From: a virus
IMG/VR virus record: IMGVR_UViG_3300042945_002173
DNA: 64,000 nt
Direction: 5' to 3' (one strand)
Position numbers and translations under genes: made by a program
The notes under the pieces: generated by a model
Databases searched by the model: none
Seen by the model: only the letters and a program-made list of their open reading frames with translations
What the model was told of the DNA's origin: nothing
In this document: positions 1-64,000 of the stretch, in pieces
How positions within the stretch are numbered: the stretch's first letter is position 1
Layout of the letters: the number at the start of each line of letters is the position of its first letter

Positions 1-1701
1 GAATCTTTCCAAATTTCAAGACCAGGTTATGCATTCCAAGTTGGAGATATATTTAAACCTGTTGGACTTGTTACTGCAAAAGATTACGTTCAACCATTAG
101 AAGAGTTCCAACTTGAAGTTGTTGAAACATTCCAGGACTTTTTCTCTTCCTGGTCTTTTGGGGAAATGAATTACATTGATAGCATTTCTACATTACAAAA
201 TGGAAGTAGAACAAGATTCCCACTTTATTACAATGGACAGTTATTAAGTTTTGAAGTTGATCCAAATAATCCTCTTTCTGGAGCAATTAATCTTGATGCT
301 GTTCTTCTAATCTTTGTAAATGGAGTAATACAAGAACCAACATATGCTTACAGATTTTTTGGTGGAACATCATTTGAATTTACTGAGGCACCAAAATCAT
401 CCGATAAAGTTGATATCTTTTTCTACATTGGTCAAAATGGAGTTGATATTTCAATAATTGATGTTAATGAAACAATAAAAATTGGTGATGATGTATTTGT
501 TAGAAAAAATCCATTTTATCCATTAATAACCGATCAAGATAGAGATAGAACTATTGTTGATATTAGTGGTTCTGATACTGTTGAAACAGATCTTTATGTT
601 GGAACTTCAATTAATGATACAAATTACCGCCCAATAGAATGGATCAAACAAAAAACAGATAAGTACATTAAAGGAGATGTTGTTTATAAAACACGCGACT
701 CTCTTGAACCATTTGTTTATCCAACTGCAAAAATAATAGGAGATGTTACAGCAAGTTCTTCAAATATTTTTGTGGATAATGCTCAATTCTTTAATTATGA
801 AGAAAATAATTATGGAATTACAATAACTTCTGTTGATGGTCTAATAGTTCAAGGAACAGATCCGGTTGCTGCTGCATTTACTGCAACAGTTTCGGCAGCA
901 GGAACTATTTCTGCAATTACTATAACAAATCCAGGATTTGGATATTCGACAAGTGTTCCTATTAAAATTTCTAATCCTAGAGTTGGTGTCGGAACGTTCA
1001 GTTTAGAAACTGTTGGATTGGGTGTGGGTATTGGTATTGGAATAACCGCAACTGCTATTGCTAATGTTTCTGGAAGTCAGATAGTTTCAGTATCCATTAC
1101 AAATCCTGGATTTGGATACACTGTGGCACCAAATCTTATTATTGAGGTTCCACCAGTAACAAGTGAAAAAATTACAGGAATTGCAAATATACAAGGTTTT
1201 AGTGGTATTATTACTGGCATTAGCACTACTACTGGAACTGGCGGACATCCATTAGCACTAAAAATTAATTTTAGAGCAAATGCTTCAGATGCAAATGATT
1301 TGCAAGCAGGATATCCAATATTTGTATACAACACAACTGTTGGAAATGGAGTTACCTCTGTTAATAGTAACGATTCTTCTGTAGTTGGAATAGGAACTAG
1401 TTTCTTAGATAATGTTTATATTGTTAATTCAAAAACTAATTTCGGACCAGATGCAGAAATAATATGTAATATTAAATCAAATAGCAACGTTATCGGAATT
1501 GCTACCACAGGATCTCTTACACTACCATTAGGAAATATTTCTTGGGGTAGATTATATAATTTCTCTTCTAGAACCAATCCGATTTCTATTGGAGTTACTG
1601 GTTTAATTGTTGACTCTGGATTATCAACATTCCCAACTATACAAAGGAGAACATTTGGATTAAGAAATAGTGGTGCTATTAGGAAACTTTCTAACTTATA
1701 A
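1..1701 (+). CDS. baseplate wedge initiator-like protein (gp7-like), 3' part; ORF open from before window start
   Basis: Frame 1 has no stop from base 1 to TAA at 1699-1701. LLIFVNGVIQEP and I.I.NPG.GY repeats are typical of cyanophage baseplate proteins. Lies directly upstream of g8. Confidence 0.65.
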   Translation, partial: ESFQISRPGYAFQVGDIFKPVGLVTAKDYVQPLEEFQLEVVETFQDFFSSWSFGEMNYIDSISTLQNGSRTRFPLYYNGQLLSFEVDPNNPLSGAINLDAVLLIFVNGVIQEPTYAYRFFGGTSFEFTEAPKSSDKVDIFFYIGQNGVDISIIDVNETIKIGDDVFVRKNPFYPLITDQDRDRTIVDISGSDTVETDLYVGTSINDTNYRPIEWIKQKTDKYIKGDVVYKTRDSLEPFVYPTAKIIGDVTASSSNIFVDNAQFFNYEENNYGITITSVDGLIVQGTDPVAAAFTATVSAAGTISAITITNPGFGYSTSVPIKISNPRVGVGTFSLETVGLGVGIGIGITATAIANVSGSQIVSVSITNPGFGYTVAPNLIIEVPPVTSEKITGIANIQGFSGIITGISTTTGTGGHPLALKINFRANASDANDLQAGYPIFVYNTTVGNGVTSVNSNDSSVVGIGTSFLDNVYIVNSKTNFGPDAEIICNIKSNSNVIGIATTGSLTLPLGNISWGRLYNFSSRTNPISIGVTGLIVDSGLSTFPTIQRRTFGLRNSGAIRKLSNL

Positions 1702-1709
1702 ACACAAGG

Positions 1710-1717
1710 TATAAATA
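1710..1717 (+). promoter_or_regulatory. T4-type late promoter TATAAATA
   Basis: Exact gp55 consensus, 18 nt upstream of the g8 ATG. Confidence 0.85.
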
Positions 1718-1735
1718 CATAAAAAACGTTTAACA

Positions 1736-3295
1736 ATGTCAGCACTTGTTACTGATCAATTTAGGATTTTGAATGCTAGTAATTTTGTAGATTCTGTCGA
1801 ATCTACAAATAATTCATATTATATTGCAGTTGGGTTACCAAATCCAACTGCAGTTGGATTTGGAAGATCCACAAATTGGAACACTAATCCACCAGCACCA
1901 GTAGATAATTTTTCATATGTGGATCATTATGGTGATACTATTTTATATGGTAAAAGAATAACCTCTGCAAATATTAGAAGGATAATTAGAAGAATAGATT
2001 GGACGGCAGGAAATAGATATGAAATGTATAGAAATGATTATAGTATTCTCAATCCAAGTCCATTAACTAATTCATCTAGACTATATGATGCAAATTACTA
2101 TGTAATGAATAGTGATTATAGAGTTTATGTTTGTATTGAAAATGGGTCAAATGGTACAAATGTAAAAGGTAATGTATCTCAGGACGAACCAACATTTACA
2201 GATTTAGAACCATCAAGGGCAGGTGATAGTGGTGATGGATATATTTGGAAATATCTTTTTACTGTTTCACCTAGCGATATTGTTAAATTTGATTCTACAG
2301 AGTATATAACTGTTCCAAATGGTTGGTTAACATCTAATGATTCTCAAATATTAGCAGTTAGAGAGTCAGCAGATTCCACAGTAAATAATAACCAGATTAA
2401 AACAGTATATATTGAGAAGGCAGGAGCAAATTACTCAAATGGATTAGGGCAAGAATTTAATATACTTGGTGATGGAAGCGGTGGTAGAGTTAGGGTTGAT
2501 GTTGAAGGTGGAAAAGTAACTAATACAATTGTTACTTCGGGAGGAAAAAATTATAGTTATGGATTGGTTGATTTAGGATCAATTAATTTAAATTCTACTG
2601 GAACTAGTGCAAAATTAGTTCCTATTATTCCACCTTCAAGAGGACATGGTTATGATATCTATACAGAACTTGGAACAGATAAAGTTTTAGTTTATGCTAG
2701 ATTTGATGATTCTACAAAAGATTTTCCAGTAGATACTAGTTTTGCTCAGGTTTGTATTATAAAAAATCCAACAGCATTTGGGTCTTCGACAGTATATACT
2801 GACAATACTTTTACTGGTTTATACTCAATGTTATTTTCATCTATTACCGGCACCCCAACGGTAGGAGAAAAAATTGAGCAGATAGTTTCTAGTGGATCAT
2901 CCAAAGCGATTGGATATGTAGCTTCTTGGGACAGTGAAACAAAAGTTTTAAAATATTTTGTGGATCGTTCTTTATATTACAATCAAACAACACTTGATCA
3001 ACAAGATTATGTTGGCATTTCTACAAATGGTAGACTTTATCCGTTCGAATCTTCTGCTAATCAAGTTATTGGAAAATCCTCAGGATTTTCTGCTTCAATA
3101 TTTACTGGATTTTCTGGAATTTCAACAAATCCAACAGGATCAAAATTAATTAATTTGGGTGTTAACTTTACTTCTGGGTTAGCAACTCCTGAAATAAATA
3201 AAGGATCGGGAGATATAATCTACCTCGACAATAGACCTACAATTAGTAGGAGTGCCCGTCAAAAAGAAGACATCAAAATAGTACTGGAATTTTAA
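1736..3295 (+). CDS. g8: baseplate wedge subunit gp8
   Basis: RRIDW..G..Y, YYVMNSDYRVYVC, DGYIWKYLF motifs and C-terminal QKEDIKIVLEF characteristic of T4-like gp8. Confidence 0.9.
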   Translation: MSALVTDQFRILNASNFVDSVESTNNSYYIAVGLPNPTAVGFGRSTNWNTNPPAPVDNFSYVDHYGDTILYGKRITSANIRRIIRRIDWTAGNRYEMYRNDYSILNPSPLTNSSRLYDANYYVMNSDYRVYVCIENGSNGTNVKGNVSQDEPTFTDLEPSRAGDSGDGYIWKYLFTVSPSDIVKFDSTEYITVPNGWLTSNDSQILAVRESADSTVNNNQIKTVYIEKAGANYSNGLGQEFNILGDGSGGRVRVDVEGGKVTNTIVTSGGKNYSYGLVDLGSINLNSTGTSAKLVPIIPPSRGHGYDIYTELGTDKVLVYARFDDSTKDFPVDTSFAQVCIIKNPTAFGSSTVYTDNTFTGLYSMLFSSITGTPTVGEKIEQIVSSGSSKAIGYVASWDSETKVLKYFVDRSLYYNQTTLDQQDYVGISTNGRLYPFESSANQVIGKSSGFSASIFTGFSGISTNPTGSKLINLGVNFTSGLATPEINKGSGDIIYLDNRPTISRSARQKEDIKIVLEF

Positions 3296-3298
3296 AAA

Positions 3299-6200
3299 AT
3301 GCCACAAAAGACTAATCTCAATGTAAGTCCTTATTATGATGATTTTGATAAGGCAGACAATTATTATAGAGTTCTTTTTAAACCTGGATATCCTGTTCAG
3401 GCAAGAGAGTTAACAGGATTACAGTCTATTTTACAAAATCAAGTAGAATCTTTTGGAAGTCATATTTTTAAAGAAGGTTCTATGGTAATTCCTGGGGGAG
3501 TTACTTGTGACAATGCATTTACAACAATAAAAGTAAATAATGATCACTTGGGCATCGATGTTACAGTCTATCTTGATGCATTAAAAAATGCCAACACTGG
3601 TAGAGGAACAAAGGTAAGAGGTCAAACTTCAGGTGTTGTTGGTACTATTAAGGGATATCTTTTACCCCCAGAAGAAGGAGTTGAGCAAATAACTTTATTT
3701 GTTAAGTATCGTGATGGTGCAGATGATGGTGAAGGTATAGAATTCTTAGATGGAGAGGTTTTAATACTAGAAGAAAATATTACCTATGGAAATACTGCAC
3801 TTAACAGTGGAGATTCTGTATTAACATTGGTATCAACAAATTCAACTGCAACTGGATATGCAGTTGGTGTTTCGCAGGGTGTATATTTTATTAGGGGTAT
3901 TTTTCTTGATGTTCCTAATACGCAAATTATTTTAGATCCATATAATAATGAACCTTCATATAGAGTTGGTTTTGACATTCTTGAAGAAATTGTTACTTCT
4001 GATGATGATGTAGATTTAAATGATAATGCAAAAGGATTTACCAATTATGCTGCACCTGGTGCAGACAGATTAAAAATAAGTGTCAAATTATCTAAAAAAC
4101 AATTAACAGATTTTAATGATACAAATTTTGTAGAATTAGTTAAGATTGACAAAGGTCAAATTAAAAAACTACAAAATAAGTCAGATTATAGCGTAATTAA
4201 GGATTATTTTGCAAAAAGAACTTTTGAAGAGTCTGGAAATTATGCAGTAAATCCATTTACAATATCTGTTGCTAATTCATTGAATGATGAAATTGGTAAT
4301 GGAGGTCTTTATCTTGAAGGAGAAAAAACAGAACAAGGAAATATTCCTTCTGATGATTTATTGTCAGTAAAAGTATCTGCTGGAACTGCGTATGTTAAAG
4401 GATTTGATATTGATTTAGTTGGCGGAGCAGTTGTCGATGCTCCAAAACCAAGAACAACCAAAAAAGTTGATAGTGCTTTAGTTCCTTTTGCGACAGGAAG
4501 TCTTTTAAAAGTTAATAATGTTCATGGAGTTCCATATTTAAATATTGGTGCATCACAGAGTGGTGCTCAAACAACACAGGCAAATATTATAGAACTTTAT
4601 AATAGGAGAAGAGATGCTTCTGGAGATGGTCCAGGAACTGCTGGTGGTGGTGGAACCAAGATTGGAGAGGCGAGAGTTTATTGGTATGGCGTATCTGATG
4701 CCCAATATACCGGAGATAGCACAACTTGGGACTTGTATTTGTTTGATGTTCAAACTTATACGACTCTTTATCTAGCAAAAGAATATACTACAACAGAAGT
4801 TCCACTTTCTTCATTTATTAGAGGTTTGTCCAGTGGCGCTACTGGTTATCTTGCAGCAAAACCAAATAGTTCTGCATATAGTTTGTCACAAACTTCTGGA
4901 ACATTTTTGGTTGGTGAACAAGTTATTATAAATGAAAATCCAGAACTTAAAATTGGTATTCAAGCACTTAATGCATACACAACGGAGGATATAAAATCAG
5001 TCTATCAAGATTCGACTGCTTTGAATAGTTCTTTACAAGCAGACTTTTTTGCTGACACTGTTCTATATGAAAGAACTCCTCCTAATTTTTCTATCACTGA
5101 TAAACTAACAATAAGTAGTGGAACTACTGGCAGAGTTGCTGGGAGATTTTTCAGTGGTACAACAGGCATTAAAACGGAAGCAATAATTAAATATCAATTT
5201 AGTGGTCAAAGTGATCCAAACTACAATAGAATTACAGCAATTGCTGCTGATGGAACTAATATAACTCTTGCGTCTGCTGGTGTTGCGGTTACTTCTGTTG
5301 CAAGAGTATCAGTAGATAATGGAGATTCAGTATTTTCCTTGATGGAACCAAAGATAACAAATCTTGATTCATCAGGATTATATACAATTCTTCCAAAAGA
5401 AAATATTGCCTCTGTTGATTTATCACAATCTGAACTTACAATTACAAAACAAATTACTGGCAGATCAACAAATGCATTTGGTTCCTTAACAATTACAGCA
5501 TCTGATGCTTTAGATTCTACATCTGGAATTACTAGTGCATTTTTTGAATCTTTTGATGCTGAAAGATATTCAGTTCATTATAGTGATGGAACTACAGATG
5601 AATTAAATTCAGGCAAATTCACACTTGGATCTAATGGCAATTCAATTACTTTTACAGGTTTAAGAATAAATCAGTCAAATATAACTGTAATTGCTACATT
5701 GAAGAAAAGACAGGTTACAAATAAATCAAAAGAATTTATAAGAAGTAGACAACTATCAGTTATTAGAACTAGTGGAATTTCCACACAAACAGGATCATCT
5801 GCCACTGGTCTTAGTACAAGTAAGTATTATGGTCTAAGAGTAGAAGATAATGAAATATCTTTAAACGTTCCTGATGTTGTTAATGTTCGTGCAGTATATG
5901 AGTCCACAGACACATCAACTCCTGTTTTAGATAAATTAACTTTTGCTACTGGATTAGCATTAGATTCTAATGCAATTACTGGTGAACAATTGATGGGACA
6001 AACTAGTAGAGCAGTTGCACAAATTGTCAATAAGGCAGCAGCAACAATAGAATTTGTACCTTTAAATGAAAATAAGTTTGAAGTTGGCGAAACTGTCATA
6101 TTTAAAGAATCTTCTATCAGTGCGGTTATACAGCAAATAACCCCAGGTAGTTATATTAATAAGACTAATGACTATACATTGGATAAATCTCATAAGAGTC

Positions 6201-9200
6201 AATATTGTGATTATTCTAGAATAAGGAGAAAGGTAGGAAGTTCTATCCCATCTCGCCAATTATTAATTATCTTTGATTACTATAAAGTAGCATCGGGAAA
6301 TAGTGGAGATTTATTTACTGTAAATTCATATACTCAGGATAGATATTTGAATGATATTCCCATAATTCCTGATCAAATTCGTGCATCTGATGTTCTTGAT
6401 TTTAGACCAAGAGTTCAAGAATTTGATCCTTCAACAACAAATGCATCACCATTTGCATTTAGTTCAAGATCTTATGAAAGCACTTTTAGGTATGCAATTT
6501 CTCCTGATGAAACCTCATTTATTGGATATAGTTATTATTTGCCAAGAGTTGATTTAGTAACAGTTAATCGTCTTGGCGAAGTTGAAATTGTTCAAGGTGA
6601 ACCTAGCGACACTCCACGTGCTCCATTTCTTGCAGATGATGCAATGGAGTTGGCTCAAATTAGTTATCCAGCATATCTTTATAATCCTCAAAAAGATCCA
6701 AAAATCTTATTGAGAGATAATAGAAGATTTACTATGAGAGATATTGGAAAACTTGAGCAAAGAATTGAGAATTTAGAAGATATTACAAGTTTGAGTATGC
6801 TCGAACTTAAAGCACAAACTCTTGAAGTTACTGATGCAAATGGTCTCAATAGATTTAAATCAGGATTTGTTGTTACTAGTTTTAAAGACAAATCTCTTGC
6901 TGATATGAGATATACGACCATTGATATCAGTAAATCTGATCCAACTGGAATTACTCCTGTTGATTTTTGGTCAATTCCTGCTGAATTAGCATTAGATCCT
7001 GGTATTGATCGTTCGACAACTGATATAACACAGAACTTAAAATTATTAGATCCAAATATTCAAAAAACTGGTGATTTGTTAACATTAGCATATACTGAAG
7101 TTGATTGGATTGAGCAACCACATGCGACTAATGTTGAAAATGTTAACCCATTTAACGTAATAGTTTTTGTCGGGGGAGTAGTATTAGATCCAGCATCTGA
7201 TAATTGGGTTAGAACAATTTATATTGATGAGCACAGAACCGAATCTACTGGAGCAAATTGGGTACAAGAGGCAAATACTTTTGTTAATGAAAATGTAACT
7301 GAATTTAATGGACCTCATCCTAATGCTGATGGAACCAGGATCATTAAAAGAGGTTCTTTAGTTACAACAACTACTACTACAACTACTCAATATACACCAA
7401 AATTAACTGGTCCTTCTAGGGAATTTAATTATGTAGAAGATGTGAAAATTAGTGGTGATGTAGATCCATTTATGCGTTCGAGAAATGTATATTTTGCAGC
7501 AAATGGATTAAGACCATTCACAAAACATTATCATTATTTGGATAGTCAACAAGTTGATATTATTCCAAAACTTTGTGAAATTGAAATGCAATCTGGAACT
7601 TTCCAAGTATTTGAAAATGCTCGAATTTATAAGCGTTATGCTGGTGGTAAGCAGATAGGATATATTAGAATCCAAAAACCAAATCATAAGTTTGGAGATA
7701 CTTCTAGACCAGATATTGGAGCTGGGTTGGGAGCACCAGACGTACTCGTTGAAACATATACAGTTGATCCATATGATAAAACAAGGCCAGCTCCTGGTGA
7801 TTCTTATTCTGCAACATCAAAATTAATTAACTTTGGTGTTAGAGCTCTCGCAAACGAGGAAAGATATTATGGATATGTAGAAAATGGTTCGATTATTGTT
7901 GGAGAAACCAGTGGTGCTATTGCAAAAATTAAAAGAGCAGAATTAGTAACAGATAATTGGGGTGATGTTATTGGAAACTTCTTCTTTAGAGATCCAAATT
8001 CAAATCCACCACCACTATCCAAAGTCAGAAGCGGAACAAAAACTGTAAAAGTTACCGCAGTACCACCAGGAGTTACGCCTTTACCAGGATCTACGGTATT
8101 TGCTAGTGAAGCACTAGGAACATATAGTGGATCTGGAACTATCTTAACTCAAGAGACAAGTAGAGTTTCCGTTAGAAATCCACCCCCACCAGTAGCTAAA
8201 CCAACAGACATTCAAGTTCAAACAAAAGCAGTTCATAGAGATCCTCTTGCACAATCATTTACTGTTGATGGTAAAGGAGTATTTTTAACATCATTTGATT
8301 TATATTTTGCAGCGAAAGATCCTCAAGCAAAGATTTATGTAGAACTTAGAACTGTTGAACTAGGAACTCCAACTTCATTCCTTGTTCAAGATTATACACA
8401 AGTTGCATTAAATCCTGATCAAATAAACATTGCTGAGACAACATTTGGCGTTAAGAGTATGGCAGGATTTGATGATGCTGCAAGTGGCGCTACACCAGGT
8501 CAATTTGGTTATGAAGTTGACTATCCATATGCAAAATCACAAGGTTTCTCTGATGCCGATATCAGATATTTCTTAGAAAATGTATATACTGGTAATATTG
8601 GAACAAAAATGAAAGAGATTTTGATGGACACTAGTTGGGGAGTATATGCCAAACCTACTATTCCAGAACCAGTCCCAACTAGAGTTCGTTTCCCATCTCC
8701 TGTATTCTTAGAAGCAGGTAGAGAATATGCAATCGTAATTCTTTCACCAGCATCTGATGCATATGAAATGTGGACTGCCACAATGGGCAAGAAAACTGTT
8801 AAAACACAAAATCTCCCAGATTCTCAGAATGTAATTGTTACTAAACAGTATATTGGTGGAAGTTTATTCAAATCTCAAAATGGAACTATTTGGACTGCTA
8901 GCCAGTATCAAGATCTTACATTTAAACTTTATAAAGCTAAATTTGTTCCATCTGGAACCCTAACATTCTATAATACAGATCTTACACCTGGTGGAACAAA
9001 TGTTCAGACACTTGAAAGCAATCCAGTTGAAGGTTTACCAAGAAAATTAAAAGTATCAATCTCAGGAACTTTAAACCCTGTTGTTGTTCCAGGTACTAAA
9101 ATTGGTGAGGGATCCAGTCCAAGTATTACTGGTATTGTTGAAAATCTTGGTGGACCAATTTCTGCAACAGGAACTGGTTCTGTTGGTATTGTTGCTGTTG

Positions 9201-10921
9201 GAGCTGGTTATTCAAATGGAACGTATACATCAGTTCCATTATATTCAATTACTGGAAAAGGATCTGGTGCTCAGGCAACAATCACTATCTCTGGTTCTAT
9301 CGTTTCTGGTGTTAATATTACTTCAGTAGGAAATGGATATGTAACTGGCGAAATACTAGGAATTACCTCAACAAGCGTTGGTGGTGGTAGTGGTGCCAGA
9401 ATTGGAGTCAAAACACGCGGAGCTGCTGATTCAATTTATCTTACTAATGTTCAAGGTGAAAACTTTACAAACAGTGCGACTCTTGTTTATTATACAAATC
9501 CTAATTCAGAATCATCAAGGACTACTGCTACTGCAACTGTATCTTCATCATCTCTCATTTCTAACGAATACTCTGGAAATGTTTTTAGAGTTAAGCAGTA
9601 TAATCATGCACACCATGGGGGCAATAATAAGATTGAAGTTAATAATGTTTCTCCAGATAGAGAAACAACAACACTTACTGCACCATTTGGTTTAAATGAT
9701 ACTGTCGTATCTGTTGCAAATACAACTATATTCTCAACATTTGAAGGAATAACAACAAGTCGTGGATATGCGTTGATACAGAATGAGGTTGTATCTTATA
9801 GTAATATAACCAGAGTTTCCGGTAACGCAGGAACTCTTTCAATTGATGGAAGATCTTTAAACAATACAGTTAAAACTCAACACGATGCCGATGAATTTAT
9901 ACAACCCTATGAAGTGAATGGTGTTTCTTTGATGAGAATTAACAAAACTCACGACATACCTTCATCTTATTATACTTCAGAAAATTCAAATCTAGATAAC
10001 TACTTCTTAGAGTTTGATAGATCATCCCCAACAAATAGATCTAGTGGGGGTTCAATGATTAATTTTGCATCTCAGAAAGGATTTGGTGGAGATACTGTTA
10101 GTGTTTCTCAGAACTATCAATTTAGTTCTATTCAACCAATGTTCAATATAATTACTCCTGGTAAAGGAACATCAGCATCTGCACAACTTAGAACTATTTC
10201 TGGAACGAGTGCTGGTGGATCAGAAGTTTCATTCCTGGATCAAGGATACGATCCTGTTCCTTTGAATACTGTAGTTCACTATCCAACACCAAGAATGGTT
10301 GCATCTAAGATTAATGAGACTACAAGACTAACAACATTACCATCAAATAAATCTTTAACTTTGAAAGTTGACTTCAAAACTGAGGACGAAAATCTATCAC
10401 CGGTGATGGATATTCAAAATTCTACTTTTATTCTTGGTAGAAATAGGTCTAATAGTCCAATTTCTAATTATGTGGATGATTCTAGATCTAATCAAATTAA
10501 TAACGATCCCCATGGATCTGTATTTGTTACTCAGATAATTTCTCTTGCTCAACCAGCAACTAGTTTGAGAGTTCTTGTTGCAGCAAATAGACAAGAAAGT
10601 GCTGATTTTAGAGTCTTCTATAGATTATTTAAGGCAGATTCTAGTGATATTCCTCAAAGCTATGTACCATTCCCTGGATATGACAACTTAATTGATACTG
10701 ATGGTGATGGATTTGGTGATCAAGTTATCAATTTGAACAATAATAGTGGAAGGGCAGATGCTTTTGTATCACCTAATGATGCAATATCTTATTCAGAGTA
10801 CCAATTTACTGCAAATAATCTAGAACAATTTGATGGATTTGCAATTAAAATTGTAATGTCATCAACAAATGAATCAACCCCAGTAAAACTTAAAGATTTT
10901 AGATGTATTGCTCTTGCCTAA
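3299..10921 (+). CDS. large virion structural protein, VrlC/DUF4815-like
   Basis: MPQKTNLNVSPYYDDF..YYRVLFKPG.PVQARELT start, APGADRLK, DPLAQSF motifs; conserved position after g8 in cyanomyoviruses. Confidence 0.8.
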   Translation: MPQKTNLNVSPYYDDFDKADNYYRVLFKPGYPVQARELTGLQSILQNQVESFGSHIFKEGSMVIPGGVTCDNAFTTIKVNNDHLGIDVTVYLDALKNANTGRGTKVRGQTSGVVGTIKGYLLPPEEGVEQITLFVKYRDGADDGEGIEFLDGEVLILEENITYGNTALNSGDSVLTLVSTNSTATGYAVGVSQGVYFIRGIFLDVPNTQIILDPYNNEPSYRVGFDILEEIVTSDDDVDLNDNAKGFTNYAAPGADRLKISVKLSKKQLTDFNDTNFVELVKIDKGQIKKLQNKSDYSVIKDYFAKRTFEESGNYAVNPFTISVANSLNDEIGNGGLYLEGEKTEQGNIPSDDLLSVKVSAGTAYVKGFDIDLVGGAVVDAPKPRTTKKVDSALVPFATGSLLKVNNVHGVPYLNIGASQSGAQTTQANIIELYNRRRDASGDGPGTAGGGGTKIGEARVYWYGVSDAQYTGDSTTWDLYLFDVQTYTTLYLAKEYTTTEVPLSSFIRGLSSGATGYLAAKPNSSAYSLSQTSGTFLVGEQVIINENPELKIGIQALNAYTTEDIKSVYQDSTALNSSLQADFFADTVLYERTPPNFSITDKLTISSGTTGRVAGRFFSGTTGIKTEAIIKYQFSGQSDPNYNRITAIAADGTNITLASAGVAVTSVARVSVDNGDSVFSLMEPKITNLDSSGLYTILPKENIASVDLSQSELTITKQITGRSTNAFGSLTITASDALDSTSGITSAFFESFDAERYSVHYSDGTTDELNSGKFTLGSNGNSITFTGLRINQSNITVIATLKKRQVTNKSKEFIRSRQLSVIRTSGISTQTGSSATGLSTSKYYGLRVEDNEISLNVPDVVNVRAVYESTDTSTPVLDKLTFATGLALDSNAITGEQLMGQTSRAVAQIVNKAAATIEFVPLNENKFEVGETVIFKESSISAVIQQITPGSYINKTNDYTLDKSHKSQYCDYSRIRRKVGSSIPSRQLLIIFDYYKVASGNSGDLFTVNSYTQDRYLNDIPIIPDQIRASDVLDFRPRVQEFDPSTTNASPFAFSSRSYESTFRYAISPDETSFIGYSYYLPRVDLVTVNRLGEVEIVQGEPSDTPRAPFLADDAMELAQISYPAYLYNPQKDPKILLRDNRRFTMRDIGKLEQRIENLEDITSLSMLELKAQTLEVTDANGLNRFKSGFVVTSFKDKSLADMRYTTIDISKSDPTGITPVDFWSIPAELALDPGIDRSTTDITQNLKLLDPNIQKTGDLLTLAYTEVDWIEQPHATNVENVNPFNVIVFVGGVVLDPASDNWVRTIYIDEHRTESTGANWVQEANTFVNENVTEFNGPHPNADGTRIIKRGSLVTTTTTTTTQYTPKLTGPSREFNYVEDVKISGDVDPFMRSRNVYFAANGLRPFTKHYHYLDSQQVDIIPKLCEIEMQSGTFQVFENARIYKRYAGGKQIGYIRIQKPNHKFGDTSRPDIGAGLGAPDVLVETYTVDPYDKTRPAPGDSYSATSKLINFGVRALANEERYYGYVENGSIIVGETSGAIAKIKRAELVTDNWGDVIGNFFFRDPNSNPPPLSKVRSGTKTVKVTAVPPGVTPLPGSTVFASEALGTYSGSGTILTQETSRVSVRNPPPPVAKPTDIQVQTKAVHRDPLAQSFTVDGKGVFLTSFDLYFAAKDPQAKIYVELRTVELGTPTSFLVQDYTQVALNPDQINIAETTFGVKSMAGFDDAASGATPGQFGYEVDYPYAKSQGFSDADIRYFLENVYTGNIGTKMKEILMDTSWGVYAKPTIPEPVPTRVRFPSPVFLEAGREYAIVILSPASDAYEMWTATMGKKTVKTQNLPDSQNVIVTKQYIGGSLFKSQNGTIWTASQYQDLTFKLYKAKFVPSGTLTFYNTDLTPGGTNVQTLESNPVEGLPRKLKVSISGTLNPVVVPGTKIGEGSSPSITGIVENLGGPISATGTGSVGIVAVGAGYSNGTYTSVPLYSITGKGSGAQATITISGSIVSGVNITSVGNGYVTGEILGITSTSVGGGSGARIGVKTRGAADSIYLTNVQGENFTNSATLVYYTNPNSESSRTTATATVSSSSLISNEYSGNVFRVKQYNHAHHGGNNKIEVNNVSPDRETTTLTAPFGLNDTVVSVANTTIFSTFEGITTSRGYALIQNEVVSYSNITRVSGNAGTLSIDGRSLNNTVKTQHDADEFIQPYEVNGVSLMRINKTHDIPSSYYTSENSNLDNYFLEFDRSSPTNRSSGGSMINFASQKGFGGDTVSVSQNYQFSSIQPMFNIITPGKGTSASAQLRTISGTSAGGSEVSFLDQGYDPVPLNTVVHYPTPRMVASKINETTRLTTLPSNKSLTLKVDFKTEDENLSPVMDIQNSTFILGRNRSNSPISNYVDDSRSNQINNDPHGSVFVTQIISLAQPATSLRVLVAANRQESADFRVFYRLFKADSSDIPQSYVPFPGYDNLIDTDGDGFGDQVINLNNNSGRADAFVSPNDAISYSEYQFTANNLEQFDGFAIKIVMSSTNESTPVKLKDFRCIALA

Positions 10922-10922
10922 T

Positions 10923-11138
10923 ATGACTGATACTAATGATTTAATTCCTGTTGAAGGTTATAATAATCTTTTTAGGGATAGAAATACTGGTGCTATACTT
11001 AATAAAGACAAATCTGCTTACAATAATTATATGAGAATGAAAGATCAAAAGCAGAAAGAAAAAAATGAAATAGATCAGATTAAATCTGATATTGAAGAAA
11101 TTAAATTTTTATTAAAGGAGTTAATTAATGGATCCTGA
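10923..11138 (+). CDS. conserved hypothetical protein (coiled-coil C-terminus)
   Basis: ATG 2 nt after the upstream stop; VEGY.NLFRD..TGAILN motif. Confidence 0.7.
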   Translation: MTDTNDLIPVEGYNNLFRDRNTGAILNKDKSAYNNYMRMKDQKQKEKNEIDQIKSDIEEIKFLLKELINGS

Positions 11139-11328
11139 TAAAATTAATTTAGAGAATCTAAGCAAAAGTTTTGAATATTTTAAAGCAGCATCAGAAATTG
11201 ATAATATCGAATGTTTAGATACTCTAAGAAACATTGCAAAATCTTATCTAAAACTTTATTTTAAGCAACAAGAAGTCATTTCTTCTTTTGGTACTTCATT
11301 TGAATCTATCGGATTTGATCAAGTATAA
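11128..11328 (+). CDS. hypothetical protein
   Basis: 66-aa ORF overlapping the upstream gene end. Confidence 0.65.
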   Translation: MDPDKINLENLSKSFEYFKAASEIDNIECLDTLRNIAKSYLKLYFKQQEVISSFGTSFESIGFDQV

Positions 11329-11331
11329 ATA
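11324..11331 (+). promoter_or_regulatory. T4-type late promoter TATAAATA
   Basis: Exact consensus upstream of ATG 11358. Confidence 0.8.
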
Positions 11332-11357
11332 TATTTTAGATCCTGAACTGTTTATAA

Positions 11358-11585
11358 ATGGCAGAAATTAAGGTCAGAGTAGGGCAACAACCCGCAGTAA
11401 AAGTTATATCTTCACTTGCTGGTGCTCAAGGTCTTTCTTTGTCTGAACTTAGTGATGTTAATGCCACAAATCTACTTGATGGTATGGTTCTAGTTTATAA
11501 TGGTGCCACTAGAAAATGGGACGCTACATTAACCCTTACACCAGGGGCAACACAGAATTTAGACATCAACGGGGGAAATTTCTAA
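11358..11585 (+). CDS. small virion/fibre-associated protein
   Basis: LSELSDVN..DGMVLVYN...KW fibre-type repeat; ends DINGGNF. Confidence 0.6.
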   Translation: MAEIKVRVGQQPAVKVISSLAGAQGLSLSELSDVNATNLLDGMVLVYNGATRKWDATLTLTPGATQNLDINGGNF

Positions 11586-13265
11586 ATGGCAAGTATTATT
11601 AGGATCAAAAGATCCTCAGGTACTAACAAACCTTCTAGTCTAAATTGGGGTGAATTAGCATATGTAACAGGTATTGGAAGTTACGGGGGTCTTAATCAAT
11701 ATAAAGATAGAATTTATGTTGGTGATGATGGTAATAATGTAAATCCAGTAGGTGGATATTATTATACCTCCATGATGGAGCACCAACCAGGCACTATTGC
11801 TGGTGTTTCAAATACAAGAAATAGTGATGGTGGTATAGTTGCTGTTCTTGATAGCAATAGAAAAGTAGATCAGTGGAACGTAGATAACTTACGTCTTGAT
11901 GGTAATACATTATTATCAACTAATACTGATGGTGATATTGTTTTAGATCCAAATGGAACTGGTGAAGTTAATATTGTTGATGATAATTATCTAAGTTTTG
12001 GTAATGATAAAGATGTAAAACTTAGATATGATGAAGCAACTGATAATAGATTTGAAATAGAAGGTGCTGATTGGGCATTTGCCGATGGCGTAGCAATTAA
12101 CATTGGCGATATAACTGAATCTACCAATAAAGACACCGGTGCTCTTGTAGTTGAGGGTGGTGTTGGAATTGATAAAAATCTGAATGTTGGTGGATCAATA
12201 AACATTAGTGGAACATCAATATTTGACTCTGTTAGAATTGAAAATAATGTAATATCGACATTACCTGGTAGTGGTGATACCCTATACATTGATCCATATC
12301 CTGATGGATTAAGTAGTGATGGAACAGTTGTTATTAAAGGTAATCTGCATGTTGATGGAACAACCACATCAGTAAACTCAACAGTTCTATCAATTAATGA
12401 TCCAATAATTGTTATTGGTGACGTAACAAGCACTAGAACTGTTATGTCGCCAGTGGCATCTGGTGTTTCGACAATTACTATTGATTCTGTAGTTGGCATC
12501 AATACCGGAGATATTATTCAAGGTAGTGCATCATTACCAAATAGTGGTATAACAACTATTACAGCATATAATAGTACCACAAAAATTATTACTATTCAAG
12601 GAACCACAACTGCTGGAATTAGTACAACTACACAATTAACAATTACACATGCATTTGATACTAATACTGATCGTGGTGTTGCTTTTGATTATAATACTGG
12701 CGTAGGTACAGCAAACAATAAGACTGGATTTTTTGGTTATATTGATGGTACAAATACTGGTAGTGCCGCACCAGCAAGATCATGGACTTATATTCCAGAT
12801 TCTACAATTACATCTCCTGGAAATGTAACTGGAACAAGAGGATATCTTGATGTTAAGGGTATCTATTACCAAACAGGTGATTTTAATACTCACGGTGTTG
12901 TATATTTTGATTCTGACGGACTTCAAACATCTACAAATAATCCAGCATCACCAGTAATCACATCTAAGCAGGTATTAACTGCTATCACAAAAATTACACT
13001 TGCATTACCATCTTCTATTACTGTTACAGCAGGTGATTTAATTCGCCAGGATACGAGTAATGCATATGGAATTGTTGAAACTGGTGGAACATTAGTATCA
13101 GTAAGTCTGATAGGTGTTGAGGGTACATTTACTAATACTTATAATATTAGAAAAGAAGGTGATAATGGAGCAATTCAAAATCTCTCCATAACACCCTCTA
13201 CCGTTTCGACCATATATACTAATAAGCCACATTGGACATCAACTCTAGACGGGGGAACTTTTTGA
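11586..13265 (+). CDS. fibre-like virion structural protein
   Basis: N-terminal IRIKRSSGT..P.SL..GELAY fibre-attachment-type motif, GALVVEGGVGI repeat, C-terminal LDGGTF. Confidence 0.7.
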   Translation: MASIIRIKRSSGTNKPSSLNWGELAYVTGIGSYGGLNQYKDRIYVGDDGNNVNPVGGYYYTSMMEHQPGTIAGVSNTRNSDGGIVAVLDSNRKVDQWNVDNLRLDGNTLLSTNTDGDIVLDPNGTGEVNIVDDNYLSFGNDKDVKLRYDEATDNRFEIEGADWAFADGVAINIGDITESTNKDTGALVVEGGVGIDKNLNVGGSINISGTSIFDSVRIENNVISTLPGSGDTLYIDPYPDGLSSDGTVVIKGNLHVDGTTTSVNSTVLSINDPIIVIGDVTSTRTVMSPVASGVSTITIDSVVGINTGDIIQGSASLPNSGITTITAYNSTTKIITIQGTTTAGISTTTQLTITHAFDTNTDRGVAFDYNTGVGTANNKTGFFGYIDGTNTGSAAPARSWTYIPDSTITSPGNVTGTRGYLDVKGIYYQTGDFNTHGVVYFDSDGLQTSTNNPASPVITSKQVLTAITKITLALPSSITVTAGDLIRQDTSNAYGIVETGGTLVSVSLIGVEGTFTNTYNIRKEGDNGAIQNLSITPSTVSTIYTNKPHWTSTLDGGTF

Positions 13266-13268
13266 TTC

Positions 13269-13481
13269 ATGACAAGAGATAGTGAAGTTGATATTAATGT
13301 TTTAGTGCGTTTGTATAATCAAAAATTATCAACACTAACAAATCAAAATGTTTTGTTAGAAGCAAAACTCCAAACTTTATCTGATGATTTTGCTCAAGAA
13401 AAAAATGAACTTTTAGCAGCAAATCTTGAACTTCAAAATAAGTATGATGAGTTGAAGAAATCCAAAGAATCTGAAGAGTAA
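13269..13481 (+). CDS. small coiled-coil hypothetical protein
   Basis: Heptad-rich 70-aa ORF, tightly packed between neighbours. Confidence 0.65.
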   Translation: MTRDSEVDINVLVRLYNQKLSTLTNQNVLLEAKLQTLSDDFAQEKNELLAANLELQNKYDELKKSKESEE

Positions 13482-13489
13482 AGAGAAAA

Positions 13490-14326
13490 ATGGCAAAACC
13501 AGCAAGTAGGCAAGAACTTATTGATTACTGTCTAAGGCGTCTAGGAGCGCCTGTGCTGGAAATTAATGTTGATGATGATCAAATTGATGATCTAGTCGAC
13601 GATGCCCTTCAATACTTCAATGAGCGCCATTTTGATGGTGTTGAAAGAATGTATTTAAAGTATCAAATAACACAAGATGATATTGATAGGGGTAAAGCAA
13701 CTTCAAAGACACCAAGAGGACCTGGAATTACAACATCAACAGCAACATCGACAACTGGAACAACATATAATTGGTATGAGTCTTCAAATTATATTCAAGT
13801 TCCAGATTCAGTAATTGGTATTGAAAATGTATTTAAGTTTGATACTAGTTCCATCTCTGGTGGAATGTTTAGTATCAAATATCAGTTATTTTTAAATGAC
13901 TTATATTATTTTAACTCGGTTGAGCTTTTACAATATTCCATGGTTAAATCATATCTATCAGATATTGATTTTTTACTTACAACAGATAAACAGTTAAGAT
14001 TTAATAAAAGACAAAATAGATTATATTTGGATATTGAATGGGGAGCACAATCTGCCGGAAACTTTCTTGTCTTGGATTGTTATAGAATTTTAAATCCAAA
14101 TGATTTTACAAAAGTCTATAATGATAGTTTTGTAAAAAGATATTTAACTGCATTAATTAAGAGGCAGTGGGGTCAAAACTTAATCAAGTTTAGAGGAGTT
14201 AAATTGCCAGGTGGACTGGAATTTAATGGTAGAGAAATCTATGAAGATGCTGAAAGAGAAATTGATGAAATAACCAAGAGAATGTCAATGGATTATGAAC
14301 TTCCACCATACGACTTTATTGGATAA
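13490..14326 (+). CDS. g13: neck protein gp13
   Basis: LIDYCLRRLGAPVLEINV and KRQWGQNLIKF.GV.LPGG motifs. Confidence 0.93.
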   Translation: MAKPASRQELIDYCLRRLGAPVLEINVDDDQIDDLVDDALQYFNERHFDGVERMYLKYQITQDDIDRGKATSKTPRGPGITTSTATSTTGTTYNWYESSNYIQVPDSVIGIENVFKFDTSSISGGMFSIKYQLFLNDLYYFNSVELLQYSMVKSYLSDIDFLLTTDKQLRFNKRQNRLYLDIEWGAQSAGNFLVLDCYRILNPNDFTKVYNDSFVKRYLTALIKRQWGQNLIKFRGVKLPGGLEFNGREIYEDAEREIDEITKRMSMDYELPPYDFIG

Positions 14327-15774
14327 TGGCACTTAATCCTTTCTTTTTACAGGGAACATCTTCTGAACAAAGACTTATTCAGGATTTGGTAAATGAGCAT
14401 CTTAGAATGCATGGAATTGAGGTTGTTTATATTCCAAGAAAATTTGTTAATAGAAAAACTATCATAGAAGAAGTACAAACTTCTAGATTTGATGATAACT
14501 TTGCAATTGAAGCATATGTAAACTCATATGATGGGTATTCTGGGGCAGGAGATATTTTAACAAAGTTTGGAATGAGTTTGAGGGATGAATTATTAATTAC
14601 AATCTCAAAGGAAAGATTTGAAGATTTTATTGCACCATTTCTAGGTGCATTGGATGATGGTAGTGGTGAAGGTGAAGTTATTTTAAGCACTAGACCAAGA
14701 GAAGGAGATTTAATTTATTTTCCTCTTGGTCAAAGACTTTTTGAAGTTAAATTTGTAGAACATGAACAACCTTTTTACCAATTAGGTAAGAATTATGTTT
14801 ATGAATTAAAATGTGAACTCTTTGAATATGAAGACGAGATTATTGATACCTCTATCGATGAAATTGATACCCAAGTTCAGGAAGAAGGTTATATTACAAC
14901 TTTAAAATTGATTGGAGTTGGTAGAACAGCAACAGCATCAGGATCAATACTTGGTTCAGTTGGTTCGGGTTATATTAAACAAATTTTCTTAAATAATGAT
15001 GGTTATGGATATACTTCCTCACCAATAGTTGCAATAAGTAGTTCACCAACAGGATTATCTGGGGATAATGCAACGGCAGTTGCTATTACGACAGTTAGAG
15101 GTGGAGTTAGATCTGTTGAGAGAATTTACTTGACAAATGCTGGTGCAGGTTATACTGTTCCACCAACCATAACGATTTCTGGTGGAGGAGGGGCAGGTGC
15201 TGCTGCAACATGTTCAATAGAAACAACTTATAATGGTGTTATAAGATTTACTATAAATGATTCAGGTGTTGGATATGGAACTGCACCAGTTGTTACAGTC
15301 TCCGCACCTGGGCAATTATCAATTAATGGTATAGGACAAACTGCTGTTGGTATTGCTTCCATGGGTATAGTTGGTAGTTCAAACGTTGTAAGAGCAATAT
15401 ATGTTTCTAATCCTGGTTTTGGATATACTTCAGCACCAACAATAACTATTGCAAATCCAGAAACACTTACTGGATTTGGAACTTATCTGTTTAATGAGGT
15501 TATAAGAGGTTCTAGATCACAAATTAGAGCAAGAGTTAAAAGTTGGGACAAAGATACTAATATTCTTAAAATTTCAAATGTTGGAATTGGTGCGACACAA
15601 CTTACATTTATACCAGGTGAAACGATCATTGGAACAGAATCGGGAGCTCTTTACACTGTTCAAGGTTTTGAAAGAATGGATACATATGATAAATATAGTC
15701 AAAATGATGAGATTGAAGAAGAAGCAGATCTCATTGTAGATTTTTCAGAATCAAATCCTTTTGGTAATTACTAA
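14326..15774 (+). CDS. g14: neck protein gp14 (extended)
   Basis: EQRLIQDLVNE, RPREGDLIYFP..LFEVKFVEHE.PFYQLG, C-terminal DFSESNPFG. Confidence 0.93.
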   Translation: MALNPFFLQGTSSEQRLIQDLVNEHLRMHGIEVVYIPRKFVNRKTIIEEVQTSRFDDNFAIEAYVNSYDGYSGAGDILTKFGMSLRDELLITISKERFEDFIAPFLGALDDGSGEGEVILSTRPREGDLIYFPLGQRLFEVKFVEHEQPFYQLGKNYVYELKCELFEYEDEIIDTSIDEIDTQVQEEGYITTLKLIGVGRTATASGSILGSVGSGYIKQIFLNNDGYGYTSSPIVAISSSPTGLSGDNATAVAITTVRGGVRSVERIYLTNAGAGYTVPPTITISGGGGAGAAATCSIETTYNGVIRFTINDSGVGYGTAPVVTVSAPGQLSINGIGQTAVGIASMGIVGSSNVVRAIYVSNPGFGYTSAPTITIANPETLTGFGTYLFNEVIRGSRSQIRARVKSWDKDTNILKISNVGIGATQLTFIPGETIIGTESGALYTVQGFERMDTYDKYSQNDEIEEEADLIVDFSESNPFGNY

Positions 15775-16574
15775 TGTTAGGAACCTATTATTATCACGAA
15801 ATTATAAGAAAGACCATAATTGCTTTCGGTACACTTTTTAATCAAATTCATATTCGTCACACTGATCAGAGTGGAAATAACGTTAGTGATATGAGGGTTC
15901 CTATTGCTTATGGTCCAAGACAAAAATTTCTTGCGAGAATTCAACAGCAACCAGAATTAAATAAAGCAACACAAATTTCGTTACCAAGAATGTCATTTGA
16001 GATGACTTCTATTCAATACGACCCAACAAGGAAAACAAGTGTAACTCAAACATTTAAAGCATGTGATGATGGTGGAAAAATAAAAAAAGTTTTTATGCCT
16101 GTTCCATATAATATTGGATTCGAATTAAATATTTTAACTAAGTTAAATGATGATGCTTTGCAGATCGTAGAGCAAGTTTTACCGTATTTTCAACCAGGAT
16201 TTAATTTAACAATAGATTTAGTTGATTCTATTGGTGAACAAAGGGATATTCCCATGGTTTTAGAAAATATATCTTTTCAGGATGATTATGAGGGTGATTT
16301 TTCTACCAGAAGAGCTTTAATATATACTTTATCATTTACAGCAAAGACTTATCTGTTTGGACCAATTGCAGAAAGTTCAGAAGGTCTTATTCGCAAGGTA
16401 CAGGTTGATCTTTATACAAATACCGATGTTGCTAATGCTAAACGTGAAGTAAGATATACAGTTACTCCTGATCCTTATGATGCAAATCCAGATGATGACT
16501 TCGGATTTAATGAAAATTGGGAATTCTTTGGAGACTCAAAAGAATTTAGTCCAACTCGTAAAATAGATATCTAA
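15774..16574 (+). CDS. g15: tail sheath stabilizer/completion protein gp15
   Basis: YYYHEIIRK.IIAFGTLFN, LPRMSFE, EQVLPYFQP motifs. Confidence 0.93.
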   Translation: MLGTYYYHEIIRKTIIAFGTLFNQIHIRHTDQSGNNVSDMRVPIAYGPRQKFLARIQQQPELNKATQISLPRMSFEMTSIQYDPTRKTSVTQTFKACDDGGKIKKVFMPVPYNIGFELNILTKLNDDALQIVEQVLPYFQPGFNLTIDLVDSIGEQRDIPMVLENISFQDDYEGDFSTRRALIYTLSFTAKTYLFGPIAESSEGLIRKVQVDLYTNTDVANAKREVRYTVTPDPYDANPDDDFGFNENWEFFGDSKEFSPTRKIDI

Positions 16575-16580
16575 TAAATT

Positions 16581-17000
16581 ATGTCAAATAACTATGATAG
16601 CATTGACAATGCCTTGAATATAAAAAGTGAAATAGTTAATGTTGAAAAAGAAACTCCAATTGTTAAGGTTGAAAGTTCTAGTAATGACATTAAAAAAGAT
16701 TATGAATATACAAGAGCAAATTTATATTCTCTTATAGAAAAGGGGCAAGAAGCCATTAATGGAATAATGGAACTTGCAGCAGAGAGTGATCAACCAAGAG
16801 CATATGAAGTTGCTGGTCAGTTGATTAAGAGTGTAGGTGATGTAACAGATAAATTGATTGACTTACAAAAGAAATTAAAAGATGTTGAGGAAGATACTGT
16901 AAAAACAACTAATAATGTTACTAATAATGCAGTGTTTGTTGGATCAACTTCGGAACTTTCAAAGTTACTTAAACAAGGTTTTCTAAATAATAAAGAATAG
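16581..17000 (+). CDS. g16: terminase small subunit gp16
   Basis: DYEYTR.NLY, PRAYEVAGQLIK, FVGSTSEL motifs. Confidence 0.92.
   Translation: MSNNYDSIDNALNIKSEIVNVEKETPIVKVESSSNDIKKDYEYTRANLYSLIEKGQEAINGIMELAAESDQPRAYEVAGQLIKSVGDVTDKLIDLQKKLKDVEEDTVKTTNNVTNNAVFVGSTSELSKLLKQGFLNNKE
16983..16989 (+). promoter_or_regulatory. late promoter CTAAATA
   Basis: TAAATA core 21 nt upstream of ATG 17011. Confidence 0.65.
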
Positions 17001-17010
17001 ATTTTTTCTT

Positions 17011-18768
17011 ATGAGTTGGTCTAACGATTATAAAAAATCAATAGACTGTGGAAATCCAAAAGGATTTTCGCAAAAGGCACATTGTGCTGCTCGTAGGAAA
17101 AGAAAAAGAGGTGAAGAAACCAAGTCTAAATCACCATTTAGCGAACAAAAAGAAATGAGCGAAACCCGTTACTGTAAGTTGTGTAGGAAAATAGAGCAAA
17201 GGGATGGATGCTCCTATGGACCTTTAATGTGGGATAGATATTCTACGCCGATTCTTACCATGAATCAGATTAAATATGATCGAAACCGACCTCATCCTGC
17301 CAATGAGTCAAAAGATCATGAATATTCAATGGCTCGCTCAGAGTTATCAACCATTGCGAAGGCGACTAAAAAACTTCAGAAAAAAATGAAGAAAGGTGAG
17401 GGTGAGATTGAAGCATGGGTTCAATCAAAGATTACAAAAGCAGCAGACTATATTGATACGGCAGCAGATTATGTAGATAGTGGTGAAATGAATAAAGAAG
17501 AAGTTGAAATATTAGAAGGTAAGAGAGACGGGAAATCAGCAAAAGATAAAGATTATTCTCTTCGTGATTGGTTTAAAGGTGGTGGATGGGTTCAAGCAGG
17601 TGGTAAGTATGATGGAAAACCTTGTGCTAAACAACCTGGACAAAAAACAAAACCATTCTGCCGCGATGCTGACGATAGAGCATCAATGAGTAAGGAAGAA
17701 AGAAATAAAAGAGCAGCAAAAAAACGTAAAGAAGACCCAAATCCAAATAGAAAAGGAAAGGCAAAGTTTGTAACTGTTGAACAAGTTGATGCCAGTAAGT
17801 ATGGAAAAACCCCAGATCAGATCTTACAGGATATTATAGATAAAGATAAAAAAGGACCAAACAAATACGGTGGTGGACAAGTAATTAAAACTGGTTTACA
17901 AAAAGCACATTTTGAACCAGAAGGTGAACAACTAGATGAACTGTGGGGTAAAGTTGCTATCGGTGCAGGTGCTGCCTTTATTCCATATCTTTTAAAAAAG
18001 TTCGCAAAACCAGCAGTTGATAAAGCAATTGATTCTCCTGCAACTGGTTCTGATGATTTGATTGATAAAATGAAGCAAAAAAGAGATGCTATTAATAAAG
18101 CAACTCAAAAAAATTCTTATGAACCAGAAGGTGATATGGTAGAAGAAAAAGACGCTTGTTATAAGAAGGTAAAGGCAAGGTATGATGTTTGGCCAAGTGC
18201 ATATGCTTCTGGCGCACTAGTCAAGTGCCGCAAAGTTGGTGCAAAAAATTGGGGAAATAAAACTAAAAAAGAAGGATATGAATTTTCTAATTGGAGAGAT
18301 GAATTCTTCCCAACAGAAGTTGAATCTGTAAATATTATTGAACCACAACCATTACAACCATCAAAGGGTATTGGAAGTGAAATTTTAGATGAGGCAGGTA
18401 AAAAGTGCTGGAAAGGTTACAAAAAATCAGGAACACAAGAACTGTTTGGTAAAACTTACAACCGTTGTGTAAAGGAAGGATATTCTGATTGGAGAACAGA
18501 GATTTCCGAAGATTGGCAATCAGTAAATCGTAAAGATAAAACTGATGGTCTAAGTCAAGCAGCAGTTGATGCTTATCGTCGTGAGAATCCAGGTTCAAAA
18601 CTTCAAACTGCGGTAACTGAAAAGAAACCAAAAGGAAAGAGAGCAAAGCGTCGTGCTAATTTCTGCCGACGTATGAAAGGGATGAAATCAAAACTCACAT
18701 CATCAAAAACAGCAAGAGATCCAGATTCAAGAATTAACAAAGCATTACGCCGTTGGAGGTGCAGATAA
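17011..18768 (+). CDS. modular basic protein, putative protease-processed internal-head polyprotein
   Basis: About 9 short Lys/Arg-rich modules, several with Cys pairs, separated by acidic linkers ending [LIV]xE. ORF is certain; function is inferred. Confidence 0.6.
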   Translation: MSWSNDYKKSIDCGNPKGFSQKAHCAARRKRKRGEETKSKSPFSEQKEMSETRYCKLCRKIEQRDGCSYGPLMWDRYSTPILTMNQIKYDRNRPHPANESKDHEYSMARSELSTIAKATKKLQKKMKKGEGEIEAWVQSKITKAADYIDTAADYVDSGEMNKEEVEILEGKRDGKSAKDKDYSLRDWFKGGGWVQAGGKYDGKPCAKQPGQKTKPFCRDADDRASMSKEERNKRAAKKRKEDPNPNRKGKAKFVTVEQVDASKYGKTPDQILQDIIDKDKKGPNKYGGGQVIKTGLQKAHFEPEGEQLDELWGKVAIGAGAAFIPYLLKKFAKPAVDKAIDSPATGSDDLIDKMKQKRDAINKATQKNSYEPEGDMVEEKDACYKKVKARYDVWPSAYASGALVKCRKVGAKNWGNKTKKEGYEFSNWRDEFFPTEVESVNIIEPQPLQPSKGIGSEILDEAGKKCWKGYKKSGTQELFGKTYNRCVKEGYSDWRTEISEDWQSVNRKDKTDGLSQAAVDAYRRENPGSKLQTAVTEKKPKGKRAKRRANFCRRMKGMKSKLTSSKTARDPDSRINKALRRWRCR

Positions 18769-19076
18769 TGAAAAGTTTTCAGCAGTTTATTTCAGAAAGT
18801 ATCACCATCAATGGTGATTTTAATGGAACTCTCAATGTAGGTTCCCCTCAACCCGAACAAGCAAGCGAGTCTTTCTTTGCTGATGTAGTTTGGGAAGGAA
18901 AGATGTATCGTTTAGAAGTAGAAGGCAAAATTCTTTCTAAGAATGAACTAGCAGAGCAAATTCAAGGAGAATATCCTGGTGCAATTGTTCATAACGTTTA
19001 TCCAAGTCAGGTAAATACTTCAAGAATTAAAAACGCACAAAGGTATCAACCAGAAAGATTGTCTTGGAGTGAGTGA
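18768..19076 (+). CDS. hypothetical protein with capsid-targeting-like N-terminus (MKSFQQFISE)
   Basis: ATG overlaps the upstream TAA (TAATG); N-terminus resembles the T4 internal-protein CTS. Confidence 0.7.
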   Translation: MKSFQQFISESITINGDFNGTLNVGSPQPEQASESFFADVVWEGKMYRLEVEGKILSKNELAEQIQGEYPGAIVHNVYPSQVNTSRIKNAQRYQPERLSWSE

Positions 19077-19079
19077 TTA

Positions 19080-20456
19080 ATGGCACAATTTAATAAAAAT
19101 ACTCAAGATTTTTTAAATCAAGAGAGAACTCTTTTTGAAGTGAATATGATCGCTAATAAAAATGGCGAGGTAGTTACACTTGACAACCCATTTCCAGTTA
19201 CTGGGACAATGGGAATTTCTACATCATCAACAGTATCAGTTACTCTACCTTCAACATCAACTGATGCATTTGGTAGACAAAGAATGTCTACCCCACTCAC
19301 ACTTTTTGATAGTTCCCACAGATACAGGGACAATAATCTTTGGAGTAGTTTAGTTGTTGGTACTGGTTCCACAGTTGGATTTGTAACGGCACAAGGTCTG
19401 ATCAATATTACTGTTGGTGTTGGAAGCACTGCATCAGTCATCAGAGAAACGACAAAAGTATTTTCATATCAACCAGGAAAATCATTACAAATATTAAATA
19501 CATTTGTATTCAACCCATCAAAAACAAATCTTCGCCAAAGAGTAGGATACTTTGGTGCAGATAATGGGATGTATTTGGAACTTGATGGAAGTAATTTATA
19601 TTTTGTAGAAAGAACATATGTTCCAGGAATTACAACAGAAACAAGAGTAGCACAAGCAAACTGGAACATTGATACAATGCTTGGTGCTGGACATTTAAAT
19701 CCATCTGGTGTCACATTAGATATTAGCAAAGCACAGATTATGTGGATGGATATTGAATGGTTAGGACTTGGAACTGTAAGACTAGGATTTGTAGTTAATG
19801 GGCAGTTTATTCATTGCCATTCATTCCATCACGCAAATATTATCAATACAACTTATATTACAACAGCATCATTACCTTTGAGATATGAGATTGCAAATAC
19901 CGGAATTACAACTAGTGCTAGCACACTCAAACAAGTTTGTTCTACTGTAATTTCAGAAGGTGGTTATGAACTTCGTGGATTGCAACAAGCAGTAGGAACA
20001 CCAGTTCAAACACCAGTCGATTTAACAACAGCAGGAACTTATTATACAGTTATATCAATTCGCCTCAAAGCAACACCAAATAGATTAGATGCAATTGTAA
20101 TTCTAACTGCACTTTCAATTCTTGGTATTACAAATAATGCAACTTATAACTGGCAAGTAAGAGCAACTGGAATATCTAATGGTGGAACTTGGACTGATAC
20201 TGGTCTCGATAGTGCTGTTGAATATAAGATTGATGGAGGAACTTATAGTGGTGGAAGAATATTAGCATCTGGATATCTGTACGGTTCCAATCAAGGTTCA
20301 ACGCCAGTAGATATTCTTAAAGAAGCATTATTTAAGTTCCAGTTAGAAAGGGATGCGTTAAGTGGAACACCATATGAACTTTCTATTGTATGTGCCTCTG
20401 ATGCTAATGGTGCAGATATTCACGCATCAATGGACTGGGAAGAAATTAGTAGGTAA
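19080..20456 (+). CDS. putative virion structural protein (beta-rich)
   Basis: DAFGRQRMS.P.TLFD, FSYQPGKS, DIEWLG.G.VR motifs seen in phage structural hypotheticals. Confidence 0.6.
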   Translation: MAQFNKNTQDFLNQERTLFEVNMIANKNGEVVTLDNPFPVTGTMGISTSSTVSVTLPSTSTDAFGRQRMSTPLTLFDSSHRYRDNNLWSSLVVGTGSTVGFVTAQGLINITVGVGSTASVIRETTKVFSYQPGKSLQILNTFVFNPSKTNLRQRVGYFGADNGMYLELDGSNLYFVERTYVPGITTETRVAQANWNIDTMLGAGHLNPSGVTLDISKAQIMWMDIEWLGLGTVRLGFVVNGQFIHCHSFHHANIINTTYITTASLPLRYEIANTGITTSASTLKQVCSTVISEGGYELRGLQQAVGTPVQTPVDLTTAGTYYTVISIRLKATPNRLDAIVILTALSILGITNNATYNWQVRATGISNGGTWTDTGLDSAVEYKIDGGTYSGGRILASGYLYGSNQGSTPVDILKEALFKFQLERDALSGTPYELSIVCASDANGADIHASMDWEEISR

Positions 20457-20461
20457 TTATT

Positions 20462-22138
20462 ATGAGTGAAGTTTATCTTGGTAATCCCAATCTAAAAAAA
20501 GCAAATACTCAAATTGAATTTACAGAAGAACAAATTATTGAGTTCCTCAAATGTAAAGAAGATCCTGTTTATTTTGCAAGGAATTATATTAAGATTGTGT
20601 CTCTTGATCACGGTCTAGTTCCTTTTGAGATGTATCCTTTTCAGGAAAGATTGATTGAAAACTTTCATAAGAATAGATTTAACATCTGTAAGATGCCCCG
20701 ACAGACGGGTAAGTCTACTACTTGTGTATCATATCTTTTACATTATGCAGTTTTTAACGATAATGTTAATATTGCAATTCTAGCAAACAAAGCATCAACT
20801 GCTAGGGATCTTCTTGGAAGATTACAACTTGCTTACGAAAACTTGCCTAAATGGATGCAACAAGGTATTATATCTTGGAATAAGGGTAGTTTAGAATTAG
20901 AAAATGGCTCCAAGATTTCATCTAACTCTACTTCTTCATCTGCTGTCCGAGGCGGATCCTATAATGTCATCTTTCTTGACGAGTTCGCTTTCATCCCGAA
21001 TCACATTGCTGATGACTTCTTTGCCTCTGTTTATCCTACTATTTCTTCTGGACAGAGCACGAAAGTAATTATCGTATCTACTCCACGCGGTATGAATCAC
21101 TTCTACCGAATGTGGCATGATGCTGAAAGATCAAAAAATGAATACGTGCCAACTGATGTTCATTGGTCAGAAGTTCCTGGTAGGGATGAGTTATGGAAAC
21201 AGCAAACTATTGCCAACACTTCTGAGCAGCAGTTTAAGGTTGAGTTTGAGTGTGAATTCTTAGGATCTGTCAATACTCTCATTAATCCATCCAAACTAAG
21301 AAATTTAGTTTATGAGGATCCAATTAAAAGAAATGCTGGACTAGACATTTATCAAAATCCAATAGAAGAAAATAATTATCTGATAACTGTGGACGTTGCC
21401 AGAGGTCTAGGTAATGATTACTCTGCTTTTATTGTTTTTGATATTACACAGTTTCCATACAAAGTTGTAGCAAAGTATAGAAATAATGAAATTAAACCGA
21501 TGTTATTTCCAAGTATTATTCACGAAGTAGCAAAGGCATATAATAATTCTTGGTTGTTAATTGAGGTTAATGATATTGGTGATCAGGTTGCTAATATTTT
21601 ACATTTTGATTTAGAATATGATAACGTTCTTATGTGTGCAATGAGAGGACGTGCTGGGCAAATTGTTGGATCTGGATTTAGTGGAAAGAAATCTCAACTT
21701 GGGGTAAGAATGACTTCTGCCGTTAAGAAGTTGGGTTGCTCTAATTTAAAGACTTTGTTGGAAGATGATAAGTTACTGACTGTTGATTATGACATTATAT
21801 CAGAACTTACAACATTTGCACAGAGGCACAATTCTTTTGAAGCGGAAGAGGGATGTAATGATGACCTTGCAATGTGTTTAGTTATTTTTTCTTGGTTAGT
21901 TGCTCAGGATTACTTCAAGGAAATGACGGACAATGATGTTCGTAAGAGAATTTATGAGGAACAGAAAAATCAGATAGAACAGGATATGGCACCTTTTGGA
22001 TTTATTCTAGATGGTTTGGATGATGATACATTTATAGATGAGGTAACTGGTGATAGATGGATGCTTGCGAAAAAATCAGAAGATAATTGGAATTTGGATG
22101 AGTATGGTGATAGATCTTATATGTGGGAATATAGATAA
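20462..22138 (+). CDS. g17: terminase large subunit gp17
   Basis: YLGNPNLK, Walker A PRQTGKST, Walker B IFLDEFAF, nuclease DVARG..DYS. Confidence 0.97.
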   Translation: MSEVYLGNPNLKKANTQIEFTEEQIIEFLKCKEDPVYFARNYIKIVSLDHGLVPFEMYPFQERLIENFHKNRFNICKMPRQTGKSTTCVSYLLHYAVFNDNVNIAILANKASTARDLLGRLQLAYENLPKWMQQGIISWNKGSLELENGSKISSNSTSSSAVRGGSYNVIFLDEFAFIPNHIADDFFASVYPTISSGQSTKVIIVSTPRGMNHFYRMWHDAERSKNEYVPTDVHWSEVPGRDELWKQQTIANTSEQQFKVEFECEFLGSVNTLINPSKLRNLVYEDPIKRNAGLDIYQNPIEENNYLITVDVARGLGNDYSAFIVFDITQFPYKVVAKYRNNEIKPMLFPSIIHEVAKAYNNSWLLIEVNDIGDQVANILHFDLEYDNVLMCAMRGRAGQIVGSGFSGKKSQLGVRMTSAVKKLGCSNLKTLLEDDKLLTVDYDIISELTTFAQRHNSFEAEEGCNDDLAMCLVIFSWLVAQDYFKEMTDNDVRKRIYEEQKNQIEQDMAPFGFILDGLDDDTFIDEVTGDRWMLAKKSEDNWNLDEYGDRSYMWEYR

Positions 22139-22375
22139 ATGGATTTTGATATAGACGATCAAATTAATACACAACACTTATTATTTCTAGAAAGAACTTG
22201 TAGGATTTGTGGAGAAACAAAAAGTTTGATAGATGACTTTTATCTCACTCGTAAAGGTAGGGGTGCATTTCCTTCGGCATATGCATATGAGTGCAAAGAG
22301 TGTACAAAGAAAAGAGTTATATCGAATAGAAAAGGTACTTTAAAAGTAGTTGAGTGGGAATATCCTGATTGGTAA
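22139..22375 (+). CDS. small Zn-ribbon protein
   Basis: CRIC...CKEC motif; C-terminal WEYPDW. Confidence 0.7.
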   Translation: MDFDIDDQINTQHLLFLERTCRICGETKSLIDDFYLTRKGRGAFPSAYAYECKECTKKRVISNRKGTLKVVEWEYPDW

Positions 22376-22416
22376 TCGTGTTCATTGATTGTTTCCCCAA
22401 TGAAAGTAGTCTTTTT

Positions 22417-22424
22417 CATAAATA
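22417..22424 (+). promoter_or_regulatory. late promoter CATAAATA
   Basis: Upstream of g18. Confidence 0.75.
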
Positions 22425-22457
22425 TTTTCAGATTAATTCTGGAAACGGAGAATAAAG

Positions 22458-24626
22458 ATGCCTCTAAATTTAGCATCTCCTGGAATTGTAGTAAGAGAGG
22501 TTGATTTAACTATTGGTAGGGTAGATCCAGTTTCTGGTTCTGTTGCGGCACTTGTTGCACCATTCGCAAAGGGACCTGTAGATCTTCCTCAATTAATAGA
22601 AAATGAGAATGATCTCTATCAGACTTTTGGTCAACCATATTCTACGGATAAGCATTATGAGAACTGGATGGTAGCATCCTCATATCTTGCTTATGGCGGG
22701 GTAATGAGAATTAGCAGATCAGATGATACTCTTCTGAAAAATGCTTTTGTTGGTGCAGCTTCGAGTGTAAAAATTAAAAGTGGTGAGCATTATAATCAAT
22801 TAGGATATGATGAAAATACTATCACTAATGTAACCTTTGCTGCAAAGAATCCTGGTACTTGGGCGAATGGAATTAAGGTTGCAATTATCGATGCGAAAGC
22901 AGACCAAATTTTAACAGGAGTTACAACAACTAATGTTCAAGTTGGTTATGGATTTACAGTTGCTATTCCATCTGGAACAATTTTACCAGGTGTTGGATCA
23001 ACTTCTTTAATTGGTGGATATTTTAAAGGTGTTATTACAGAAGTTGGAACTTCTCGAATTTCTACCAAACTTGTAAGTGTTGTCTCTGCTGCTGGTACAG
23101 AAACCGCAGTTGATTATCAGCAAAATGGCGTTTATGCACTTCCAAACACTGGTACTGTTGCCATTCATACTAACGGGCAGTCATCAGCATTTGCATCAAG
23201 AGCATACACAGGAGAAGCAGATTGGTTTGAGCAGCAAAGCATTACTCTTAGTGTAGGAAGCATTGAGTGGGATACTATTTCAAATAGACCATCTACTTCT
23301 GCATATGTTTCCGGAAGAGGCGGTAGATTTGATGAAGTTCACGTTGTTGTAATTGATGATTTGGGAACTATTACAGGAAATGCTGGAAGTATTCTTGAGA
23401 AGCATCTAAACCTTTCTAAGGCAACTGATGCAGAATATTCAGTAGGAAGTCCTTCTTATTGGAGAAAGTATCTTGAGACCAATTCGCAATATGTATTTGG
23501 TGGTTCTCAACCAGTTGGGGTTGTTACAACTGGATTTAGTGGAAACGGTTCTGCACAATTTGAATTAAATACAGATACTGGTTGGGATCAAGATGCCGCT
23601 GGTGTAATCTTTGCAGGCACTGGATCAAATACTTATACAATGGCAGGTGGTACAAATTATGGTGGAAAAACCGATCTAACAACATCAGGTGCTCTAAATT
23701 CTGGTTTAGACGATATTGTAAGTGGTTTAACTCTATTTGAAAATACTGAGGAATATGAAGTAGACTTCATTTTGATGGGATCAGCAAACTATGAAAAAGA
23801 AGATGCTCAGGCACTTGCCAATAAGTGTATTGCTGTTGCAGAAGTTAGAAAAGATGCAGTCGCATTTATTTCACCTTATAGAAAAGCATTCCTGAATGAT
23901 TCTTCTGTTGGAACTGTAACTGTTAATAGTGTAGATACAATCACAGACAATATTATAAGTTTCTATTCGCCAGTAACATCATCAACTTATGGTGTATTTG
24001 ATAGTGGTTATAAGTATATGTACGACCGCTTTAATGATACTTTCCGTTATGTTCCATTGAATGGTGATATTGCTGGAACTTGTGCAAGAACTGATATTCA
24101 ACAGTTCCCTTGGTTCTCACCAGCAGGAACTTCAAGAGGTGCAATTCTTAATGCAGTTAAACTCGCATATAATCCAGGTAAGAGTCAAAGAGATATTCTG
24201 TATTCAAACAGAATTAACCCAGTCATCTTTTCACCAGGTGCTGGAATTATCCTGTTCGGTGATAAAACTGGATTTGCTAAGTCATCTGCATTTGATAGAA
24301 TTAATGTTCGTAGACTCTTTATTTACCTCGAAGATGCTATTTCCGCTGCGGCGAAAGATTTCCTCTTTGAGTTCAATGATGAAATCACAAGAACAAGTTT
24401 TGTAAATATTGTTGAACCATTTCTCCGCGATGTTCAATCTAAGAGAGGTATTTTTGATTATGTTGTTATTTGTGATGAAACAAATAATACAGCAGCAGTT
24501 ATTGATTCAAATGAATTTGTTGCTGACATTTATATTAAACCAGCAAGATCGATTAATTATATCGGTCTAACCTTCATTGCCACCAGAACTGGTGTTGCTT
24601 TTGAAGAAGTAATCGGTTCAGTTTAA
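22458..24626 (+). CDS. g18: tail sheath protein gp18
   Basis: LASPGIVVREVDLT, PWFSPAG..RG, FDRINVRRLF, FEFNDEITR motifs. Confidence 0.97.
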   Translation: MPLNLASPGIVVREVDLTIGRVDPVSGSVAALVAPFAKGPVDLPQLIENENDLYQTFGQPYSTDKHYENWMVASSYLAYGGVMRISRSDDTLLKNAFVGAASSVKIKSGEHYNQLGYDENTITNVTFAAKNPGTWANGIKVAIIDAKADQILTGVTTTNVQVGYGFTVAIPSGTILPGVGSTSLIGGYFKGVITEVGTSRISTKLVSVVSAAGTETAVDYQQNGVYALPNTGTVAIHTNGQSSAFASRAYTGEADWFEQQSITLSVGSIEWDTISNRPSTSAYVSGRGGRFDEVHVVVIDDLGTITGNAGSILEKHLNLSKATDAEYSVGSPSYWRKYLETNSQYVFGGSQPVGVVTTGFSGNGSAQFELNTDTGWDQDAAGVIFAGTGSNTYTMAGGTNYGGKTDLTTSGALNSGLDDIVSGLTLFENTEEYEVDFILMGSANYEKEDAQALANKCIAVAEVRKDAVAFISPYRKAFLNDSSVGTVTVNSVDTITDNIISFYSPVTSSTYGVFDSGYKYMYDRFNDTFRYVPLNGDIAGTCARTDIQQFPWFSPAGTSRGAILNAVKLAYNPGKSQRDILYSNRINPVIFSPGAGIILFGDKTGFAKSSAFDRINVRRLFIYLEDAISAAAKDFLFEFNDEITRTSFVNIVEPFLRDVQSKRGIFDYVVICDETNNTAAVIDSNEFVADIYIKPARSINYIGLTFIATRTGVAFEEVIGSV

Positions 24627-24646
24627 TTCACTAGAGGTTAAAAATC

Positions 24647-25237
24647 ATGCCAGCTAGAAACCAAATTAACCCACCCCCATTAAGAAAGATTACCGATTTC
24701 AAGAGTAAGTTAACTGGTGGTGGTGCTCGCCCTAATCTCTTTGAGGTTGTTCTAACTTTTCCAGATGCTGCACAACCAAGTACCGATGTTCTTGATAAAT
24801 CAAGATTCTTAGTAAAAGGTGCAAATCTACCAGCATCCAACGTCGCTCAAATTGAAGTTCCTTTTAGAGGAAGAGTATTAAAAATTGCAGGAGACAGAAC
24901 ATTTGATTCTTGGACTGTTACCGTCATCAACGACACTGACTTTGCGATTCGTTCTGCTTTTGAAAAGTGGATGAATGTTATTAACAGAGTGTCTGATAAC
25001 ACAGGTTTAACAAACCCAGCAGATTATCAAGCGGATGCTTATGTTTATCAACTTGATCGTGATGGATCTGCTCTAAGATCCTATCGTTTCTATGATGTGT
25101 TTCCAACTCAGGTTGCTCCTATTGAACTTACATATGATGGTCAAGGAATTGAAGAGTTCACCGTAGAACTTCAAGTTCAATGGTGGGAAGCAATTAAAGG
25201 AACTGGCACAAATGCTGGTGGTGAAGACATCAACTAA
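24647..25237 (+). CDS. g19: tail tube protein gp19
   Basis: GGARPNLFEV, AGDRTFDSWTVTVINDTDF motifs. Confidence 0.96.
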   Translation: MPARNQINPPPLRKITDFKSKLTGGGARPNLFEVVLTFPDAAQPSTDVLDKSRFLVKGANLPASNVAQIEVPFRGRVLKIAGDRTFDSWTVTVINDTDFAIRSAFEKWMNVINRVSDNTGLTNPADYQADAYVYQLDRDGSALRSYRFYDVFPTQVAPIELTYDGQGIEEFTVELQVQWWEAIKGTGTNAGGEDIN

Positions 25238-25240
25238 ATA
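25233..25240 (+). promoter_or_regulatory. late promoter ACTAAATA
   Basis: Overlaps the g19 stop, upstream of g20. Confidence 0.7.
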
Positions 25241-25269
25241 ATAGAATAACAGGCAAAAAAGATTATACT

Positions 25270-26973
25270 ATGGCAAAACTTTTTGGTTTTTCTATTGATG
25301 ATAATAAAAATAAATCTCCTTCAATAATATCGCCCGTTCCTCAAACCAATGAGGACGGGTTTGATAATTATATTGCTAGTGGTTTTTATGGACAGTATGT
25401 TGATATTGAAGGAGTTTATCGAACTGAACATGATTTAATTAAAAGATACAGAGAAATGGCACTTCACCCAGAGTGTGATGGTGCTATTGAAGATGTTGTC
25501 AATGAAGCACTTGTCAGCGATCTTTACGATTCTCCAGTTGAAATTGAACTTTCTAATTTGAATGTAAGTGAATCGTTAAAGAAAAAAATAAGAGAGGAAT
25601 TTAAGTATCTAAAAGAAATCATGGACTTTGATAGAAAGTGCCATGAAATTTTTAGAAACTGGTATATTGATGGTAGAATTTATTATTTAAAGGTCATCGA
25701 TCTCAAAAATCCTCAGGCAGGGATTCAGGATTTGAGATATATTGATCCTATGAAGATGAGATATATTCGTCAAGAAAAGAAGAATAAAGATCCATATGCA
25801 AGAGTAAATGTAAAAAATACTGAAAATTCTTTGCCACAGAATATAGAGTTTGAAGAATATTTTCTCTATACTCCGACTCCAAATTATCCAACAGGAATGG
25901 TTTCTGGTGCTGGTTCTGGTAAAGCAGTAAAAATTGCAAAGGATTCCATTGTCTATTGCACTTCTGGTCTTGTAGATAGAAATAAAAATACCGTACTTTC
26001 ATATCTACATAAAGCAATTAAAGCACTTAATCAACTTCGTATGATTGAGGACTCTCTTGTAATCTATAGATTATCGAGAGCACCTGAGCGTAGAATTTTT
26101 TATATTGATGTTGGTAACCTTCCAAAGGTAAAAGCAGAGCAATACCTTAAAGAAGTAATGAATCGCTATCGCAATAAACTAGTTTATGATGCAGGAACTG
26201 GTGAAGTTCGTGATGATCGTAAATTTATGTCTATGATGGAGGATTTTTGGCTTCCTCGTCGTGAAGGAGGTAGAGGAACTGAAATTACTACTCTTCCTGG
26301 CGGTCAAAATCTTGGAGAACTTGCAGACATTGAGTATTTCCAGAAAAAACTGTATAGAGCACTTGGAGTTCCAGAGTCAAGAATCGCCGGAAGTGGAGAT
26401 GGATTTAATCTTGGCAGATCTTCTGAAATTTTAAGAGATGAACTTAAATTTGCTAAGTTTGTCGGTCGTTTGAGAAAAAGATTTGCTCAAATGTTTAATG
26501 ACATGTTGAGAACGCAATTGATTCTCAAAAACATTGTTTCTCCCGATGATTGGGAAATGATGGCAGATCATATTCAATATGATTTCTTGTATGATAACCA
26601 GTTTGCTGAACTTAAAGAGGCAGAACTTCTTAATGGTCGTTTAGGAACACTAGCAACCATTGAACCTTATATTGGAAAATATTTCTCAACAGAATATGTA
26701 AGAAAGAAAATTCTTCGTCAAACTGATTCTGAAATTATTGAAATTGATGAGCAAATTGAAGATGAAATTCAAAAGGGTATTATTCCAGATCCCTCTCAAA
26801 TAGATCCAATTACCGGAGCACCACTACCACAACCAGGAGAAGGTAATGGTATGGCGGGAATGGGTCAAGATGCAATGGGAATGGGAGAAGTTCCATCTGA
26901 ACCAAACCTAGATGCACAAGCGTCAGTAACAGATGCTCAGATGCAAAAAGATGCCAAAAAGGCTGAGATATAA
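25270..26973 (+). CDS. g20: portal protein gp20
   Basis: IYRLSRAPERRIFYIDVGNLPK, EDFWLPRREGGRGTEITTLPGG. Confidence 0.98.
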   Translation: MAKLFGFSIDDNKNKSPSIISPVPQTNEDGFDNYIASGFYGQYVDIEGVYRTEHDLIKRYREMALHPECDGAIEDVVNEALVSDLYDSPVEIELSNLNVSESLKKKIREEFKYLKEIMDFDRKCHEIFRNWYIDGRIYYLKVIDLKNPQAGIQDLRYIDPMKMRYIRQEKKNKDPYARVNVKNTENSLPQNIEFEEYFLYTPTPNYPTGMVSGAGSGKAVKIAKDSIVYCTSGLVDRNKNTVLSYLHKAIKALNQLRMIEDSLVIYRLSRAPERRIFYIDVGNLPKVKAEQYLKEVMNRYRNKLVYDAGTGEVRDDRKFMSMMEDFWLPRREGGRGTEITTLPGGQNLGELADIEYFQKKLYRALGVPESRIAGSGDGFNLGRSSEILRDELKFAKFVGRLRKRFAQMFNDMLRTQLILKNIVSPDDWEMMADHIQYDFLYDNQFAELKEAELLNGRLGTLATIEPYIGKYFSTEYVRKKILRQTDSEIIEIDEQIEDEIQKGIIPDPSQIDPITGAPLPQPGEGNGMAGMGQDAMGMGEVPSEPNLDAQASVTDAQMQKDAKKAEI

Positions 26974-26976
26974 ATA
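26969..26976 (+). promoter_or_regulatory. late promoter TATAAATA
   Basis: Exact consensus upstream of the ORF at 27002. Confidence 0.8.
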
Positions 26977-27001
26977 AAGAATAGGAATATATTTTAATTT
27001 T

Positions 27002-27181
27002 ATGGAAGACCTTATCGATTTGATTGCGACAGATGCTGCTGCATCCGATATTCGTGACAAAATTCACGATGTTCTTTATTCAAAAGCAGCAGAAAGAATT
27101 GAACTTGCAAAACCAATCGTTGCCTCATCAATGTTTGGTGAAAGTGAGTATGAAGATGCACAAACTCAGGAAGAGGAATAA
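27002..27181 (+). CDS. small acidic prohead core protein (gp67-like position); not in ORF track
   Basis: 59-aa ORF MEDLIDLIATDAAASDIRDKIHDVLYSKAAERIELAKPIVASSMFGESEYEDAQTQEEE after a late promoter, between g20 and g21. Confidence 0.7.
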   Translation: MEDLIDLIATDAAASDIRDKIHDVLYSKAAERIELAKPIVASSMFGESEYEDAQTQEEE

Positions 27182-27447
27182 TGACAACAAAAATTTTAGC
27201 AGATGAGCTAAATTTGCCAACCACAACAGGAACAGCTACAAGTTTTAGTGCAGCAACAGTTGTTCGTCTTGTGAATACAGATACGACTCCACATATTGTA
27301 ACAGTAGTTGAAACTCAAAGTGGAACGGGTATTGGTTCAATCACAATGCCTGCTGGAACAGTTGAGCAAATTGTTAAGATTGCAAGTCATTGTGTATTTG
27401 CTGATAGCAATAAGGTCAAAGGTGCAAAAGTAGGATTTACAAACTAA
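27181..27447 (+). CDS. hypothetical protein in head cluster
   Basis: TAATG coupling; 88 aa, beta-rich. Confidence 0.7.
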   Translation: MTTKILADELNLPTTTGTATSFSAATVVRLVNTDTTPHIVTVVETQSGTGIGSITMPAGTVEQIVKIASHCVFADSNKVKGAKVGFTN

Positions 27448-27451
27448 AACA

Positions 27452-28102
27452 ATGAAACTCATCACAGAAGAAATTTCAAAAGTAGAATTTATTACCGAAG
27501 GTAAAGGATCTGCAAAAAAATCCTATATCAAAGGTATTTTCTTGCAGGCAGAACAAGTCAACAGAAATGGCAGAATGTATCCTCTTTCTATTATGGAAAG
27601 AGAGGTAAATCGCTATAATGAAGCATTTGTTCAAAAAGGTCGTGCTCTTGGAGAACTCGGTCACCCTGATGGACCTACCGTAAATCTTGATAGAGTTTCA
27701 CATAAAATTTGTGAACTTTATAAAGATGGTAATAATTTTATTGGTAAGGCACAACTTTTAGAAACTCCAATGGGTAAGATTGCAAAATCTCTCATTAGTG
27801 AGGGAGTTTGCCTTGGCGTTTCTTCTCGTGGTGTTGGTTCATTAAAGATGACCAATGAGGGTCATAAAGTTGTTGGTGAAGATTTTATGTTAGCAACTGC
27901 TGCTGATATCGTTGCCGACCCTTCTGCTCCTGACGCTTTTGTTCAGGGAATTATGGAAGGTAAAGAGTGGGTTTGGGAAGGTGGAATTCTTCGTGAAAGA
28001 CTTGCCGAGCAAACTCAAAAGAGAATTAATACTCTCGTAGATCAAAAAAGACTTGAAGAGCATAAGTTGAATTTATTCAACGATTTCCTCTCAAATCTTT
28101 AA
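27452..28102 (+). CDS. g21: prohead protease gp21
   Basis: NRNGRMYP, ALGELGHP, GVSSRGVGS, DIVADPSAPDA motifs. Confidence 0.97.
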   Translation: MKLITEEISKVEFITEGKGSAKKSYIKGIFLQAEQVNRNGRMYPLSIMEREVNRYNEAFVQKGRALGELGHPDGPTVNLDRVSHKICELYKDGNNFIGKAQLLETPMGKIAKSLISEGVCLGVSSRGVGSLKMTNEGHKVVGEDFMLATAADIVADPSAPDAFVQGIMEGKEWVWEGGILRERLAEQTQKRINTLVDQKRLEEHKLNLFNDFLSNL

Positions 28103-28104
28103 TT

Positions 28105-28116
28105 TATAAATAAATA
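28105..28116 (+). promoter_or_regulatory. late promoter(s) TATAAATAAATA
   Basis: Consensus plus an overlapping second TAAATA, upstream of g22. Confidence 0.8.
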
Positions 28117-28142
28117 TAGATTATCACAGAATCTAAACAAAA

Positions 28143-29225
28143 ATGTCCGTTGGTAGCAATTTACAAGAAATGGAAAACGTAGTAACCAAAGGGGCTGCAC
28201 CTGCTGAGCCAATGCCTTCGGCTGGTATTCCAGTTGAAGATCTCGGCGGTCCTACTCCTGATAATTATCGTCCAGACGACGATTCAGCAGCACTCAAAAC
28301 TCCTGGCGCAACTCTTGCTCAGGTCAAAGATGTTGTTAACGCAAAAGCGGTAAGAGCAGAAGAGACCGAAGTAGAGGAAGAAGTCATCGAAGAGGAGACT
28401 GAAGAGGAAGAGGATCTTGAAGGTGGCGAAGAAGGTGGTGAAGAGGAAGTTGAAGAGGAAGAAGAAGAAGTCGTAGAAGAAGATTTCAACATCGAAGAAG
28501 ATGTTAATGCTCTTCTAGCGGGTGAAGAACTCTCTGAAGAATTCCAAGAGAAAGCACGTACAATCTTTGAGGCAGCAATTAAATCAAGAGTTGCTGAAAT
28601 CAAAGAATCCCTTCAAGAATCGTATGCTGCTGCTCTTGTAGAAGAGCTTGATGCAATTAAGACTCAACTCACCGAAAGAGTTGATTCTTATCTTGAGTAT
28701 GTTGCTGATGAGTGGTTCCAAGAGAATGCACTCGCAGTAGAGCACGGTCTTAAGACCGAAATGACTGAATCATTCCTTGTAGGAATGAAGAGTCTTTTTG
28801 AAGATCATTATGTAACAATCCCTGAAGATAGATATGATGTAATCGAGAGCATGGTAGATAAACTTGATGAAATGGAAGAAAAACTCAACGAGCAAATCGA
28901 AAGAAACGTTGCTCTGAATAGAAGATTAGCTGAGTCGGTTGCTGATGTAATCTTTGCAGATGTCGCTGAGGGTCTCGCACTTTCTCAGAAGGACAAACTC
29001 GCTTCTCTTGCTGAAAATGTTGAGTTTGAAAGTGAAGCAGACTATCGTGAGAAGCTAGTAACTCTGAGGGAATCATATTTCCCATCAAACGCTGGTACTC
29101 AAAGAAGCGCAAGTGAGAATCTTTCGGAAGAAGTAACCACAGATGAGAAAGAGGCTCTTAATGAGTCCATTTCTCCAATGATGGCTGCTTACTTACAGAC
29201 TCTTTCAAGAGCTTCTAAAAAGTGA
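28143..29225 (+). CDS. g22: prohead core scaffold gp22
   Basis: Very acidic; LSEEFQEKARTIFEAA, VDSYLEYVADEW motifs; lies before g23. Confidence 0.95.
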   Translation: MSVGSNLQEMENVVTKGAAPAEPMPSAGIPVEDLGGPTPDNYRPDDDSAALKTPGATLAQVKDVVNAKAVRAEETEVEEEVIEEETEEEEDLEGGEEGGEEEVEEEEEEVVEEDFNIEEDVNALLAGEELSEEFQEKARTIFEAAIKSRVAEIKESLQESYAAALVEELDAIKTQLTERVDSYLEYVADEWFQENALAVEHGLKTEMTESFLVGMKSLFEDHYVTIPEDRYDVIESMVDKLDEMEEKLNEQIERNVALNRRLAESVADVIFADVAEGLALSQKDKLASLAENVEFESEADYREKLVTLRESYFPSNAGTQRSASENLSEEVTTDEKEALNESISPMMAAYLQTLSRASKK

Positions 29226-29277
29226 TTTTTAGATTATACTCAAACAACAACACTTTTTAAAAAGAGGTAAAAATCAA

Positions 29278-30675
29278 ATGCAAATGTTCAATGCCGAGCA
29301 TCTGCAGGAGAAGTGGGCACCAATCCTCGACTATGATGGTCTTGATCCAATCAAAGATTCACATCGTAGAGCGGTAACCGCAATCCTGCTTGAAAACCAA
29401 GAAAGAGAACTTCGTGAAGAGAGAGCATTCCTCTCCGAAGCTCCAACCGTAAACACCAACAGTGGCGCTAATGCAGGTTTCTCTGCTGGTGCTTCTGCCC
29501 CTGTTGCTGGTTTCGACCCTGTTCTGATCTCCCTGATTAGACGTTCAATGCCTAACCTGGTCGCTTATGACCTCGCTGGCGTTCAACCAATGAACGGTCC
29601 TACTGGACTGATCTTCGCAATGCGCTCTAAGTACACCAACATGAGCGGCACCGAAGCACTGTTCAACGAAGCAGATACTGCATTCTCTGGACAGGACAGC
29701 GGATTCAACCTCACCAACGGATTTACCGCAGGTAACGTTGGTATGGGTACAACCACTCAGCGTGGAACCAATCCTGGTCTTCTGGATGCTACCTATCCTG
29801 CAACCGGTGACGCAACTACCTACAACGTAGGTCAGGGTATGCGTACCGATGATGCAGAGAATCTTGGTCAGACCAGTGGCGACCACTTTAACGAGATGGC
29901 ATTCTCGATCGAGAAAGTCACCGTTACTGCTAAGTCACGTGCTCTGAAAGCTGAGTACTCGCTCGAACTCGCACAAGACCTGAAGGCAATTCACGGTCTG
30001 AATGCAGAAGCTGAGCTTGCTAACATCCTCAGCACTGAGATCCTCGCTGAAATCAACCGCGAAGTTATCCGTACCATCTATAACGTTGCTGAGTCTGGTG
30101 CTCAGGCAAACGTTGCTACCGCTGGTACTTTCGACCTCGACGTTGACTCCAACGGTCGTTGGTCAGTTGAGAAGTTCAAGGGTCTGATCTTCCAGATCGA
30201 GCGTGACGCAAACGCTATCGCCCAGAGAACTCGTCGTGGCAAGGGTAACATGATCCTCTGCTCTGCTGACGTTGCTTCGGCACTCACCATGGCAGGTGTT
30301 CTTGATTACACCCCTGCACTCAACGCTAACCTCAACGTTGATGACACTGGTAACACCTTCGCTGGTGTTCTGCAAGGTAAGTATCGTGTTTATATCGATC
30401 CTTATGCTGCAAACGTATCTGCTAACCAGTACTACGTTGTTGGTTATAAAGGTTCTTCTCCTTATGATGCTGGTCTGTTCTACTGCCCATATGTACCTCT
30501 CCAGATGGTACGTGCAGTTGGTCAGGACACCTTCCAGCCTAAGATCGGCTTCAAGACTCGTTATGGAATTGTTGCTAACCCATTCTCGCAGGGTACTAGC
30601 GCAATCAGCGGTGCTGGTCTTGATCGTAACGCAAACCGTTACTACAGAAGAGTCAAGGTTACCAATTTAATGTGA
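29278..30675 (+). CDS. g23: major capsid protein gp23
   Basis: GVQPMNGPTGLIFAMR, SRALKAEYSLELAQDLKAIHGL, FQPKIGFKTRYG. Confidence 0.99.
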   Translation: MQMFNAEHLQEKWAPILDYDGLDPIKDSHRRAVTAILLENQERELREERAFLSEAPTVNTNSGANAGFSAGASAPVAGFDPVLISLIRRSMPNLVAYDLAGVQPMNGPTGLIFAMRSKYTNMSGTEALFNEADTAFSGQDSGFNLTNGFTAGNVGMGTTTQRGTNPGLLDATYPATGDATTYNVGQGMRTDDAENLGQTSGDHFNEMAFSIEKVTVTAKSRALKAEYSLELAQDLKAIHGLNAEAELANILSTEILAEINREVIRTIYNVAESGAQANVATAGTFDLDVDSNGRWSVEKFKGLIFQIERDANAIAQRTRRGKGNMILCSADVASALTMAGVLDYTPALNANLNVDDTGNTFAGVLQGKYRVYIDPYAANVSANQYYVVGYKGSSPYDAGLFYCPYVPLQMVRAVGQDTFQPKIGFKTRYGIVANPFSQGTSAISGAGLDRNANRYYRRVKVTNLM

Positions 30676-30695
30676 TCTCGATTCACATATCTGTC

Positions 30696-30723
30696 AGACC
30701 TCCCGAAAGGGGGGTCTTTTTTT
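30696..30723 (+). terminator. rho-independent terminator after g23
   Basis: AGACCTCCC-GAAA-GGGGGGTCT followed by T7. Confidence 0.9.
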
Positions 30724-30725
30724 AT

Positions 30726-30732
30726 CTAAATA
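30726..30732 (+). promoter_or_regulatory. late promoter CTAAATA
   Basis: Immediately after the g23 terminator, 21 nt before ATG 30754. Confidence 0.75.
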
Positions 30733-30753
30733 AAAATAAAACTAGTAGTAACA

Positions 30754-30912
30754 ATGAAACCAACTCCAAGACAATCACAAGAAATTCATAAGAACTACGA
30801 AAGAGTTGTTGAGCACCTAATCAGTGAAGGTTATGCAGAAGACAAAGAGTCTGCTGATAGCATTATCTCAGGTATGAGTGAAGCGTGGTTCAATCTAATC
30901 ATTGCCGACTGA
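30754..30912 (+). CDS. 52-aa standalone 'HLxxEGYA..MSExW' module protein; not in ORF track
   Basis: MKPTPRQSQEIHKNYERVVEHLISEGYAEDKESADSIISGMSEAWFNLIIAD; own late promoter; similar to internal modules of the ORFs at 41448 and 42167. Confidence 0.8.
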   Translation: MKPTPRQSQEIHKNYERVVEHLISEGYAEDKESADSIISGMSEAWFNLIIAD

Positions 30913-30915
30913 TAA

Positions 30916-31356
30916 GTGAAAACTTTTAAACAGTTTCAAGAACAAGCACAACCAAGTTCAATATTTAAGTGGACCAAAAGACCAGAGTCAACGGACAAAA
31001 ATGTTGAAACTAGTTCTTATGGTCCAGGACTTTACGGAAACAAGACAGCAGATGGAACTGTTTTAACTCCAAAAACAAGAGGAGTTGCTCACAAAACTTT
31101 ACCACTTGGAACTCAGGTAAGAATTACAGATCCGAGAACTGGAAGATCAGTGACTGCACCTGTTATTGATAGGGGTCCATATCACGGTAATAGAGAGTAT
31201 GATTTGACAACAGGAACCACTCAACAACTCGGTTATCCAAATTATAAAGAATTTGGTGCAAGAACCCTTAAAGTCGGACCATTACCAAAACCAAAACTAA
31301 GTCCTATTTTTAAATATCCAGAAAAACCAAAATCAATCTTTAACTGGAAAAAATAA
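30916..31356 (+). CDS. RlpA-like (DPBB) lytic transglycosylase with CTS-like N-terminus
   Basis: SSYGPGLYGNKTADG, AHKTLPLGT.VRIT, VIDRGPY...REYDLT are RlpA motifs; GTG start gives MKTFKQFQE. Confidence 0.8.
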   Translation: MKTFKQFQEQAQPSSIFKWTKRPESTDKNVETSSYGPGLYGNKTADGTVLTPKTRGVAHKTLPLGTQVRITDPRTGRSVTAPVIDRGPYHGNREYDLTTGTTQQLGYPNYKEFGARTLKVGPLPKPKLSPIFKYPEKPKSIFNWKK

Positions 31357-31895
31357 TGTCTAATTGTAATTTTCCTGGACAAATTTCAAATAGAAATTTT
31401 CTAACAACTGTTGGGTTTAAATTTACTTTGGCAAAATATCCCCAAGTAGATTTCTTTGCCAATAGTGCCAGAATACCAGAGATTTCTCTTGCAACTACAA
31501 TACAACCTTCATACTTAAAGGATATTGACGTACCAGGTGAAAAATTAACCTATGGAGATTTAACTCTTAGGTTTATTGTTGATGAGAATATGGAAAATTA
31601 TATTGCAGTGTATGAATGGTTAACTGGACTTGGATTTCCAGAAACAACTCAACAATTTAAAAATTTGACCACAGATGATGCTGGTCAGAGAGATATGTTG
31701 GAAGCATTCAGTGATGGAACTTTACGTATTCTGAACAGTAATTATAGAGAAGTTGCAAAAGTTAAGTTTTTAGATTTATTCCCAACATCATTAAGTTCTC
31801 TTGATTTTGATGCCACACCAACTGACATCCAGTACTTTACAGCACAGGCATCTTTCAAGTATACTGTATACACTATAACTAGTTCGATTAAATGA
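31356..31895 (+). CDS. g3: tail completion/tube terminator gp3
   Basis: NRNFL...GFKF, PGEKLTYGDLTLRFIVDEN.ENY motifs. Confidence 0.9.
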   Translation: MSNCNFPGQISNRNFLTTVGFKFTLAKYPQVDFFANSARIPEISLATTIQPSYLKDIDVPGEKLTYGDLTLRFIVDENMENYIAVYEWLTGLGFPETTQQFKNLTTDDAGQRDMLEAFSDGTLRILNSNYREVAKVKFLDLFPTSLSSLDFDATPTDIQYFTAQASFKYTVYTITSSIK

Positions 31896-32323
31896 ATCTT
31901 GATGAAATTCAGGAGATGTGGCAGAGAGATTCTGTCATTGATCCTGATAATTTACACGATGAGTCTTTAAAAATTCCTCAACTTCACTCCAAGTATTATA
32001 CCATTTATAATACAATCACTTTGTTGCGAGAAAAAGCAAGAGAGACTTACAATAGAGTTAAACTTGAAAGGTATAACTACTACACTGGAAAGGCACCCAT
32101 AGAGGTTTATGAAGAAGAACCGTTCCCATATAAAGTTCGGGACAAAGAGGCATTGCAGAGGCATATGGATGGCGATGAGAAGTTAAGTAAAGTAGAACTC
32201 AAAATAAGATACTATGACATTATGTTGAAGTTTTTAGAAGAAGTTATTAAGACTATTTCTAATCGAACATTCCAAATCAAAAATGCTATTGAGTGGCATA
32301 GGTTCCAAGCAGGGTTTAACTAA
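31892..32323 (+). CDS. uvsY: recombination mediator UvsY
   Basis: DSVIDPDNLHDESLKIPQLHSKY, R.FQIKNAIEW.RFQAG. Confidence 0.93.
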   Translation: MNLDEIQEMWQRDSVIDPDNLHDESLKIPQLHSKYYTIYNTITLLREKARETYNRVKLERYNYYTGKAPIEVYEEEPFPYKVRDKEALQRHMDGDEKLSKVELKIRYYDIMLKFLEEVIKTISNRTFQIKNAIEWHRFQAGFN

Positions 32324-32326
32324 ATA
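32319..32326 (+). promoter_or_regulatory. late promoter ACTAAATA
   Basis: Overlaps the uvsY stop; 15 nt before ATG 32342. Confidence 0.7.
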
Positions 32327-32341
32327 AAAATAAAAAGTTAA

Positions 32342-33028
32342 ATGAAAACTTTTAGAGAGTTTATATCAGAGGCGGGGGCAACTTCTACAAGATTGGGTAT
32401 AAGAACACAAGAAATTATTAACCGTTCTCGAAATACTCCAACAAGTTTGTCTGCACCATATACTTCTTCAAATCCAAGTCCACAAGAACTTGCAGATCGT
32501 CGAAGAGATTTTGGTAATTTAAAACCTGGACAAACTAGTTTAGATACATTACATAATTTATTCAATTACGCAAAACAAAGAGCACAAGGAATTTATCCAG
32601 AAACAAAACATTCGCAAAGAACAAGAGAGAATCCAATTAGAAGTAGACCAACTCCACCAAATGCAGTGAAGACTAGTAGTGGTTCACTCACAAGAACTTA
32701 TCAACCAGTTAGAAGCACTCAAAATCCTTTAACTCCTTCTGTTAGAGATGAAAGAAGAGCAGCAGCAGGATCATCTGGTCAAGGTTCAACACCAAAAGGT
32801 CCAAAACTTTATAGACAATCTGTAAGTGGCGTTTCTGTTGGCGATGATCCGTTTGCAGTTATAAAATCTGCTAGTACACAACCAAAACCACTCCCCAAAC
32901 CCAGAGGAACAAGAGGTGGTTCTTCATCATTACCAAATTTAGGACGTCCTGGAATTGGATTTAAAATGGATGTTGGACATAAACCAGGTGACAGATATGG
33001 AATAAGTGGTATTGGTCTTGCAGACTGA
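32342..33028 (+). CDS. basic low-complexity protein with CTS-like N-terminus (MKTFREFISE), putative internal head protein
   Basis: N-terminal motif; R/S/T/P-rich body; flanked by a late promoter and a terminator. Confidence 0.65.
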   Translation: MKTFREFISEAGATSTRLGIRTQEIINRSRNTPTSLSAPYTSSNPSPQELADRRRDFGNLKPGQTSLDTLHNLFNYAKQRAQGIYPETKHSQRTRENPIRSRPTPPNAVKTSSGSLTRTYQPVRSTQNPLTPSVRDERRAAAGSSGQGSTPKGPKLYRQSVSGVSVGDDPFAVIKSASTQPKPLPKPRGTRGGSSSLPNLGRPGIGFKMDVGHKPGDRYGISGIGLAD

Positions 33029-33050
33029 GAGGCAGAAATGCCTCTTTTTT
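33027..33050 (+). terminator. rho-independent terminator
   Basis: AGAGGCA-GAAA-TGCCTCT plus T-tract. Confidence 0.85.
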
Positions 33051-33052
33051 AT

Positions 33053-33060
33053 TATAAATA
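33053..33060 (+). promoter_or_regulatory. late promoter TATAAATA (endonuclease/uvsW)
   Basis: Exact consensus. Confidence 0.8.
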
Positions 33061-33082
33061 ATATGGGACGGAAAAATGCTCT

Positions 33083-33736
33083 ATGGCATTTATATACAAA
33101 ATAACTAATAATATAAATCAAAAATTTTACATAGGGTTTACAGGTCAAAAAATCCCTATGCGTAGATTTAATCAACACCTATCATCTGCTCGTTCTGAAA
33201 GAAAAAATAATCAACCTATTATCAGAGCAATAAGAAAATATGGGGAAGAAAATTTTTCTTTTGAAATCCTTTTGGAAGGAGAAGAAAAATTTTTACTCAA
33301 TGTAGAAGAACCTAGATTGATAAAAGAACTAAAACCAGAATATAATTCTACATTAGGTGGTGAGGGAATACTTGGATATAAGCATACAGAAGAGACGAAA
33401 ATAAAATGTGGACTATCAACACTAGGTAGAAAAGAAAGTGAAGAGCATAAAAGATGGAGAAGTCAAAAAATTAAAGAAGGTTGGAAAAATCAGAATGTAA
33501 ATAAAAAAATAGAAGTATCTAATAGCAAATTAAATTCCAATAGTCAAAGAATTGAAATTGAAATTGAAGGAATAAAATTTAAAAGTATTAATGATGCTGC
33601 TCGTTGGGCGATGGATAAATATGGTATAGGAAGGAACACCGCAATAAGATATATTAAAGAAGGTCGTTCATTTTCCAACAAAAAACAAATGAATAGAATT
33701 TATGATGGAAAATACAGGTCAACGAAGCACCTCTAA
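33083..33736 (+). mobile_element. free-standing GIY-YIG homing endonuclease (Seg-like) with NUMOD-type DNA-binding tail
   Basis: FIYKITN..NQKFYIG, R..QH, AIRKYG.ENF, YN.T.GGEG..GYKHTEETK motifs; very AT-rich. Confidence 0.9.
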
Positions 33737-35198
33737 TGGGCACATTATTATTTCAAAAAAGAATGAAGTTTTTTTACAAGTAAAAGCAGAACCTCATATC
33801 TATTATGAACTAAGAGACGCATTCCAATTTGAAGTTCCTAACGCAAAATTTTCACCAGCATATAAAAATAAATGGTGGGATGGGCGAATTTATTTGTTTA
33901 ATGTTAATACTGGAGAAATATACTGTGGTTTGTTAGACAGATTAACTAAATTTTGTAACGACTACAATTATACTTATGAGTTTGTAAACAATAAGTTTTA
34001 TGGTCTTCCTTTTGAAGTCAATGAAATGATTTCAAAGGAAGGTGTAAAAGATTATATGACTTCTATTTGCAAGTATGCTCCCCGTGAGTACCAAGTTGAG
34101 GGAGTATACGACGCTTTAAAACATAATCGAAAGTTGTTGATATCTCCAACTGCCTCTGGAAAGTCGTTGATGATATATTCGATTGTCCGATATTACGTTG
34201 AGAAAGGACAAAATACTCTGATAGTCGTTCCGACGACATCCCTTGTAGAACAGATGTATAAAGACTTTGCAGATTATGGGTGGGATGTGGGTTCATTTTG
34301 CCACAAGATATATGCGGGTAAAGAAAGAGAAACGGACTCTCAGGTGATCATTACGACCTGGCAGTCCATCTACAAACTTCCCCGACAATATTTTTCAAGA
34401 TTTAATGTGGTCGTTGGAGATGAAGCACACCAGTTTAAATCAAAGTCATTAGTATCTATAATGACAAAACTTTCTGATGCAAAATATCGTTTTGGATTTA
34501 CAGGAACCCTTGATGGCACTCAGACACACAAATGGGTTTTAGAAGGTTTATTTGGTCCTTCATACAAAATCATCAGAACAGAAGAACTGATGCAGAAGGG
34601 TCACGTTGCCAAACTGGACATTAATATTCTTCTATTGAAACACCCACCAAATAAGTTTGAGACCTTTGAGGATGAGGTTCAGTATATTATCAATCACGAG
34701 AAACGCAATAAGTTTATCAAGAATCTTGCCCTAGATCTTAAAGGCAATACTCTGATTCTCTTTTCAAGAGTAGAGGGACACGGTCAACCTTTATACGATC
34801 TCATAAATAAGAGTATCGCAGAAGATCGCCACGTGTTCTTTGTTCACGGTGGTGTAGATACTGAGGACCGAGAAAAAGTCAGAGAAATTACTGAAAAAGA
34901 AAATAATGCAATCATCGTTGCTTCTTATGGCACTTTTTCTACTGGTATTAACATTAGAAATCTACATAATGTCATCTTTGCTTCCCCTAGTAAATCAAGA
35001 ATCAGAAATCTCCAATCAATCGGAAGGGTCCTAAGAAAAAGTGAAAATAAATCAAAAGCAACTCTATATGACATTGCCGATGATATCAGTTATAAATCAA
35101 GAAAAAATTATACTCTTAATCATCTAATAGAAAGAATAAAAGTTTATAACGAAGAAAACTTTAATTATGATATTGTAAACATACCGCTTAAAAACTAA
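33702..35198 (+). CDS. uvsW: DNA helicase UvsW (start uncertain)
   Basis: SPTASGKS, DEAH, GFTGT, LQSIGRVLR SF2 motifs; the only in-frame ATGs before the conserved N-terminus lie inside the endonuclease gene. Confidence 0.95.
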   Translation: MMENTGQRSTSNGHIIISKKNEVFLQVKAEPHIYYELRDAFQFEVPNAKFSPAYKNKWWDGRIYLFNVNTGEIYCGLLDRLTKFCNDYNYTYEFVNNKFYGLPFEVNEMISKEGVKDYMTSICKYAPREYQVEGVYDALKHNRKLLISPTASGKSLMIYSIVRYYVEKGQNTLIVVPTTSLVEQMYKDFADYGWDVGSFCHKIYAGKERETDSQVIITTWQSIYKLPRQYFSRFNVVVGDEAHQFKSKSLVSIMTKLSDAKYRFGFTGTLDGTQTHKWVLEGLFGPSYKIIRTEELMQKGHVAKLDINILLLKHPPNKFETFEDEVQYIINHEKRNKFIKNLALDLKGNTLILFSRVEGHGQPLYDLINKSIAEDRHVFFVHGGVDTEDREKVREITEKENNAIIVASYGTFSTGINIRNLHNVIFASPSKSRIRNLQSIGRVLRKSENKSKATLYDIADDISYKSRKNYTLNHLIERIKVYNEENFNYDIVNIPLKN

Positions 35199-35611
35199 TG
35201 GGAGAAGAGTTTTACGCAGCAATCAAATTAGTAACAGGTGAAGAAATATTTTCTCTAATATGTGTTGATGAGAATGATGGGGATCCTATCATAATTCTTC
35301 AAAATCCTGTCATAATGAAAGTTATTAATAATCATATAGGTCAATACGTAAAAGTAAAACCATGGATGGAAATACCATCTGATGATTTCTTTATTATAAA
35401 ATACGATAAGATCGTTACTATGACTGAAGTTAAAGAAAGTCAAATGATAACCTTCTATGAGAGATATCTTAATGAAGAAGATGTTGATATAGAACTGGAT
35501 GGTAAGGTAAAGATATCAAATAAGATGGGATATATCTCTTCTGTTGAAGATGCTAGAAAGAACTTAGAGAATATTTTTCGTAAAGATCTTAAAGATAATA
35601 AAGAAAGCTAG
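35198..35611 (+). CDS. conserved cyanophage hypothetical protein
   Basis: IKLVTGEEI motif, located between uvsW and g55. Confidence 0.75.
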   Translation: MGEEFYAAIKLVTGEEIFSLICVDENDGDPIIILQNPVIMKVINNHIGQYVKVKPWMEIPSDDFFIIKYDKIVTMTEVKESQMITFYERYLNEEDVDIELDGKVKISNKMGYISSVEDARKNLENIFRKDLKDNKES

Positions 35612-35660
35612 AGTCTCATCTTCAACGGGAACAAAGGGATTCTACTCATAATTTCGTATG

Positions 35661-35688
35661 TTGTCAAGTCCTGAAAGTATGGTATAAT
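35661..35688 (+). promoter_or_regulatory. sigma70-like promoter for g55
   Basis: TTGTCA-16nt-TATAAT. Confidence 0.6.
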
Positions 35689-35724
35689 ATACATAACGAA
35701 AATTTATCTACAAAGACCGATGTT

Positions 35725-36252
35725 ATGTCCAAGAAGAAATCAGAACATTATGTAAACAACAAAGAGTTACTTGAAGCATTAATTGTTTATAGAACTAAAG
35801 TTGAAAAATCATACTTGAAGAAGTACGATAAAGATCTCACAAAGCAACCCAAAGAGGAAAGAGCAAAGCACTGGGAAGGTAAACCACCAATCTCTAATTA
35901 TCTGGGTGAGTGTTTCTTGAAAATCGCTACACATCTTTCATACAAACCAAACTTTGTGAATTATATGTTTAGAGATGATATGATCTCTGATGGTATTGAA
36001 AATTGTGTTCAATATATTCACAACTTTGATCCTGAGAAGTCTAAAAACCCCTTTGCTTACTTTACTCAAATTATTCACTATGCTTTTCTCCGTCGTATTC
36101 AAAAGGAGAAGAAGCAACTGGAAATCAAGACCAAGATCATTGAACGAACTGGTTTTGATGAGGTTATGATGGTTGACGATAGCTTGCTTTCTGGAAGCAG
36201 TTCGGACTATAATACAATCAAAGATAACGTTGCCTACAAAACTAACCGATGA
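35725..36252 (+). CDS. g55: late-transcription sigma factor gp55
   Basis: HYVNNKE, DMISDGIENC, NPFAYFTQIIHYAFLRRIQKEK. Confidence 0.96.
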   Translation: MSKKKSEHYVNNKELLEALIVYRTKVEKSYLKKYDKDLTKQPKEERAKHWEGKPPISNYLGECFLKIATHLSYKPNFVNYMFRDDMISDGIENCVQYIHNFDPEKSKNPFAYFTQIIHYAFLRRIQKEKKQLEIKTKIIERTGFDEVMMVDDSLLSGSSSDYNTIKDNVAYKTNR

Positions 36253-37289
36253 AGGTTGCCATTATAACAGATCAGCATTTCGGGGCCCGTAAATCCTCTA
36301 AGTTTCTTCACGATTATTTCAAAAAATTCTATGATGAAATTTTCTTTCCTTACTTAGAGGAAAATAATATCAAGACAGTTATTGATATGGGCGATACTTT
36401 TGATAATCGCAGATCAATTGACTTATGGGCACTTGAATGGGCAAAAGAAAATTATTATGATCGTCTCCAACAAATGGGCGTTACTGTTCATACCATTGTT
36501 GGAAATCATACTGCTTACTATAAAAATACTAACTCGGTCAATACTGTAGATTTATTGTTAAAGCAATATGAAAACGTAAAAGTCTATTCAGAAGCAACCG
36601 AAGTTAAACTGGATAAACTTAAAGTTCTGTTTATACCCTGGATTAATCAAGAAAATGAGGAAACTACTTTCAAACTTATTCAAAGTGTATCTTGCAAGTG
36701 TGCGATGGGGCACCTTGAACTCAATGGATTTAGAGCGCATCGTGGACACGTCATGGAAGACGGTATGGAAAGCGAACTATTTGACAAGTTCGAACTTGTC
36801 TTCTCGGGACACTATCACACTCGATCGAATAACGGAAAAATCTTCTACCTAGGAAATCCTTATGAGATGTTCTGGAATGATGTGAATGATACCAGAGGAT
36901 TTCATATTTTTGATACTGATACCTTAGAGTTTGAACCAGTTAATAATCCATTCAAACTCTTCTACAACGTTTATTATGAAGATACAAACTATAAACTATT
37001 CGATGCTCGTGAATATCAGAGTAAAATTGTAAAGGTAATTGTTAAAAAGAAGAGCGATCAAAAGAATTTTGAGAAGTTCATTGATAAACTTTATTCTTCT
37101 GGAATTCAAGAACTCAAAATTGTAGAGAACTTTGAAATTCACATAGATGAAGATTTCGAAGTTGAGGAAACTGAAAACACAATTTCTATTTTGAATAGAT
37201 ATATTGACGAATCTGAAATTGATTGTGATAAATCAATTATCAAAGGAATTCTACAAAAAATATACTCACAGGCTTGCGAGGTTGAGTAA
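36249..37289 (+). CDS. g47: recombination endonuclease subunit gp47 (Mre11/SbcD-like)
   Basis: TDQHFG, GDTFD, GNH, SGHYH phosphoesterase motifs. Confidence 0.95.
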   Translation: MKVAIITDQHFGARKSSKFLHDYFKKFYDEIFFPYLEENNIKTVIDMGDTFDNRRSIDLWALEWAKENYYDRLQQMGVTVHTIVGNHTAYYKNTNSVNTVDLLLKQYENVKVYSEATEVKLDKLKVLFIPWINQENEETTFKLIQSVSCKCAMGHLELNGFRAHRGHVMEDGMESELFDKFELVFSGHYHTRSNNGKIFYLGNPYEMFWNDVNDTRGFHIFDTDTLEFEPVNNPFKLFYNVYYEDTNYKLFDAREYQSKIVKVIVKKKSDQKNFEKFIDKLYSSGIQELKIVENFEIHIDEDFEVEETENTISILNRYIDESEIDCDKSIIKGILQKIYSQACEVE

Positions 37290-37576
37290 TGTTTCTTCTC
37301 ACTCTTAAAGATCAAAAAGAAGACGGAGCATACGCTGTTCAAAACCGATATGGGGAAAAAGTTCTTTTCCTCTTTGAAGAAGAAGATGATGCGGTTCGTT
37401 ATGCTTTGATGCTTGAAGAGCAAGAAGATACTGAAATGGATGTTGTAGAAGTCGATGATACACTTGCAATAATGACCTGTAAGCGGTATAATTATAAGTA
37501 TGCCGTCGTTACACCAAACGATATTGTTATTCCCCCGAAATTGAATGATAACCTTTCAAAAGATCCGTTGGCGTAA
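37289..37576 (+). CDS. conserved hypothetical (DUF3110-like)
   Basis: VLFLFEEEDDAVRYALMLE motif. Confidence 0.65.
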   Translation: MFLLTLKDQKEDGAYAVQNRYGEKVLFLFEEEDDAVRYALMLEEQEDTEMDVVEVDDTLAIMTCKRYNYKYAVVTPNDIVIPPKLNDNLSKDPLA

Positions 37577-39272
37577 TTTTCTTTCTACTGGAAACAGTTT
37601 TACGGAAGTTAATTTTCAGAGCAATCATACAAATCTTATTATTGGTACAAACGGAGCAGGGAAGTCAACCATTCTTGATGCGTTGACTTTTGTTTTGTTC
37701 AATAAACCTTTCCGAAAGATTAATAAACCTCAACTGGTCAACACAACCAATGAAAGAGAATGTGTTGTAGAAGTTGAGTTTACGATCAACACTAGAGAAT
37801 ACCTTGTTCGACGTGGTATCAAACCTTCTGTGTTTGATATTGTTGTGAATGGAACTCCAATGCATCGTGAGGCAGATGATCGTGCAATGCAAAGAATTCT
37901 AGAAGAGAGTATTTTAAAACTAAATTATAAGTCTTTTACTCAAATTGTAATTCTAGGTAGCAGTACTTTTGTTCCCTTTATGCAGTTGACTACTGCTAAT
38001 CGGCGTGAGGTGATTGAGGATCTTTTAGATATTCGTGTATTCTCTGCAATGAATAATATTGTAAAGGATAAACTTCGGGAGAAGAAAGAACAGGTTAAGT
38101 CTTTGGATTTGAAAAAAGAAAATATCAAAGATAAGATGAAGATGCAACAGGACTTCATCGAAGAGTTAGAGAATCGTGGTAATGCCAATATTAATATCAA
38201 CAAAGAAAAGATTATCAAGTTAGATTCTGAAGTTGGTAATTGTTTAAAAGATAATGAAAGTATTCAAGATGATATTGATCTTTTAGTTCAGAAGCAGGAA
38301 ACTCTAACTGGTGCTGGAGATAAGTTAGTGAAACTGAACAATCTAAAAGGTAAACTATCTCAAAAAGTAAGTGTTATTACCAAAGAGCATAAGTTTTTCA
38401 CAGAAAATACGGTATGCCCTACTTGCACTCAGAACATTGAAGAAGAGTTTCGGTTAAATAGAATTACAGACGCTCAAAATAAAGCAAAGGAACTCCAGAA
38501 AGGTTTTCAAGAACTCGAGGAGACTATAAATTTAGAACAGGATAGAGAGCGTCAATTCACAGTTCTTTCCAAGGAGATTACGAAACTCAACCATGAGATT
38601 TCTCAAAACAATACTCGGATTTCAATCAACCAGAGACAAATCCGAGATCTTGAAAATGAAATTCAAACAATTGCCCAAAACCTTGCAAACAGAAATACTG
38701 AGCATGAGAAATTAGAGGAATTTAAAGAAAATCTCCAAAAAACATTCGAAGACCTCTCAAAGAAAAAAGAAGAAATCGTTTATTACGATTTTGCCTACTC
38801 CTTACTCAAGGATGATGGCGTTAAAACGAAGATAATTAAGAAGTATCTTCCGTTCATAAATCAGCAGGTGAATCGTTATCTTCAAATGATGGATTTTTAT
38901 ATTAACTTCCATCTGGATGAAGAATTCAATGAAACTGTAAAATCACCCATTCACGAAGACTTTTCTTACAGTTCTTTCAGTGAGGGTGAAAAAATGAGAA
39001 TCGACCTTGCTCTTCTCTTTACTTGGAGAGAAGTAGCACGAGTCAAAAATTCCGTTAATACTAATCTGCTGATTATGGATGAAGTCTTTGATTCTTCACT
39101 TGATGGATTTGGAACTGATGAGTTTCTGAAAATTATTCGTTACGTGATTAAAGACGCTAATATCTTTGTGATCTCTCATAAGTCAGACCTGCATGACAAA
39201 TTTGAAAGTGTCATAAGGTTCGAAAAGGTCAAGGGTTTCTCCCGTATGATGTCCTCACAAGCACAAGACTAA
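37545..39272 (+). CDS. g46: recombination ATPase gp46 (Rad50/SbcC-like)
   Basis: GTNGAGKST, coiled coil with CPTC hook, FSEGEK signature, DEVFDSSLD. Confidence 0.96.
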   Translation: MITFQKIRWRNFLSTGNSFTEVNFQSNHTNLIIGTNGAGKSTILDALTFVLFNKPFRKINKPQLVNTTNERECVVEVEFTINTREYLVRRGIKPSVFDIVVNGTPMHREADDRAMQRILEESILKLNYKSFTQIVILGSSTFVPFMQLTTANRREVIEDLLDIRVFSAMNNIVKDKLREKKEQVKSLDLKKENIKDKMKMQQDFIEELENRGNANININKEKIIKLDSEVGNCLKDNESIQDDIDLLVQKQETLTGAGDKLVKLNNLKGKLSQKVSVITKEHKFFTENTVCPTCTQNIEEEFRLNRITDAQNKAKELQKGFQELEETINLEQDRERQFTVLSKEITKLNHEISQNNTRISINQRQIRDLENEIQTIAQNLANRNTEHEKLEEFKENLQKTFEDLSKKKEEIVYYDFAYSLLKDDGVKTKIIKKYLPFINQQVNRYLQMMDFYINFHLDEEFNETVKSPIHEDFSYSSFSEGEKMRIDLALLFTWREVARVKNSVNTNLLIMDEVFDSSLDGFGTDEFLKIIRYVIKDANIFVISHKSDLHDKFESVIRFEKVKGFSRMMSSQAQD

Positions 39273-39418
39273 TGCAAGTCCCCAACCGCTATCATCACTC
39301 TAAGAAGGAACAGAAGCGGAAATTAAAACCGCAAGCACTCCGACAAGCAAAAGCACGCCGCCAAGCACTCAAGAAGCGTCTCCAACAAGGGGACGCTTCT
39401 TTTTTAATAAATATCTAA
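39272..39418 (+). CDS. small basic protein (48 aa); not in ORF track
   Basis: MQVPNRYHHSKKEQKRKLKPQALRQAKARRQALKKRLQQGDASFLINI; TAATG-coupled to g46. Confidence 0.6.
   Translation: MQVPNRYHHSKKEQKRKLKPQALRQAKARRQALKKRLQQGDASFLINI
39372..39405 (+). terminator. rho-independent terminator
   Basis: AGAAGCGTCTCC...GGGGACGCTTCT plus T-tract. Confidence 0.8.
39406..39413 (+). promoter_or_regulatory. late promoter AATAAATA
   Basis: Directly after the terminator, before ATG 39436. Confidence 0.7.
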
Positions 39419-39435
39419 AAAAGTGTCTTTTAGAG

Positions 39436-41418
39436 ATGAATAGTAAAGAATATAAAAATTTACAAGAAGCTTATAATTCAATCTATGAGGCTTTAACCGA
39501 TCAGGCAGAATTAGATAAACTTCGTAAGGCATCTGCACAAGCAACGATGGCAGGTCCTTCAAAAGAAGCACAAGCATTGATGAGTGATAGAACTAAAAGA
39601 ATGCTTGGTGCTGATAAGTTGCAAGCAGGCATTGCTGGACAGGAAAGAGTTCAGAGAATGATGAGCGGTACGCCAGAACCTACTTCTACACCAAAACCAA
39701 CTGCACCAACACCTACTAGTACAACTGCTCCTACCCCTAAACCTGCAACGACAGTTAAACCAGGAGATTTTGGTACAACAATGGGTCCTGGACCAACATT
39801 TAAGGGTGGACCAGTTCCTCCTCCAATTCAAAACAAAACTGTCATCAAATCACCTGTTCCTGATAGGAGTGCAGATTATCAGAGAGCTTGGGATAATCGT
39901 AATAATCCACTTGCTAAGGGGCAAATTAGAAATGCTTGGACTAAAATGAGCCCAGAAGAAAAGGCAGCAGCAAAAGAATGGGCAAAGACAAATAATAAAA
40001 ATTGGCAGGAAATGGGGCTTCCCGAACAGAGAGATACTTATGATCAAGTTCTACAAATTCTTTTAGATGAAGGATACTCTGAGCAAGAGTGTAATCAAAT
40101 AATGGTTCAACTTGTGAATGAGGCTGGTCTTGGGGATTTTGTTAAAGCAGTTCAGCAAAGAACTGGTATTGGCAAACCAGGTGTTGGTCCTGGTCAAGTT
40201 GCTAAGAATATTTTGAGAGCAGGAATATCCGATATTCTTGGAACTTCTATTGCAACTGGTTCTACCCCATCATCGGTAAGTGCTGCAAAACCAACTCCAA
40301 CAGTAACATCTTCACCAACGCCAGTTGTTAGAACTTCTACCAAACCTGTTAGAACTGCACCAAAAGGTGCAAATATAGCACCAGATCCTTGGAAACAACC
40401 ATCAACACCTAGAAGTTCTGCAAAACCATCTACGACTACTGCAAGAACTTCAACAACTCCAAAAGCTTTGACTGGTTCTCCAACACCAAGAGCATTATCT
40501 GGATCTCAAACTCGTGCTGCTCTTCCAAGTGGAACACGTGGAGGTGCATTGGTCAAAGGAACACCTGGTGGCGCTATAACTCCCACTGCCAAACCTGGTG
40601 CATTAGTAAAAGTTCAAAAACCTTCTACTCCAACCACAACAACAAGAGCATTACCTGGAACTAACGTCCGTGGACTACTTCCACAGGGAGTTAGAAATGT
40701 TCTGCCAGATCCTTGGAAGCAGGCAACTGATACTGCCTCTGGTGCTAGAAACTTATGGAATAGAGTTCAGCAAGCAGTTAAACCACAAGCACAATTAAAA
40801 CCATCACAGACAAATGTTCGTGGTTTGCTTCCAGCAGCAAAACCATCACCTCAAACTGCGGCAAAACCTGCAACTTCTGTAAGATCACAGCAGTTCCAAG
40901 ATGTCCAAAGATTAAACAAAATGATGAAAGGTGGTTTGATGGGAGAACTACCAAGCACTAAACCAGCATCAAAACCCGCACCTAAACCAACTGGCAATGT
41001 AGATAAGGTAGCACCCAAACCAGCAAAACCAAGTACAAAATTAAAACTTCCTCAGGGACCAGGATCTAACACTTTTGGAAATAGAAAGCAAGGATTCTCT
41101 ATTCCTGGTGGAAGATTGGGTGCTTTTGCCGCAGGTATTCAGGCATATAATACCGCAGATGCAACTCTTAAATCTTCACCTAAGTTACCAACAACTGCAA
41201 AAGATGTTAAAAAAGGTGAAACTTATTATGATCCTTCAACAAGAATAGGACCTTCTCAGAGATTTGCTCAAAGAGAAAAGGTTGGTCCAAAAATTGTTGG
41301 TCCAGGAAAAGTTGGGACTGAGGCACAATCTTTTGATAGAGCTTATAAATCTGCAAAACAAAAAGGTGGTATGGGATCTACGTTTACTTGGAAAGGTAAA
41401 TCTTATAAAGTTGAATGA
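39436..41418 (+). CDS. Pro/Thr/Lys-rich modular protein, putative internal head protein
   Basis: LQEAYNSIYE leader, degenerate YD.V...L.DEGY module, internal repeats (PDPWKQ x2, TNVRGLLP x2, GALVK x2). Confidence 0.6.
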   Translation: MNSKEYKNLQEAYNSIYEALTDQAELDKLRKASAQATMAGPSKEAQALMSDRTKRMLGADKLQAGIAGQERVQRMMSGTPEPTSTPKPTAPTPTSTTAPTPKPATTVKPGDFGTTMGPGPTFKGGPVPPPIQNKTVIKSPVPDRSADYQRAWDNRNNPLAKGQIRNAWTKMSPEEKAAAKEWAKTNNKNWQEMGLPEQRDTYDQVLQILLDEGYSEQECNQIMVQLVNEAGLGDFVKAVQQRTGIGKPGVGPGQVAKNILRAGISDILGTSIATGSTPSSVSAAKPTPTVTSSPTPVVRTSTKPVRTAPKGANIAPDPWKQPSTPRSSAKPSTTTARTSTTPKALTGSPTPRALSGSQTRAALPSGTRGGALVKGTPGGAITPTAKPGALVKVQKPSTPTTTTRALPGTNVRGLLPQGVRNVLPDPWKQATDTASGARNLWNRVQQAVKPQAQLKPSQTNVRGLLPAAKPSPQTAAKPATSVRSQQFQDVQRLNKMMKGGLMGELPSTKPASKPAPKPTGNVDKVAPKPAKPSTKLKLPQGPGSNTFGNRKQGFSIPGGRLGAFAAGIQAYNTADATLKSSPKLPTTAKDVKKGETYYDPSTRIGPSQRFAQREKVGPKIVGPGKVGTEAQSFDRAYKSAKQKGGMGSTFTWKGKSYKVE

Positions 41419-41420
41419 AC

Positions 41421-41428
41421 TATAAATA
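41421..41428 (+). promoter_or_regulatory. late promoter TATAAATA
   Basis: Exact consensus; implies the true start is ATG 41448. Confidence 0.8.
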
Positions 41429-41447
41429 TTTAAAAAGTATTCATAAA

Positions 41448-42092
41448 ATGGAAGCAAAACAAGTTAGAGATTTGATGGAGGCATATGCTTCCGTTTATAC
41501 ACAATCGGAAGAACAAGAAGTCCTTTCAGAAGATCTTCAAGGTGCAGTAGAATCGGGACTTAAAAAAGCTTCTGAGTTTATGAAGACTAATCCTGTTGGT
41601 AAAGCTGTTGGGGCAGTTATTGCTCCTGTTGGAAAGGGACGTGGCACTACAACTAAGGCAGAGCAAGAATCAAAAATTAAATCTAATAAGCAAGAAGATG
41701 TAGATCTATTTGATCTTGTAAAAGGTCATCTGATGGGTGAAGGTTTTGCTGATACCGAAGAAGCAGCACTTGTTATTATGGCAAATATGAGTGAAGATTG
41801 GAAGCAAAGTATCGTTGAGTCTATTGCTCGCGGATCTGCTCCAAATAGTCCAACTGGTACTATCGGTGGTGCTGCTAGTAGAGTTGCTGGTACTTTACTT
41901 CAAAGAGGTGCAGAACTTCTTAAAAAGAATATGCCACAGTCTGGTGGTGGTTATAGCACCAGACCTGGTGATGGTAAGCCTTATAAAGATGGTCCACTTT
42001 GGGGACCAGGTTCTTCTGATGCACCTGTAAGAAAACCAGCTCCCCAAAGAAAACCTCAGGGAGCACCTATGAGAGATGAACCACTTTGGTGA
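41448..42092 (+). CDS. MEAKQV-family modular protein (paralog 1)
   Basis: Leader MEAKQVRDLMEAYASVY plus DLFD..HL..EGFAD..IMANMSEDWKQSIVE module. Confidence 0.7.
   Translation: MEAKQVRDLMEAYASVYTQSEEQEVLSEDLQGAVESGLKKASEFMKTNPVGKAVGAVIAPVGKGRGTTTKAEQESKIKSNKQEDVDLFDLVKGHLMGEGFADTEEAALVIMANMSEDWKQSIVESIARGSAPNSPTGTIGGAASRVAGTLLQRGAELLKKNMPQSGGGYSTRPGDGKPYKDGPLWGPGSSDAPVRKPAPQRKPQGAPMRDEPLW
41763..41819 (+). repeat. 57-bp direct repeat copy 1 (54/57 identical to 42743-42799)
   Basis: gcagcacttgttattatggcaaatatgagtgaagattggaagcaaagtatcgttgag. Confidence 0.9.
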
Positions 42093-42114
42093 TTAATTTC
42101 TTATAAAACCACTT

Positions 42115-42138
42115 GGAGGTCTTACGACCTCCTTTTTT
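42115..42138 (+). terminator. rho-independent terminator
   Basis: GGAGGTC-TTAC-GACCTCC plus T6. Confidence 0.85.
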
Positions 42139-42146
42139 AATAAATA
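42139..42146 (+). promoter_or_regulatory. late promoter AATAAATA
   Basis: Between the terminator and ATG 42167. Confidence 0.7.
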
Positions 42147-42166
42147 AATAAAAAACTATTCGTAAA

Positions 42167-42958
42167 ATGGAAGCAAAACAAGTTAAAGGTCTGATGGAAG
42201 CATATGCTTCTGTCTATGCAAATATTTCAGAATCCCACTTTAAAGTTGGTGATGAAGTTATTTGCAAAGCAAGTGGAATGGAAGGTGAAGTTATTAAACT
42301 TGACAAACCTGATGGTGAAGATGATGAAAAGTACTATACCGTAAAGCGTGAAGACGGTAAGACAATGAAGTATGCGCCGAATGATTTAAAGCTTGCTAAA
42401 AAAGAGAAAGAAGAAAAAGAAGAGAAGGAAGATGTAAAAGAAGCAAAGAATGGTGGAATAAGTGGTTCTTCTGAAACAAAATTCCATAAAAAGTTGGACA
42501 GTTTAGTTCATCATACCTTTGGTAAGAGAAAAGAAGAAAAGGCAATGAAGGAAGAAACTGATGAAGGTGGAAAGCACAAAGAAGGTAAGCATTCTAAGGG
42601 TAAAGAAGAACCTGGTGAAAAGGTAACTGAGAAAGAAGGAAAAGAAAAAGAAAAAGAAGAAAAGGAAATGAAAGAGAGTGCCGATCTCTTTGATTACATT
42701 CTTGAGCACCTAGTTGCCGAAGGTTATGCTGACACCAATAAGGCAGCACTTGCTATTATGGCAAATATGAGTGAAGAGTGGAAGCAAAGTATTGTTGAGC
42801 AGAGTGCTATTGCACAAAGAACTGCATCTGCTGTTGATGATCAAAGAAGAGGTTCTTATGGTATGGCAGATGACCTCAATAAAACTAGAAAGTCTTTGGA
42901 TAAACTAAAGCCTTATCCAAATGGATTTCCTAATGCCGCTGGTGTAAAAGGAGTCTGA
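42167..42958 (+). CDS. MEAKQV-family modular protein (paralog 2)
   Basis: Leader MEAKQVKGLMEAYASVY, KOW/SH3-like FKVGDEV..G.EGEV segment, K/E-rich linker, HLVAEGYAD..MSEEWKQSIVE module. Confidence 0.7.
   Translation: MEAKQVKGLMEAYASVYANISESHFKVGDEVICKASGMEGEVIKLDKPDGEDDEKYYTVKREDGKTMKYAPNDLKLAKKEKEEKEEKEDVKEAKNGGISGSSETKFHKKLDSLVHHTFGKRKEEKAMKEETDEGGKHKEGKHSKGKEEPGEKVTEKEGKEKEKEEKEMKESADLFDYILEHLVAEGYADTNKAALAIMANMSEEWKQSIVEQSAIAQRTASAVDDQRRGSYGMADDLNKTRKSLDKLKPYPNGFPNAAGVKGV
42743..42799 (+). repeat. 57-bp direct repeat copy 2
   Basis: gcagcacttgctattatggcaaatatgagtgaagagtggaagcaaagtattgttgag. Confidence 0.9.
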
Positions 42959-43015
42959 GTCCACTTTTCAAACTGGCACATAAGAGGGTTTCACCACCCT
43001 CTTTTTTTGTATGAT
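42959..43015 (+). promoter_or_regulatory. composite element: TCCACTT-N4-AACTGGCACA motif, terminator hairpin and -10 box (TATGAT)
   Basis: Same layout as 45188-45245; hairpin AAGAGGGT/ACCCTCTT plus T-tract. Confidence 0.65.
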
Positions 43016-43037
43016 GGTTCCATAAGAAATCAAACCT

Positions 43038-45188
43038 ATGACTGTCCGCCACGAAATCAAGTCCCAACTTGCCAAACTTCTTGCCACCGAAGACCTTGTG
43101 GTTGAGCACAAGAAGGTGGAGACTGCCTGCTTCAACGTTCATACTCGTGTGTTGACTCTGCCGATGTGGGAAAAGGCAAGCAACACCGTCTATGACCTTT
43201 TGGTGGGTCACGAGGTCGGACACGCTCTCTATACGCCTGATGAGGATTGGTTGAAGGAGCACAAGATTCCGCCACAGTTTGTGAATGTGGTTGAGGATGC
43301 TCGCATTGAGAAACTGATGAAGCGCCGTTACGCTGGTCTCGCCAAGACTTTCTTCAACGGTTACAAAGAACTTGCTGACGATGATTTCTTTCAGATTGGT
43401 GATGACAATCTAGAAACTTATAATCTTGCCGATCGTGCAAACCTGTGGTTCAAGATCGGAAACTATATTGATATTCCGATTGAGCGCGGTGAAGAGACTG
43501 AGATTATCAATTTGATTGCTGATAGTGAGACTTTTGGTGATGTTCTGATTGCCGCAAAAGCACTGTATAAGTATTGTAAGCAAAAGCAACAGGAAGAAAC
43601 TAAAACTAAGATTGATAATTTGGAATCTCAAGATAGTGGTGCTACACAGCATCCTGTTTCGGATTTTATTGATCAGCAAGAAGGTGAGAATGATCAATCT
43701 GAAACTGATACTTCACAATCACCTGTTACCAGCGAAACTGAGCAGGAAAAAAAATCAACTAATTCTAGTGAAGGTGGTGAAAAGAATGAAGAACCAGAAG
43801 TCAAAACAATGGATTCTTTGGAAGAGGCATTGAAAGATCTTGTTAATAATGATGGTTATGAGAATGTCTATCTTGAACTTCCTCAACTTGATCTGAATAA
43901 AGTAATTGTTCCTAATAAGGAGATTCACGATAAGTGTAAAGAATCTTGGGATGGTTTTATTAAAGAACGTGAGTATACCTATGAAGGAATTTTTGGTGAA
44001 GTTGATAAGAAATTTGTAGAATTTAAACGGTCTGCTCAAAAGGAAGTTAATTATTTGGTAAAAGAGTTTGAATGTCGTAAGGCGGCAGATTCCTATGCTC
44101 GTGCCACAACTTCACGCACTGGTGTGTTGGATTGTTCAAAACTTCATACCTACAAATATAATGAAGATATTTTCAAGAAAGTAACCACTCTTGCCGATGG
44201 TAAGAATCACGGTCTGGTATTCATTCTTGATTGGTCTGGATCTATGCAGGATGTGATGATGGATACTGTCAAGCAACTTTTTAATCTTGTGTGGTTCTGC
44301 AAGAAAGTAAATATTCCTTTCGAAGTTTATGCTTTTACGACTGATTATCCTTTGGTGAAATACGATGATAATGGTAAAGCAACTATTCGTGAACTTTCCT
44401 ATAAAAAGAAAGATGGACTCATTCAAGTTGGCGAGTGGTTTTCTATGATGAACCTTCTTACCAGTAAGGTGAATGGTAAAACTTTGGATGAGCAGATGAA
44501 GAATATTTTTCGTCTTGCTGTTTCTTTCCGTTATAATTCTCACTGCTATTATGCTGCTCCTCTGGGTATGAGTCTTTCTGGAACTCCTTTGAACGAATCT
44601 TTGATTGCTCTGCATCAAATTCTTCCCAAATTCCAGAAAGAAAATAAACTTCAAAAAGTTCAGTGTGTAATTCTGACAGATGGTGAAGGTTGTCTTCTCA
44701 AATATCATCGTGAAGTTCAACGCCGATGGGAAGAAGATCCTTATATGGGAACTTCTCATATTGGTCCTAATGCCTTTATTCGTGATCGTAAAACAGGAAT
44801 AACTTATTCTTGTGATTGTGAGTATCACGAATTTACTGATATTCTTCTTCAAAATCTGAGAGATAAGTTTGTTGATATCAATTTCATTGGTATTCGTGTA
44901 CTTGAATCGCGTGATGCTGGATCTTTTATTCGTCGTTACTATGGATACTTTGGACCAGAATATGAAAAAGTAATGACTGCCTGGAAGAAAGAAAAGGCAT
45001 TCACGATTAAAAAGTCTGGTTATCATTCTTATTTTGGACTTTCTGCTGCAACTCTTTCGCAGGAATCTGAGTTTGAGGTTGCAGATGATGCCACAAAAGC
45101 ACAAATCAAATCTGCTTTTGTTAAGAGTTTGAAGACTAAAAAAATGAACAAGCGTATTCTTGGTGAGTTTGTTGAACTGGTTGCCTGA
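43038..45188 (+). CDS. CobT-like vWA/HExxH protein, partner of the CobS-like ATPase
   Basis: HEVGH, VVEDARIE, vWA MIDAS DWSGSM and LTDGE; upstream of a MoxR-type ATPase. Confidence 0.8.
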   Translation: MTVRHEIKSQLAKLLATEDLVVEHKKVETACFNVHTRVLTLPMWEKASNTVYDLLVGHEVGHALYTPDEDWLKEHKIPPQFVNVVEDARIEKLMKRRYAGLAKTFFNGYKELADDDFFQIGDDNLETYNLADRANLWFKIGNYIDIPIERGEETEIINLIADSETFGDVLIAAKALYKYCKQKQQEETKTKIDNLESQDSGATQHPVSDFIDQQEGENDQSETDTSQSPVTSETEQEKKSTNSSEGGEKNEEPEVKTMDSLEEALKDLVNNDGYENVYLELPQLDLNKVIVPNKEIHDKCKESWDGFIKEREYTYEGIFGEVDKKFVEFKRSAQKEVNYLVKEFECRKAADSYARATTSRTGVLDCSKLHTYKYNEDIFKKVTTLADGKNHGLVFILDWSGSMQDVMMDTVKQLFNLVWFCKKVNIPFEVYAFTTDYPLVKYDDNGKATIRELSYKKKDGLIQVGEWFSMMNLLTSKVNGKTLDEQMKNIFRLAVSFRYNSHCYYAAPLGMSLSGTPLNESLIALHQILPKFQKENKLQKVQCVILTDGEGCLLKYHREVQRRWEEDPYMGTSHIGPNAFIRDRKTGITYSCDCEYHEFTDILLQNLRDKFVDINFIGIRVLESRDAGSFIRRYYGYFGPEYEKVMTAWKKEKAFTIKKSGYHSYFGLSAATLSQESEFEVADDATKAQIKSAFVKSLKTKKMNKRILGEFVELVA

Positions 45189-45245
45189 TCCACTTTAAAA
45201 ACTGTCACAGGGGGCACTTGGTTGCCCCCTTTTTGCTTGTATAAT
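45188..45245 (+). promoter_or_regulatory. composite element: TCCACTT-N4-AACTGTCACA motif, terminator hairpin and TATAAT
   Basis: Hairpin AGGGGGCA/TGCCCCCT plus T-tract; TATAAT at 45240-45245. Confidence 0.7.
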
Positions 45246-45277
45246 TACTTTGTTGAAACAAACCACCTAACTACATT

Positions 45278-46381
45278 ATGCCTCGCAAATCTTCCGTGAA
45301 CGACAACCAACTCATTGAATCCATCAAAGAACTTTATGGTTCTGAAATCACCACTGGCGACCTTCGCGGTTTTTGTGCTTCTCGCAGTCTTAACTATCAA
45401 ACTGTTTGTCGCCATTTGGAGAACTACAAGGTTGGTCGTGGTCGTTGGAATCTGGAAGTGACTCCGACTGTTGTAAATAAAATGGAGCAAGCATATCAAG
45501 CTCCCGCTGCTCTCCCTGCTGTGGAACAAAATCTCATTCCTGAAAAAGATGATACCTTCGTCAAGTTTGGTAACTTTGCTGATATTAAAAAGATTATCCA
45601 GTCCCTTCTTTTTTATCCGACGTTTATTACGGGTCTTTCGGGTAATGGTAAAACGTTCAGCGTTGAGCAAGCGTGTGCTCAACTTAAACGAGAACTGATT
45701 CGTGTTAACATTACCATCGAAACAGATGAAGATGATTTGATCGGTGGTTTCCGTCTTGTTGATGGAAATACTGCTTGGCACAATGGTCCTGTGATTGAGG
45801 CACTGGAGCGAGGTGCAATTCTGCTTCTTGATGAAATCGACCTTGCTAGCAACAAGATTCTGTGCCTCCAATCTATCCTTGAAGGTAAAGGTGTCTTTCT
45901 GAAAAAGATTGGTCGCTGGGTAAAACCCGCTGCTGGATTCAACGTGTTTGCCACTGCCAACACCAAGGGTAAGGGTTCTGATGATGGTCGCTTCATCGGC
46001 ACCAACGTTCTCAATGAGGCATTCCTCGAGCGTTTCCCTGTGACCTTTGAGCAGTCCTATCCCGCTCCTGCTACTGAGCAAAAGATCCTGGAAGGCATCG
46101 CTCTGGATCTTGGATTGGAGGATCGTGATTTCTGCAAGCGTCTGGTAGATTGGGCAGACATCATTCGTAAGACTTTCTACGATGGTGGTATTGAGGAAAT
46201 CATCAGCACCCGCCGCCTGGTTCACATTATCCGTGCTTATAGCATCTTTGGTAACAAAGCAAAAGCAATTGATGTTTGCACTGCACGATTTGATGATGAA
46301 ACTAAGCAGGCATTCATTGAACTTTATGATAAGGTGGATGCTGATTTCCAACTTCCTGTTGACCAGGAGCAACAATCCTGA
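45278..46381 (+). CDS. cobS: CobS-like MoxR AAA+ ATPase
   Basis: GLSGNGKT Walker A, LLLDEID Walker B, ATANTKG, LNEAFLERF, ISTRRL. Confidence 0.9.
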   Translation: MPRKSSVNDNQLIESIKELYGSEITTGDLRGFCASRSLNYQTVCRHLENYKVGRGRWNLEVTPTVVNKMEQAYQAPAALPAVEQNLIPEKDDTFVKFGNFADIKKIIQSLLFYPTFITGLSGNGKTFSVEQACAQLKRELIRVNITIETDEDDLIGGFRLVDGNTAWHNGPVIEALERGAILLLDEIDLASNKILCLQSILEGKGVFLKKIGRWVKPAAGFNVFATANTKGKGSDDGRFIGTNVLNEAFLERFPVTFEQSYPAPATEQKILEGIALDLGLEDRDFCKRLVDWADIIRKTFYDGGIEEIISTRRLVHIIRAYSIFGNKAKAIDVCTARFDDETKQAFIELYDKVDADFQLPVDQEQQS

Positions 46382-46387
46382 TAGAAT
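46359..46387 (+). promoter_or_regulatory. sigma70-like promoter
   Basis: TTGACC-17nt-TAGAAT. Confidence 0.5.
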
Positions 46388-46389
46388 GT

Positions 46390-46416
46390 GAGGAGGTCAA
46401 TGTGCCTCCTCTTTTT
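46390..46416 (+). terminator. terminator hairpin after cobS
   Basis: GAGGAGG..CCTCCTC plus T5. Confidence 0.7.
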
Positions 46417-46436
46417 AACCTTTACTATGATTTAAA

Positions 46437-46955
46437 ATGTCAGAAAACTTTGAGAGCACTTACGAAAGTTCTTTGCCCACTTCTTGGAAAGACACCGTAA
46501 TCTTTGGTGGGGAAGGAACTGATACTATCTCCTTTAATGGAGCAGAGGATTTTGTGTATGCTGCACAATCTGTTCCATTCACTTATTTTGGAAATTCTTC
46601 TCCTGATACTATTACTTTTAATCTTAATATGAGTGAAACTAAAAACCATCTTTGGAAATACAATGAGGATAAAATCCTCAAAGATGTGGAAGACTATGTG
46701 ACAAGCACTTATCATGGACACTACTGTGGAGATGAGCAAGGGTATGATGACATTCAAACAATTGATCTGATGGCAGCTAAAAAACTTGCTGCTGGTTTCT
46801 GTCAGGCAAATATCCTGAAATATGGCAGTCGTTATGGTGATAAAGATGGTCGCAATAAGCGAGATCTTCTCAAAGTGATTCATTATGCTATGCTTCTGCT
46901 TCACTTTGATGGTCATTACTCTCGTAAAGACAATGGTCTTTCCGAATTCCGCTGA
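46437..46955 (+). CDS. DUF3310/SaV-like protein
   Basis: HY...IQTID, GFCQANILKYGSRYG.KDG...DLLKVIHY motifs. Confidence 0.75.
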   Translation: MSENFESTYESSLPTSWKDTVIFGGEGTDTISFNGAEDFVYAAQSVPFTYFGNSSPDTITFNLNMSETKNHLWKYNEDKILKDVEDYVTSTYHGHYCGDEQGYDDIQTIDLMAAKKLAAGFCQANILKYGSRYGDKDGRNKRDLLKVIHYAMLLLHFDGHYSRKDNGLSEFR

Positions 46956-46957
46956 TT

Positions 46958-47644
46958 ATGAAACTTAAAGATAAAACTATGAAACTTTCTGACAATACCC
47001 TGACCATTCTCAAGAATTTTGCTGGTATCAACAATTCTATTCTTGTGAAGCAGGGAAACAAACTCCGCACTATCTCTGTTGCTAAGAACATTCTTGCCGA
47101 AGCAGATATTACTGAGGAGTTTCCTCGTAGTTTTGCAATCTACGATCTCAATCAATTTCTGAATGGTCTTGGACTCCACCAGGATCCTGATCTTGATTTT
47201 ACTGAGGATTCTTATCTTAGTATCAAAGAAGGTAAGCGTCGTGTGAAGTATTTCTTTGCTGATCCTAATGTAATTATCTCTCCTCCTGATAAGGACATTC
47301 AACTTCCTTCAACGGATGTGTGTTTTCAACTGGATAGCACTTCTTTGGAAAAACTGGTGAAGGCAGCAGCAGTTTATCAACTTCCTGACCTTTCTGCTGT
47401 TGGTGAGAATGGTGTGATCAAATTGGTGGTTCGTGATAAGAAGAACGATACTTCTAACGAATATGCCATCGTTGTTGGTGAAACTGATGAAGAGTTTACC
47501 TTCAACTTTAAGGTTGAAAATATCAAGATCATCCCTGGTGCTTACGACGTGGTGGTCTCTTCTAAACTTTTGTCACAGTTCACGAATACCAAGTACAATC
47601 TGACCTATTATATTGCTCTGGAACCTGATTCTACATTTGGTTGA
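46958..47644 (+). CDS. g45: sliding clamp gp45
   Basis: MKLSDNTLTILKNFAGINNSI, FAIYDLNQFL, YYIALE. Confidence 0.96.
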   Translation: MKLKDKTMKLSDNTLTILKNFAGINNSILVKQGNKLRTISVAKNILAEADITEEFPRSFAIYDLNQFLNGLGLHQDPDLDFTEDSYLSIKEGKRRVKYFFADPNVIISPPDKDIQLPSTDVCFQLDSTSLEKLVKAAAVYQLPDLSAVGENGVIKLVVRDKKNDTSNEYAIVVGETDEEFTFNFKVENIKIIPGAYDVVVSSKLLSQFTNTKYNLTYYIALEPDSTFG

Positions 47645-48156
47645 TGAACATTTTTGTTACTTCTCCTTGGCCTGCTGAGAGTGCTATTTGCCTCCCCGAT
47701 AAGCACATCGTCAAAATGCCCTTAGAATGTTGCCAAATGCTTTCTATTGTGGCATCAGACAAGTGGGGATACGGGTATGGTACTCTTCCTAAGGCAGATG
47801 GAACCCCTTACAGGACCGAGAAAGGAGCATTCCGCAATCATCCCTGTACTAAGTGGGCATTGGAGAGTATCCATAATGCCTACTGGTTAATTAAGTGGGG
47901 GTTGAACTTGTCAGATGAATACTGTTTGCGGTATAATAAAACTCACTCCTGTTATAAAACCCTAGTGGATGCATATTATTTGTTTCCTAAGGGTAAGATT
48001 ACAGAAGTGACTCCATTTGCTCGTGCTATGCCTGAGGAGTGGAAGTTTGACAACACTATTGATACATTTGAAGCATACAAGAAATATATCGCATCCAAAC
48101 CTTGGGTTGCCGATAATTACCTTCGTATGCCTGAAAGAAAACCTGATTGGATTTGA
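47644..48156 (+). CDS. pyrimidine-dimer DNA glycosylase-like protein
   Basis: MNIF......A..LPDKHIVKMPLE..QML, NHPCTKW, FARAMP motifs. Confidence 0.7.
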   Translation: MNIFVTSPWPAESAICLPDKHIVKMPLECCQMLSIVASDKWGYGYGTLPKADGTPYRTEKGAFRNHPCTKWALESIHNAYWLIKWGLNLSDEYCLRYNKTHSCYKTLVDAYYLFPKGKITEVTPFARAMPEEWKFDNTIDTFEAYKKYIASKPWVADNYLRMPERKPDWI

Positions 48157-48158
48157 TT

Positions 48159-49103
48159 ATGAGCAGTGATTTCCTCTTCGTGGAACGATATCGTCCTCAA
48201 GTAATTGAGGATTGTATTCTTCCTGATGAAACTAAAAAAACATTTAAGGAGTTTGTGGAGAAGGGTGAGATTCCGAATCTTCTTCTCGCAGGACCTCCTG
48301 GTATTGGTAAAACTACCATTGCAAAAGCATTGTGTAATGAGTTGGGAGCAGACTATTATGTTATCAACGGATCCGACGAAGGGCGTTTCCTGGATACTGT
48401 ACGGAACCAAGCGAAGAACTTCGCTTCGACCGTCTCACTTACTGGATCTTCTAAACACAAAGTCATCATCATCGATGAGGCTGATAACACAGGGAACGAC
48501 GTACAACTCCTACTACGGGCGAATATTGAGGCATTTTATAACAACTGCCGATTCATCTTCACCTGCAACTACAAAAACAAAATTATTGAACCTCTTCACT
48601 CCCGATGTGCAGTCATCGACTTCACAATCAAAGGAAAGCAGCGAGTACAACTTGCAGGGAATTTCTTTCAAAGGTTACAATTTATCCTCGATCAGGAAAA
48701 GATTGAGTATGATCAAAAAGTCGTTGCGGAACTCGTATCCAAGCATTTTCCCGATTTTCGACGTGTTCTAAACGAAATCCAGAGGTATTCTACTGGTGGT
48801 AAAATTGATTCGGGAATTCTCGCATCTTTCTCTGACGTATCTGTAAATGAACTTGTTAAATCTCTCAAGGATAAAAACTTTTCTGAAGTCCGAAAGTGGG
48901 TGGTCTCCAACTTGGACAACGACGCTTCTCACCTTCTTCGCAGGGTTTATGACGCCGCTTTTGATCACCTTGTTCCCTCATCTATCCCTGCTGCCGTTCT
49001 TGTTATTGCTAAGTATCAATACCAATGTGCGTTCGTGGCTGACCAAGAAATTAATCTCTTAGCTGCATTGACTGAAATGATGGTGGAGTGTGAATTTAAA
49101 TGA
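48159..49103 (+). CDS. g44: clamp loader large subunit gp44
   Basis: VERYRP, GPPGIGKTT, IIDEAD, LHSRC motifs. Confidence 0.96.
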   Translation: MSSDFLFVERYRPQVIEDCILPDETKKTFKEFVEKGEIPNLLLAGPPGIGKTTIAKALCNELGADYYVINGSDEGRFLDTVRNQAKNFASTVSLTGSSKHKVIIIDEADNTGNDVQLLLRANIEAFYNNCRFIFTCNYKNKIIEPLHSRCAVIDFTIKGKQRVQLAGNFFQRLQFILDQEKIEYDQKVVAELVSKHFPDFRRVLNEIQRYSTGGKIDSGILASFSDVSVNELVKSLKDKNFSEVRKWVVSNLDNDASHLLRRVYDAAFDHLVPSSIPAAVLVIAKYQYQCAFVADQEINLLAALTEMMVECEFK

Positions 49104-49306
49104 ATCCTTATAAAATCAATAAGGCATCTCTGGTAGAACATCCAGTTAAGACAACTCCTGAAAATGTACGAGAGGCAAATGAAGGTCTCTTTCGTGCAAA
49201 AATGACTCTTCCTGCTGCCGCAAAGCATTGTGGTATGACACAGAAAGAAATGAAACTAACTTTTTTTGAGTATTTGAAGTATAACAAACCTGATTATGAA
49301 AACTGA
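49100..49306 (+). CDS. hypothetical protein
   Basis: 68-aa ORF with HTH-like LPAAAKHCGMT. Confidence 0.6.
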   Translation: MNPYKINKASLVEHPVKTTPENVREANEGLFRAKMTLPAAAKHCGMTQKEMKLTFFEYLKYNKPDYEN

Positions 49307-49865
49307 AATTAAATTTGATTTTGAAATGGTTATGGGTGTGGTTGAGTACACTCGCCGTCTTCGGTTTGGTGGGCAAAAATTTAGTCGCGCCATTATGATT
49401 GAAAAGGCAATTGAAAAGACTAGTAAAAATTTGACCTATGTTGGATTGGATGATACTTTAGGTCATGATTTTACTACCAAAGTAAATGGAGAAATTTGGC
49501 GTTTAGAAGCAAAGGGTGCGGATCATTTATTTCAGACTGATAGAACTTTTAATACTGTTAAAATAACTCTTAAAAATTTTCAAGGAAATGTGAATAATAA
49601 TTTTCCTGAAAAAAAGTTTGATGAAATGATTTTAATCGATCAGACTCAAAGGCACATTGGTATCGTATCCTTTGAGGATGCTTTGAAAAATTTTGATCCT
49701 AAAAAAAACCTTAAAAAATCTGGATTGAAGATTGTTGTTGATAAAAGAGATGTTGAGTATATTGCTAAAAATGTTTCTCTTGCTCCTAAAAACCAAGTAA
49801 AAGAACTGTATCACGAAATTGTTGATGAACTTTATAAGTGGGAGGATGAATCTGATGAGTGGTAG
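49296..49865 (+). CDS. hypothetical protein, possible PD-(D/E)XK nuclease
   Basis: GHDF.....WRLEAKG resembles a D..ExK motif; abuts dam. Confidence 0.45.
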   Translation: MKTEIKFDFEMVMGVVEYTRRLRFGGQKFSRAIMIEKAIEKTSKNLTYVGLDDTLGHDFTTKVNGEIWRLEAKGADHLFQTDRTFNTVKITLKNFQGNVNNNFPEKKFDEMILIDQTQRHIGIVSFEDALKNFDPKKNLKKSGLKIVVDKRDVEYIAKNVSLAPKNQVKELYHEIVDELYKWEDESDEW

Positions 49866-49866
49866 T

Positions 49867-50709
49867 ATGAAATCTCTTAAAACGCCATTGCGCTACCCCG
49901 GAGGTAAGTCCCGTGCTTGTGAAAAAATGGGGCAATATTTTCCCGATCTTCGTAACTATGAACAGTTCCGTGAACCATTCCTTGGTGGAGGAAGTGTTGC
50001 AATTTATATCACAAAGAAGTATCCCAACCTAGATATTTGGGTAAATGACTTATATGAACCTCTTGTAAACTTCTGGCAGCAACTCCAGATGTTTGGTACT
50101 GATATTAAAGACAAACTGGTAGATTTAAAGACCGCAAACAATACTCCCGTTTTAGCAAGAGAACTTTTTCTTAAAGCAAAGGAGCAAATCAATGACCAAA
50201 GTTTGCCTAGCATTGATCGTGCTGTGGCTTTCTATATTGTCAATAAGTGTTCTTTCAGTGGTCTCACAGAGAGTTCTTCATTTTCAGAACAGGCGTCCAA
50301 CTCCAATTTTTCAATGCGTGGGATTGAAAAGTTGCCTGAGTATTCTAAACTAATTTCCAAATGGCGTATAACTAACTATTCCTACGACTATTTGTTGGAT
50401 GGAAATATGGGTGCTTTTGTGTATCTCGATCCTCCTTATGATATTAAGGATAATCTCTATGGGCGCAAGGGATCAATGCACAAAGGATTTGATCACGATA
50501 AGTTTGCTGCTGATTGTGATGCTTGCTATATGCATCAACTAATAAGTTATAATTCTGATCAACTGGTTAAAGATCGCTTTAAGAACTGGAAGACAGGTGA
50601 GTTTGATCTAACTTATACGATGCGTTCTGTTGGTGAATATATGCGGGAGCAAAAAGAAAGAAAGGAACTTTTACTGTTTAATTATAATAAAGATTTGTTA
50701 TGGAATTGA
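49867..50709 (+). CDS. dam: DNA adenine methyltransferase (D12 class)
   Basis: PLRYPGGKS, EPFLGGGSV, YLDPPY motifs. Confidence 0.92.
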   Translation: MKSLKTPLRYPGGKSRACEKMGQYFPDLRNYEQFREPFLGGGSVAIYITKKYPNLDIWVNDLYEPLVNFWQQLQMFGTDIKDKLVDLKTANNTPVLARELFLKAKEQINDQSLPSIDRAVAFYIVNKCSFSGLTESSSFSEQASNSNFSMRGIEKLPEYSKLISKWRITNYSYDYLLDGNMGAFVYLDPPYDIKDNLYGRKGSMHKGFDHDKFAADCDACYMHQLISYNSDQLVKDRFKNWKTGEFDLTYTMRSVGEYMREQKERKELLLFNYNKDLLWN

Positions 50710-51080
50710 AGGACTGGTTAAACTCGATCAATCAAACGAAGCAAAACCTGATTGAAGAAGACCCTTCACTTGAAAAGGAATATCCTCCTTATATCATCAA
50801 TCGTTGTTTTTCTGGACACCTTGATGCAGTGATGTTTGCGAATGAAATGAATCGATATCATTTCCTTCCCAAGAAGATGCAGTATGACTTTTTTATAAAT
50901 AGTCTGAGGAAAAAGAAGAGATTTTCTCCCTGGCTCCGTCAAGATAAAATCAAAGACCTTGATTATGTCAAACGTTATTATGGTTATAGTAATGAAAAGG
51001 CAAAACAAGCTTTGAGGATTCTTACAAAAGAACAACTAACATTTATTAAATCGAAATTTGAAACTGGAGGAAAAAAATGA
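50700..51080 (+). CDS. g62: clamp loader small subunit gp62
   Basis: YPPYIINRCFS, KKKRFSPW, YYGYSNEKA motifs. Confidence 0.93.
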   Translation: MELKDWLNSINQTKQNLIEEDPSLEKEYPPYIINRCFSGHLDAVMFANEMNRYHFLPKKMQYDFFINSLRKKKRFSPWLRQDKIKDLDYVKRYYGYSNEKAKQALRILTKEQLTFIKSKFETGGKK

Positions 51081-51517
51081 GTGTCGTTCAAGAACCTGAA
51101 GTGAAGTGGTCGCCCGATCAAATGGTTGAAGTGGTTCTTAATGAACCTGATGACTTTTTGAAAGTGCGTGAAACTTTGACTCGTATTGGAGTCGCATCAC
51201 GAAAGGAAAAGAAAATTTATCAATCTTGCCATATTCTACACAAGCAAGGTAGATATTATCTCGTTCACTTTAAGGAACTGTTTGCTCTGGATGGTAAACA
51301 TGCAAACCTGACCGTGAATGATGTTCAGCGTCGCAATCGCATTGCTCAACTTCTTGCTGACTGGGGTCTCATCACTATTGTTGATGTAACCAAGATTCAA
51401 GATATTGCTCCACTCAACCAAATCAAAGTTCTTGCTTATAAAGATAAGGGTGACTGGATTCTGGAAACCAAATACAATATTGGTTCCAAAAAGAAGAGAG
51501 TAGAAGAAACCGAATGA
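51077..51517 (+). CDS. regA: translational repressor RegA
   Basis: DDFLKVRETLTRIG, QSCHILHKQGRYYLVHFKELF. Confidence 0.97.
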   Translation: MSVVQEPEVKWSPDQMVEVVLNEPDDFLKVRETLTRIGVASRKEKKIYQSCHILHKQGRYYLVHFKELFALDGKHANLTVNDVQRRNRIAQLLADWGLITIVDVTKIQDIAPLNQIKVLAYKDKGDWILETKYNIGSKKKRVEETE

Positions 51518-51522
51518 TAAGG

Positions 51523-51548
51523 AGCGGGTTACAACACCCGCTTTTTTT
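51523..51548 (+). terminator. terminator after regA
   Basis: AGCGGGT-TACAAC-ACCCGCT plus T-tract. Confidence 0.85.
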
Positions 51549-51624
51549 ATGCTTCTGTTATAATTATATACGGATGCCGAAAGGGTCCACAAAACACAAA
51601 CTCGCTTTTAAAGGAGCTACTATA

Positions 51625-52065
51625 ATGACTAACCTTGCAACATCGCGGTTTACTGCGTCCGATCTTCCTGCCTTGATGGACAGGATTACTCGTAATAGCA
51701 TTGGGATGGATGAATATTTTGATCGTCTATTCAATCTTCATGAAACTACAACAAATTATCCTCCTTATAATTTGGTCCAAATAAATAATGTCGAATCCCA
51801 TCTGGAACTCGCATTAGCAGGATTCAAGAAAGGAGAAGTCAATGTTTTCACAGAATATGGAAAGCTTTTTGTCGAAGGACAAAAAGCAGATGCCGAAACG
51901 GATAGGACGTTTATCCACAAGGGAGTGGCTCAAAGAAGTTTTAAACGAGCGTGGACTTTATCCGACGACACAGAAGTCCGCGAGGTCACATTTGAAGACG
52001 GACTTCTACGGATCGTACTTGGGAAAGTAGTGCCAGAACATCACGCCCGTAAGGACTATCTCTAA
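51625..52065 (+). CDS. hsp20: small heat-shock protein (Hsp20/IbpA-like)
   Basis: NYPPYNL, LELALAGF, HKGVAQRSF, FEDGLL motifs; SD AAGGAG upstream of ATG 51625. Confidence 0.93.
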   Translation: MTNLATSRFTASDLPALMDRITRNSIGMDEYFDRLFNLHETTTNYPPYNLVQINNVESHLELALAGFKKGEVNVFTEYGKLFVEGQKADAETDRTFIHKGVAQRSFKRAWTLSDDTEVREVTFEDGLLRIVLGKVVPEHHARKDYL

Positions 52066-52112
52066 ATAGAATTGAATATCGTCGGCGCGGGGAGCACCTG
52101 GCAAAATCCAGG

Positions 52113-52141
52113 TTGACTCCCCCTTTTTTTCTTGCTATAAT
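52113..52141 (+). promoter_or_regulatory. sigma70-like promoter overlapping a terminator
   Basis: TTGACT-17nt-TATAAT with extended -10 (TGc); overlaps a GC hairpin plus T7. Confidence 0.75.
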
Positions 52142-52163
52142 AGTAAAAGGATAGTGAAACCAA

Positions 52164-52508
52164 ATGACTATTAAATTGATGCTCCTGAAAACAGGAGAGA
52201 CTATAATTAGCGATGCAAAAGAAGTCGTTTCTGATGAAGTTGTCAGAGGATATCTTTTGTCAAATCCACATTATGTTGAAACAAAAGAGAAAACGGTTTT
52301 AACTGAAAGTGATAGTGGAAGATCAAATTATGAGATTGATGTTATTCTTACACCTTGGATGATTCTATCTAAGGATAAGAAATTTGTAATTACCTTAGAT
52401 TATGTGGTTACGATTTGTGATCCCATTGACACTGTTATGGAAATGTATTTGAATAAGACTGGAGTTCCATTGCAAGTTGAGGAAAAGGAGGACGAAGAAA
52501 ATGAGTGA
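52164..52508 (+). CDS. conserved hypothetical protein
   Basis: IKLMLLKTGETIISD motif. Confidence 0.75.
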   Translation: MTIKLMLLKTGETIISDAKEVVSDEVVRGYLLSNPHYVETKEKTVLTESDSGRSNYEIDVILTPWMILSKDKKFVITLDYVVTICDPIDTVMEMYLNKTGVPLQVEEKEDEENE

Positions 52509-52758
52509 TAAAGTTGTAAAATGTATTTTAATCGGTGTTGATGTCATTCTTATTACAGAAATTGTTGAATTAATGGCGGATATTGGTGAACCTGATTGTA
52601 AACTTATTAATCCCTACCGATTTTATGATTTAAATAAAATGGAACCCTGGGTTCAATCATCAAATCAAAAAGAATATATGGTAAGATCAAGTGATATTCT
52701 GACTATTGCTGATCCAAGTCCAGAAGTTATTGAAAAGTATCTTGAACTAACTGCATAA
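52501..52758 (+). CDS. conserved hypothetical protein
   Basis: GEPDCKLINPY motif; TAATG-coupled to g43. Confidence 0.75.
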   Translation: MSDKVVKCILIGVDVILITEIVELMADIGEPDCKLINPYRFYDLNKMEPWVQSSNQKEYMVRSSDILTIADPSPEVIEKYLELTA

Positions 52759-55259
52759 TGCGATTCTACACAAACGTTCAAATGGTCGGGGATAACTTTC
52801 TCGTTCGTGGTTATGAAAATGGTCAACATTTTATGACTCGTGAGAAGTTTAACCCGACTCTTTTTGTCCCTTCAAATAAAAAAACTAAATATCAAACTCT
52901 TGGTGGAGAGTATGTTGAATCTGTTCAACCTGGATCTGTTCGTGATTGTAGGGAGTTTATTAAAAAATATGAGGGCGTAGAAAACTTTAAAATCTATGGA
53001 AATACTGGATACATTTACCAGTATATTTCTGAAATGTATCCAGAAGAAGAACTTAAGTTTGACATCAACAAAATTAAACTCACAACTCTTGATATTGAGG
53101 TTGCTTCTGAAAATGGATTTCCTGATGTAGAATCTGCGGCAGAGGAAGTACTGCTGATTACTATTCAAGATTATACTACCAAACAAATTAATACTTGGGG
53201 ATTAGGAAAGTTTAATAATACTCAGAATAATGTCAGATATAGGTCTTTTTCTACCGAATATGATTTATTGAATGATTTCATTAACTGGTGGATGATTGAA
53301 TCTAATACACCAGAAGTTGTAACTGGGTGGAATAGTAAACTGTACGATATTCCTTATCTTGTTCGACGTATTGATCGTGTTCTTGGTGAAAAACTAATGA
53401 AACGTTTGTCACCCTGGGGTCTAGTTACGGAAGATGAAACTTATATCTCAGGTAGGAAACACGTTTGTTATGATATTGGTGGAATTTCCCAGTTAGATTA
53501 TCTTGATCTTTATAAGAAGTTTACTTATAAAGCACAAGAATCTTATCGACTTGATTATATTGCCGAAGTTGAACTTGGACAAAAGAAACTAGATCACTCT
53601 GAGTTTGATACCTTTAAGGACTTCTATACAAAGGGTTGGCAAAAGTTTGTAGAGTACAACATCAAAGACGTGGAACTTGTTGACCGAATGGAAGACAAGA
53701 TGAAACTGATTGAACTTGCTCTTACTATGGCATATGACGCCAAAGCGAACTATGAGGATGTATTCTCCCAGGTTCGTATGTGGGATACGATCATCTACAA
53801 TTATCTCAAGAAGAGAAACATTGTGATTCCTCCCAAAGAACGTTCTGATAAGGATTCCAAGTATGCTGGTGCTTATGTGAAAGAACCCATTCCTGGAAAG
53901 TATGATTGGGTTGTATCTTTTGACCTTAACTCACTATATCCTCACCTGATTATGCAGTACAATATTTCACCAGAAACTCTTTTGGATGAAAGGCACCCAA
54001 ATGTAACTGTTGATAAAATTCTCAATCAACAAACCAATTTTGAATTGTATAAGGATTATGCAGTTTGTGCAAATGGGGCAATGTTCCGTAAGGATGTGCG
54101 TGGTTTTCTTCCAGAATTGATGGAGAAGATCTATAAAGATCGTACCGTCTATAAGAAGAAGATGCTTGCTGCTAAACAGGAGTATGAGAAGAAAAAAACC
54201 AAGGAGTTGGAAAAAGAGATTGCTCGATGTAACAACATCCAAATGGCAAGGAAGATTCAACTTAACTCTGCTTATGGTGCCATTGGTAATCAGTATTTCC
54301 GATATTACAAACTAGCAAATGCAGAGGCAATCACCTTGTCAGGTCAGGTTTCTATCCGTTGGATTGAGAACAAGATGAATGCCTATTTAAATAAAATTCT
54401 CAAAACCGATGAGGTTGATTATGTCATTGCTTCTGATACTGACTCCATTTATCTTAATATGGGTCCTTTGGTTGAAAGTGTATACAAGGGAAGAGAGAAA
54501 ACTGCTCAAAGCGTTGTTTCGTTCCTTGATAAGGTCTGTCAGGTGGAATTTGAAAAGTATATTGAAAGTTGCTACCAAGAACTGGCTGAGTATGTGAATG
54601 CTTATGATCAAAAGATGCAGATGAAGCGTGAGAATATTGCTGAGCGTGGAATCTGGACTGCCAAGAAACGATACATTTTGAACGTCTGGGACAGTGAAGG
54701 TGTTCGTTATGAAGAACCTAAATTGAAAATGATGGGTATCGAAGCAGTTAAATCATCTACCCCTGCCCCTTGTCGCAAGATGATTAAGGATGGACTCAAA
54801 TTGATGATGAGTGGAACTGAGGATGATGTTATTAACTTTATTGATGAGTGCCGCGAAGAATTTAGAAAACTTCCCCCTGAACAAATTGCATTTCCAAGAA
54901 CTGCTTCTGATGTTCGTAAATATCATTCTTCCTCTACAATTTATGCCCAAAAGACTCCAATTCATATTCGCGGAGCACTATTATTCAATCATTATATAAA
55001 GGACAAGAAACTTACTAATAAGTATTCTTTAATTGCTAATGGAGAAAAGATTAAATTCATTTTCTTGAAAAAACCAAATATCATTCAAGAAAATGTGATT
55101 TCTTTCATTCAAGATTTTCCTAAGGAACTTGGTCTTGACAAATACATTGACTATGAATTACAATTTGAAAAGAGTTTTATTGATCCACTCAAATCTATTC
55201 TTGATGCAATTGGGTGGTCTGTCGAAAAAACTGTAAACCTTGAACTCTTTTTTACTTAA
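52758..55259 (+). CDS. g43: family B DNA polymerase gp43
   Basis: DIE exonuclease, SFDLNSLYP, KIQLNSAYG, SDTDS motifs; uninterrupted. Confidence 0.98.
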   Translation: MRFYTNVQMVGDNFLVRGYENGQHFMTREKFNPTLFVPSNKKTKYQTLGGEYVESVQPGSVRDCREFIKKYEGVENFKIYGNTGYIYQYISEMYPEEELKFDINKIKLTTLDIEVASENGFPDVESAAEEVLLITIQDYTTKQINTWGLGKFNNTQNNVRYRSFSTEYDLLNDFINWWMIESNTPEVVTGWNSKLYDIPYLVRRIDRVLGEKLMKRLSPWGLVTEDETYISGRKHVCYDIGGISQLDYLDLYKKFTYKAQESYRLDYIAEVELGQKKLDHSEFDTFKDFYTKGWQKFVEYNIKDVELVDRMEDKMKLIELALTMAYDAKANYEDVFSQVRMWDTIIYNYLKKRNIVIPPKERSDKDSKYAGAYVKEPIPGKYDWVVSFDLNSLYPHLIMQYNISPETLLDERHPNVTVDKILNQQTNFELYKDYAVCANGAMFRKDVRGFLPELMEKIYKDRTVYKKKMLAAKQEYEKKKTKELEKEIARCNNIQMARKIQLNSAYGAIGNQYFRYYKLANAEAITLSGQVSIRWIENKMNAYLNKILKTDEVDYVIASDTDSIYLNMGPLVESVYKGREKTAQSVVSFLDKVCQVEFEKYIESCYQELAEYVNAYDQKMQMKRENIAERGIWTAKKRYILNVWDSEGVRYEEPKLKMMGIEAVKSSTPAPCRKMIKDGLKLMMSGTEDDVINFIDECREEFRKLPPEQIAFPRTASDVRKYHSSSTIYAQKTPIHIRGALLFNHYIKDKKLTNKYSLIANGEKIKFIFLKKPNIIQENVISFIQDFPKELGLDKYIDYELQFEKSFIDPLKSILDAIGWSVEKTVNLELFFT

Positions 55260-55267
55260 AATATGAA

Positions 55268-55807
55268 ATGATCATTTCGGAACTCAATATACCATTTTAT
55301 CAATTCAAAATTGAAAATTGGAAGGATAAAAAAAATAATCTTCTTGAAATATATTCATCTGTAGAAAATATTCTAACTTCAAAAGATCCAACATCTTTGG
55401 TTTATACTGATTTTGGAATTTCTAAAATTAATTATGTTGGACGTGTAGTTGAGGTACTGAAAGAAGATTTAGAAAAATTTTATTCAGAATCTAAAATAGG
55501 AGAGAGAGTTTCAATAAGTTGCTGGTTTCAAAAATATGTAAAAGGATGTTTTCATTCTCCACATAATCATGGACCTATTGGATATAGTTCTGTATGTTTC
55601 ATTGAATATGATAAAAATGAACATATGCCAACAAGATTTATTTTACCATTTAACAATATAATGACTGGAGAAATAAACGAATATTATCCAAAAAATTTAG
55701 ATGAGGGCACAATTATATTTTTTCCTTCATTTTTAAATCATTATGTTTTGCCTAATAAATCTAATAAATTGAGAATTATTTTATCAATGAATATCAAAAA
55801 ACTTTAA
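55268..55807 (+). CDS. putative 2OG-Fe(II) oxygenase
   Basis: WFQKY...HSPHNH, EGTIIFFPSFLNHYV.P.....RIILSMN. Confidence 0.8.
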   Translation: MIISELNIPFYQFKIENWKDKKNNLLEIYSSVENILTSKDPTSLVYTDFGISKINYVGRVVEVLKEDLEKFYSESKIGERVSISCWFQKYVKGCFHSPHNHGPIGYSSVCFIEYDKNEHMPTRFILPFNNIMTGEINEYYPKNLDEGTIIFFPSFLNHYVLPNKSNKLRIILSMNIKKL

Positions 55808-55821
55808 TATGGATTACTAAA

Positions 55822-55986
55822 ATGGATTTGCCTATTAACGATGAAGAACTGAGCACAATTGTAAGTGCTATGCACCTTGGTGGAGATGTTGCACTTTACC
55901 AAAAACTTAAACTTGTAAAAGAACTTAGGGAACAAGGTTTACCTTATAAAAAAATACTTCGTGAACAATACGGGATGGTAGCATAA
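55822..55986 (+). CDS. small hypothetical protein (54 aa); not in ORF track
   Basis: MDLPINDEELSTIVSAMHLGGDVALYQKLKLVKELREQGLPYKKILREQYGMVA; TAATG-coupled to uvsX. Confidence 0.7.
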   Translation: MDLPINDEELSTIVSAMHLGGDVALYQKLKLVKELREQGLPYKKILREQYGMVA

Positions 55987-56993
55987 TGGATTTTCTTAAA
56001 GATATTGTAAAAGAAATTGGTGGTGATTACGCACAGATCGCCTCAGAAATTGATGAAACTGAAAGGTATGTTGATACAGGTTCATATATTTTTAATGCAC
56101 TGGTTTCAGGTAGCATATTTGGTGGTGTATCTGGGAATAAGATTACTGCTATTGCTGGAGAGTCTTCTACTGGAAAGACTTTTTTCTCTCTCGCCGTGGT
56201 TAAGAACTTTCTTGATACTTATCCCGATGGTTACTGTATCTACTTTGACACTGAGGCTGCTATCAATAAATCTATGCTGACTGCTCGCAGTATTGACACT
56301 GATAGATTTGCCAGAGTGGAAGTAGTTACTGTTGAAGAATTTCGTAGTAAAGCACTTAAAGCAGTTGATCTTCACTTGAAAAAACCAGTAGATGAACGCA
56401 GACCTTGTATGTTTGTGCTAGACTCTTTGGGTATGCTTTCTACTGAGAAAGAAATTACTGATGCACTAAATGATAAACAAGTTCGTGATATGACTAAATC
56501 GCAACTTATTAAGGGTGCTTTTCGTATGCTTACTTTAAAACTAGGGCAAGCAAATATTCCAATGATTGTTACCAATCACACCTACGATGTTATTGGCGCA
56601 TATGTTCCTACAAAAGAAATGGGTGGTGGTAGTGGTCTTAAATATGCTGCTTCCACGATTATTCACCTTTCCAAGAAAAAGGAAAAGGATGGAACAGAAG
56701 TCGTTGGAAATATTATCAAGGCAAAGACTGCTAAGTCGCGTCTAAGTAAGGAGAATAAGGATGTTGAGGTACGCCTTTATTATGATGAGCGTGGTCTTGA
56801 TCGTTACTATGGTCTTCTTGAACTCGGTGAGATTGGCGGACTTTGGAAGAATGTAGCAGGACGCTATGAGATTGATGGTAAGAAAATCTATGGTAAACAG
56901 ATTCTTGCCAATCCCGATGAATACTTTACCGAAGAAGTAATGCAGCAACTTGATGCTGTCGCGAAACAACATTTCTCTTATGGAACGAATTGA
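55986..56993 (+). CDS. uvsX: RecA-like recombinase UvsX
   Basis: AGESSTGKT, FDTE, VLDSLGML, MGGGSGLKYAAS. Confidence 0.96.
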   Translation: MDFLKDIVKEIGGDYAQIASEIDETERYVDTGSYIFNALVSGSIFGGVSGNKITAIAGESSTGKTFFSLAVVKNFLDTYPDGYCIYFDTEAAINKSMLTARSIDTDRFARVEVVTVEEFRSKALKAVDLHLKKPVDERRPCMFVLDSLGMLSTEKEITDALNDKQVRDMTKSQLIKGAFRMLTLKLGQANIPMIVTNHTYDVIGAYVPTKEMGGGSGLKYAASTIIHLSKKKEKDGTEVVGNIIKAKTAKSRLSKENKDVEVRLYYDERGLDRYYGLLELGEIGGLWKNVAGRYEIDGKKIYGKQILANPDEYFTEEVMQQLDAVAKQHFSYGTN

Positions 56994-58359
56994 GACAACT
57001 ATTCTCAGAAATCTTGTATTTAATGAAAATTATTCACGAAAGGTAATTCCTTTTATACAACCTAATTATTTTGAGCAAAGAACTGAAAAAGTAGTCTTTC
57101 AGGAAATAGTAAACTTCATTGTTAAGTATGGTTCTGCAATTACGGTTGAAGCACTTAATATTGAAGTAGAAAATAGAACTGATCTTTCAGATGGAGAAAT
57201 CAAAGATATTCGTGAAATTACAAAATCTTTAAACGATTCTCCTGTTGATTCTCAGTGGTTACTTGATACCACCGAAAAGTGGTGCCGAGATCGTGCCATT
57301 TATTTGGCACTTATGGAATCAATTCATATTGCAGATGGTGAAGATGAAAAGAAAAATCGTGATGCAATTCCATCAATTCTTTCTAATGCACTAGCAGTAT
57401 CTTTTGATAACCATATTGGACACGATTATCTTCAAGATTATGAAGAACGATACGACTCTTATCACAGGAAAGAAAATCGCATTCCTTTTGACATTGAGTA
57501 TTTTAACAAGATTACAAAAGGTGGTCTTCCTAATAAGACTCTCAACATCGCTCTTGCTGGGACAGGTGTTGGTAAGTCTCTTTTCATGTGTCATATGGCT
57601 AGCGCCTGTGTGCTTGACGGACGTAATGTGCTTTACATTACAATGGAGATGGCAGAGGAGAAAATTGCTGAGCGTATTGATGCAAACCTTCTCAATGTTC
57701 CGATTCAACAACTGGTAGATCTTCCTCGTCAGATGTTTGAAACTAAGGTTACAAACATTTCGAAGAAAACTCAGGGAACTTTAATTATTAAAGAGTATCC
57801 CACTGCTTCTGCACATAGTGGTCACTTTAAGGCACTTCTCAACGAGTTGTCCTTGAAGAAATCATTCAAACCAGATATTATTTTTATTGATTATCTGAAT
57901 ATTTGTGCTTCTAGTAGGTATAAGTCTAATCTTTCTGTCAATTCTTATTCTTATATTAAAGCAATCGCAGAAGAACTTAGGGGTCTTGCTGTAGAATTTA
58001 ATGTTCCTATTGTATCTGCCACTCAAACTACTCGCTCAGGTTATGGTAATTCTGACGTCGAACTCACTGATACTTCTGAGTCCTTTGGTCTTCCTGCTAC
58101 TGCCGATCTTATGTTTGCTCTTATCAGCACGGAAGAATTAGAGCAACTTGGTCAAATTATGGTGAAACAATTGAAGAATCGCTATAATGATCCAACTATT
58201 TACAAGCGTTTTATTGTAGGCATTGACCGTGCCAAAATGCGTCTTTATGATTGTGAACAAACTGCTCAAAAAGACATACTTGACAGTGGGCAGGATGAAG
58301 AGTATAATGATTATGAAGACAAGAAACCTAAAAAATCATTTGAAGGATTTAAATTTTAA
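56980..58359 (+). CDS. g41: replicative helicase gp41
   Basis: LAGTGVGKS, IDYLNIC, SATQTTR, SESFGLP, KQLKNRY. Confidence 0.97.
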   Translation: MERIETTILRNLVFNENYSRKVIPFIQPNYFEQRTEKVVFQEIVNFIVKYGSAITVEALNIEVENRTDLSDGEIKDIREITKSLNDSPVDSQWLLDTTEKWCRDRAIYLALMESIHIADGEDEKKNRDAIPSILSNALAVSFDNHIGHDYLQDYEERYDSYHRKENRIPFDIEYFNKITKGGLPNKTLNIALAGTGVGKSLFMCHMASACVLDGRNVLYITMEMAEEKIAERIDANLLNVPIQQLVDLPRQMFETKVTNISKKTQGTLIIKEYPTASAHSGHFKALLNELSLKKSFKPDIIFIDYLNICASSRYKSNLSVNSYSYIKAIAEELRGLAVEFNVPIVSATQTTRSGYGNSDVELTDTSESFGLPATADLMFALISTEELEQLGQIMVKQLKNRYNDPTIYKRFIVGIDRAKMRLYDCEQTAQKDILDSGQDEEYNDYEDKKPKKSFEGFKF

Positions 58360-58775
58360 TGGAAACTATTAAGCACGTTGATTTTGATAAGTATGCAGAG
58401 TTTGTGGATGCTGTAACTTCTGATGCATCCAAAGACTTTCTTGCTCTTTCTGACCGTTTGGTCGCTCTTGATGAAAAGGGTGCAAATATTGAGCGTCTTT
58501 TGACCGCTTCTGTTGGTATCAATGCCGAAGGTGGTGAGTTTATGGAAATTGTTAAAAAAATGATCTTCCAGGGTAAACCCTATAATGAAGACAATCGTGA
58601 GCACCTGATTATTGAACTGGGTGATATTATGTGGTATGTTGCTCAGGCGTGTATGGCACTTGATGTGACCCTTGATGATGTGGTTGCTCGTAATGTACAA
58701 AAACTTCTGAAGCGTTATCCTGAGGGTGCTTTTGATGTTTACTTCTCCGAAAACCGTTCTGCTGACGACCGATGA
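58359..58775 (+). CDS. mazG: MazG-like nucleotide pyrophosphohydrolase
   Basis: EGGEFMEIVKK, ELGDIMWY, N..KL.KRYP. Confidence 0.92.
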   Translation: METIKHVDFDKYAEFVDAVTSDASKDFLALSDRLVALDEKGANIERLLTASVGINAEGGEFMEIVKKMIFQGKPYNEDNREHLIIELGDIMWYVAQACMALDVTLDDVVARNVQKLLKRYPEGAFDVYFSENRSADDR

Positions 58776-58957
58776 GTAAAGAAAAGAAAGTAACAATCAA
58801 AATGGATTCTCGTTGTGCAGCAGCAGTTCGTCAAGTTCTATTTGAATCGCAAGTAGGATATACCTATGATGAAGGAAGTGTTCCTCCTCGTATTTCTGAT
58901 ATTCGAACTGTGATTCAAGATATTGATGATAATCTTGCTTCTGTTTTGGGAGTCTAA
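58772..58957 (+). CDS. hypothetical protein
   Basis: 61-aa ORF with ATGA overlap. Confidence 0.65.
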   Translation: MSKEKKVTIKMDSRCAAAVRQVLFESQVGYTYDEGSVPPRISDIRTVIQDIDDNLASVLGV

Positions 58958-58960
58958 ATA
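58954..58960 (+). promoter_or_regulatory. late promoter CTAAATA upstream of tRNAs
   Basis: TAAATA core followed by a C(UUCG)G hairpin and then tRNA-Ala. Confidence 0.55.
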
Positions 58961-58981
58961 AATGACCCTTCGGGGTTTCTT

Positions 58982-59054
58982 GGGGAATTAGCTCAGTTGG
59001 TAGAGCGCCTGCTTTGCAAGCAGGATGTCAGCGGTTCGAGTCCGCTATTCTCCA
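58982..59054 (+). tRNA. trnA: tRNA-Ala(TGC)
   Basis: Acceptor GGGGAAT/ATTCTCC with G3:U70, anticodon arm CCTGC-TTTGCAA-GCAGG, GGTTCGAGTCC T-arm; no encoded CCA. Confidence 0.97.
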
Positions 59055-59057
59055 CTT

Positions 59058-59139
59058 GCCCAAATGGCGGAATTGGTAGACGCGCTGGGTTTAGGTTCCA
59101 GTAGAGTATTCTGTGGAGGTTCAAGTCCTCTTTTGGGCA
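59058..59139 (+). tRNA. trnL: tRNA-Leu(TAG)
   Basis: Acceptor GCCCAAA/TTTGGGC, anticodon arm CTGGG-TTTAGGT-TCCAG, long variable arm, GGTTCAAGTCC; no encoded CCA. Confidence 0.93.
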
Positions 59140-59146
59140 CTAAATA
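59140..59146 (+). promoter_or_regulatory. late promoter CTAAATA
   Basis: Immediately after tRNA-Leu, 8 nt before ATG 59155. Confidence 0.55.
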
Positions 59147-59154
59147 TTTCAAAA

Positions 59155-60411
59155 ATGGCAAGTTCTGGTATATTAAACTTCCAGAGAAACTGGCAAGGAA
59201 GTGATCACCAAACTACTGTAAAAAAGACTGTTAGTGTGTTTACTAAGAACGATTCTGGTTCTTTTCAAGCAGCAGGTGCTTTATCACCAGGAACAGAGGT
59301 AACTTATATTGATTCACTAACTGAAAATCATTTAAGAGCAGCATTCAGAACTGCCGATGGTATTGTTTATTATGGAAATGTTGATTATTTTGTTAAACCA
59401 AATTCTTTTCAGGCGCAGGCAATAAGATTGACCCCATCGAGTTTCGGATTAGCAAATCAAACATTTTTTTCAAGTGTTGACTATTATAATAGTATAATTT
59501 CCGCATTAAATTCTAGGAATGATATTCCTGGTGAATTATTTGATTATCTTTATGAATTATTAGATTATGCCTATCAAGGTTATGGTAATTATAATGGTAT
59601 AAAAATGGATAATTTTCCTTGGGGTCCATTGCAAAATTCTTTTGGAGAAGTGATTGGGGCACTATCTTGTGCTAGAAACAGAGATGGTATATTGAGTGGA
59701 ATAGTAAATACTGCTGGTTTGGGTGGAGCATCGATTTATATAGCTCCTGAGAGTGGAACGCTATATGATTATAAATTAATAGTTGGTAATGATGAATATT
59801 TGATATCTGCTAAGTCTGCAAGAGGTGTTTCTAACCAGGTTAAACCTCAATTCGTTATTCCTTATATTACAGAATATAATTTAACTTCAACGACTGAGTA
59901 TAGAGTTCTTCAATCACTGGCAGATGAGAGGGGTAGAAAGTCCACCGTACACGGTCCTTTTTACACTTGGAGAATTATTCAAAGTAACAATGAGATAACT
60001 GATGCTTGTATTGCTGATATAAACGCAAATTATACAAGTGGACCACAATCAAATAAAAAGATATCTGATCCTTCTATTTGGCAGAATTTTGTGAATATAC
60101 ATATTCCTTCTAAAAAAAGTAAATCAAATATAAAAAATGTTACCTATGGTGAAATTAGATATCAATGCGAACAATCTATTGAAAGTTGGTCAAAGAGTGG
60201 AACACAAAATAGGGTCTTGAAAGAAATATTTGAAGTTTTTTTGAACAAATCTAGAGTAATCTATGCTAAACTGGATTTGAACAGGACAACTGGAAGACCA
60301 ACATTTACCGCTTCTGCTGGTGGTGGGACATCTTTGGTAAGAAACCTTTATTTAAGAACATCTAACTATGCGACAAGAACAGACGATAGAATTGGTTTTC
60401 AGGTAAGTTAA
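59155..60411 (+). CDS. hypothetical protein (possible nuclease-like domain)
   Basis: Track start 59113 lies inside tRNA-Leu, so ATG 59155 is preferred; GEVIG...YDY........ISAK motif. Confidence 0.65.
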   Translation: MASSGILNFQRNWQGSDHQTTVKKTVSVFTKNDSGSFQAAGALSPGTEVTYIDSLTENHLRAAFRTADGIVYYGNVDYFVKPNSFQAQAIRLTPSSFGLANQTFFSSVDYYNSIISALNSRNDIPGELFDYLYELLDYAYQGYGNYNGIKMDNFPWGPLQNSFGEVIGALSCARNRDGILSGIVNTAGLGGASIYIAPESGTLYDYKLIVGNDEYLISAKSARGVSNQVKPQFVIPYITEYNLTSTTEYRVLQSLADERGRKSTVHGPFYTWRIIQSNNEITDACIADINANYTSGPQSNKKISDPSIWQNFVNIHIPSKKSKSNIKNVTYGEIRYQCEQSIESWSKSGTQNRVLKEIFEVFLNKSRVIYAKLDLNRTTGRPTFTASAGGGTSLVRNLYLRTSNYATRTDDRIGFQVS

Positions 60412-60627
60412 ATGGATAAAAATATTCAAGGTTTTATCAAAGAGTTTAAAGGTAAAGAGTTTAAAGACTTTGTATTATTTGTATTTAAAAAAATGCAAAA
60501 AGATATTGATTTAAAAAAGAAAAAGCAGGATAAGGATAAATATATAAAGGTCAGACAAAATTTTTTAAATTATATTATTGCAAACGAAAAAGCAATAACT
60601 ATTGAACTCAATAAGAAATATAAGTAA
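60412..60627 (+). CDS. small Lys-rich hypothetical protein
   Basis: 71-aa ORF abutting both neighbours. Confidence 0.55.
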   Translation: MDKNIQGFIKEFKGKEFKDFVLFVFKKMQKDIDLKKKKQDKDKYIKVRQNFLNYIIANEKAITIELNKKYK

Positions 60628-61856
60628 TGAAAAGTTTTTTCCAATTTTTAACAGAAACAACTGCTTCCCAACAGGCAGCAAGACTTGGGTTGCAAGGTGA
60701 TGGGCACGGCGGATGGTATGATAGAAAAACGGGAGAGTTTGTCGCAAAGACTGAAAAAGGTAGGTTGAAGTTTTATAATAAGCGTCAAGGAATTGGTAAA
60801 GATCCTGCTCAGACAGAGACTGAAAAGAATATCTCAGATCCAAATTTTGTAGATCCCGTATTACAACAACAGCAAGCACCTGCTCCTCAACCAGTTGCTC
60901 AGGAAGCACCACCTGTAAATTTCCTTCCTGTTGAAAAGACAAAAGGAACATTAACGATTGCATTTGGTCGTTTCAATCCTCCACATCTGGGACATCTTCA
61001 ACTGATGGATACTGCTGCTGCATCGGCAGAGCAAGAAGGTAGTGACTATATGATTATTCCTTCTCGTACACAAGATAAGAAAAAGAATCCCCTTGATGCT
61101 GATACAAAAGTTGCATTGATGAGATCAATGTTCCCTCAGCATAGTGAGAGAATTGTAAATGATGCCAACACCAGAACTATTTTTGATGTTCTTAAAAAAG
61201 CACATAATGATGGATATACGAATGTGAGAATCGTTGGTGGTGCCGATAGAGTGAATGAATTTAACAAACTTGCCAATAATTACAATGGAAATCTTTATGC
61301 CTTTGATAATATTGAGGTAGTTTCTGCTGGTGACCGAGATCCAGACTCTGATGGTGTTGAAGGTCTTTCTGCATCCAGAATGCGTCTTGCTGCTGCTGAA
61401 GGTGATTTCAAAACATTTCGTTTAGGAATGCCACCAGATATGAGACCAAAAGATGCAAGAGCAGTTTTTGATACTGTTCGTGCTGCAATGGGCATTCAAG
61501 ATCAGGTTGCAGAAGTTTGGGAGATTGCACCTAAGTTTGATCAGGGTACTTTGCGCGAAAACTATGTTAGAGAAGCAATCTTTAAGATTGGGCAGTTGGT
61601 TGAGAATCTAAATACTGGTCTTATTGGACGCATTATACGTCGTGGAACTAATTACTTGATCTGTGTCACAGAAGACCATATTATGTTTAAGTCTTGGATT
61701 AAGGATGTGATGGAAGCAAAACTTACAAATAGAAGTGGTGTTCCTGCTGATCAAAGACTTGTTGGAACTGATGCATATCGTGAATATGTTGAGACGATGG
61801 TTCCTGGACGTACTTGGGGAAGACAATTCATAAATAAGTATAGAAAAAGTAAGTAA
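60627..61856 (+). CDS. cytidylyltransferase-like (HxGH) nucleotidyltransferase with CTS-like N-terminus
   Basis: FGRFNPPHLGH, KNPL, VGGADR, SASRMR motifs; starts MKSFFQFLTE. Confidence 0.85.
   Translation: MKSFFQFLTETTASQQAARLGLQGDGHGGWYDRKTGEFVAKTEKGRLKFYNKRQGIGKDPAQTETEKNISDPNFVDPVLQQQQAPAPQPVAQEAPPVNFLPVEKTKGTLTIAFGRFNPPHLGHLQLMDTAAASAEQEGSDYMIIPSRTQDKKKNPLDADTKVALMRSMFPQHSERIVNDANTRTIFDVLKKAHNDGYTNVRIVGGADRVNEFNKLANNYNGNLYAFDNIEVVSAGDRDPDSDGVEGLSASRMRLAAAEGDFKTFRLGMPPDMRPKDARAVFDTVRAAMGIQDQVAEVWEIAPKFDQGTLRENYVREAIFKIGQLVENLNTGLIGRIIRRGTNYLICVTEDHIMFKSWIKDVMEAKLTNRSGVPADQRLVGTDAYREYVETMVPGRTWGRQFINKYRKSK
61829..61836 (+). promoter_or_regulatory. late promoter CATAAATA
   Basis: 34 nt upstream of ATG 61871. 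Confidence 0.7.
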
Positions 61857-61870
61857 TCAATCTTTCCCCA

Positions 61871-63862
61871 ATGAGTAACAATATTTTTGAGGAACTTCCA
61901 TCCAGAAAAGGTGGTGAAGCAAAACCTGGTGCAGATGCTGCTGCTGGCATTGAAAAGAAGGCAAGACAGCTTGTTTATGATTCTCGTTATGAAGTTAAAA
62001 AAATGTTAGCAGGTAAAAGAGCGGATCCTGCATCGCAAGAAAGAATGGTTCTTGGAAGAATTGCTAAATCAACTGCAATTCCTGCTGTAAAGGCAAGAGC
62101 AAGACAAATGGTTTCTAAGAAAGCCGCTGTTGCGGAAGATTTTATTCCTATGATGGAAGATGCTGCTGCAATTAATATTGCAAATGCAATGTTTAAGGTT
62201 TTTGTTGAGGGTGTTGAAGAAATTGTTCCAGATTACTTAGAGGAACTGCACGGACTAGACGACAAGAAATATAAGATTAGAGTTACAGATCCTAAGACTG
62301 GAAACTCTTATGTCAGATATGGAACTCGTGAAAAAATCACTCAACTTAGATCAAAAGGTCTGAAAGTTGAACTCACCGAGTATGGTGAACCAAGAGAGGG
62401 AGAAAAAAAGAGAGGTGAAGAAACTGCACGTGCTACCGGTGGTGGACGCCCTGGTGGTAAAAAACCAAAACTAGATCCAGTTGGCAAGGAAGATAGTGAT
62501 CCAGACAATGATGGTAAGCATAATGATCCAAATGACAAGTACATTATGAAGCGTCGTGCTGCAATTGGTGCTGCCATTGAGAAGAGAAAGACAGTTTCTT
62601 CTTCTTATGAAATGGATGGGCAGATGATTGATGAGAGTGAAATTGGTGATAGAGCAAGAAGAGTTGTTCGTGATCAGCGTCAAGGAGTTCATGGTGATGC
62701 TGATGATATCAAACAAAATATGGATGCGATTAATCTAAATCTTTTGAAGATGAGACCATATGGAGTTAAAGGATTTCCATCTGTTAAAAAGGACACTAAA
62801 AAAACTACACAAGTTGCTCATTTTGAACCAGAGGGTAAATTAGTCGAATCTAAAAAATCTAAGAAGCATAAAAAAACATCCGAACCACGCTGGCAAGATA
62901 GTGATGGTGATGGTAAATGGTATGAACCTGGTGAAGATGTAAAAAAAGAAGATTATCTGTGGGCTGAAGGAACTGATAGTACAGAAGGTCAAGGTAAGAA
63001 AATAAATCCAACCAAAGTTGACAATTATTCTTCTGGTGTTGTTAAAATTTCTCCAGAAGATGGAACTCAAACTATTTCAACTGGACCAAAAGCAGTTTAT
63101 GCACATACTGAACTTGAAGGTGAACTGATTTCTGAAAAAGCAATGAGTAAAGCACAACAGCGTTTTATGGGAATGGTTTATGCCCGTAAAAAGGGTGAGA
63201 TGAAAAAAGGTGAGGCATCACCTGAGGTTGAAGCAGCAGCAAAAGGTATGACCAAGAAAGAAGCAAAGAAATTTGCTAAGACAAAGCACAAGGGTCTTCC
63301 TGAAAAGATTGAAGAATCTGGATATTTTCCATCTAAAGAGTCTCAGAGAGCAGATGAGAAAAAGTATGCATTAAGTCGTGATGGTATGCCAGGACAAGTA
63401 AAACACAGAACAGTCAAAAATCAGACTAAGGTTAATGAAGAGCAGTGCTCATCCGAAGACGAAAAGAAGAAGGACACTCGTGGCGATTATGCAAAGATTA
63501 ACTTGATCAAGAATAAGTTGAGGGCGATGGGTGCTAAGAATCCAATCGTAATGGTTGCTAATGAGAATGTTGAGGCAGGTCCAATTCTTCCTGGTGAAAA
63601 AGGTAAGAGAGTTTATCCAAAGGGCCAAGAACCAAAGGCAACTGGTGCAAAACTTCCCCCCCTTCAAAATGCTGGTTTTGAACCAACAGGTAATGTAATT
63701 TCTGAAAGAGATGATGAACCAGGTGAAGAGGATTGGAGACCAGATGTTCGTGCTCATAATAAAGCAGTAGGATATCGTGGTGGGTATAATAAGTATAGGG
63801 GAACTCGTAAACCAAAACCAGAAAATCCTGGACCTGGATCACAAGCTAAACCAGCAGATTGA
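61871..63862 (+). CDS. modular charged protein, putative protease-processed internal-head polyprotein
   Basis: Four [HSG][YFT]E.xGxx[LIV]xE linkers shared with the 17011 ORF; DPVGKED.D.DNDG, WQDSDGDG and SKAQQRFMGMV modules. Confidence 0.6.
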   Translation: MSNNIFEELPSRKGGEAKPGADAAAGIEKKARQLVYDSRYEVKKMLAGKRADPASQERMVLGRIAKSTAIPAVKARARQMVSKKAAVAEDFIPMMEDAAAINIANAMFKVFVEGVEEIVPDYLEELHGLDDKKYKIRVTDPKTGNSYVRYGTREKITQLRSKGLKVELTEYGEPREGEKKRGEETARATGGGRPGGKKPKLDPVGKEDSDPDNDGKHNDPNDKYIMKRRAAIGAAIEKRKTVSSSYEMDGQMIDESEIGDRARRVVRDQRQGVHGDADDIKQNMDAINLNLLKMRPYGVKGFPSVKKDTKKTTQVAHFEPEGKLVESKKSKKHKKTSEPRWQDSDGDGKWYEPGEDVKKEDYLWAEGTDSTEGQGKKINPTKVDNYSSGVVKISPEDGTQTISTGPKAVYAHTELEGELISEKAMSKAQQRFMGMVYARKKGEMKKGEASPEVEAAAKGMTKKEAKKFAKTKHKGLPEKIEESGYFPSKESQRADEKKYALSRDGMPGQVKHRTVKNQTKVNEEQCSSEDEKKKDTRGDYAKINLIKNKLRAMGAKNPIVMVANENVEAGPILPGEKGKRVYPKGQEPKATGAKLPPLQNAGFEPTGNVISERDDEPGEEDWRPDVRAHNKAVGYRGGYNKYRGTRKPKPENPGPGSQAKPAD

Positions 63863-63868
63863 TAAATA
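63861..63868 (+). promoter_or_regulatory. late promoter GATAAATA
   Basis: Upstream of ATG 63899, which has a GGAGG SD. Confidence 0.65.
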
Positions 63869-63898
63869 AGCCAGGACACTCTTCGCACGGAGGCCATT

Positions 63899-64000
63899 AT
63901 GGGCGCAGTAGTAGCAGTGGTAAAACCACTTCTGATTCAGATTGCGACACACCCAGCAGTTAAAAATCTTGTTGTTGAACTTTTAACTAAGTATGTAAAA
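63899..64000 (+). CDS. hypothetical protein, 5' part (runs off window)
   Basis: GGAGG SD; MGAVVAVVKPLLIQIATHPAVKNLVVELLTKYVK... Confidence 0.65.
   Translation, partial: MGAVVAVVKPLLIQIATHPAVKNLVVELLTKYVK

What the first reader, a model, noticed from the sequence alone, without database searches (positions are those of the whole stretch)
17011..63862. Dispersed late-expressed 'capsid cargo' system: targeting tags plus gp21-cleavable linkers on about ten accessory genes
Seen: non-core ORFs at 17011, 18768, 30754, 30916, 32342, 39436, 41448, 42167, 60627 and 61871 mostly sit right behind TAAATA late promoters, several as promoter-gene-terminator cassettes wedged into replication operons. They reuse three short sequence tags: (a) N-terminal MK[TS]FxxFxxE, (b) internal [HSG][YFT]E[PML]xGxx[LIV]xE, and (c) an L[MQ]EAYxS[VI]Y leader and/or HLxxEG[YF]A..MSExW module. 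Tags (a) and (b) mostly end in, and (c) is usually followed by, a hydrophobic-x-E tripeptide, as in this phage's own gp23 (RAFLSE|AP). Established: T4 internal proteins IPII/IPIII carry a 10-aa capsid targeting sequence (MKTYQEFIAE) removed by prohead protease gp21, which cuts after E in [LI]xE. Inference: this cyanophage has expanded that mechanism into a modular delivery platform that loads dozens of small peptides and some enzymes into the head, cuts them apart at maturation and may eject them into the host (DNA protection, anti-defence, takeover).
Basis: partly seen in the sequence, partly recalled or inferred. Interest (0 to 1): 0.9.

Follow-up and report, generated by a model that had tools for sequence, protein, structure and literature searches.

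The report
Head-loading tags on cyanophage cargo proteins
This T4-like cyanophage marks about ten late proteins with short leader and linker peptides that all end in the motif cut by the T4-type head protease, so they are probably loaded into the virus head as in phage T4, which would explain why enzymes keep turning up inside purified cyanophage particles.

Summary
Tag (a), MKxFxxF[LI]xE, opens three unrelated ORFs (3 matches vs 0.03 expected) and partly a fourth. It keeps the T4 capsid-targeting residues: aromatic 4, F7, [LI]8, E10.

- **Portable:** a pattern-only scan of IMG/VR found the tag at true ORF starts (107 of 124), on 50 unrelated cargo clusters, mostly in T4-like contigs (84 of 120). 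A permuted control gave 32 of 122 and 24 of 120.
- **Predicts virion content:** in three cyanophages with deep virion proteomes, 4 of 5 tag hits are proteins the authors detected in virions (cytidylyltransferase/NMNAT three times, SAM hydrolase).
- **One system:** the same mature module follows tag (a) or the tag (c) leader (32342 family), or tag (b) or the tag (c) leader (two modules), always right after [LIV]-x-E.
- **Protease:** the phage encodes a Peptidase_S77 gp21. Its gp23 site FLSE|A aligns with T4's FLTE|A.

The EGYA..MSExW part of tag (c) is a small folded helical module, not a tag. The system is lineage-wide, not special to this phage. Cleavage, packaging in this phage and ejection are untested. 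Earlier notes of this scan report the same tag on other cyanophage DNA. I found no paper describing it.

The parts
17011..18768 (+). 585-aa basic (pI 9.6) string of Cys-containing modules, T4-GC119 family, C-terminal DUF6321. Tag (b) sites at aa 300-310 (nt 17908-17940) and aa 369-379 (nt 18115-18147); further linkers ILE|G, LDE|A, ISE|D.
   Evidence: Homologues SSM1_115 (blastp 3e-76), CREM2_160 and SCSM1_29 are virion proteins in three published proteomes. Homologues in L038, L078 and L129 start with tag (a). TCTAAATA at -29.
18768..19076 (+). 102-aa acidic protein (phrog_1742) with tag (a) MKSFQQFISE (nt 18768-18797); its start overlaps the end of 17011.
   Evidence: Conserved with the tag in 135 phage records and in 24 IMG/VR hits. 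The S-SCSM1 homologue ORF30 was NOT detected in virions.
27452..28102 (+). gp21 prohead serine protease, the proposed processing enzyme; starts MKLITE|E..FITE|G.
   Evidence: Pfam Peptidase_S77, E 1.2e-39; sequence.
28143..29225 (+). gp22 scaffold (prohead core), the presumed docking partner for targeting leaders.
   Evidence: Pfam T4_CASP, E 2.3e-81; TATAAATA at -38.
29278..30675 (+). gp23 major capsid protein; predicted maturation site ...RAFLSE54|A55PTV (E54 codon at nt 29437-29439).
   Evidence: Aligns residue for residue with T4 ...SFLTE|AEIGG. PDB 'mature' chains of 456 aa (521 - 65) begin there.
30754..30912 (+). 52-aa stand-alone copy of the EGYA..MSExW three-helix module, behind a terminator and TCTAAATA.
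   Evidence: A 52-aa homologue is in L047. The module is predicted at pLDDT about 90 in 41448.
30916..31356 (+). 146-aa basic RlpA-like (DPBB) protein with a partial tag (a), VKTFKQFQEQ: aromatic 4 and F7 kept, no [LI]xE; GTG start coupled to 30754.
   Evidence: Pfam DPBB_1, E 6.8e-10. Phage homologues align only from residue 21-28 onward.
32342..33028 (+). 228-aa very basic (pI 10.9), low-complexity protein with tag (a) MKTFREFISE|AGATS (nt 32342-32371). It is a late promoter-gene-terminator cassette between uvsY and a GIY-YIG gene.
   Evidence: No match in isolated phages. In 35 metagenomic homologues the same [AE]GATS start follows tag (a), a 12-aa variant or the tag (c) leader.
39436..41418 (+). 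660-aa basic (pI 10.3) P/T/S/K-rich protein with the tag (c) leader (LQEAYNSIY) and a degenerate module (LLDEGYS..VNE); terminator 39371-39401 then AATAAATA at -30.
41448..42092 (+). 214-aa protein: tag (c) leader MEAKQVRDLMEAYASVY..EVLSE|DLQGAV.., three-helix module at aa 86-127, disordered tail; TATAAATA at -27; terminator 42115-42132.
   Evidence: The DLQGAVK..NPVG body follows a tag (b) site in P0208 and P0224.
42167..42958 (+). 263-aa protein with the same leader (..VYANISE|SHF) and module; AATAAATA at -28; terminator 42982-43003.
59141..59148 (+). Late-promoter-like ACTAAATA directly after tRNA-Leu and before the ATG at 59155; may drive 59155-60411, 60412-60627 and 60627-61856.
60627..61856 (+). 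409-aa cytidylyltransferase/NMNAT-like enzyme (T4-GC190) with tag (a) MKSFFQFLTE (nt 60627-60656).
   Evidence: Pfam CTP_transf_like, E 4.5e-11. Orthologues keep the tag. They were detected in virions of S-SM1 (25 counts), S-CREM2 and S-SCSM1.
61871..63862 (+). 663-aa modular protein with four tag (b) sites ending at E255 (nt 62603-62635), E326 (62822-62848), E422 (63104-63136) and E612 (63674-63706). DUF3008 begins at aa 424. CATAAATA at -42.
   Evidence: SSM1_191 and SCSM1_92 share the DPVG..DNDG segment and are virion proteins. SCSM1_93 is a free-standing DUF3008 virion protein.

Best explanation
These ORFs are late-expressed precursors of proteins loaded into the prohead by a T4-type route.

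1. An N-terminal leader docks the protein to the gp22/gp21 scaffold core during head assembly. The leader is either the 10-residue CTS homologue MKxFxxF[LI]xE (tag a) or a helical leader of about 25 residues, M..[KQ]E[LV]..L.EAY..[IV]Y-x(5-10)-[LIV]xE (tag c1).
2. The gp21 protease (Peptidase_S77) then removes the leader after the Glu of [LIV]-x-E.
3. gp21 also cuts long modular precursors (17011, 61871) at internal linkers, of which [VIL]xA[SH][YF]E[PL][ED]Gx[VL][LI]xE (tag b) is the most stereotyped.
4. This releases enzymes (cytidylyltransferase/NMNAT-like, perhaps the RlpA-like protein) and small, mostly basic modules (DUF3008, DUF6321, Cys-pair modules) inside the head. Some probably leave with the DNA at infection.

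Shown here: the tags, their non-randomness, their portability, their interchangeability at one junction, the protease gene, the conserved gp23 site and the late-promoter context. Taken from published proteomes: orthologues are in purified virions. Inferred: docking, cleavage, location inside the head rather than elsewhere in the virion, and ejection.
For: 1. T4's CTS is MKTYQEFIAE, with residues 4 and 7 needed for targeting and 8 and 10 for processing (PMC9026906). The window's tags keep F4, F7, [IL]8 and E10. They match 3 times vs 0.03 expected.
2. In an IMG/VR pattern scan, 107 of 124 matches start ORFs, 84 of 120 loci carry homologues of this window's T4-like genes, and the cargo forms 50 clusters. 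Unconstrained positions converge on T4-like residues (position 3 S/T 76%, position 6 Q/E, position 11 A/S). TAAATA upstream is found in 40% vs 20% of control ORFs, p = 9e-6. A permuted control pattern gave 32 of 122 at ORF starts and 24 of 120 T4-like loci.
3. Serine at position 3 uses both codon families and position 8 uses about ten codons, so selection acts on the peptide.
4. S-CREM2 has two hits in 175 kb: ORF154 cytidylyltransferase and ORF6 SAM hydrolase. Both are among the six non-structural proteins in its virion proteome. In S-SCSM1 the hit ORF91 NMNAT is a virion protein. In S-SM1 the single hit, GC190, was detected with 25 counts. That is 4 of 5 hits detected, against about 18% of annotated features overall. 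By my own hand-calculated binomial this gives P of about 0.005.
5. The 17011 family was detected in virions of S-SM1, S-CREM2 and S-SCSM1. Pieces of 61871 were detected in S-SM1 and S-SCSM1.
6. Junction equivalence. [AE]GATS.RL follows tag (a) in 15 sequences, a 12-aa variant in 11 and the tag (c) leader in 7; all leaders end in [LIV]xE. SDIGDRARRVV.DQRQGVHGD follows tag (b) in 61871 and the tag (c) leader in P0144 and P0145. DLQGAVK..NPVG follows the tag (c) leader in 41448 and tag (b) in P0208 and P0224. The free-standing DUF3008 virion protein SCSM1_93 starts where 61871's DUF3008 starts, two residues after ..ELISE|.
7. Tag (b) is conserved across 130 unique sites in 120 homologues: hydrophobic residue at +7 in 130 of 130, E at +9 in 119 of 130, with variable sequence downstream. 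[LIV]xE follows the tag (c) leader in 64 of 69 unique sequences vs 29% in controls.
8. gp21 matches Peptidase_S77 at 1e-39 and gp22 matches T4_CASP. The gp23 site FLSE|A aligns with T4's FLTE|A.
Against: - There are no proteomic, N-terminal or expression data for this phage.
- The published proteomes show presence in CsCl-purified particles, not location in the head, and their authors warn of possible co-purification.
- The tagged 106-aa S-SCSM1 ORF30 (18768 family) was not detected.
- Syn9 and S-PM2 proteomes did not detect GC190.
- T4 gp61.1 carries MKTFKEFIKE but is not a known internal protein.
- ORF 30916 lacks the processing site.
- ORF 17011 and its S-SM1 orthologue have no recognisable leader although the family is in virions.
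- Some family members have F/Q/T instead of L/I/V at P3 of the linkers.
- [LIV]xE is a weak motif on its own: 240 observed vs 194 in shuffles.
- The homologue sets are related sequences, so the counts are not independent events.
Confidence: 0.62

Rival explanations
1. The proteins are packaged and cut, but they are not delivered cargo. The acidic ones in particular (18768 pI 5.0, 30754 pI 4.8, 41448 pI 5.6, 42167 pI 5.7) would be accessory prohead-core or scaffold components, like T4 gp67/gp68. These are cut up by gp21 and largely expelled before DNA packaging, so they act in assembly and not in the next host.
For: In T4, gp22, gp67 and gp68 are cleaved into short fragments that exit the capsid (PMC5694885). 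The 18768-family protein was not detected in mature S-SCSM1 virions although both its neighbours were. The 18768 gene sits in the head/packaging module between gp16 and gp17.
Against: This does not fit the enzymes and basic proteins that are found in mature virions. T4's core proteins are single conserved genes, whereas the tag (c) family has highly variable bodies. No homology to gp67/gp68 was found.
Confidence: 0.2
2. The tags are module-shuffling junctions or flexible acidic linkers, conserved because recombination swaps modules there, and they are not cut. Virion association of some carriers comes from other interactions or from co-purification.
For: Sequence downstream of tag (b) switches abruptly between homologues. 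The same modules occur in different gene contexts. The S-CREM2 and S-SCSM1 authors raise co-purification themselves.
Against: Codon diversity argues against a conserved DNA recombination site. The junction always falls immediately after Glu of [LIV]-x-E, which is the specificity of the T4 protease family. A free-standing virion protein begins at that junction. The tag resembles a leader that has been validated by experiment. Four of five tag hits are in virions.
Confidence: 0.1
3. Tag (a) is a general N-terminal expression or stability motif of T4-like late (and some early) genes, such as a translation-initiation region or an N-terminal helix cap, and is unrelated to head targeting.
For: T4 gp61.1, beside the primase gene, carries MKTFKEFIKE and is not a known head protein. 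MK- starts are common.
Against: Only 1-4 genes per 170-250 kb genome carry it. A permuted control shows no such preference for ORF starts or for T4-like contigs. It picks out virion-detected non-structural proteins. It can be replaced by a wholly different leader ending in the same [LI]xE.
Confidence: 0.05

Closest known systems
Capsid targeting sequence (CTS) of phage T4 internal proteins IPII/IPIII (MKTYQEFIAE; Mullaney and Black 1996, as reviewed in PMC9026906 and PMC3012670)
   Same: A 10-residue N-terminal leader with aromatic 4, F7, [IL]8 and E10. It is portable between unrelated cargo. It ends in the gp21 site [LI]-x-E followed by A/S. The genes are late. The phage encodes gp21 and gp22 homologues. 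Identity to the T4 CTS is 4-7 of 10.
   Different: The host and lineage differ (Kyanoviridae-like cyanomyovirus). The genes are scattered around the genome rather than grouped in one IP locus. The cargo includes sizeable enzymes (cytidylyltransferase/NMNAT-like; elsewhere SAM hydrolase, GNAT, P-loop kinase-like). Residue 4 is F, not Y. Nothing has been tested by experiment here.
gp21 processing of T4 Alt, gp67, gp68, gp22 and IPIII (cleavage after Glu in L/I-x-E; Alt is cut at ITE-6 and LTE-619; PMC5694885)
   Same: Multiple internal and terminal [LIV]-x-E sites in head-associated precursors. The window's gp21 itself starts MKLITE, like Alt's MELITE.
   Different: Tag (b) adds a stereotyped 10-12 residue upstream element (A[SH][YF]EPEG..). 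I found this described for no T4 substrate in the papers read. The precursors are long strings of unrelated mini-modules.
Propeptide-guided loading and prohead-protease maturation of ejection proteins in giant phages phiKZ/SPN3US (cleavage at A/S/G-x-E; PMC5694885, PMC10052503)
   Same: Many head proteins with N-terminal propeptides are removed after Glu by a related protease. Paralogous proteins share identical N-terminal propeptides.
   Different: The P3 preference differs (A/S/G vs L/I/V). The phage lineage differs. The leaders have no sequence similarity.
Virion-associated NMNAT/cytidylyltransferase of cyanomyoviruses (S-SM1 T4-GC190; S-SCSM1 ORF91; S-CREM2 ORF154)
   Same: ORF 60627 is the orthologue (39.9-49.6% identity to the S-SM1, S-CREM2 and S-SCSM1 proteins). 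The same N-terminal tag is present.
   Different: The papers report detection only and leave the mode of encapsidation open. The tag offers a mechanism.

Membership tests
T4-type CTS-targeted internal head proteins | N-terminal leader of about 10 residues with an aromatic at 4 and Phe at 7 (targeting determinants) | tested here: met
   18768, 32342 and 60627 are exact; 30916 also has F4 and F7. Determinants are taken from PMC9026906.
T4-type CTS-targeted internal head proteins | [LI]-x-E at positions 8-10 (processing determinants) | tested here: met
   ISE, ISE and LTE in three ORFs. Not met for 30916 (QEQ), which I therefore do not file as a full member.
T4-type CTS-targeted internal head proteins | The phage encodes a gp21-family prohead protease and a gp22-type scaffold core | tested here: met
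   Peptidase_S77 at 1.2e-39; T4_CASP at 2.3e-81.
T4-type CTS-targeted internal head proteins | The leader is portable: the same leader on unrelated mature proteins | tested here: met
   50 cargo clusters among 111 tagged ORFs. Within the window there are four unrelated bodies.
T4-type CTS-targeted internal head proteins | Late expression | tested here: inconclusive
   Late-promoter-like motifs are well placed for 7 of 10 ORFs, and the rest are coupled or lie in an operon. No transcript data.
T4-type CTS-targeted internal head proteins | Physical presence inside the capsid | not testable with these tools
   Orthologues are in purified virions of S-SM1, S-CREM2 and S-SCSM1. Head vs tail location is unknown, and there are no data for this phage.
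T4-type CTS-targeted internal head proteins | Leader removed by gp21; mature protein ejected with the DNA | not testable with these tools
   Indirect only: conserved junctions and the aligned gp23 site.
gp21-processed modular precursors (tag b proteins 17011 and 61871) | Repeated [LIV]-x-E sites that coincide with module boundaries defined independently | tested here: met
   Pfam/PHROG hits start at 424 (after E422) and at 496-508 (after E500). SCSM1_93 starts at the same point. The same modules are found behind other leaders. Family alignment.
Cytidylyltransferase-like (PF01467), ORF 60627 | Match above Pfam's gathering score | tested here: met
   43.5 bits vs cut-off 21; phrog_395 at 1.5e-102. 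The GRFNPPHLGH motif is present. Substrate not testable.
RlpA-like DPBB (PF03330), ORF 30916 | Match above Pfam's gathering score | tested here: met
   39.5 bits vs cut-off 28.8.
Known fold for the EGYA..MSExW module | Structural match to a solved fold | tested here: inconclusive
   AF2 gives pLDDT about 90 for residues 86-127. Best VIA-align Z is 4.6, against generic helical matches.

The most novel reading that the evidence does not exclude
Marine and freshwater T4-like phages share a sequence-readable 'head cargo code' of at least three interchangeable pro-sequences, all ending in [LIV]-x-E: the CTS homologue, the L.EAY..VY leader and the YEPEG linker. With it, the set of proteins pre-loaded into the virion and injected could be predicted from genome sequence alone. 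That set would include NAD/nucleotide-metabolism enzymes, SAM hydrolase, acetyltransferases, peptidoglycan-active domains and strings of basic DNA-binding mini-proteins. Much of the unexplained 'hypothetical late gene' content of cyanophage genomes would then be injected first-minute effectors.
Probability: 0.4. Interest if true: 0.85.

Novelty: new variant of a known kind. Interest (0 to 1): 0.7.

Why it matters
Cyanomyoviruses are among the most abundant viruses in the ocean. Several groups have reported metabolic enzymes in purified particles without knowing how, or whether, they are truly packaged.

A conserved T4-type targeting leader on those same proteins gives a mechanism and a cheap predictor of injected cargo. 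It turns 'is it co-purification?' into a direct test: look for neo-N-termini after E10. It also suggests two further pro-sequence classes not described for T4.

The finding points to a ready-made tag for loading foreign proteins into cyanophage heads, as has been done with T4.

Tried and rejected
- My first DNA pattern required S/T at residue 3 and missed the MKKFSAFLxE orthologues in Syn9, S-SM1 and P-SSM4. I generalised it.
- No whole genome is held for this window, so the tag count covers 64 kb only.
- Collection scans stop at 120 loci, so totals could not be compared. I compared the properties of the hits with those of a permuted control instead.
- Tag (b) is rare in the IMG/VR tag (a) sample: one other protein, in L134.
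- The tag (c) family is absent from Syn9, S-PM2, P-SSM2, P-SSM4 and S-SM1, so no proteome bears on it.
- S-CRM01 has a member (g291), but Dreher et al. 2011 is not held.
- Hambly et al. 2001, which may report an N-terminal sequence for S-PM2 gp23 (from memory, not checked), is not held. I used the alignment to T4 gp23 instead.
- ORF 32342 has no match among isolated phages.
- The fold search on the 41448 model was uninformative.
- Literature searches for 'capsid targeting sequence' or 'capsid targeting' with cyanophage or Synechococcus returned only T4/SPN3US papers that do not discuss cyanophage tags.
- I rejected a signal-peptide reading of tag (a): it is too short and ends in Glu.
- I rejected the EGYA..MSExW module as a 'tag': it is folded and also exists as a stand-alone protein.

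Full report
**What the window is.** All long ORFs lie on the + strand. They are the structural and replication genes of a T4-like cyanomyovirus: gp13-gp23, uvsY, uvsW, gp55, gp46/47, gp45/44, gp43, uvsX and gp41. The nearest isolated phage, S-SRM01, is only about 80% identical over the head genes. No whole genome is held.

**The observation.** The ten ORFs and the three tags are present as described.
- Tag (a) is exact at 18768, 32342 and 60627. It is partial at 30916, which has a GTG start and no [LI]xE.
- A six-frame scan finds the motif only at these four ORF starts on the + strand.
- A degenerate DNA pattern for M-K-x-[FY]-x-x-F-h-x-E matches 3 times vs 0.03 expected.
- Residue shuffles of the window's proteome give 0.004 expected copies of tag (b) against 5 observed, and about 0 of each tag (c) element against 3 observed.
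- Late-promoter-like xxTAAATA lies 23-42 nt upstream of seven of the ten ORFs. NATAAATA is found 20 times on the + strand and never on the - strand. In the replication half of the window, the only other start with it is a GIY-YIG endonuclease gene.
- Hairpin-plus-T-run terminators bracket the 32342, 39436-42092 and 42167 cassettes.
- ORF 60627 has no promoter of its own but lies downstream of ACTAAATA at 59141, just after two tRNA genes.

**Tag (a) is a homologue of the T4 capsid targeting sequence.** T4 IPII/IPIII start MKTYQEFIAE. Residues 4 and 7 carry targeting and residues 8 and 10 carry processing (PMC9026906). The window's tags keep F4, F7, [IL]8 and E10 and share 4-7 of 10 residues. 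The pattern recovers IPII and IPIII in T4.

A pattern-only scan of IMG/VR gave these results:
- 107 of 124 matches start ORFs.
- 84 of 120 loci carry homologues of this window's T4-like genes.
- The cargo, with the tag removed, falls into 50 clusters.
- Positions left free by the pattern converge on T4-like residues: S/T at 3, Q/E at 6, A/S at 11.
- TAAATA upstream is twice as common as for control ORFs (40% vs 20%, p = 9e-6).

A permuted pattern with the same residues gave only 32 of 122 matches at ORF starts and 24 of 120 T4-like loci. Both serine codon families and about ten Leu/Ile codons are used, so it is the peptide that is conserved, not a nucleotide element.

**The tag predicts virion content.**
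- Sullivan et al. 2010 detected the cytidylyltransferase cluster T4-GC190 in purified S-SM1 virions with 25 counts, similar to gp6 and gp22. The S-SM1, Syn9 and P-SSM4 orthologues start MKKFSAFLxE and P-SSM2's starts MKSFSQFLTE.
- In S-CREM2 the pattern hits exactly twice in 175 kb, at ORF154 (cytidylyltransferase) and ORF6 (SAM hydrolase). Both are among the six non-structural proteins in that phage's virion proteome.
- In S-SCSM1 it hits ORF91, the NMNAT annotated as a virion protein, and ORF30, a homologue of 18768 that was not detected.
- So 4 of 5 hits are virion-detected, against roughly 18% of annotated features. By my own binomial estimate this is P of about 0.005.
- The authors of these papers state that the mode of encapsidation is unknown and that co-purification is possible.

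**The tag (b) carriers are virion proteins too.** ORF 17011 belongs to T4-GC119. Its members SSM1_115, CREM2_160 and SCSM1_29 were all detected in virions. ORF 61871 shares its DPVG..DNDG..KY segment with the virion proteins SSM1_191 and SCSM1_92. Its DUF3008 module matches SCSM1_93, a free-standing 69-aa virion protein.

**Tags (b) and (c).**
- Across 120 homologues of 61871, tag (b) is a sharply conserved linear motif: [VIL]xA[SHG][YFT]E[PL][ED]Gx[VLI][LIV]xE. The hydrophobic residue at +7 is present in 130 of 130 unique sites and Glu at +9 in 119 of 130. Upstream context is conserved, and downstream sequence switches abruptly.
- Pfam and PHROG domain hits begin right after such sites. DUF3008 starts at 424, after E422. 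DUF6321-type hits start at 496-508, after E500.
- In the 17011 family, each conserved Cys-containing module is preceded by an acidic linker ending x-E, mostly [LIV]-x-E.
- Of 120 homologues of 41448, 102 have the leader and 116 have the module. [LIV]xE follows the leader in 64 of 69 unique sequences, usually 8-12 residues later, against 29% in control segments. After it, the bodies diverge.

**One system.** The strongest result is that the tags are interchangeable at one junction.
- In the 32342 family, the same start [AE]GATS.RL.. follows the 10-residue tag (a) in 15 sequences, a 12-residue variant (MKTFxEF..ICE or ..LAE) in 11, and the tag (c) leader (..LQEAY..VY.ELDE) in 7. Every leader ends in [LIV]-x-E.
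- The module SDIGDRARRVV.DQRQGVHGD follows a tag (b) site in 61871 and the tag (c) leader in P0144 and P0145.
- The module DLQGAVK..GAEFMK.NPVG follows the tag (c) leader in 41448 and a tag (b) site in P0208 and P0224.
- All are in exact register.

A constant mature N-terminus behind different pro-sequences is what proteolytic release predicts.

**The protease.** The window encodes a Peptidase_S77 gp21 (1e-39) and a T4-type scaffold. Its gp23 site ..AFLSE|APTV aligns with T4's ..SFLTE|AEIGG, where the 456-residue mature chains in the PDB begin. T4 gp21 also cuts Alt at ITE-6 and LTE-619 (PMC5694885). The window's gp21 begins MKLITE.

**What is not a tag.** The EGYA..MSExW element is predicted with pLDDT about 90 as three short helices. 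It exists as a stand-alone 52-aa protein (30754; also in L047). It has no informative structural match. I read it as a small folded module of unknown role, not a targeting signal. ORF 30916 is an RlpA-type DPBB domain with a leader that has the targeting residues but not the processing residues. Other phages' RlpA-like proteins align only from residue 21-28 onward.

**Mechanism and its status.** The most likely course is as follows. The leaders dock late precursors to the scaffold core. gp21 removes the leaders and cuts the linkers. Enzymes and small, mostly basic modules (pI 9-11) stay in the head, and some are delivered with the DNA. Docking, cutting, head location and ejection are all inferred.

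The main rival for the acidic members (18768, 30754, 41448, 42167) is a role as expendable core components, as with T4 gp67/gp68. The non-detection of S-SCSM1 ORF30 fits that reading. T4 gp61.1 shows that the tag alone is not proof of head targeting.

**Novelty.** The CTS and gp21 processing are textbook T4 biology, and reviewers have speculated that the CTS lets T4-like phages package varied proteins. In the searchable literature I found no description of CTS-type leaders in cyanophages, of the tag (c) leader, or of the YEPEG linker. Earlier notes of this same scan report the tag on other cyanophage genomes. I treated them as leads only. The tests reported here were run independently.

Noticed in passing
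window 58982-59140: Two adjacent tRNA genes, tRNA-Ala(TGC) and tRNA-Leu(TAG). They sit between a TCTAAATA at 58955 and a late-promoter-like ACTAAATA at 59141, which precedes the ATG at 59155.
   Followed up: partly
window 33083-33736: A GIY-YIG (SegE-like) homing-endonuclease gene lies directly after the 32342 cassette's terminator, with TATAAATA at -30. It is the only non-candidate gene in the replication half with a well-placed late-promoter motif.
   Followed up: partly
L174:3627-3836 (S-SCSM1 ORF93): The free-standing DUF3008 virion protein ends ...KKRTFKEFLEYIE. This is a CTS-like motif at the C-terminus rather than the N-terminus.
   Followed up: no
L013:667-831 (T4 gene 61.1): T4 gp61.1 (54 aa, beside the primase gene) starts MKTFKEFIKE, a near-CTS on a protein not known to be in the head. 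An earlier scan note reads it as a mimic of the capsid-protein propeptide.
   Followed up: partly
P0247-P0269 (homologues of window 32342-33028): There is a 12-residue variant of the leader, MKTFxEF[VIL]DICE or MKTFREFMILAE. The hydrophobic-x-E is shifted by two residues but still abuts the same mature N-terminus.
   Followed up: yes
L164 (S-SKS1, record 73205-73234, - strand): The tagged ORF that matches the first 74 residues of the cytidylyltransferase is only 111 aa long in S-SKS1, so that gene may be split or frameshifted there.
   Followed up: no
L165, L173 (S-SRM01); L166 (S-CRM01): More tagged cargo in relatives: a 67-aa Cys-rich protein and a 447-aa unknown protein in S-SRM01, and the annotated acetyltransferase g185 in S-CRM01 (MKTFDEFLTE).
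   Followed up: partly
window 27181-27447: An 88-aa ORF with no family match sits between gp20 and gp21, where T4 has its small prohead-core genes 67 and 68.
   Followed up: no
window 3299-10921: A single 2540-aa ORF lies in the baseplate region. It is very large even for cyanomyovirus gp7-like wedge proteins.
   Followed up: no

Follow-up and report, generated by a model that had tools for sequence, protein, structure and literature searches.

A modular basic protein of a T4-like cyanophage as a probable head-cargo polyprotein of the prohead protease

T4-like cyanophages count as some of the ocean's most abundant viruses and, to our knowledge, almost nothing is known of the non-DNA cargo that they carry into cells. 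The closest described systems come from T4, in which the IPI, IPII and IPIII internal proteins, together with Alt, constitute a basic, lysine-rich cargo of the prohead core, trimmed by the protease gp21 after L/I-x-E (PMC9026906, PMC3012670). These proteins stay with the DNA and are ejected into the host, and they form a variable, non-essential set (PMC9026906, PMC3012670). The gp21 protease of T4 cuts after L/I-X-E, and an Asp at P1 blocks processing (PMC9026906). IPII and IPIII begin with MKTYQEFIAE, the capsid targeting sequence (CTS).

Multi-site cutting has been described for other head-internal proteins. T4 gp22, gp67 and gp68, as well as the inner-body or ejection proteins of phiKZ, 201phi2-1 and SPN3US, undergo several x-x-Glu cuts by a gp21-family protease (PMC9026906). 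Another type of multidomain cargo is represented by the polyvalent proteins, which carry many effector domains, are delivered together with DNA, and have been proposed to be cut after delivery (Iyer et al. 2017, PMC5512222).

The cyanophage family T4-GC119 was listed as a structural virion protein of phage S-SM1 detected by experiment and as a member of a mobile cassette (Sullivan et al. 2010), with 13 peptide counts in purified virions (PMC3037559 Table S8). The protein considered here, P0001, belongs to this family, as deduced from how its P-SSM2 and S-P4 homologs are annotated, and its gene occupies the same position near g16 as those of the other T4-GC119, phrog_727 or DUF6321 cyanophage proteins. 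Its family is thus virion-associated. UniProt also gives the name 'Virion protein' to a DUF6321 protein of S-SCSM1. In the literature searched, T4-GC119 appears as a hypothetical or structural protein, whereas it is read here as a chain of modules, and no mention was found there of modules, junction signals or processing for T4-GC119 or DUF6321 proteins. The family is known, with its function unassigned; what is added here is the module shuffling, the junction signal and the proposed processing. The window, i.e., the whole 64-kb stretch of DNA analyzed, contains the following relevant genes:

16581–17000, + strand: g16, terminase small subunit, upstream neighbour of the P0001 gene
17011–18768, + strand: modular basic protein P0001 (585 aa), phrog_727 / T4-GC119 family, with a C-terminal DUF6321
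18768–19076, + strand: 102-aa gene (phrog_1742), with the CTS-like leader MKSFQQFISE, its ATG overlapping the P0001 stop
19080–20456, + strand: virion structural protein of 458 aa (phrog_1645)
20462–22138, + strand: g17, terminase large subunit
27452–28102, + strand: gp21 homolog, prohead core serine protease (Peptidase_S77, PF03420, E 1.2e-39)
29278–30675, + strand: gp23 major capsid protein, with an N-terminal propeptide region ending in ..AFLSE54|APTV

The open reading frame is as an earlier note on this DNA had given it, and all the sequence motifs quoted there were found. The location between g16 and g17 also holds, but P0001 is not the sole gene in this interval, as the 102-aa and 458-aa genes lie downstream of it. 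The P0001 gene starts 10 nt past the stop of g16; at its other end, TAA and the ATG of the 102-aa gene share letters as TAATG. A scan for sigma-70 promoters and terminators around the P0001 gene gave nothing above shuffled sequences, which fits co-transcription. The gp21 homolog is the proposed processing enzyme for P0001, and the window offers a control substrate for it, since LSE54|A of gp23 fits L-x-E and is found at the expected propeptide position.

Family membership relies on a PHROGs profile match over most of the length (phrog_727, E 8.2e-92, residues 108–584) and on DUF6321 at the C-terminus (PF19846, residues 508–582, 49.3 bits against a cutoff of 28.5, E 7.7e-13). The PHROGs matches were restricted to families of unknown function. 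Representative clusters at 50% identity matching P0001 number 7578, some of them with displaced stretches. Searching Pfam with the whole protein (E 0.01) and with ten pieces of it (E 1) revealed no peptidase or enzyme domain. DUF5872 was considered for module G from the piecewise search, but the match is sub-threshold (E 0.014, 16.5 bits with the cutoff at 27.5) and was not relied on. The family profile had no match among PDB sequences up to E 1.

The protein is rich in basic residues (90 K and 39 R) and contains 13 Cys. Its modules are connected through disordered, acidic linkers with hydrophobic-x-Glu at their C-terminal end. The modular chain described in the earlier note is thus retained, although its tally of about nine modules and its peptide sizes of 25–90 aa are not: about 10–11 conserved segments are distinguished, distributed over about seven predicted products of 39–141 aa:

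17011–17145, + strand: product 1 (residues 1–45), module A with C13/C25, pLDDT 70–79, ending in FSE45
17146–17517, + strand: product 2 (residues 46–169), modules B (three Cys) and C (helical hairpin), ending in ILE169
17518–17940, + strand: product 3 (residues 170–310), modules D (Cys pair), D2 (basic helix) and E, ending in LDE310
17941–18147, + strand: product 4 (residues 311–378/379), hydrophobic module F, starting with LWGK
18145–18393, + strand: product 5 (residues 379/380–461), module G and acidic segment H, ending in LDE461
18394–18510, + strand: product 6 (residues 462–500), module I (beta-hairpin, C466/C486), ending in ISE500
18511–18765, + strand: product 7 (residues 501–585), module K, i.e., DUF6321, with C552/C584

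Compared with the T4 internal proteins, which are encoded as one protein per gene and receive one cut, P0001 combines many unrelated mini-modules with a predicted cut before each. The T4 proteins have an N-terminal CTS, while P0001 does not; its family does include sibling genes whose leaders are nearly identical to MKTYQEFIAE. As for sequence similarity to the internal proteins, Pfam gives DUF6321 only. The proposed reading shares a location inside the head and multi-site x-x-Glu cutting with gp22, gp67, gp68 and the phiKZ-type proteins, but these are scaffold or large ejection proteins, of which the pieces are fragments or propeptides of one protein. P0001, unlike all of these, is made of shuffled autonomous domains, which other phage families also encode as separate genes. 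With the polyvalent proteins it has in common many unrelated domains per chain and an architecture that varies between relatives. Nevertheless, polyvalent proteins are large, include enzymatic domains and mostly bring an MPTase peptidase of their own, whereas the P0001 modules are non-enzymatic mini-domains of 30–85 aa, without a peptidase domain, for which a prohead protease acting in trans is proposed.

Six modules (A, B, D, G, I and K) contain a Cys pair or triplet, in agreement with the count made earlier. The Cys number is fixed for each module over 95–257 distinct instances. For example, the three Cys of module B (C55/C58/C67) are present in 102/102 instances, and the two of module G (C383/C406), a module recognizable by its WPSAYASG motif, in 167 of 168; the pair of module D is C205/C217. 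From this strict pairing, it may be that the Cys pairs form disulfide staples in the oxidized virion. For product 7, the predicted pI is 11.4, the net charge +19 and the mass 9.9 kDa.

The modules, most of them basic, are autonomous units. The AlphaFold model of P0001 has a pTM of 0.20 and displays islands of pLDDT 70–80 at modules A, B, C, D, G, I and K, separated by segments below 50 (residues 37–49, 81–102, 158–180, 246–266, 279–351, 357–379, 417–460 and 489–500), in which every proposed junction falls. In line with the earlier note, the chain is therefore not predicted to adopt a single fold. Module F has no confident fold (pLDDT about 24–48). When predicted alone, DUF6321 reaches a pLDDT of 83.7 and a pTM of 0.66. 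With the whole P0001 model, the fold search yielded just generic helical-hairpin matches to residues 90–165 (module C, Z ≤ 6.7), and with the DUF6321 model the best match among PDB representatives was uninformative (Z 4.3), while among viral models only other DUF6321 proteins were retrieved. An ESM Atlas look-up with DUF6321 returned nothing above 0.83, all hits being viral hypothetical proteins. Overall, the profile and fold searches matched no module to a solved structure or to a family whose function is known.

Module order, the invariance of which would have counted against the earlier note, is shuffled among 268 mapped homologs, with orders such as A-C-D-G-H-I-K, A-D-G-B-C-H-I-K, D-I-G-K and C-I-D-B-G. 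Module A is N-terminal in every homolog where it was mapped; modules B and C are mostly paired, C sometimes occurring without B. Several modules (DUF6321, G and A) are also found as standalone genes in other phages. Module G alone constitutes the 56-aa gp70 of Roseobacter phage CRP-902 and also stands alone in locus L154, and DUF6321 has standalone forms in other phages. In phage Bellamy, gene 122 is a separate 51-aa gene composed of the leader MKSFKQFQE and module A. The standalone modules of small phages lie amid small non-structural genes, for example, in HTVC027P. Within the window, tblastn of the P0001 modules against the remaining sequence detected no more copies (all E ≥ 0.5).

The linkers carry the signal on which the processing proposal relies. 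The five junctions quoted in the earlier note are all present (EILE169|G, QLDE310|L, MVEE378/379|K, ILDE461|A and ISE500|D), and L/I-x-E stands at module borders in disordered segments of P0001 at ILE169, LDE310, LDE461 and ISE500. A gene boundary lends support to a sixth junction, FSE45|Q, as Bellamy gene 122 stops at the position equivalent to FSE45. Counted in distinct contexts, [LIVMF]-x-E is found right at the module start for K (131/141), I (72/74), D (41/44) and F (17/17), against a background of 1.8% per residue for hydrophobic-x-E. This motif lies 1–2 residues ahead of RDGKSA in module D and of KKCW in module I, while module F shows L/I-x-E directly ahead of LWG. Hydrophobic-x-Glu stands just before D, F, I and K in 89–100% of distinct contexts, but before module G in only about 60–65%. 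These counts are anchor-based, the columns of the MAFFT alignment being blurred by indels except at E500; all 60 aligned homologs have this Glu, and 59 of them a hydrophobic P3. Both the fixed Cys numbers and the motif before D, F, I and K exceed chance by far.

At the junctions, 369 of the P1 residues are Glu and one is Asp, with a variable P2; in these proteins overall, the ratio of hydrophobic-x-E to hydrophobic-x-D is 1.8:1. Inside modules, [LI]xE is rarer than expected (84 observed, 130 expected), and outside modules it is more common (702 observed, 525 expected). The family statistics as a whole are drawn from related sequences, which inflates their z-scores. Two other conserved matches, VKE489 and VTE537, fall within modules I and K or at their borders, and the motif by itself hence does not set the cuts. 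IIE444|P was discarded as a junction: it is not conserved, homologs mostly having K there, and it places Pro at P1'. Short, conserved linker cassettes such as [FY]EPEG..[LIV].E are present in two genes of the window.

CTS-like leaders constitute the other part of the signal. P-TIM40_114 consists of MKNFAQYIEE followed by DUF6321 alone, P-SSM7_194 begins with MKTYSQFIEE, and P0356 has MKTYKEFILE and then module I at once. In some homologs, such a leader directly precedes module D, and polyproteins of 320–400 aa starting with MKTFSQFLLE exist; internal linkers such as KSFAKFMAE sit ahead of DUF6321. In IMG/VR loci, 10 of the 14 DUF6321 genes with a CTS-like leader have a T4-like neighbour, compared with none of the 37 plain standalone ones (MAKTP, then the domain; Fisher p 8e-8). 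The module copies of podoviruses, pelagiphages, roseophages and Planktothrix phages are without the junction signal. At the level of sequence, the junction and leader signal tracks phage type, T4-like versus non-T4. The cytidylyltransferase of the window is also headed by a CTS-like leader. P0001 itself, like most large family members, is without a leader of the MKTYQEFIAE type (its N-terminus is MSWSNDYKKS), which counts against the head-cargo reading.

Taken from sequence comparison, the reading that we favour is that P0001 is probably a head-cargo polyprotein of a T4-like cyanophage, processed by the prohead protease. Judging from gene position, the precursor would be made late from the g16–g17 operon, and it would then enter the prohead core. 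The gp21-type Peptidase_S77 is predicted to cut after the linker Glu residues (E45, E169, E310, E378/379, E461 and E500), which would free about seven peptides of the sizes given above, including the 9.9-kDa DUF6321 peptide. By analogy with the T4 internal proteins, these lysine-rich peptides may remain alongside the packaged DNA and reach the host together with it. Their activities may be DNA binding or membrane action, with disulfide or metal stapling, as put forward in the earlier note. The idea of a gp21-cut precursor, already put forward in the earlier note, receives strong comparative support as a predicted process from the P1 preference, the CTS-like leaders and the plain N-termini in non-T4 phages.

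If true, one very widespread family would deliver a changeable set of small peptides following one rule, a module after hydrophobic-x-Glu, and several 'domains of unknown function' would gain a function. The capsid-targeting and processing logic of T4 would extend from single proteins to shuffled polyproteins, providing a sequence rule to predict head cargo in metagenomes. A bolder scenario, which we consider rather doubtful, is that a common pool of tiny, highly conserved, Cys-paired basic domains (e.g., DUF6321, the WPSAYASG module and the CW.GY hairpin) exists in several families of marine phages and has been turned by T4-like cyanophages into a combinatorial head cargo. The modules would be arranged in any order with CTS-derived cut linkers, and the disulfide-locked peptides would be injected with the DNA, then reduced and switched on in the host as anti-defence effectors or for DNA protection.

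Hydrophobic-x-Glu could be kept for other causes, such as linker structure or recombination joints. P0001 might accordingly be an uncleaved beads-on-a-string virion protein, for example, a multivalent DNA-binding string in the head, with linkers serving as spacers or recombination joints. The published S-SM1 data are tryptic counts, compatible with a full-length protein, the [FY]EPEG..[LIV].E cassettes could mark recombination joints, and the missing N-terminal targeting leader also suits this alternative. It is nevertheless unlikely, as a spacer or recombination role explains neither the 369:1 ratio of Glu to Asp at P1 with a variable P2, nor the missing signal where these modules occur in non-T4 phages, nor the near-identity of some linkers and leaders to the processed CTS of T4. 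Less probable still is a role of hydrophobic-x-Glu and of the CTS-like elements in docking to the scaffold core, with no cut or with cuts at some junctions only, giving a few large fragments. In the T4 CTS, the targeting residues (4 and 7) are separable from the processing residues (8 and 10) (PMC9026906), the SNWRxEL.E linkers retain an aromatic residue where the CTS has its residue 4, and the module G junctions are less regular, all of which would suit docking. However, the positions conserved at the junctions are the processing ones (hydrophobic P3 and P1 Glu) and not the targeting ones.

A last alternative is that P0001 is a tail, neck or surface accessory, or a co-purifying non-structural protein, with a junction motif irrelevant to gp21. 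Its gene adjoins neck and sheath genes (gp13–gp15, gp18), the S-SM1 homolog was detected at the level of the whole purified virion, and standalone modules of small phages stand among non-structural small genes (HTVC027P). This is very improbable, however, given that a fixed position in a symmetric assembly hardly suits a protein so variable in the content and order of its modules, and that sibling genes have CTS-like leaders, which speaks for the head. The same type of leader is carried by the cytidylyltransferase of the window, which belongs to an enzyme family found in cyanophage virions.

The 585-aa polyprotein is, on comparative grounds, reasonably likely to be a cargo polyprotein processed by the prohead protease (gp21), with a head location that we infer. 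The earlier note had described a string of basic, mostly Cys-containing modules and had proposed that gp21 cuts them from a single precursor. The observation is confirmed, all of the quoted motifs and junctions being found in the sequence (90 Lys, 39 Arg, 43 Asp, 43 Glu, 13 Cys); the proposal is partly supported, strongly so by the comparative evidence.

The window comes from a T4-like cyanomyophage, for which the closest isolate is Synechococcus phage S-SRM01 (~78% nucleotide identity across parts of the region). The gene order runs gp13, gp14, gp15 and g16, followed by the polyprotein ORF, a 102-aa gene, a virion structural protein and g17:

16581-17000, g16
17011-18768, + strand, polyprotein ORF, 585 aa
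18768-19076, + strand, 102-aa gene (phrog_1742), beginning with MKSFQQFISE, a CTS-like leader (resembling the capsid targeting sequence of T4 internal proteins)
19080-20456, virion structural protein, 458 aa
20462-22138, g17

The polyprotein ORF starts 10 nt past the g16 stop, and its TAA overlaps the ATG of the 102-aa gene (18768-19076) as TAATG; for the latter, the TTG start listed at 18753 is probably an error. A scan around the polyprotein gene showed no prominent promoter or terminator signal, so the gene belongs to the late structural operon.

The polyprotein matches phrog_727 (8e-92), its C-terminal end is Pfam DUF6321, and its homologs PSSM2_123 (P-SSM2) and gp060 (S-P4) are annotated as T4-GC119. 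This is a ‘hypothetical protein’ in a mobile cassette (Sullivan et al. 2010, PMC3037559), recovered as a structural protein, with 13 peptide counts, from purified virions of S-SM1; S-PM2 lacks it, and Syn9 has it but it went undetected there (PMC3037559 Table S8). The family is very large, with at least 7578 clusters at 50% identity matching (E up to 1e-3) and at least 8000 candidates in a word-based search. A literature search returned no description of modules, junction signals or processing for the T4-GC119/phrog_727 family; the polyprotein belongs to a virion protein family that is known but has not been characterised.

For mapping with phmmer onto 268 homologs, the query was split into eleven segments, in which the Cys number, where counted over distinct instances, is fixed:

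Modules of the polyprotein, with Cys per distinct instance
A, residues 1-34, 2 Cys in 95/95
B, residues 48-82, 3 Cys in 102/102
C, residues 98-168
D, residues 178-222, 2 Cys in 128/129
D2, residues 223-258
E, residues 259-303
F, residues 308-372
G, residues 378-418, 2 Cys in 167/168
H, residues 419-458
I, residues 460-492, 2 Cys in 190/192
K (DUF6321), residues 501-585, 2 Cys (180 instances) or 4 (76 instances), never 3

The shuffling that had been anticipated is borne out, since the 268 homologs have no fixed order (e.g., A-C-D-D2-G-H-I-K, A-D-G-B-C-H-I-K, D-D2-I-G-K and C-I-D-D2-B-G). Module A is always N-terminal where mapped, K is C-terminal in most architectures, B is usually followed by C, which also occurs without it, and D usually by D2. 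Independent mini-domains, likewise predicted, appear in an AlphaFold2 model built on 60 collinear homologs, which has no global fold (pTM 0.20); its pLDDT is 70-80 in separate islands that cover A, B, C, D/D2, G, I and K. All proposed junctions fall within or border segments with pLDDT below 50 (37-49, 81-102, 158-180, 246-266, 279-351, 357-379, 417-460, 489-500). Modelled alone, DUF6321 folds with confidence into five helices (pLDDT 83.7, pTM 0.66).

Cysteines gained in pairs would fit disulfide staples better than metal sites. In one DUF6321 subtype (alignment A4; e.g., residues 587-669 of homolog P0226, and locus L046:4657-4905), MHNIDC..PDKxICK stands in place of KLTSxKT..DPDSRINK, and two Cys are gained together (2 to 4, never 3). 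Within residues 48-106 (window 17152-17330, + strand), module B invariably carries three Cys (CxxC...C), and module C, normally next, opens with HPxNExKDHE, which is conserved; the two together could hold a Cys3-His metal site.

Junction counts took invariant motifs at the start of each module as anchors and included only distinct upstream contexts. A hydrophobic-x-Glu tripeptide (background 1.8% per residue) ends at the module start in 131/141 contexts for K (anchor DWQ), 72/74 for I (KKCW), 41/44 for D (RDGKSA), 17/17 for F (LWG), and 115/188 for G (KDACY), whose junctions are less regular than those of other modules. The E500 position is Glu in 60/60 aligned homologs, with a hydrophobic P3 in 59/60 (L24, F20, I10, V4, M1) and a variable P2. 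Across all junctions, acidic P1 residues are Glu in 369 cases and Asp in 1, whereas hydrophobic-x-E exceeds hydrophobic-x-D by just 1.8 to 1 over the whole of the same proteins. Relative to shuffles, L/I-x-E is depleted inside modules (84 observed, 130 expected) and enriched outside them (702 observed, 525 expected), although z-scores for these counts overstate significance because the sequences are related. As VKE489 and VTE537 are conserved, the tripeptide alone cannot define cuts.

Judged by sequence, this signal matches the reported specificity of T4 gp21, which cuts after Glu in L/I-X-E, Asp at P1 of the T4 targeting peptide blocking processing (PMC9026906). In the window, gp21 is a Peptidase_S77 protein (E 1e-39), and gp23 has FLSE54|APTV in the N-terminal part that precedes its Pfam Gp23 domain.

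The N-terminus of T4 IPII and IPIII is MKTYQEFIAE (T4 record). The polyprotein, like most large family members, has no such N-terminal leader; 320-400 aa polyproteins in T4-like contexts start with MKTFSQFLLE or MKPFSQFISE, and some internal linkers preceding DUF6321 read KSFAKFMAE or KTFNQFVTE. P-TIM40_114 (89 aa) consists solely of MKNFAQYIEE and, directly after it, DUF6321, P-SSM7_194 begins with MKTYSQFIEE, homolog P0356 begins with MKTYKEFILE followed directly by module I, and homologs P0230 and P0384 have CTS-like leaders immediately before module D. Phage Bellamy encodes module A in a 51-aa gene of its own immediately upstream of the polyprotein (MKSFKQFQE then SWSNKYKKSIDC...), ending at the query FSE45 position; query residues 2-45 thus correspond to a mature stand-alone peptide elsewhere. 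Besides the gene at 18768, CTS-like leaders head two further window genes:

32342-33028, + strand, late gene, 228-aa Ser/Pro/Arg-rich protein, leader MKTFREFISE
60627-61856, + strand, cytidylyltransferase (phrog_395, Pfam CTP_transf_like; T4-GC190 family), leader MKSFFQFLTE

The latter is an enzyme repeatedly detected in cyanophage virions, which supports a functional role of the leader as a packaging signal in these phages. A 146-aa late gene product (30916-31356, + strand) also carries a CTS-like leader, MKTFKQFQE.

Modules occur as standalone genes, a possibility that the earlier note had raised, also in phages without a T4-type head: DUF6321 alone, with a plain N-terminus, in cyanopodovirus P-SCSP1k (84 aa), pelagiphage HTVC027P and Planktothrix phage Pra-JY27, and module G alone as Roseobacter phage CRP-902 gp70 (56 aa). 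Among 80 IMG/VR loci with DUF6321, 37 plain genes (MAKTP then DUF6321) have 0 neighbours similar to any window gene, whereas 10/14 genes with CTS-like leaders have a T4-like neighbour (cytidylyltransferase T4-GC190 homolog or gp43; Fisher p 8e-8). Hydrophobic-x-Glu is therefore not part of the domains, and goes with the T4-type assembly system. In the T7-like Prochlorococcus podovirus P-SCSP1k, the DUF6321 gene (L004:2459-2713) lies between the major capsid and tail tubular protein genes; DUF6321 may be virion-associated there too, without a T4-type signal.

Predicted products of the polyprotein
Residues 1-45, A, 5.2 kDa
Residues 46-169, B-C, 14.4 kDa
Residues 170-310, D-D2-E, 15.8 kDa
Residues 311-378, F (hydrophobic), 7.4 kDa
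Residues 379-461, G-H, 9.5 kDa
Residues 462-500, I, 4.6 kDa
Residues 501-585, K, 9.9 kDa, pI 11.4

The mechanism proposed would be a novel form of the targeting and processing of T4-type head cargo. In T4, about 1000 internal protein molecules are located inside the DNA, their lysines touching phosphates (PMC3012670); by analogy, the predicted peptides would be expected to sit with the packaged DNA and to enter the host alongside it. Two features pull in different directions: single modules are very highly conserved among phages that infect cyanobacteria, SAR11 and Roseobacter, which suggests that they have a universal target, for instance nucleic acid, whereas the content of modules varies, which suggests an accessory role in an arms race, as for T4 internal proteins. 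The scaffold gp22 (28143-29225, + strand) has a long tract made up almost entirely of Glu at residues about 73-115 (EETEVEEEVIEEETEEEEDLEGGEEGGEEEVEEEEEEVVEE). As a guess, the polyprotein could enter the core through attraction of its basic modules to this tract, or through a targeting role of the internal linkers.

In IMG/VR loci and P-SSM7, stand-alone DUF6321 genes with a CTS-like leader have cytidylyltransferase homologs as neighbours. Directly after the window cytidylyltransferase gene, a 663-aa protein (61871-63862, + strand) has the linker grammar of the polyprotein (SYEMDGQMIDE, HFEPEGKLVE, TELEGELISE, GFEPTGNVISE), with TELEGELISE immediately ahead of a DUF3008 domain (residues 424-479); this protein, too, is probably a processed cargo polyprotein.

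What the first reader, a model, noticed from the sequence alone, without database searches (positions are those of the whole stretch)
61871..63862. Second polyprotein about 45 kb away shares the same 12-residue linker
Seen: linkers SSYEMDGQMIDE (62600-62635), AHFEPEGKLVES (62816-62851), AHTELEGELISE (63101-63136) and AGFEPTGNVISE (63671-63706) align with AHFEPEGEQLDE (17905-17940) and NSYEPEGDMVEE (18112-18147) in an otherwise unrelated protein. DNA similarity is also visible (gcacattttgaaccagaaggt vs gctcattttgaaccagagggt). Cargo between the linkers differs: EF-hand-like DPVGKEDSDPDNDG, WQDSDGDGKWYE, and a KAMSKAQQRFMGMV..KTKHKGLPEK module. Inference: the linker is a portable scaffold-binding/protease-recognition signal and possibly a recombination handle for module shuffling.
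Basis: partly seen in the sequence, partly recalled or inferred. Interest (0 to 1): 0.78.

Follow-up and report, generated by a model that had tools for sequence, protein, structure and literature searches.

The report
Shared linker in cyanophage virion polyproteins
Two otherwise unrelated late proteins of a T4-like cyanophage are chains of small modules joined by one conserved 12-16-residue peptide that ends in the cutting signal of the phage's own head protease, so they are probably loaded into the capsid and cut into small proteins, though no cut has been measured.

Summary
All six linkers are at the stated coordinates. A profile built from other phages scores them 12-26 bits, against 2.9 for anything else in the window, and 2,000 shuffles gave one hit. 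The consensus is [VILQ]-x-[AS]-[SHG]-[YFT]-E-[PL]-[ED]-G-x-Φ-[LIV]-x-E. Its last residues fit the T4 gp21 rule (L/I-x-Glu): P3 is always L/I/V and P1 is Glu and never Asp, while other acidic positions mix D and E.

The phage encodes a gp21-type protease and three genes with T4-like capsid-targeting N-termini. All four linkers of the 663-aa protein lie in predicted disordered stretches. Relatives of both proteins are reported in virions.

Modules reassort across the linker, which occurs in at least four protein architectures, almost always in T4-like cyanophage contexts. Some modules are free-standing small genes in the non-T4-like phages checked.

Classic marine isolates lack the linker, and cleavage and packaging are unproven.

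The "recombination handle" idea gets mixed support. In this genome the DNA identity is no more than shared amino acids predict, but family-wide the EPEG core shows unexplained synonymous-codon conservation.

This scan has reported the same kind of polyprotein before, on this genome and on other DNA.

The parts
61871..63862 (+). Protein A, 663 aa: constant N-terminal region (aa 1-243) followed by variable modules joined by four linkers
   Evidence: ORF. There are 1,991 homologues, and the N-terminal region is present in 120/120 of the best. PHROG patchwork.
61871..61891 (+). N-terminal heptapeptide MSNNIFE with Ile5-x-Glu7; a possible short Alt-like propeptide
   Evidence: M1, I5 and E7 are nearly invariant in 50 homologues down to 50% identity. 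P-SSM2 has MSKNIVE. The review gives a 7-residue propeptide for T4 Alt.
62471..62515 (+). LDPVGKEDSDPDNDG, a conserved DxDxDG calcium-loop-like module (aa 201-215)
   Evidence: Nearly invariant columns. Some homologues carry a precomputed dockerin hit, PF00404. Also present in S-SCSM1 ORF92 and P-SSM2_195.
62600..62635 (+). Linker 1, SSYEMDGQMIDE (aa 244-255; P1 Glu255)
   Evidence: 20.5 bits. pLDDT below 50 at 242-257.
62816..62851 (+). Linker 2, AHFEPEGKLVES (aa 316-327; L-V-E, P1 Glu326, one residue shorter)
   Evidence: 12.2 bits. pLDDT below 50 at 296-344.
62891..62926 (+). WQDSDGDGKWYE module (aa 341-352)
   Evidence: Related RWWDDDGDGxGYEKGE repeats occur in L025 and L057.
63101..63136 (+). 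Linker 3, AHTELEGELISE (aa 411-422), immediately before DUF3008
   Evidence: 23.3 bits. E414, G417 and E422 are invariant in 50 homologues.
63140..63307 (+). DUF3008 module (aa 424-479), starting two residues after the P1 Glu of linker 3
   Evidence: PF11450, 30.2 bits against a cut-off of 24, profile 1-56. Three PHROG profiles begin at their position 3 here.
63671..63706 (+). Linker 4, AGFEPTGNVISE (aa 601-612)
   Evidence: 18.3 bits. pLDDT below 50 at 560-619.
17011..18768 (+). Protein B, 585 aa, T4-GC119 / phrog_727 family, between g16 and g17; DUF6321 at its C-terminus
17905..17940 (+). Linker B1, AHFEPEGEQLDE (aa 299-310)
   Evidence: 26.3 bits.
17941..18111 (+). Module B2, with a hydrophobic start (LWGKVAIGAGAAFIPYLL...), bounded by a linker on each side; the same cassette sits in A-family proteins of other phages
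   Evidence: P0058, P0059.
18112..18147 (+). Linker B2, NSYEPEGDMVEE (aa 368-379)
   Evidence: 19.4 bits.
18148..18255 (+). Cys module KDACYKKVKARYDVWPSAYASGALVKCRK..., starting at P1' of linker B2; a free-standing 56-aa gene in Roseobacter phage CRP-902
   Evidence: (H81).
27452..28102 (+). gp21 homologue, T4-type prohead serine protease; the only protease identified among the ORFs I scanned
   Evidence: PF03420 Peptidase_S77, E 1.2e-39. Aligns to the T4 gp21 structure 5jbl, E 4e-27.
29428..29439 (+). FLSE|A in the gp23 propeptide, the likely maturation site of the major capsid protein
   Evidence: Inferred by analogy with T4.
60627..61856 (+). Cytidylyltransferase/NMNAT-like gene directly upstream of A, starting MKSFFQFLTE (T4 CTS-like)
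   Evidence: Homologues were detected in virions of S-SCSM1, S-SM1, S-CREM2 and others.
18768..19076 (+). 102-aa gene directly downstream of B, starting MKSFQQFISE (CTS-like)
   Evidence: The S-SRM01 orthologue starts MKSFKQFISE.
32342..33028 (+). 228-aa gene starting MKTFREFISE (CTS-like)

Best explanation
Protein A, like protein B, is a late, virion-associated modular protein of a T4-like cyanophage. It has a constant N-terminal part followed by small, mostly basic modules drawn from a pool shared by several phage gene families.

The modules are joined by a conserved, intrinsically disordered 12-16-residue junction peptide. Its C-terminal five residues (E/Q-Φ-[LIV]-x-E) copy the processing end of the T4 capsid-targeting sequence and fit the L/I-x-Glu rule of the T4-type prohead protease gp21, which this phage encodes at 27452-28102.

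The most likely mechanism is this. The proteins are built into the prohead core. When gp21 is activated it cuts after the invariant Glu of each linker. That releases pieces of about 28, 8, 11, 21 and 6 kDa from A and about 35, 7.5 and 24 kDa from B. These pieces stay with the DNA or leave the head.

The N-terminal half of the linker ([AS][SHG][YF]-E-P-E-G) is conserved beyond what the protease rule needs. It probably forms an exposed turn or a docking element for the scaffold core or the protease.

Shown here:
- the motif, its statistics and its conservation pattern;
- predicted disorder at the sites;
- module reassortment at the linker;
- presence of the protease gene.

Taken from papers and record annotations, not tested here: detection of relatives in virions.

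Inferred: location in the head, cleavage, the identity of the protease, and any docking role.
For: 1. Motif real and specific. The six sites score 12-26 bits against 2.9 for the rest of the window. Shuffles gave 1 hit in 2,000. In the complete 240-kb genome of the closest isolate, S-SRM01, hits of 10 bits or more occur only in the orthologues of A (two) and B (one).

2. Signature of a Glu-specific protease site. With each position left free in turn:
- P3 is L/I/V in 75/75;
- P1 is Glu in 75/83 and Asp in 0;
- Gly is 75/75;
- the other acidic positions mix D and E (60 E/15 D; P2 is mostly D).
The T4 literature gives L/I-X-E, and says Asp at P1 blocks processing.

3. The cognate enzyme and system are present. 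There is an S77 protease homologous to T4 gp21. The gp22 and gp23 genes are present, with FLSE|A in the gp23 propeptide. Three ORFs start with MK[ST]F..F[IL].E, close to the T4 CTS. One of them is the NMNAT-like gene next to A, whose homologues are repeatedly found in cyanophage virions.

4. Virion association of relatives. S-SCSM1 ORF92 has the same position after tRNA-Ala/ORF90/NMNAT and shares a module with A. It is a mass-spectrometry 'virion protein'. The S-P4 homologue of B is annotated as a structural protein, T4-GC119.

5. Accessibility. All four A linkers fall in stretches with pLDDT below 50, between the better-predicted segments.

6. Module boundaries coincide with P1'.
- DUF3008 and three PHROG profiles start 1-2 residues after Glu422.
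- The Cys module starts at P1' of linker B2 and is a free-standing 56-aa gene in CRP-902.
- DUF6321 is a free-standing 84-92-aa gene in the T7-like P-SCSP1k and in HTVC027P. Neither phage has the linker in the 32-40 kb I read.

7. Both 100%-complete IMG/VR records tested that carry the linker also carry the S77 protease.
Against: - No experimental cleavage or N-terminal data exist for any member. Published cyanophage proteomes used trypsin-specific searches.
- P1' is mostly Lys/Arg (45 of 81), not the Ala/Ser/Thr found after this phage's CTS-like peptides and its likely gp23 site.
- L/I/V-x-E is a weak three-residue rule that occurs by chance in Glu-rich proteins. A has five further L/I-x-E sites outside the linkers.
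- The strongly conserved N-terminal half, including a second strictly Glu position and an invariant Gly, is not explained by the protease rule.
- Orthologues in classic marine isolates (P-SSM2, S-RIM8, S-SSM5, S-P4, S-SCSM1) lack the linker. Their junctions often do not fit Φ-x-E. So cutting at these places cannot be essential to the families.
- A and B lack a T4-type CTS, so how they would enter the prohead is unknown.
- Three homologues end only four residues after a linker, where a cut would serve little purpose.
- Virion mass spectrometry does not say that the proteins are inside the head.
Confidence: 0.55

Rival explanations
1. The linker is an uncleaved short linear motif. It would be a disordered peptide that docks the modular proteins to a partner (scaffold gp22, the inner capsid surface, the portal or DNA), and the Φ-[LIV]-x-E ending would be part of the binding surface. 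The proteins would then stay whole in the virion.
For: Conservation covers 12-16 residues, far more than gp21 needs, with an invariant Gly and a second strict Glu. The sites are predicted disordered, as is typical of linear motifs. Some proteins end four residues after a linker. In T4, targeting and processing are separable functions of the CTS.
Against: A strict Glu that is never Asp at the last position, together with L/I/V exactly two residues before it, is the processing rule rather than a generic binding feature. Module N-termini in free-standing genes coincide with P1'. Binding and cleavage are not mutually exclusive.
Confidence: 0.2
2. The linker is a small structural or ion-binding element, for example a beta-hairpin with a P-E-G turn or an acidic metal site. 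It would cap or space the modules, with no role as a signal.
For: The shape [VIL]-x-A-S-Y-E / P-E-G / E-Φ-L-x-E could form a hairpin. The proteins also carry DxDxDG calcium-type loops.
Against: AlphaFold2 gives no confident structure at any of the four sites. Pro is replaced by L/M/V/I/A in about half of the versions. This reading does not explain strict Glu over Asp at two positions, or the restriction to phages with a T4-type head.
Confidence: 0.08
3. The linker is cut, but by a different Glu-specific protease, either host-encoded or another phage enzyme, or outside the capsid. That would release the modules in the cytoplasm or after injection.
For: P1' Lys/Arg differs from the likely gp21 sites of this phage. 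Nothing shows that A and B are inside the head.
Against: gp21 is the only protease found among the roughly 30 window ORFs scanned against Pfam; not every ORF was scanned. The linker is found almost only in T4-like cyanophage contexts. Relatives are virion proteins.
Confidence: 0.07
4. The repeat is primarily a DNA-level element: a microhomology or recombination scar (GAACCAGAAGGT) left by or used for cassette exchange. The peptide would be a passenger.
For: Modules reassort exactly at the linker. The EPEG core uses GAA CCA GAA GGT far more than codon usage predicts: the majority codon is CCA in 19/20 and GGT in 19/21 context classes.
Against: The amino-acid pattern is conserved through many nucleotide versions (69 distinct 48-nt versions) and through Pro to L/M/V and Y to F/T changes. 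The most constrained protein positions, P3 and P1, show background codon usage. In the window the longest A-B DNA match, 14 nt, is no longer than synonymous shuffles give.
Confidence: 0.03

Closest known systems
T4 internal proteins IPI/IPII/IPIII and Alt: capsid-targeting sequence plus gp21 processing (Mullaney and Black 1996; review PMC9026906)
   Same: Non-essential, variable, mostly basic cargo proteins of a T4-type head. There is a short acidic/hydrophobic signal ending Φ-[IL]-x-Glu that the S77 prohead protease cuts. The last five linker residues (E-L-I-S-E, E-V-L-T-E) resemble E-F-I-A-E of the T4 CTS. A's conserved MSNNIFE resembles the 7-residue Alt propeptide. Neighbouring genes in the window carry near-canonical CTS decapeptides.
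   Different: The signal is internal and repeated (1-4 per protein), not N-terminal. It is longer, with a conserved [AS][SH][YF]EPEG half that has no T4 counterpart. It joins several unrelated modules in one polypeptide. P1' is Lys/Arg. No packaging or cleavage has been shown.
Multi-site processing of head and inner-body proteins in giant phages phiKZ, 201phi2-1 and SPN3US (S/A-X-E; reviewed in PMC9026906, PMC5694885)
   Same: Many head proteins are cut at several Glu-ending sites by a gp21-related protease. The fragments stay with the DNA.
   Different: Those sites have almost no determinants beyond three residues and are not a recurring portable cassette. The proteins are not mosaics of shuffled mini-modules. 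The phage lineage and host are different.
Polyvalent proteins of phages and conjugative elements (Iyer et al. 2017, PMC5512222)
   Same: Many unrelated domains sit in one late-expressed polypeptide. They are proposed to be packaged, delivered with the DNA and cut into units. Architectures are mosaic and rapidly shuffled.
   Different: Polyvalent proteins carry enzymatic effector domains and an embedded peptidase (MPTase). A and B have no Pfam peptidase or enzyme domain, and their modules are 40-200 residues of unknown function. Processing would be in trans by the prohead protease at a repeated linker.
T4-GC119 / phrog_727 and T4-GC191-type cyanophage proteins (Sullivan et al. 2010, PMC3037559)
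   Same: B is a member of T4-GC119. A is the positional and N-terminal homologue of P-SSM2 ORF195, which follows the cytidylyltransferase T4-GC190.
   Different: The published marine members I read lack the linker. The families are annotated only as hypothetical or structural, and no linker, modularity or processing is described in the papers I could search.

Membership tests
Substrate of T4-type prohead protease gp21 (Peptidase S77) | Leu/Ile at P3 and Glu at P1 (L/I-X-E, cut after Glu) | tested here: met
   P3 is L/I/V in 75/75 and P1 is Glu in 75/83 when each is left free. All six window sites fit, one with Val at P3. The rule is taken from PMC9026906.
Substrate of T4-type prohead protease gp21 (Peptidase S77) | Asp is not accepted at P1 | tested here: met
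   No Asp at P1 among 83 and 190 distinct versions, while neighbouring acidic positions mix D and E. This is an evolutionary signature, not an assay.
Substrate of T4-type prohead protease gp21 (Peptidase S77) | Cognate protease encoded by the same phage | tested here: met
   Window 27452-28102: PF03420, E 1.2e-39. Aligns to T4 gp21 5jbl, E 4e-27. Also present in both complete linker-bearing IMG/VR records.
Substrate of T4-type prohead protease gp21 (Peptidase S77) | Mature fragments that start at P1' in virions, depending on gp21 | not testable with these tools
   No peptide-level data are available. The published proteomes used tryptic searches.
Substrate of T4-type prohead protease gp21 (Peptidase S77) | Protein present in the prohead or head | tested here: inconclusive
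   S-SCSM1 ORF92 (syntenic, one shared module) is a virion protein by MS. The S-P4 homologue of B is annotated structural. There are no data for A or B themselves, and none on location within the virion.
T4 CTS-bearing internal proteins | N-terminal decapeptide of type MKTYQEFIAE (aromatic at 4 and 7, I/L at 8, E at 10) | tested here: not met
   A starts MSNNIFEE and B starts MSWSNDYKKS. The pattern is met by three other window genes, at 18768, 32342 and 60627.
Polyvalent proteins (Iyer et al. 2017) | Embedded peptidase (MPTase) and enzymatic effector domains | tested here: not met
   The only Pfam hits at E up to 0.01 are DUF3008 in A and DUF6321 in B.
DUF3008 (PF11450) | Score above the Pfam gathering threshold | tested here: met
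   A aa 424-479: 30.2 bits against a cut-off of 24, full profile length.
T4-GC119 / phrog_727 (protein B) | Full-length profile match and position beside g16 | tested here: met
phrog_727, E 8e-92, over aa 108-584. The gene lies between g16 and g17.
EF-hand / dockerin-type calcium loop | DxDxDG loop recognised by a curated model | tested here: inconclusive
   The sequence DSDPDNDG is present and nearly invariant. Pfam dockerin hits are on record only for some homologues, not for A itself.

The most novel reading that the evidence does not exclude
The linker is a two-level plug-and-play junction used across a very large pool of cyanophage late genes. As a peptide it is both the address and the cutting site that lets any module placed behind it be loaded into the capsid and released. 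As DNA, its conserved 12-nt core (GAACCAGAAGGT) is the microhomology at which modules are swapped between at least four gene families. Together these would give T4-like cyanophages a dedicated system for shuffling injected cargo.
Probability: 0.15. Interest if true: 0.85.

Novelty: new variant of a known kind. Interest (0 to 1): 0.6.

Why it matters
T4-like cyanophages are among the most abundant viruses in oceans and lakes. The two families here have thousands of metagenomic members, yet are annotated only as hypothetical. If the linker is a targeting and cleavage signal, these phages deliver a changing set of small proteins with their DNA, and the rule would let such cargo be predicted from sequence alone.

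It would also extend the T4 capsid-targeting and processing paradigm from single N-terminal tags to internal, repeated, exchangeable junctions. It could also offer a ready-made cleavable linker for packaging foreign proteins into T4-type heads.

The unexplained synonymous-codon conservation in the linker core also makes the idea of recombination at protein-module junctions directly testable.

Tried and rejected
- Sequence search of A and B against PDB chains: nothing useful.
- Fold search of the AlphaFold2 model of A (mean pLDDT 52). The helical segment 14-84 reaches only Z up to 6.4 against unrelated helical proteins. BFVD returns only uncharacterised cyanophage proteins. So the constant N-terminal region stays unassigned.
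- Literature searches for DUF3008, DUF6321, DUF5661, and 'capsid targeting sequence' with cyanophage: no paper describes the linker or processing of these proteins.
- Supplement search of Sullivan et al. 2010 for T4-GC119 and GC191 in the S-SM1 virion table: nothing retrievable.
- BLAST HSP starts are not enriched near linkers. Only HSP ends are, about 12% within 10 residues after P1 against about 3% expected. I therefore relied on the anchored-flank analysis instead.
- A possible linker at the very N-terminus of an ORF (L103): the start codon is uncertain, and two similar cases are cut by contig ends, so it is not used.
- The idea that A and B share more than the linker in this genome: rejected by BLASTP.
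- The idea that the window's DNA identity at the linker exceeds what the protein requires: rejected.
- No whole genome is held for the window, so I scanned the S-SRM01 genome instead.
Full report
**What the window is.** All long ORFs lie on the + strand at about 33-44% G+C. They include, in T4 order:
- neck protein gp14, sheath stabiliser gp15, small terminase gp16 and large terminase gp17;
- portal gp20, a Peptidase_S77 prohead protease (gp21), scaffold gp22 and major capsid protein gp23.

tblastn places it among cyanomyoviruses. The freshwater Synechococcus phage S-SRM01 is the nearest isolate.

**The observation.**
- Protein A (61871-63862, 663 aa) and protein B (17011-18768, 585 aa) are real ORFs.
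- A loose pattern finds them only in A and B in all six frames of the window.
- I built a 16-column profile from 147 distinct linker versions found in metagenomic homologues, leaving out near-identical relatives. It scores the six sites 12.2-26.3 bits, and the next best hit in the window scores 2.9.
- One of 2,000 shuffled copies of A or B gave a hit of 8 bits or more.
- BLASTP of A against B aligns nothing but the linkers.

**Anatomy of the linker.**
- Among the 120 best homologues of A, 108 carry 1-4 copies. Among those of B, 74 carry 1-3.
- With only the core fixed, the free columns are still conserved, which extends the motif to [VILQ]-x-[AS]-[SHG]-[YFT]-E-[PLMV]-[ED]-G-x-Φ-[LIV]-x-E-[KR].
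- Leaving one position free at a time gives: Gly 75/75; L/I/V 75/75 at the third-last position; Glu 75/83 with no Asp at the last position; Glu 75/79 with no Asp after the aromatic residue. The other acidic positions mix Asp and Glu freely.

The published rule for T4 gp21 is cleavage after Glu in L/I-X-E. In the T4 capsid-targeting sequence, residues 8 and 10 govern processing, residues 4 and 7 govern targeting, and Asp at position 10 blocks processing (PMC9026906). The last five linker residues (E-L-I-S-E, E-Q-L-D-E) therefore look like the processing end of a CTS (E-F-I-A-E; the T4 sequence is from my own memory).

**Context that makes the protease reading plausible.**
- The phage's gp21 aligns to the T4 gp21 structure 5jbl at E 4e-27. 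It has His and Ser at two columns where the crystallised chain has Ala. I take those to be the engineered active-site changes, from memory and unverified.
- gp23 has FLSE|A in its propeptide.
- Three window ORFs begin MKTFREFISE, MKSFQQFISE and MKSFFQFLTE. The last is the cytidylyltransferase/NMNAT-like gene immediately upstream of A. Homologues of that enzyme have been found by mass spectrometry in virions of S-SM1, S-SCSM1, S-CREM2 and others.
- In S-SCSM1 the gene order tRNA-Ala / ORF90 / NMNAT / ORF92 matches the window, and all three proteins are MS-detected virion proteins. ORF92 shares the DxDxDG module with A.
- The S-P4 homologue of B is annotated as a structural protein, T4-GC119.
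- A's own first seven residues, MSNNIFE, have nearly invariant Ile5 and Glu7. This recalls the 7-residue propeptide of T4 Alt.

**Structure.** An AlphaFold2 model of A from a 50-sequence alignment is poor overall (mean pLDDT 52). It does separate better-predicted pieces (21-84, 130-175, 210-240, the DUF3008 helices at 425-470, and 536-552) from low-confidence stretches. All four linkers lie in stretches below pLDDT 50. Cutting at the linkers would give pieces of 28, 8, 10.6, 21 and 5.7 kDa from A and 35, 7.5 and 24 kDa from B, most with pI above 9.

**Do module borders coincide with the predicted cut?**
- DUF3008 begins two residues after Glu422, and three PHROG profiles start at their position 3 there.
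- The Cys-containing module of B begins at P1' of its second linker. It is a free-standing 56-aa gene in Roseobacter phage CRP-902.
- DUF6321, B's last module, is a free-standing 84-aa gene just after the capsid gene of the T7-like Prochlorococcus phage P-SCSP1k, and a 92-aa gene in pelagiphage HTVC027P. Both end like B, and neither phage has the linker in the 32-40 kb I read.

**Portability.** I anchored 271 distinct linker sites and compared 40-residue flanks. In 3,053 pairs both flanks are homologous; in 3,084 pairs only one flank is. So modules reassort across the linker.

Whole cassettes have moved between the two families:
- B's hydrophobic module, with a linker on each side, sits in the A-family proteins P0058 and P0059 (79% identity).
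- A's module 564-600, with its linker, sits in the B-family protein P0177.

A degenerate DNA pattern for YEPEGE-x-[LIMF]-DE carries about 45 bits by my estimate, so no chance hits are expected. In those stretches:
- 121 ORFs carry 188 sites: 65 A-type, 32 B-type, 8 with A modules, and 16 with other architectures.
- The other architectures include a homologue of the window's own 39436 gene with three linkers, although the window copy has none.
- They also include proteins that share a 97-residue module at 53% identity with the MS-verified S-SCSM1 ORF92.
- PHROG hits of these proteins form the same patchwork that A and B hit.
- One hundred of the 120 loci carry other T4-like cyanophage genes.
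- The two complete records I tested have the S77 protease.

In the complete S-SRM01 genome the linker is confined to the orthologues of A and B.

**Limits.**
- The orthologues in the marine isolates P-SSM2, S-RIM8, S-SSM5, S-P4 and S-SCSM1 lack the linker, and their junctions are only loosely acidic.
- P1' is mostly Lys or Arg, unlike the Ala/Ser/Thr after the phage's CTS-like peptides.
- The N-terminal half of the linker is not explained by the protease rule.
- Nothing shows that A or B is in the head or is cut.

**The DNA question.**
- In the window, identical amino acids in different linker copies share the same codon more often than codon usage predicts (58 of 76 pairs against 39 expected). 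The copies are not independent, however.
- The longest exact match between the two genes, 14 nt, is what synonymous shuffles give.
- Across 88 sites from IMG/VR (69 distinct DNA versions, 21 flank contexts), the E-P-E-G core is written GAA CCA GAA GGT far more often than the codon usage of the same ORFs predicts. This holds after allowing for the neighbouring codon: CCA 92% against 55%, GGT 90% against 66%, GAA 90% against 71%.
- The majority codon per context class is CCA in 19/20, GGT in 19/21 and GAA in 21/21. The two later Glu columns sit at background.

This is a real and unexplained signal. It fits microhomology-guided exchange, inheritance of copied linkers, or a translational effect.

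**Verdict.** The linker is a genuine, conserved, portable junction peptide of a large mosaic family of cyanophage late or virion proteins. The best reading is a gp21 cleavage signal, perhaps also a docking signal, that turns A and B into head-loaded polyproteins (about 55%). An uncleaved docking motif is the main rival.

Other agents of this scan reached the same general reading for B on this genome and for similar proteins on other DNA. I treated those notes as leads only.
- the strict-Glu statistics;
- the whole-genome restriction of the linker in S-SRM01;
- the cross-family cassettes;
- free-standing modules in the non-T4-like phages checked;
- absence of the linker from classic marine isolates;
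- the codon-level signal.

In the papers I could search, neither the linker nor processing of these proteins is described. The nearest concepts are T4 CTS/IP processing, multi-site processing in phiKZ-like phages, and polyvalent proteins.

Noticed in passing
window 18768-18797, 32342-32371, 60627-60656: Three ORFs begin with near-copies of the T4 capsid-targeting decapeptide: MKSFQQFISE, MKTFREFISE and MKSFFQFLTE. S-SRM01 has four such ORFs, and P-SSM2's cytidylyltransferase starts MKSFSQFLTE.
   Followed up: partly
window 18271-18303 and 18475-18507 (B aa 421-431, 489-499); also A aa 620-626: A second recurrent junction peptide, EG[FY]-S-[ND]-W-R-x-[DE] (KEGYEFSNWRDE, EGYSDWRTEISE). It also occurs in S-SCSM1 ORF92 and in many IMG/VR proteins (L020, L025, L032, L057, L078). 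It may be another portable linker.
   Followed up: no
IMG/VR loci L010-L129 (linker sites): Synonymous-codon conservation of the linker core (GAA CCA GAA GGT) beyond codon usage and neighbour context. The later Glu codons are at background.
   Followed up: partly
window 17941-18003: The module after B's first linker starts with a 17-residue hydrophobic run (WGKVAIGAGAAFIPYLL), which looks like a membrane-active or transmembrane helix. Similar Gly/Ala-rich hydrophobic modules follow linkers in L025, L051, L078 and L112.
   Followed up: no
window 59058-59140 and 59113-60411: The listed GTG start of the 432-aa ORF lies inside tRNA-Leu. The real start is probably the ATG 14 codons downstream (MASSG...). 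Its positional counterpart in S-SCSM1 (ORF90, after tRNA-Ala) is an MS-detected virion protein.
   Followed up: no
window 39436-42958: Three ORFs share an N-terminal leader (MNSKEYKNLQEAYNSIYE, MEAKQV..LMEAYASVY). A homologue in IMG/VR locus L112 carries three YEPEG linkers, although the window copies carry none.
   Followed up: partly
P0044, P0052, P0080 (A-family homologues): These proteins stop four residues after a linker (...AHFEPKGNVISEREFD*), as if the last module had been lost.
   Followed up: no
L131-L134, L001, L002 (P-SSM2, S-RIM8, S-SSM5, S-SCSM1, S-P4): The cultured marine cyanomyoviruses I read lack the YEPEG linker in the orthologous genes. The freshwater isolate S-SRM01 and many metagenomic phages have it, so it may mark particular clades.
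   Followed up: partly
supplement of PMC3037559 (Aeromonas phage Aeh1 ORF081): An Aeh1 protein starts MKSLADFLAE, another CTS-like N-terminus outside the cyanophages.
   Followed up: no
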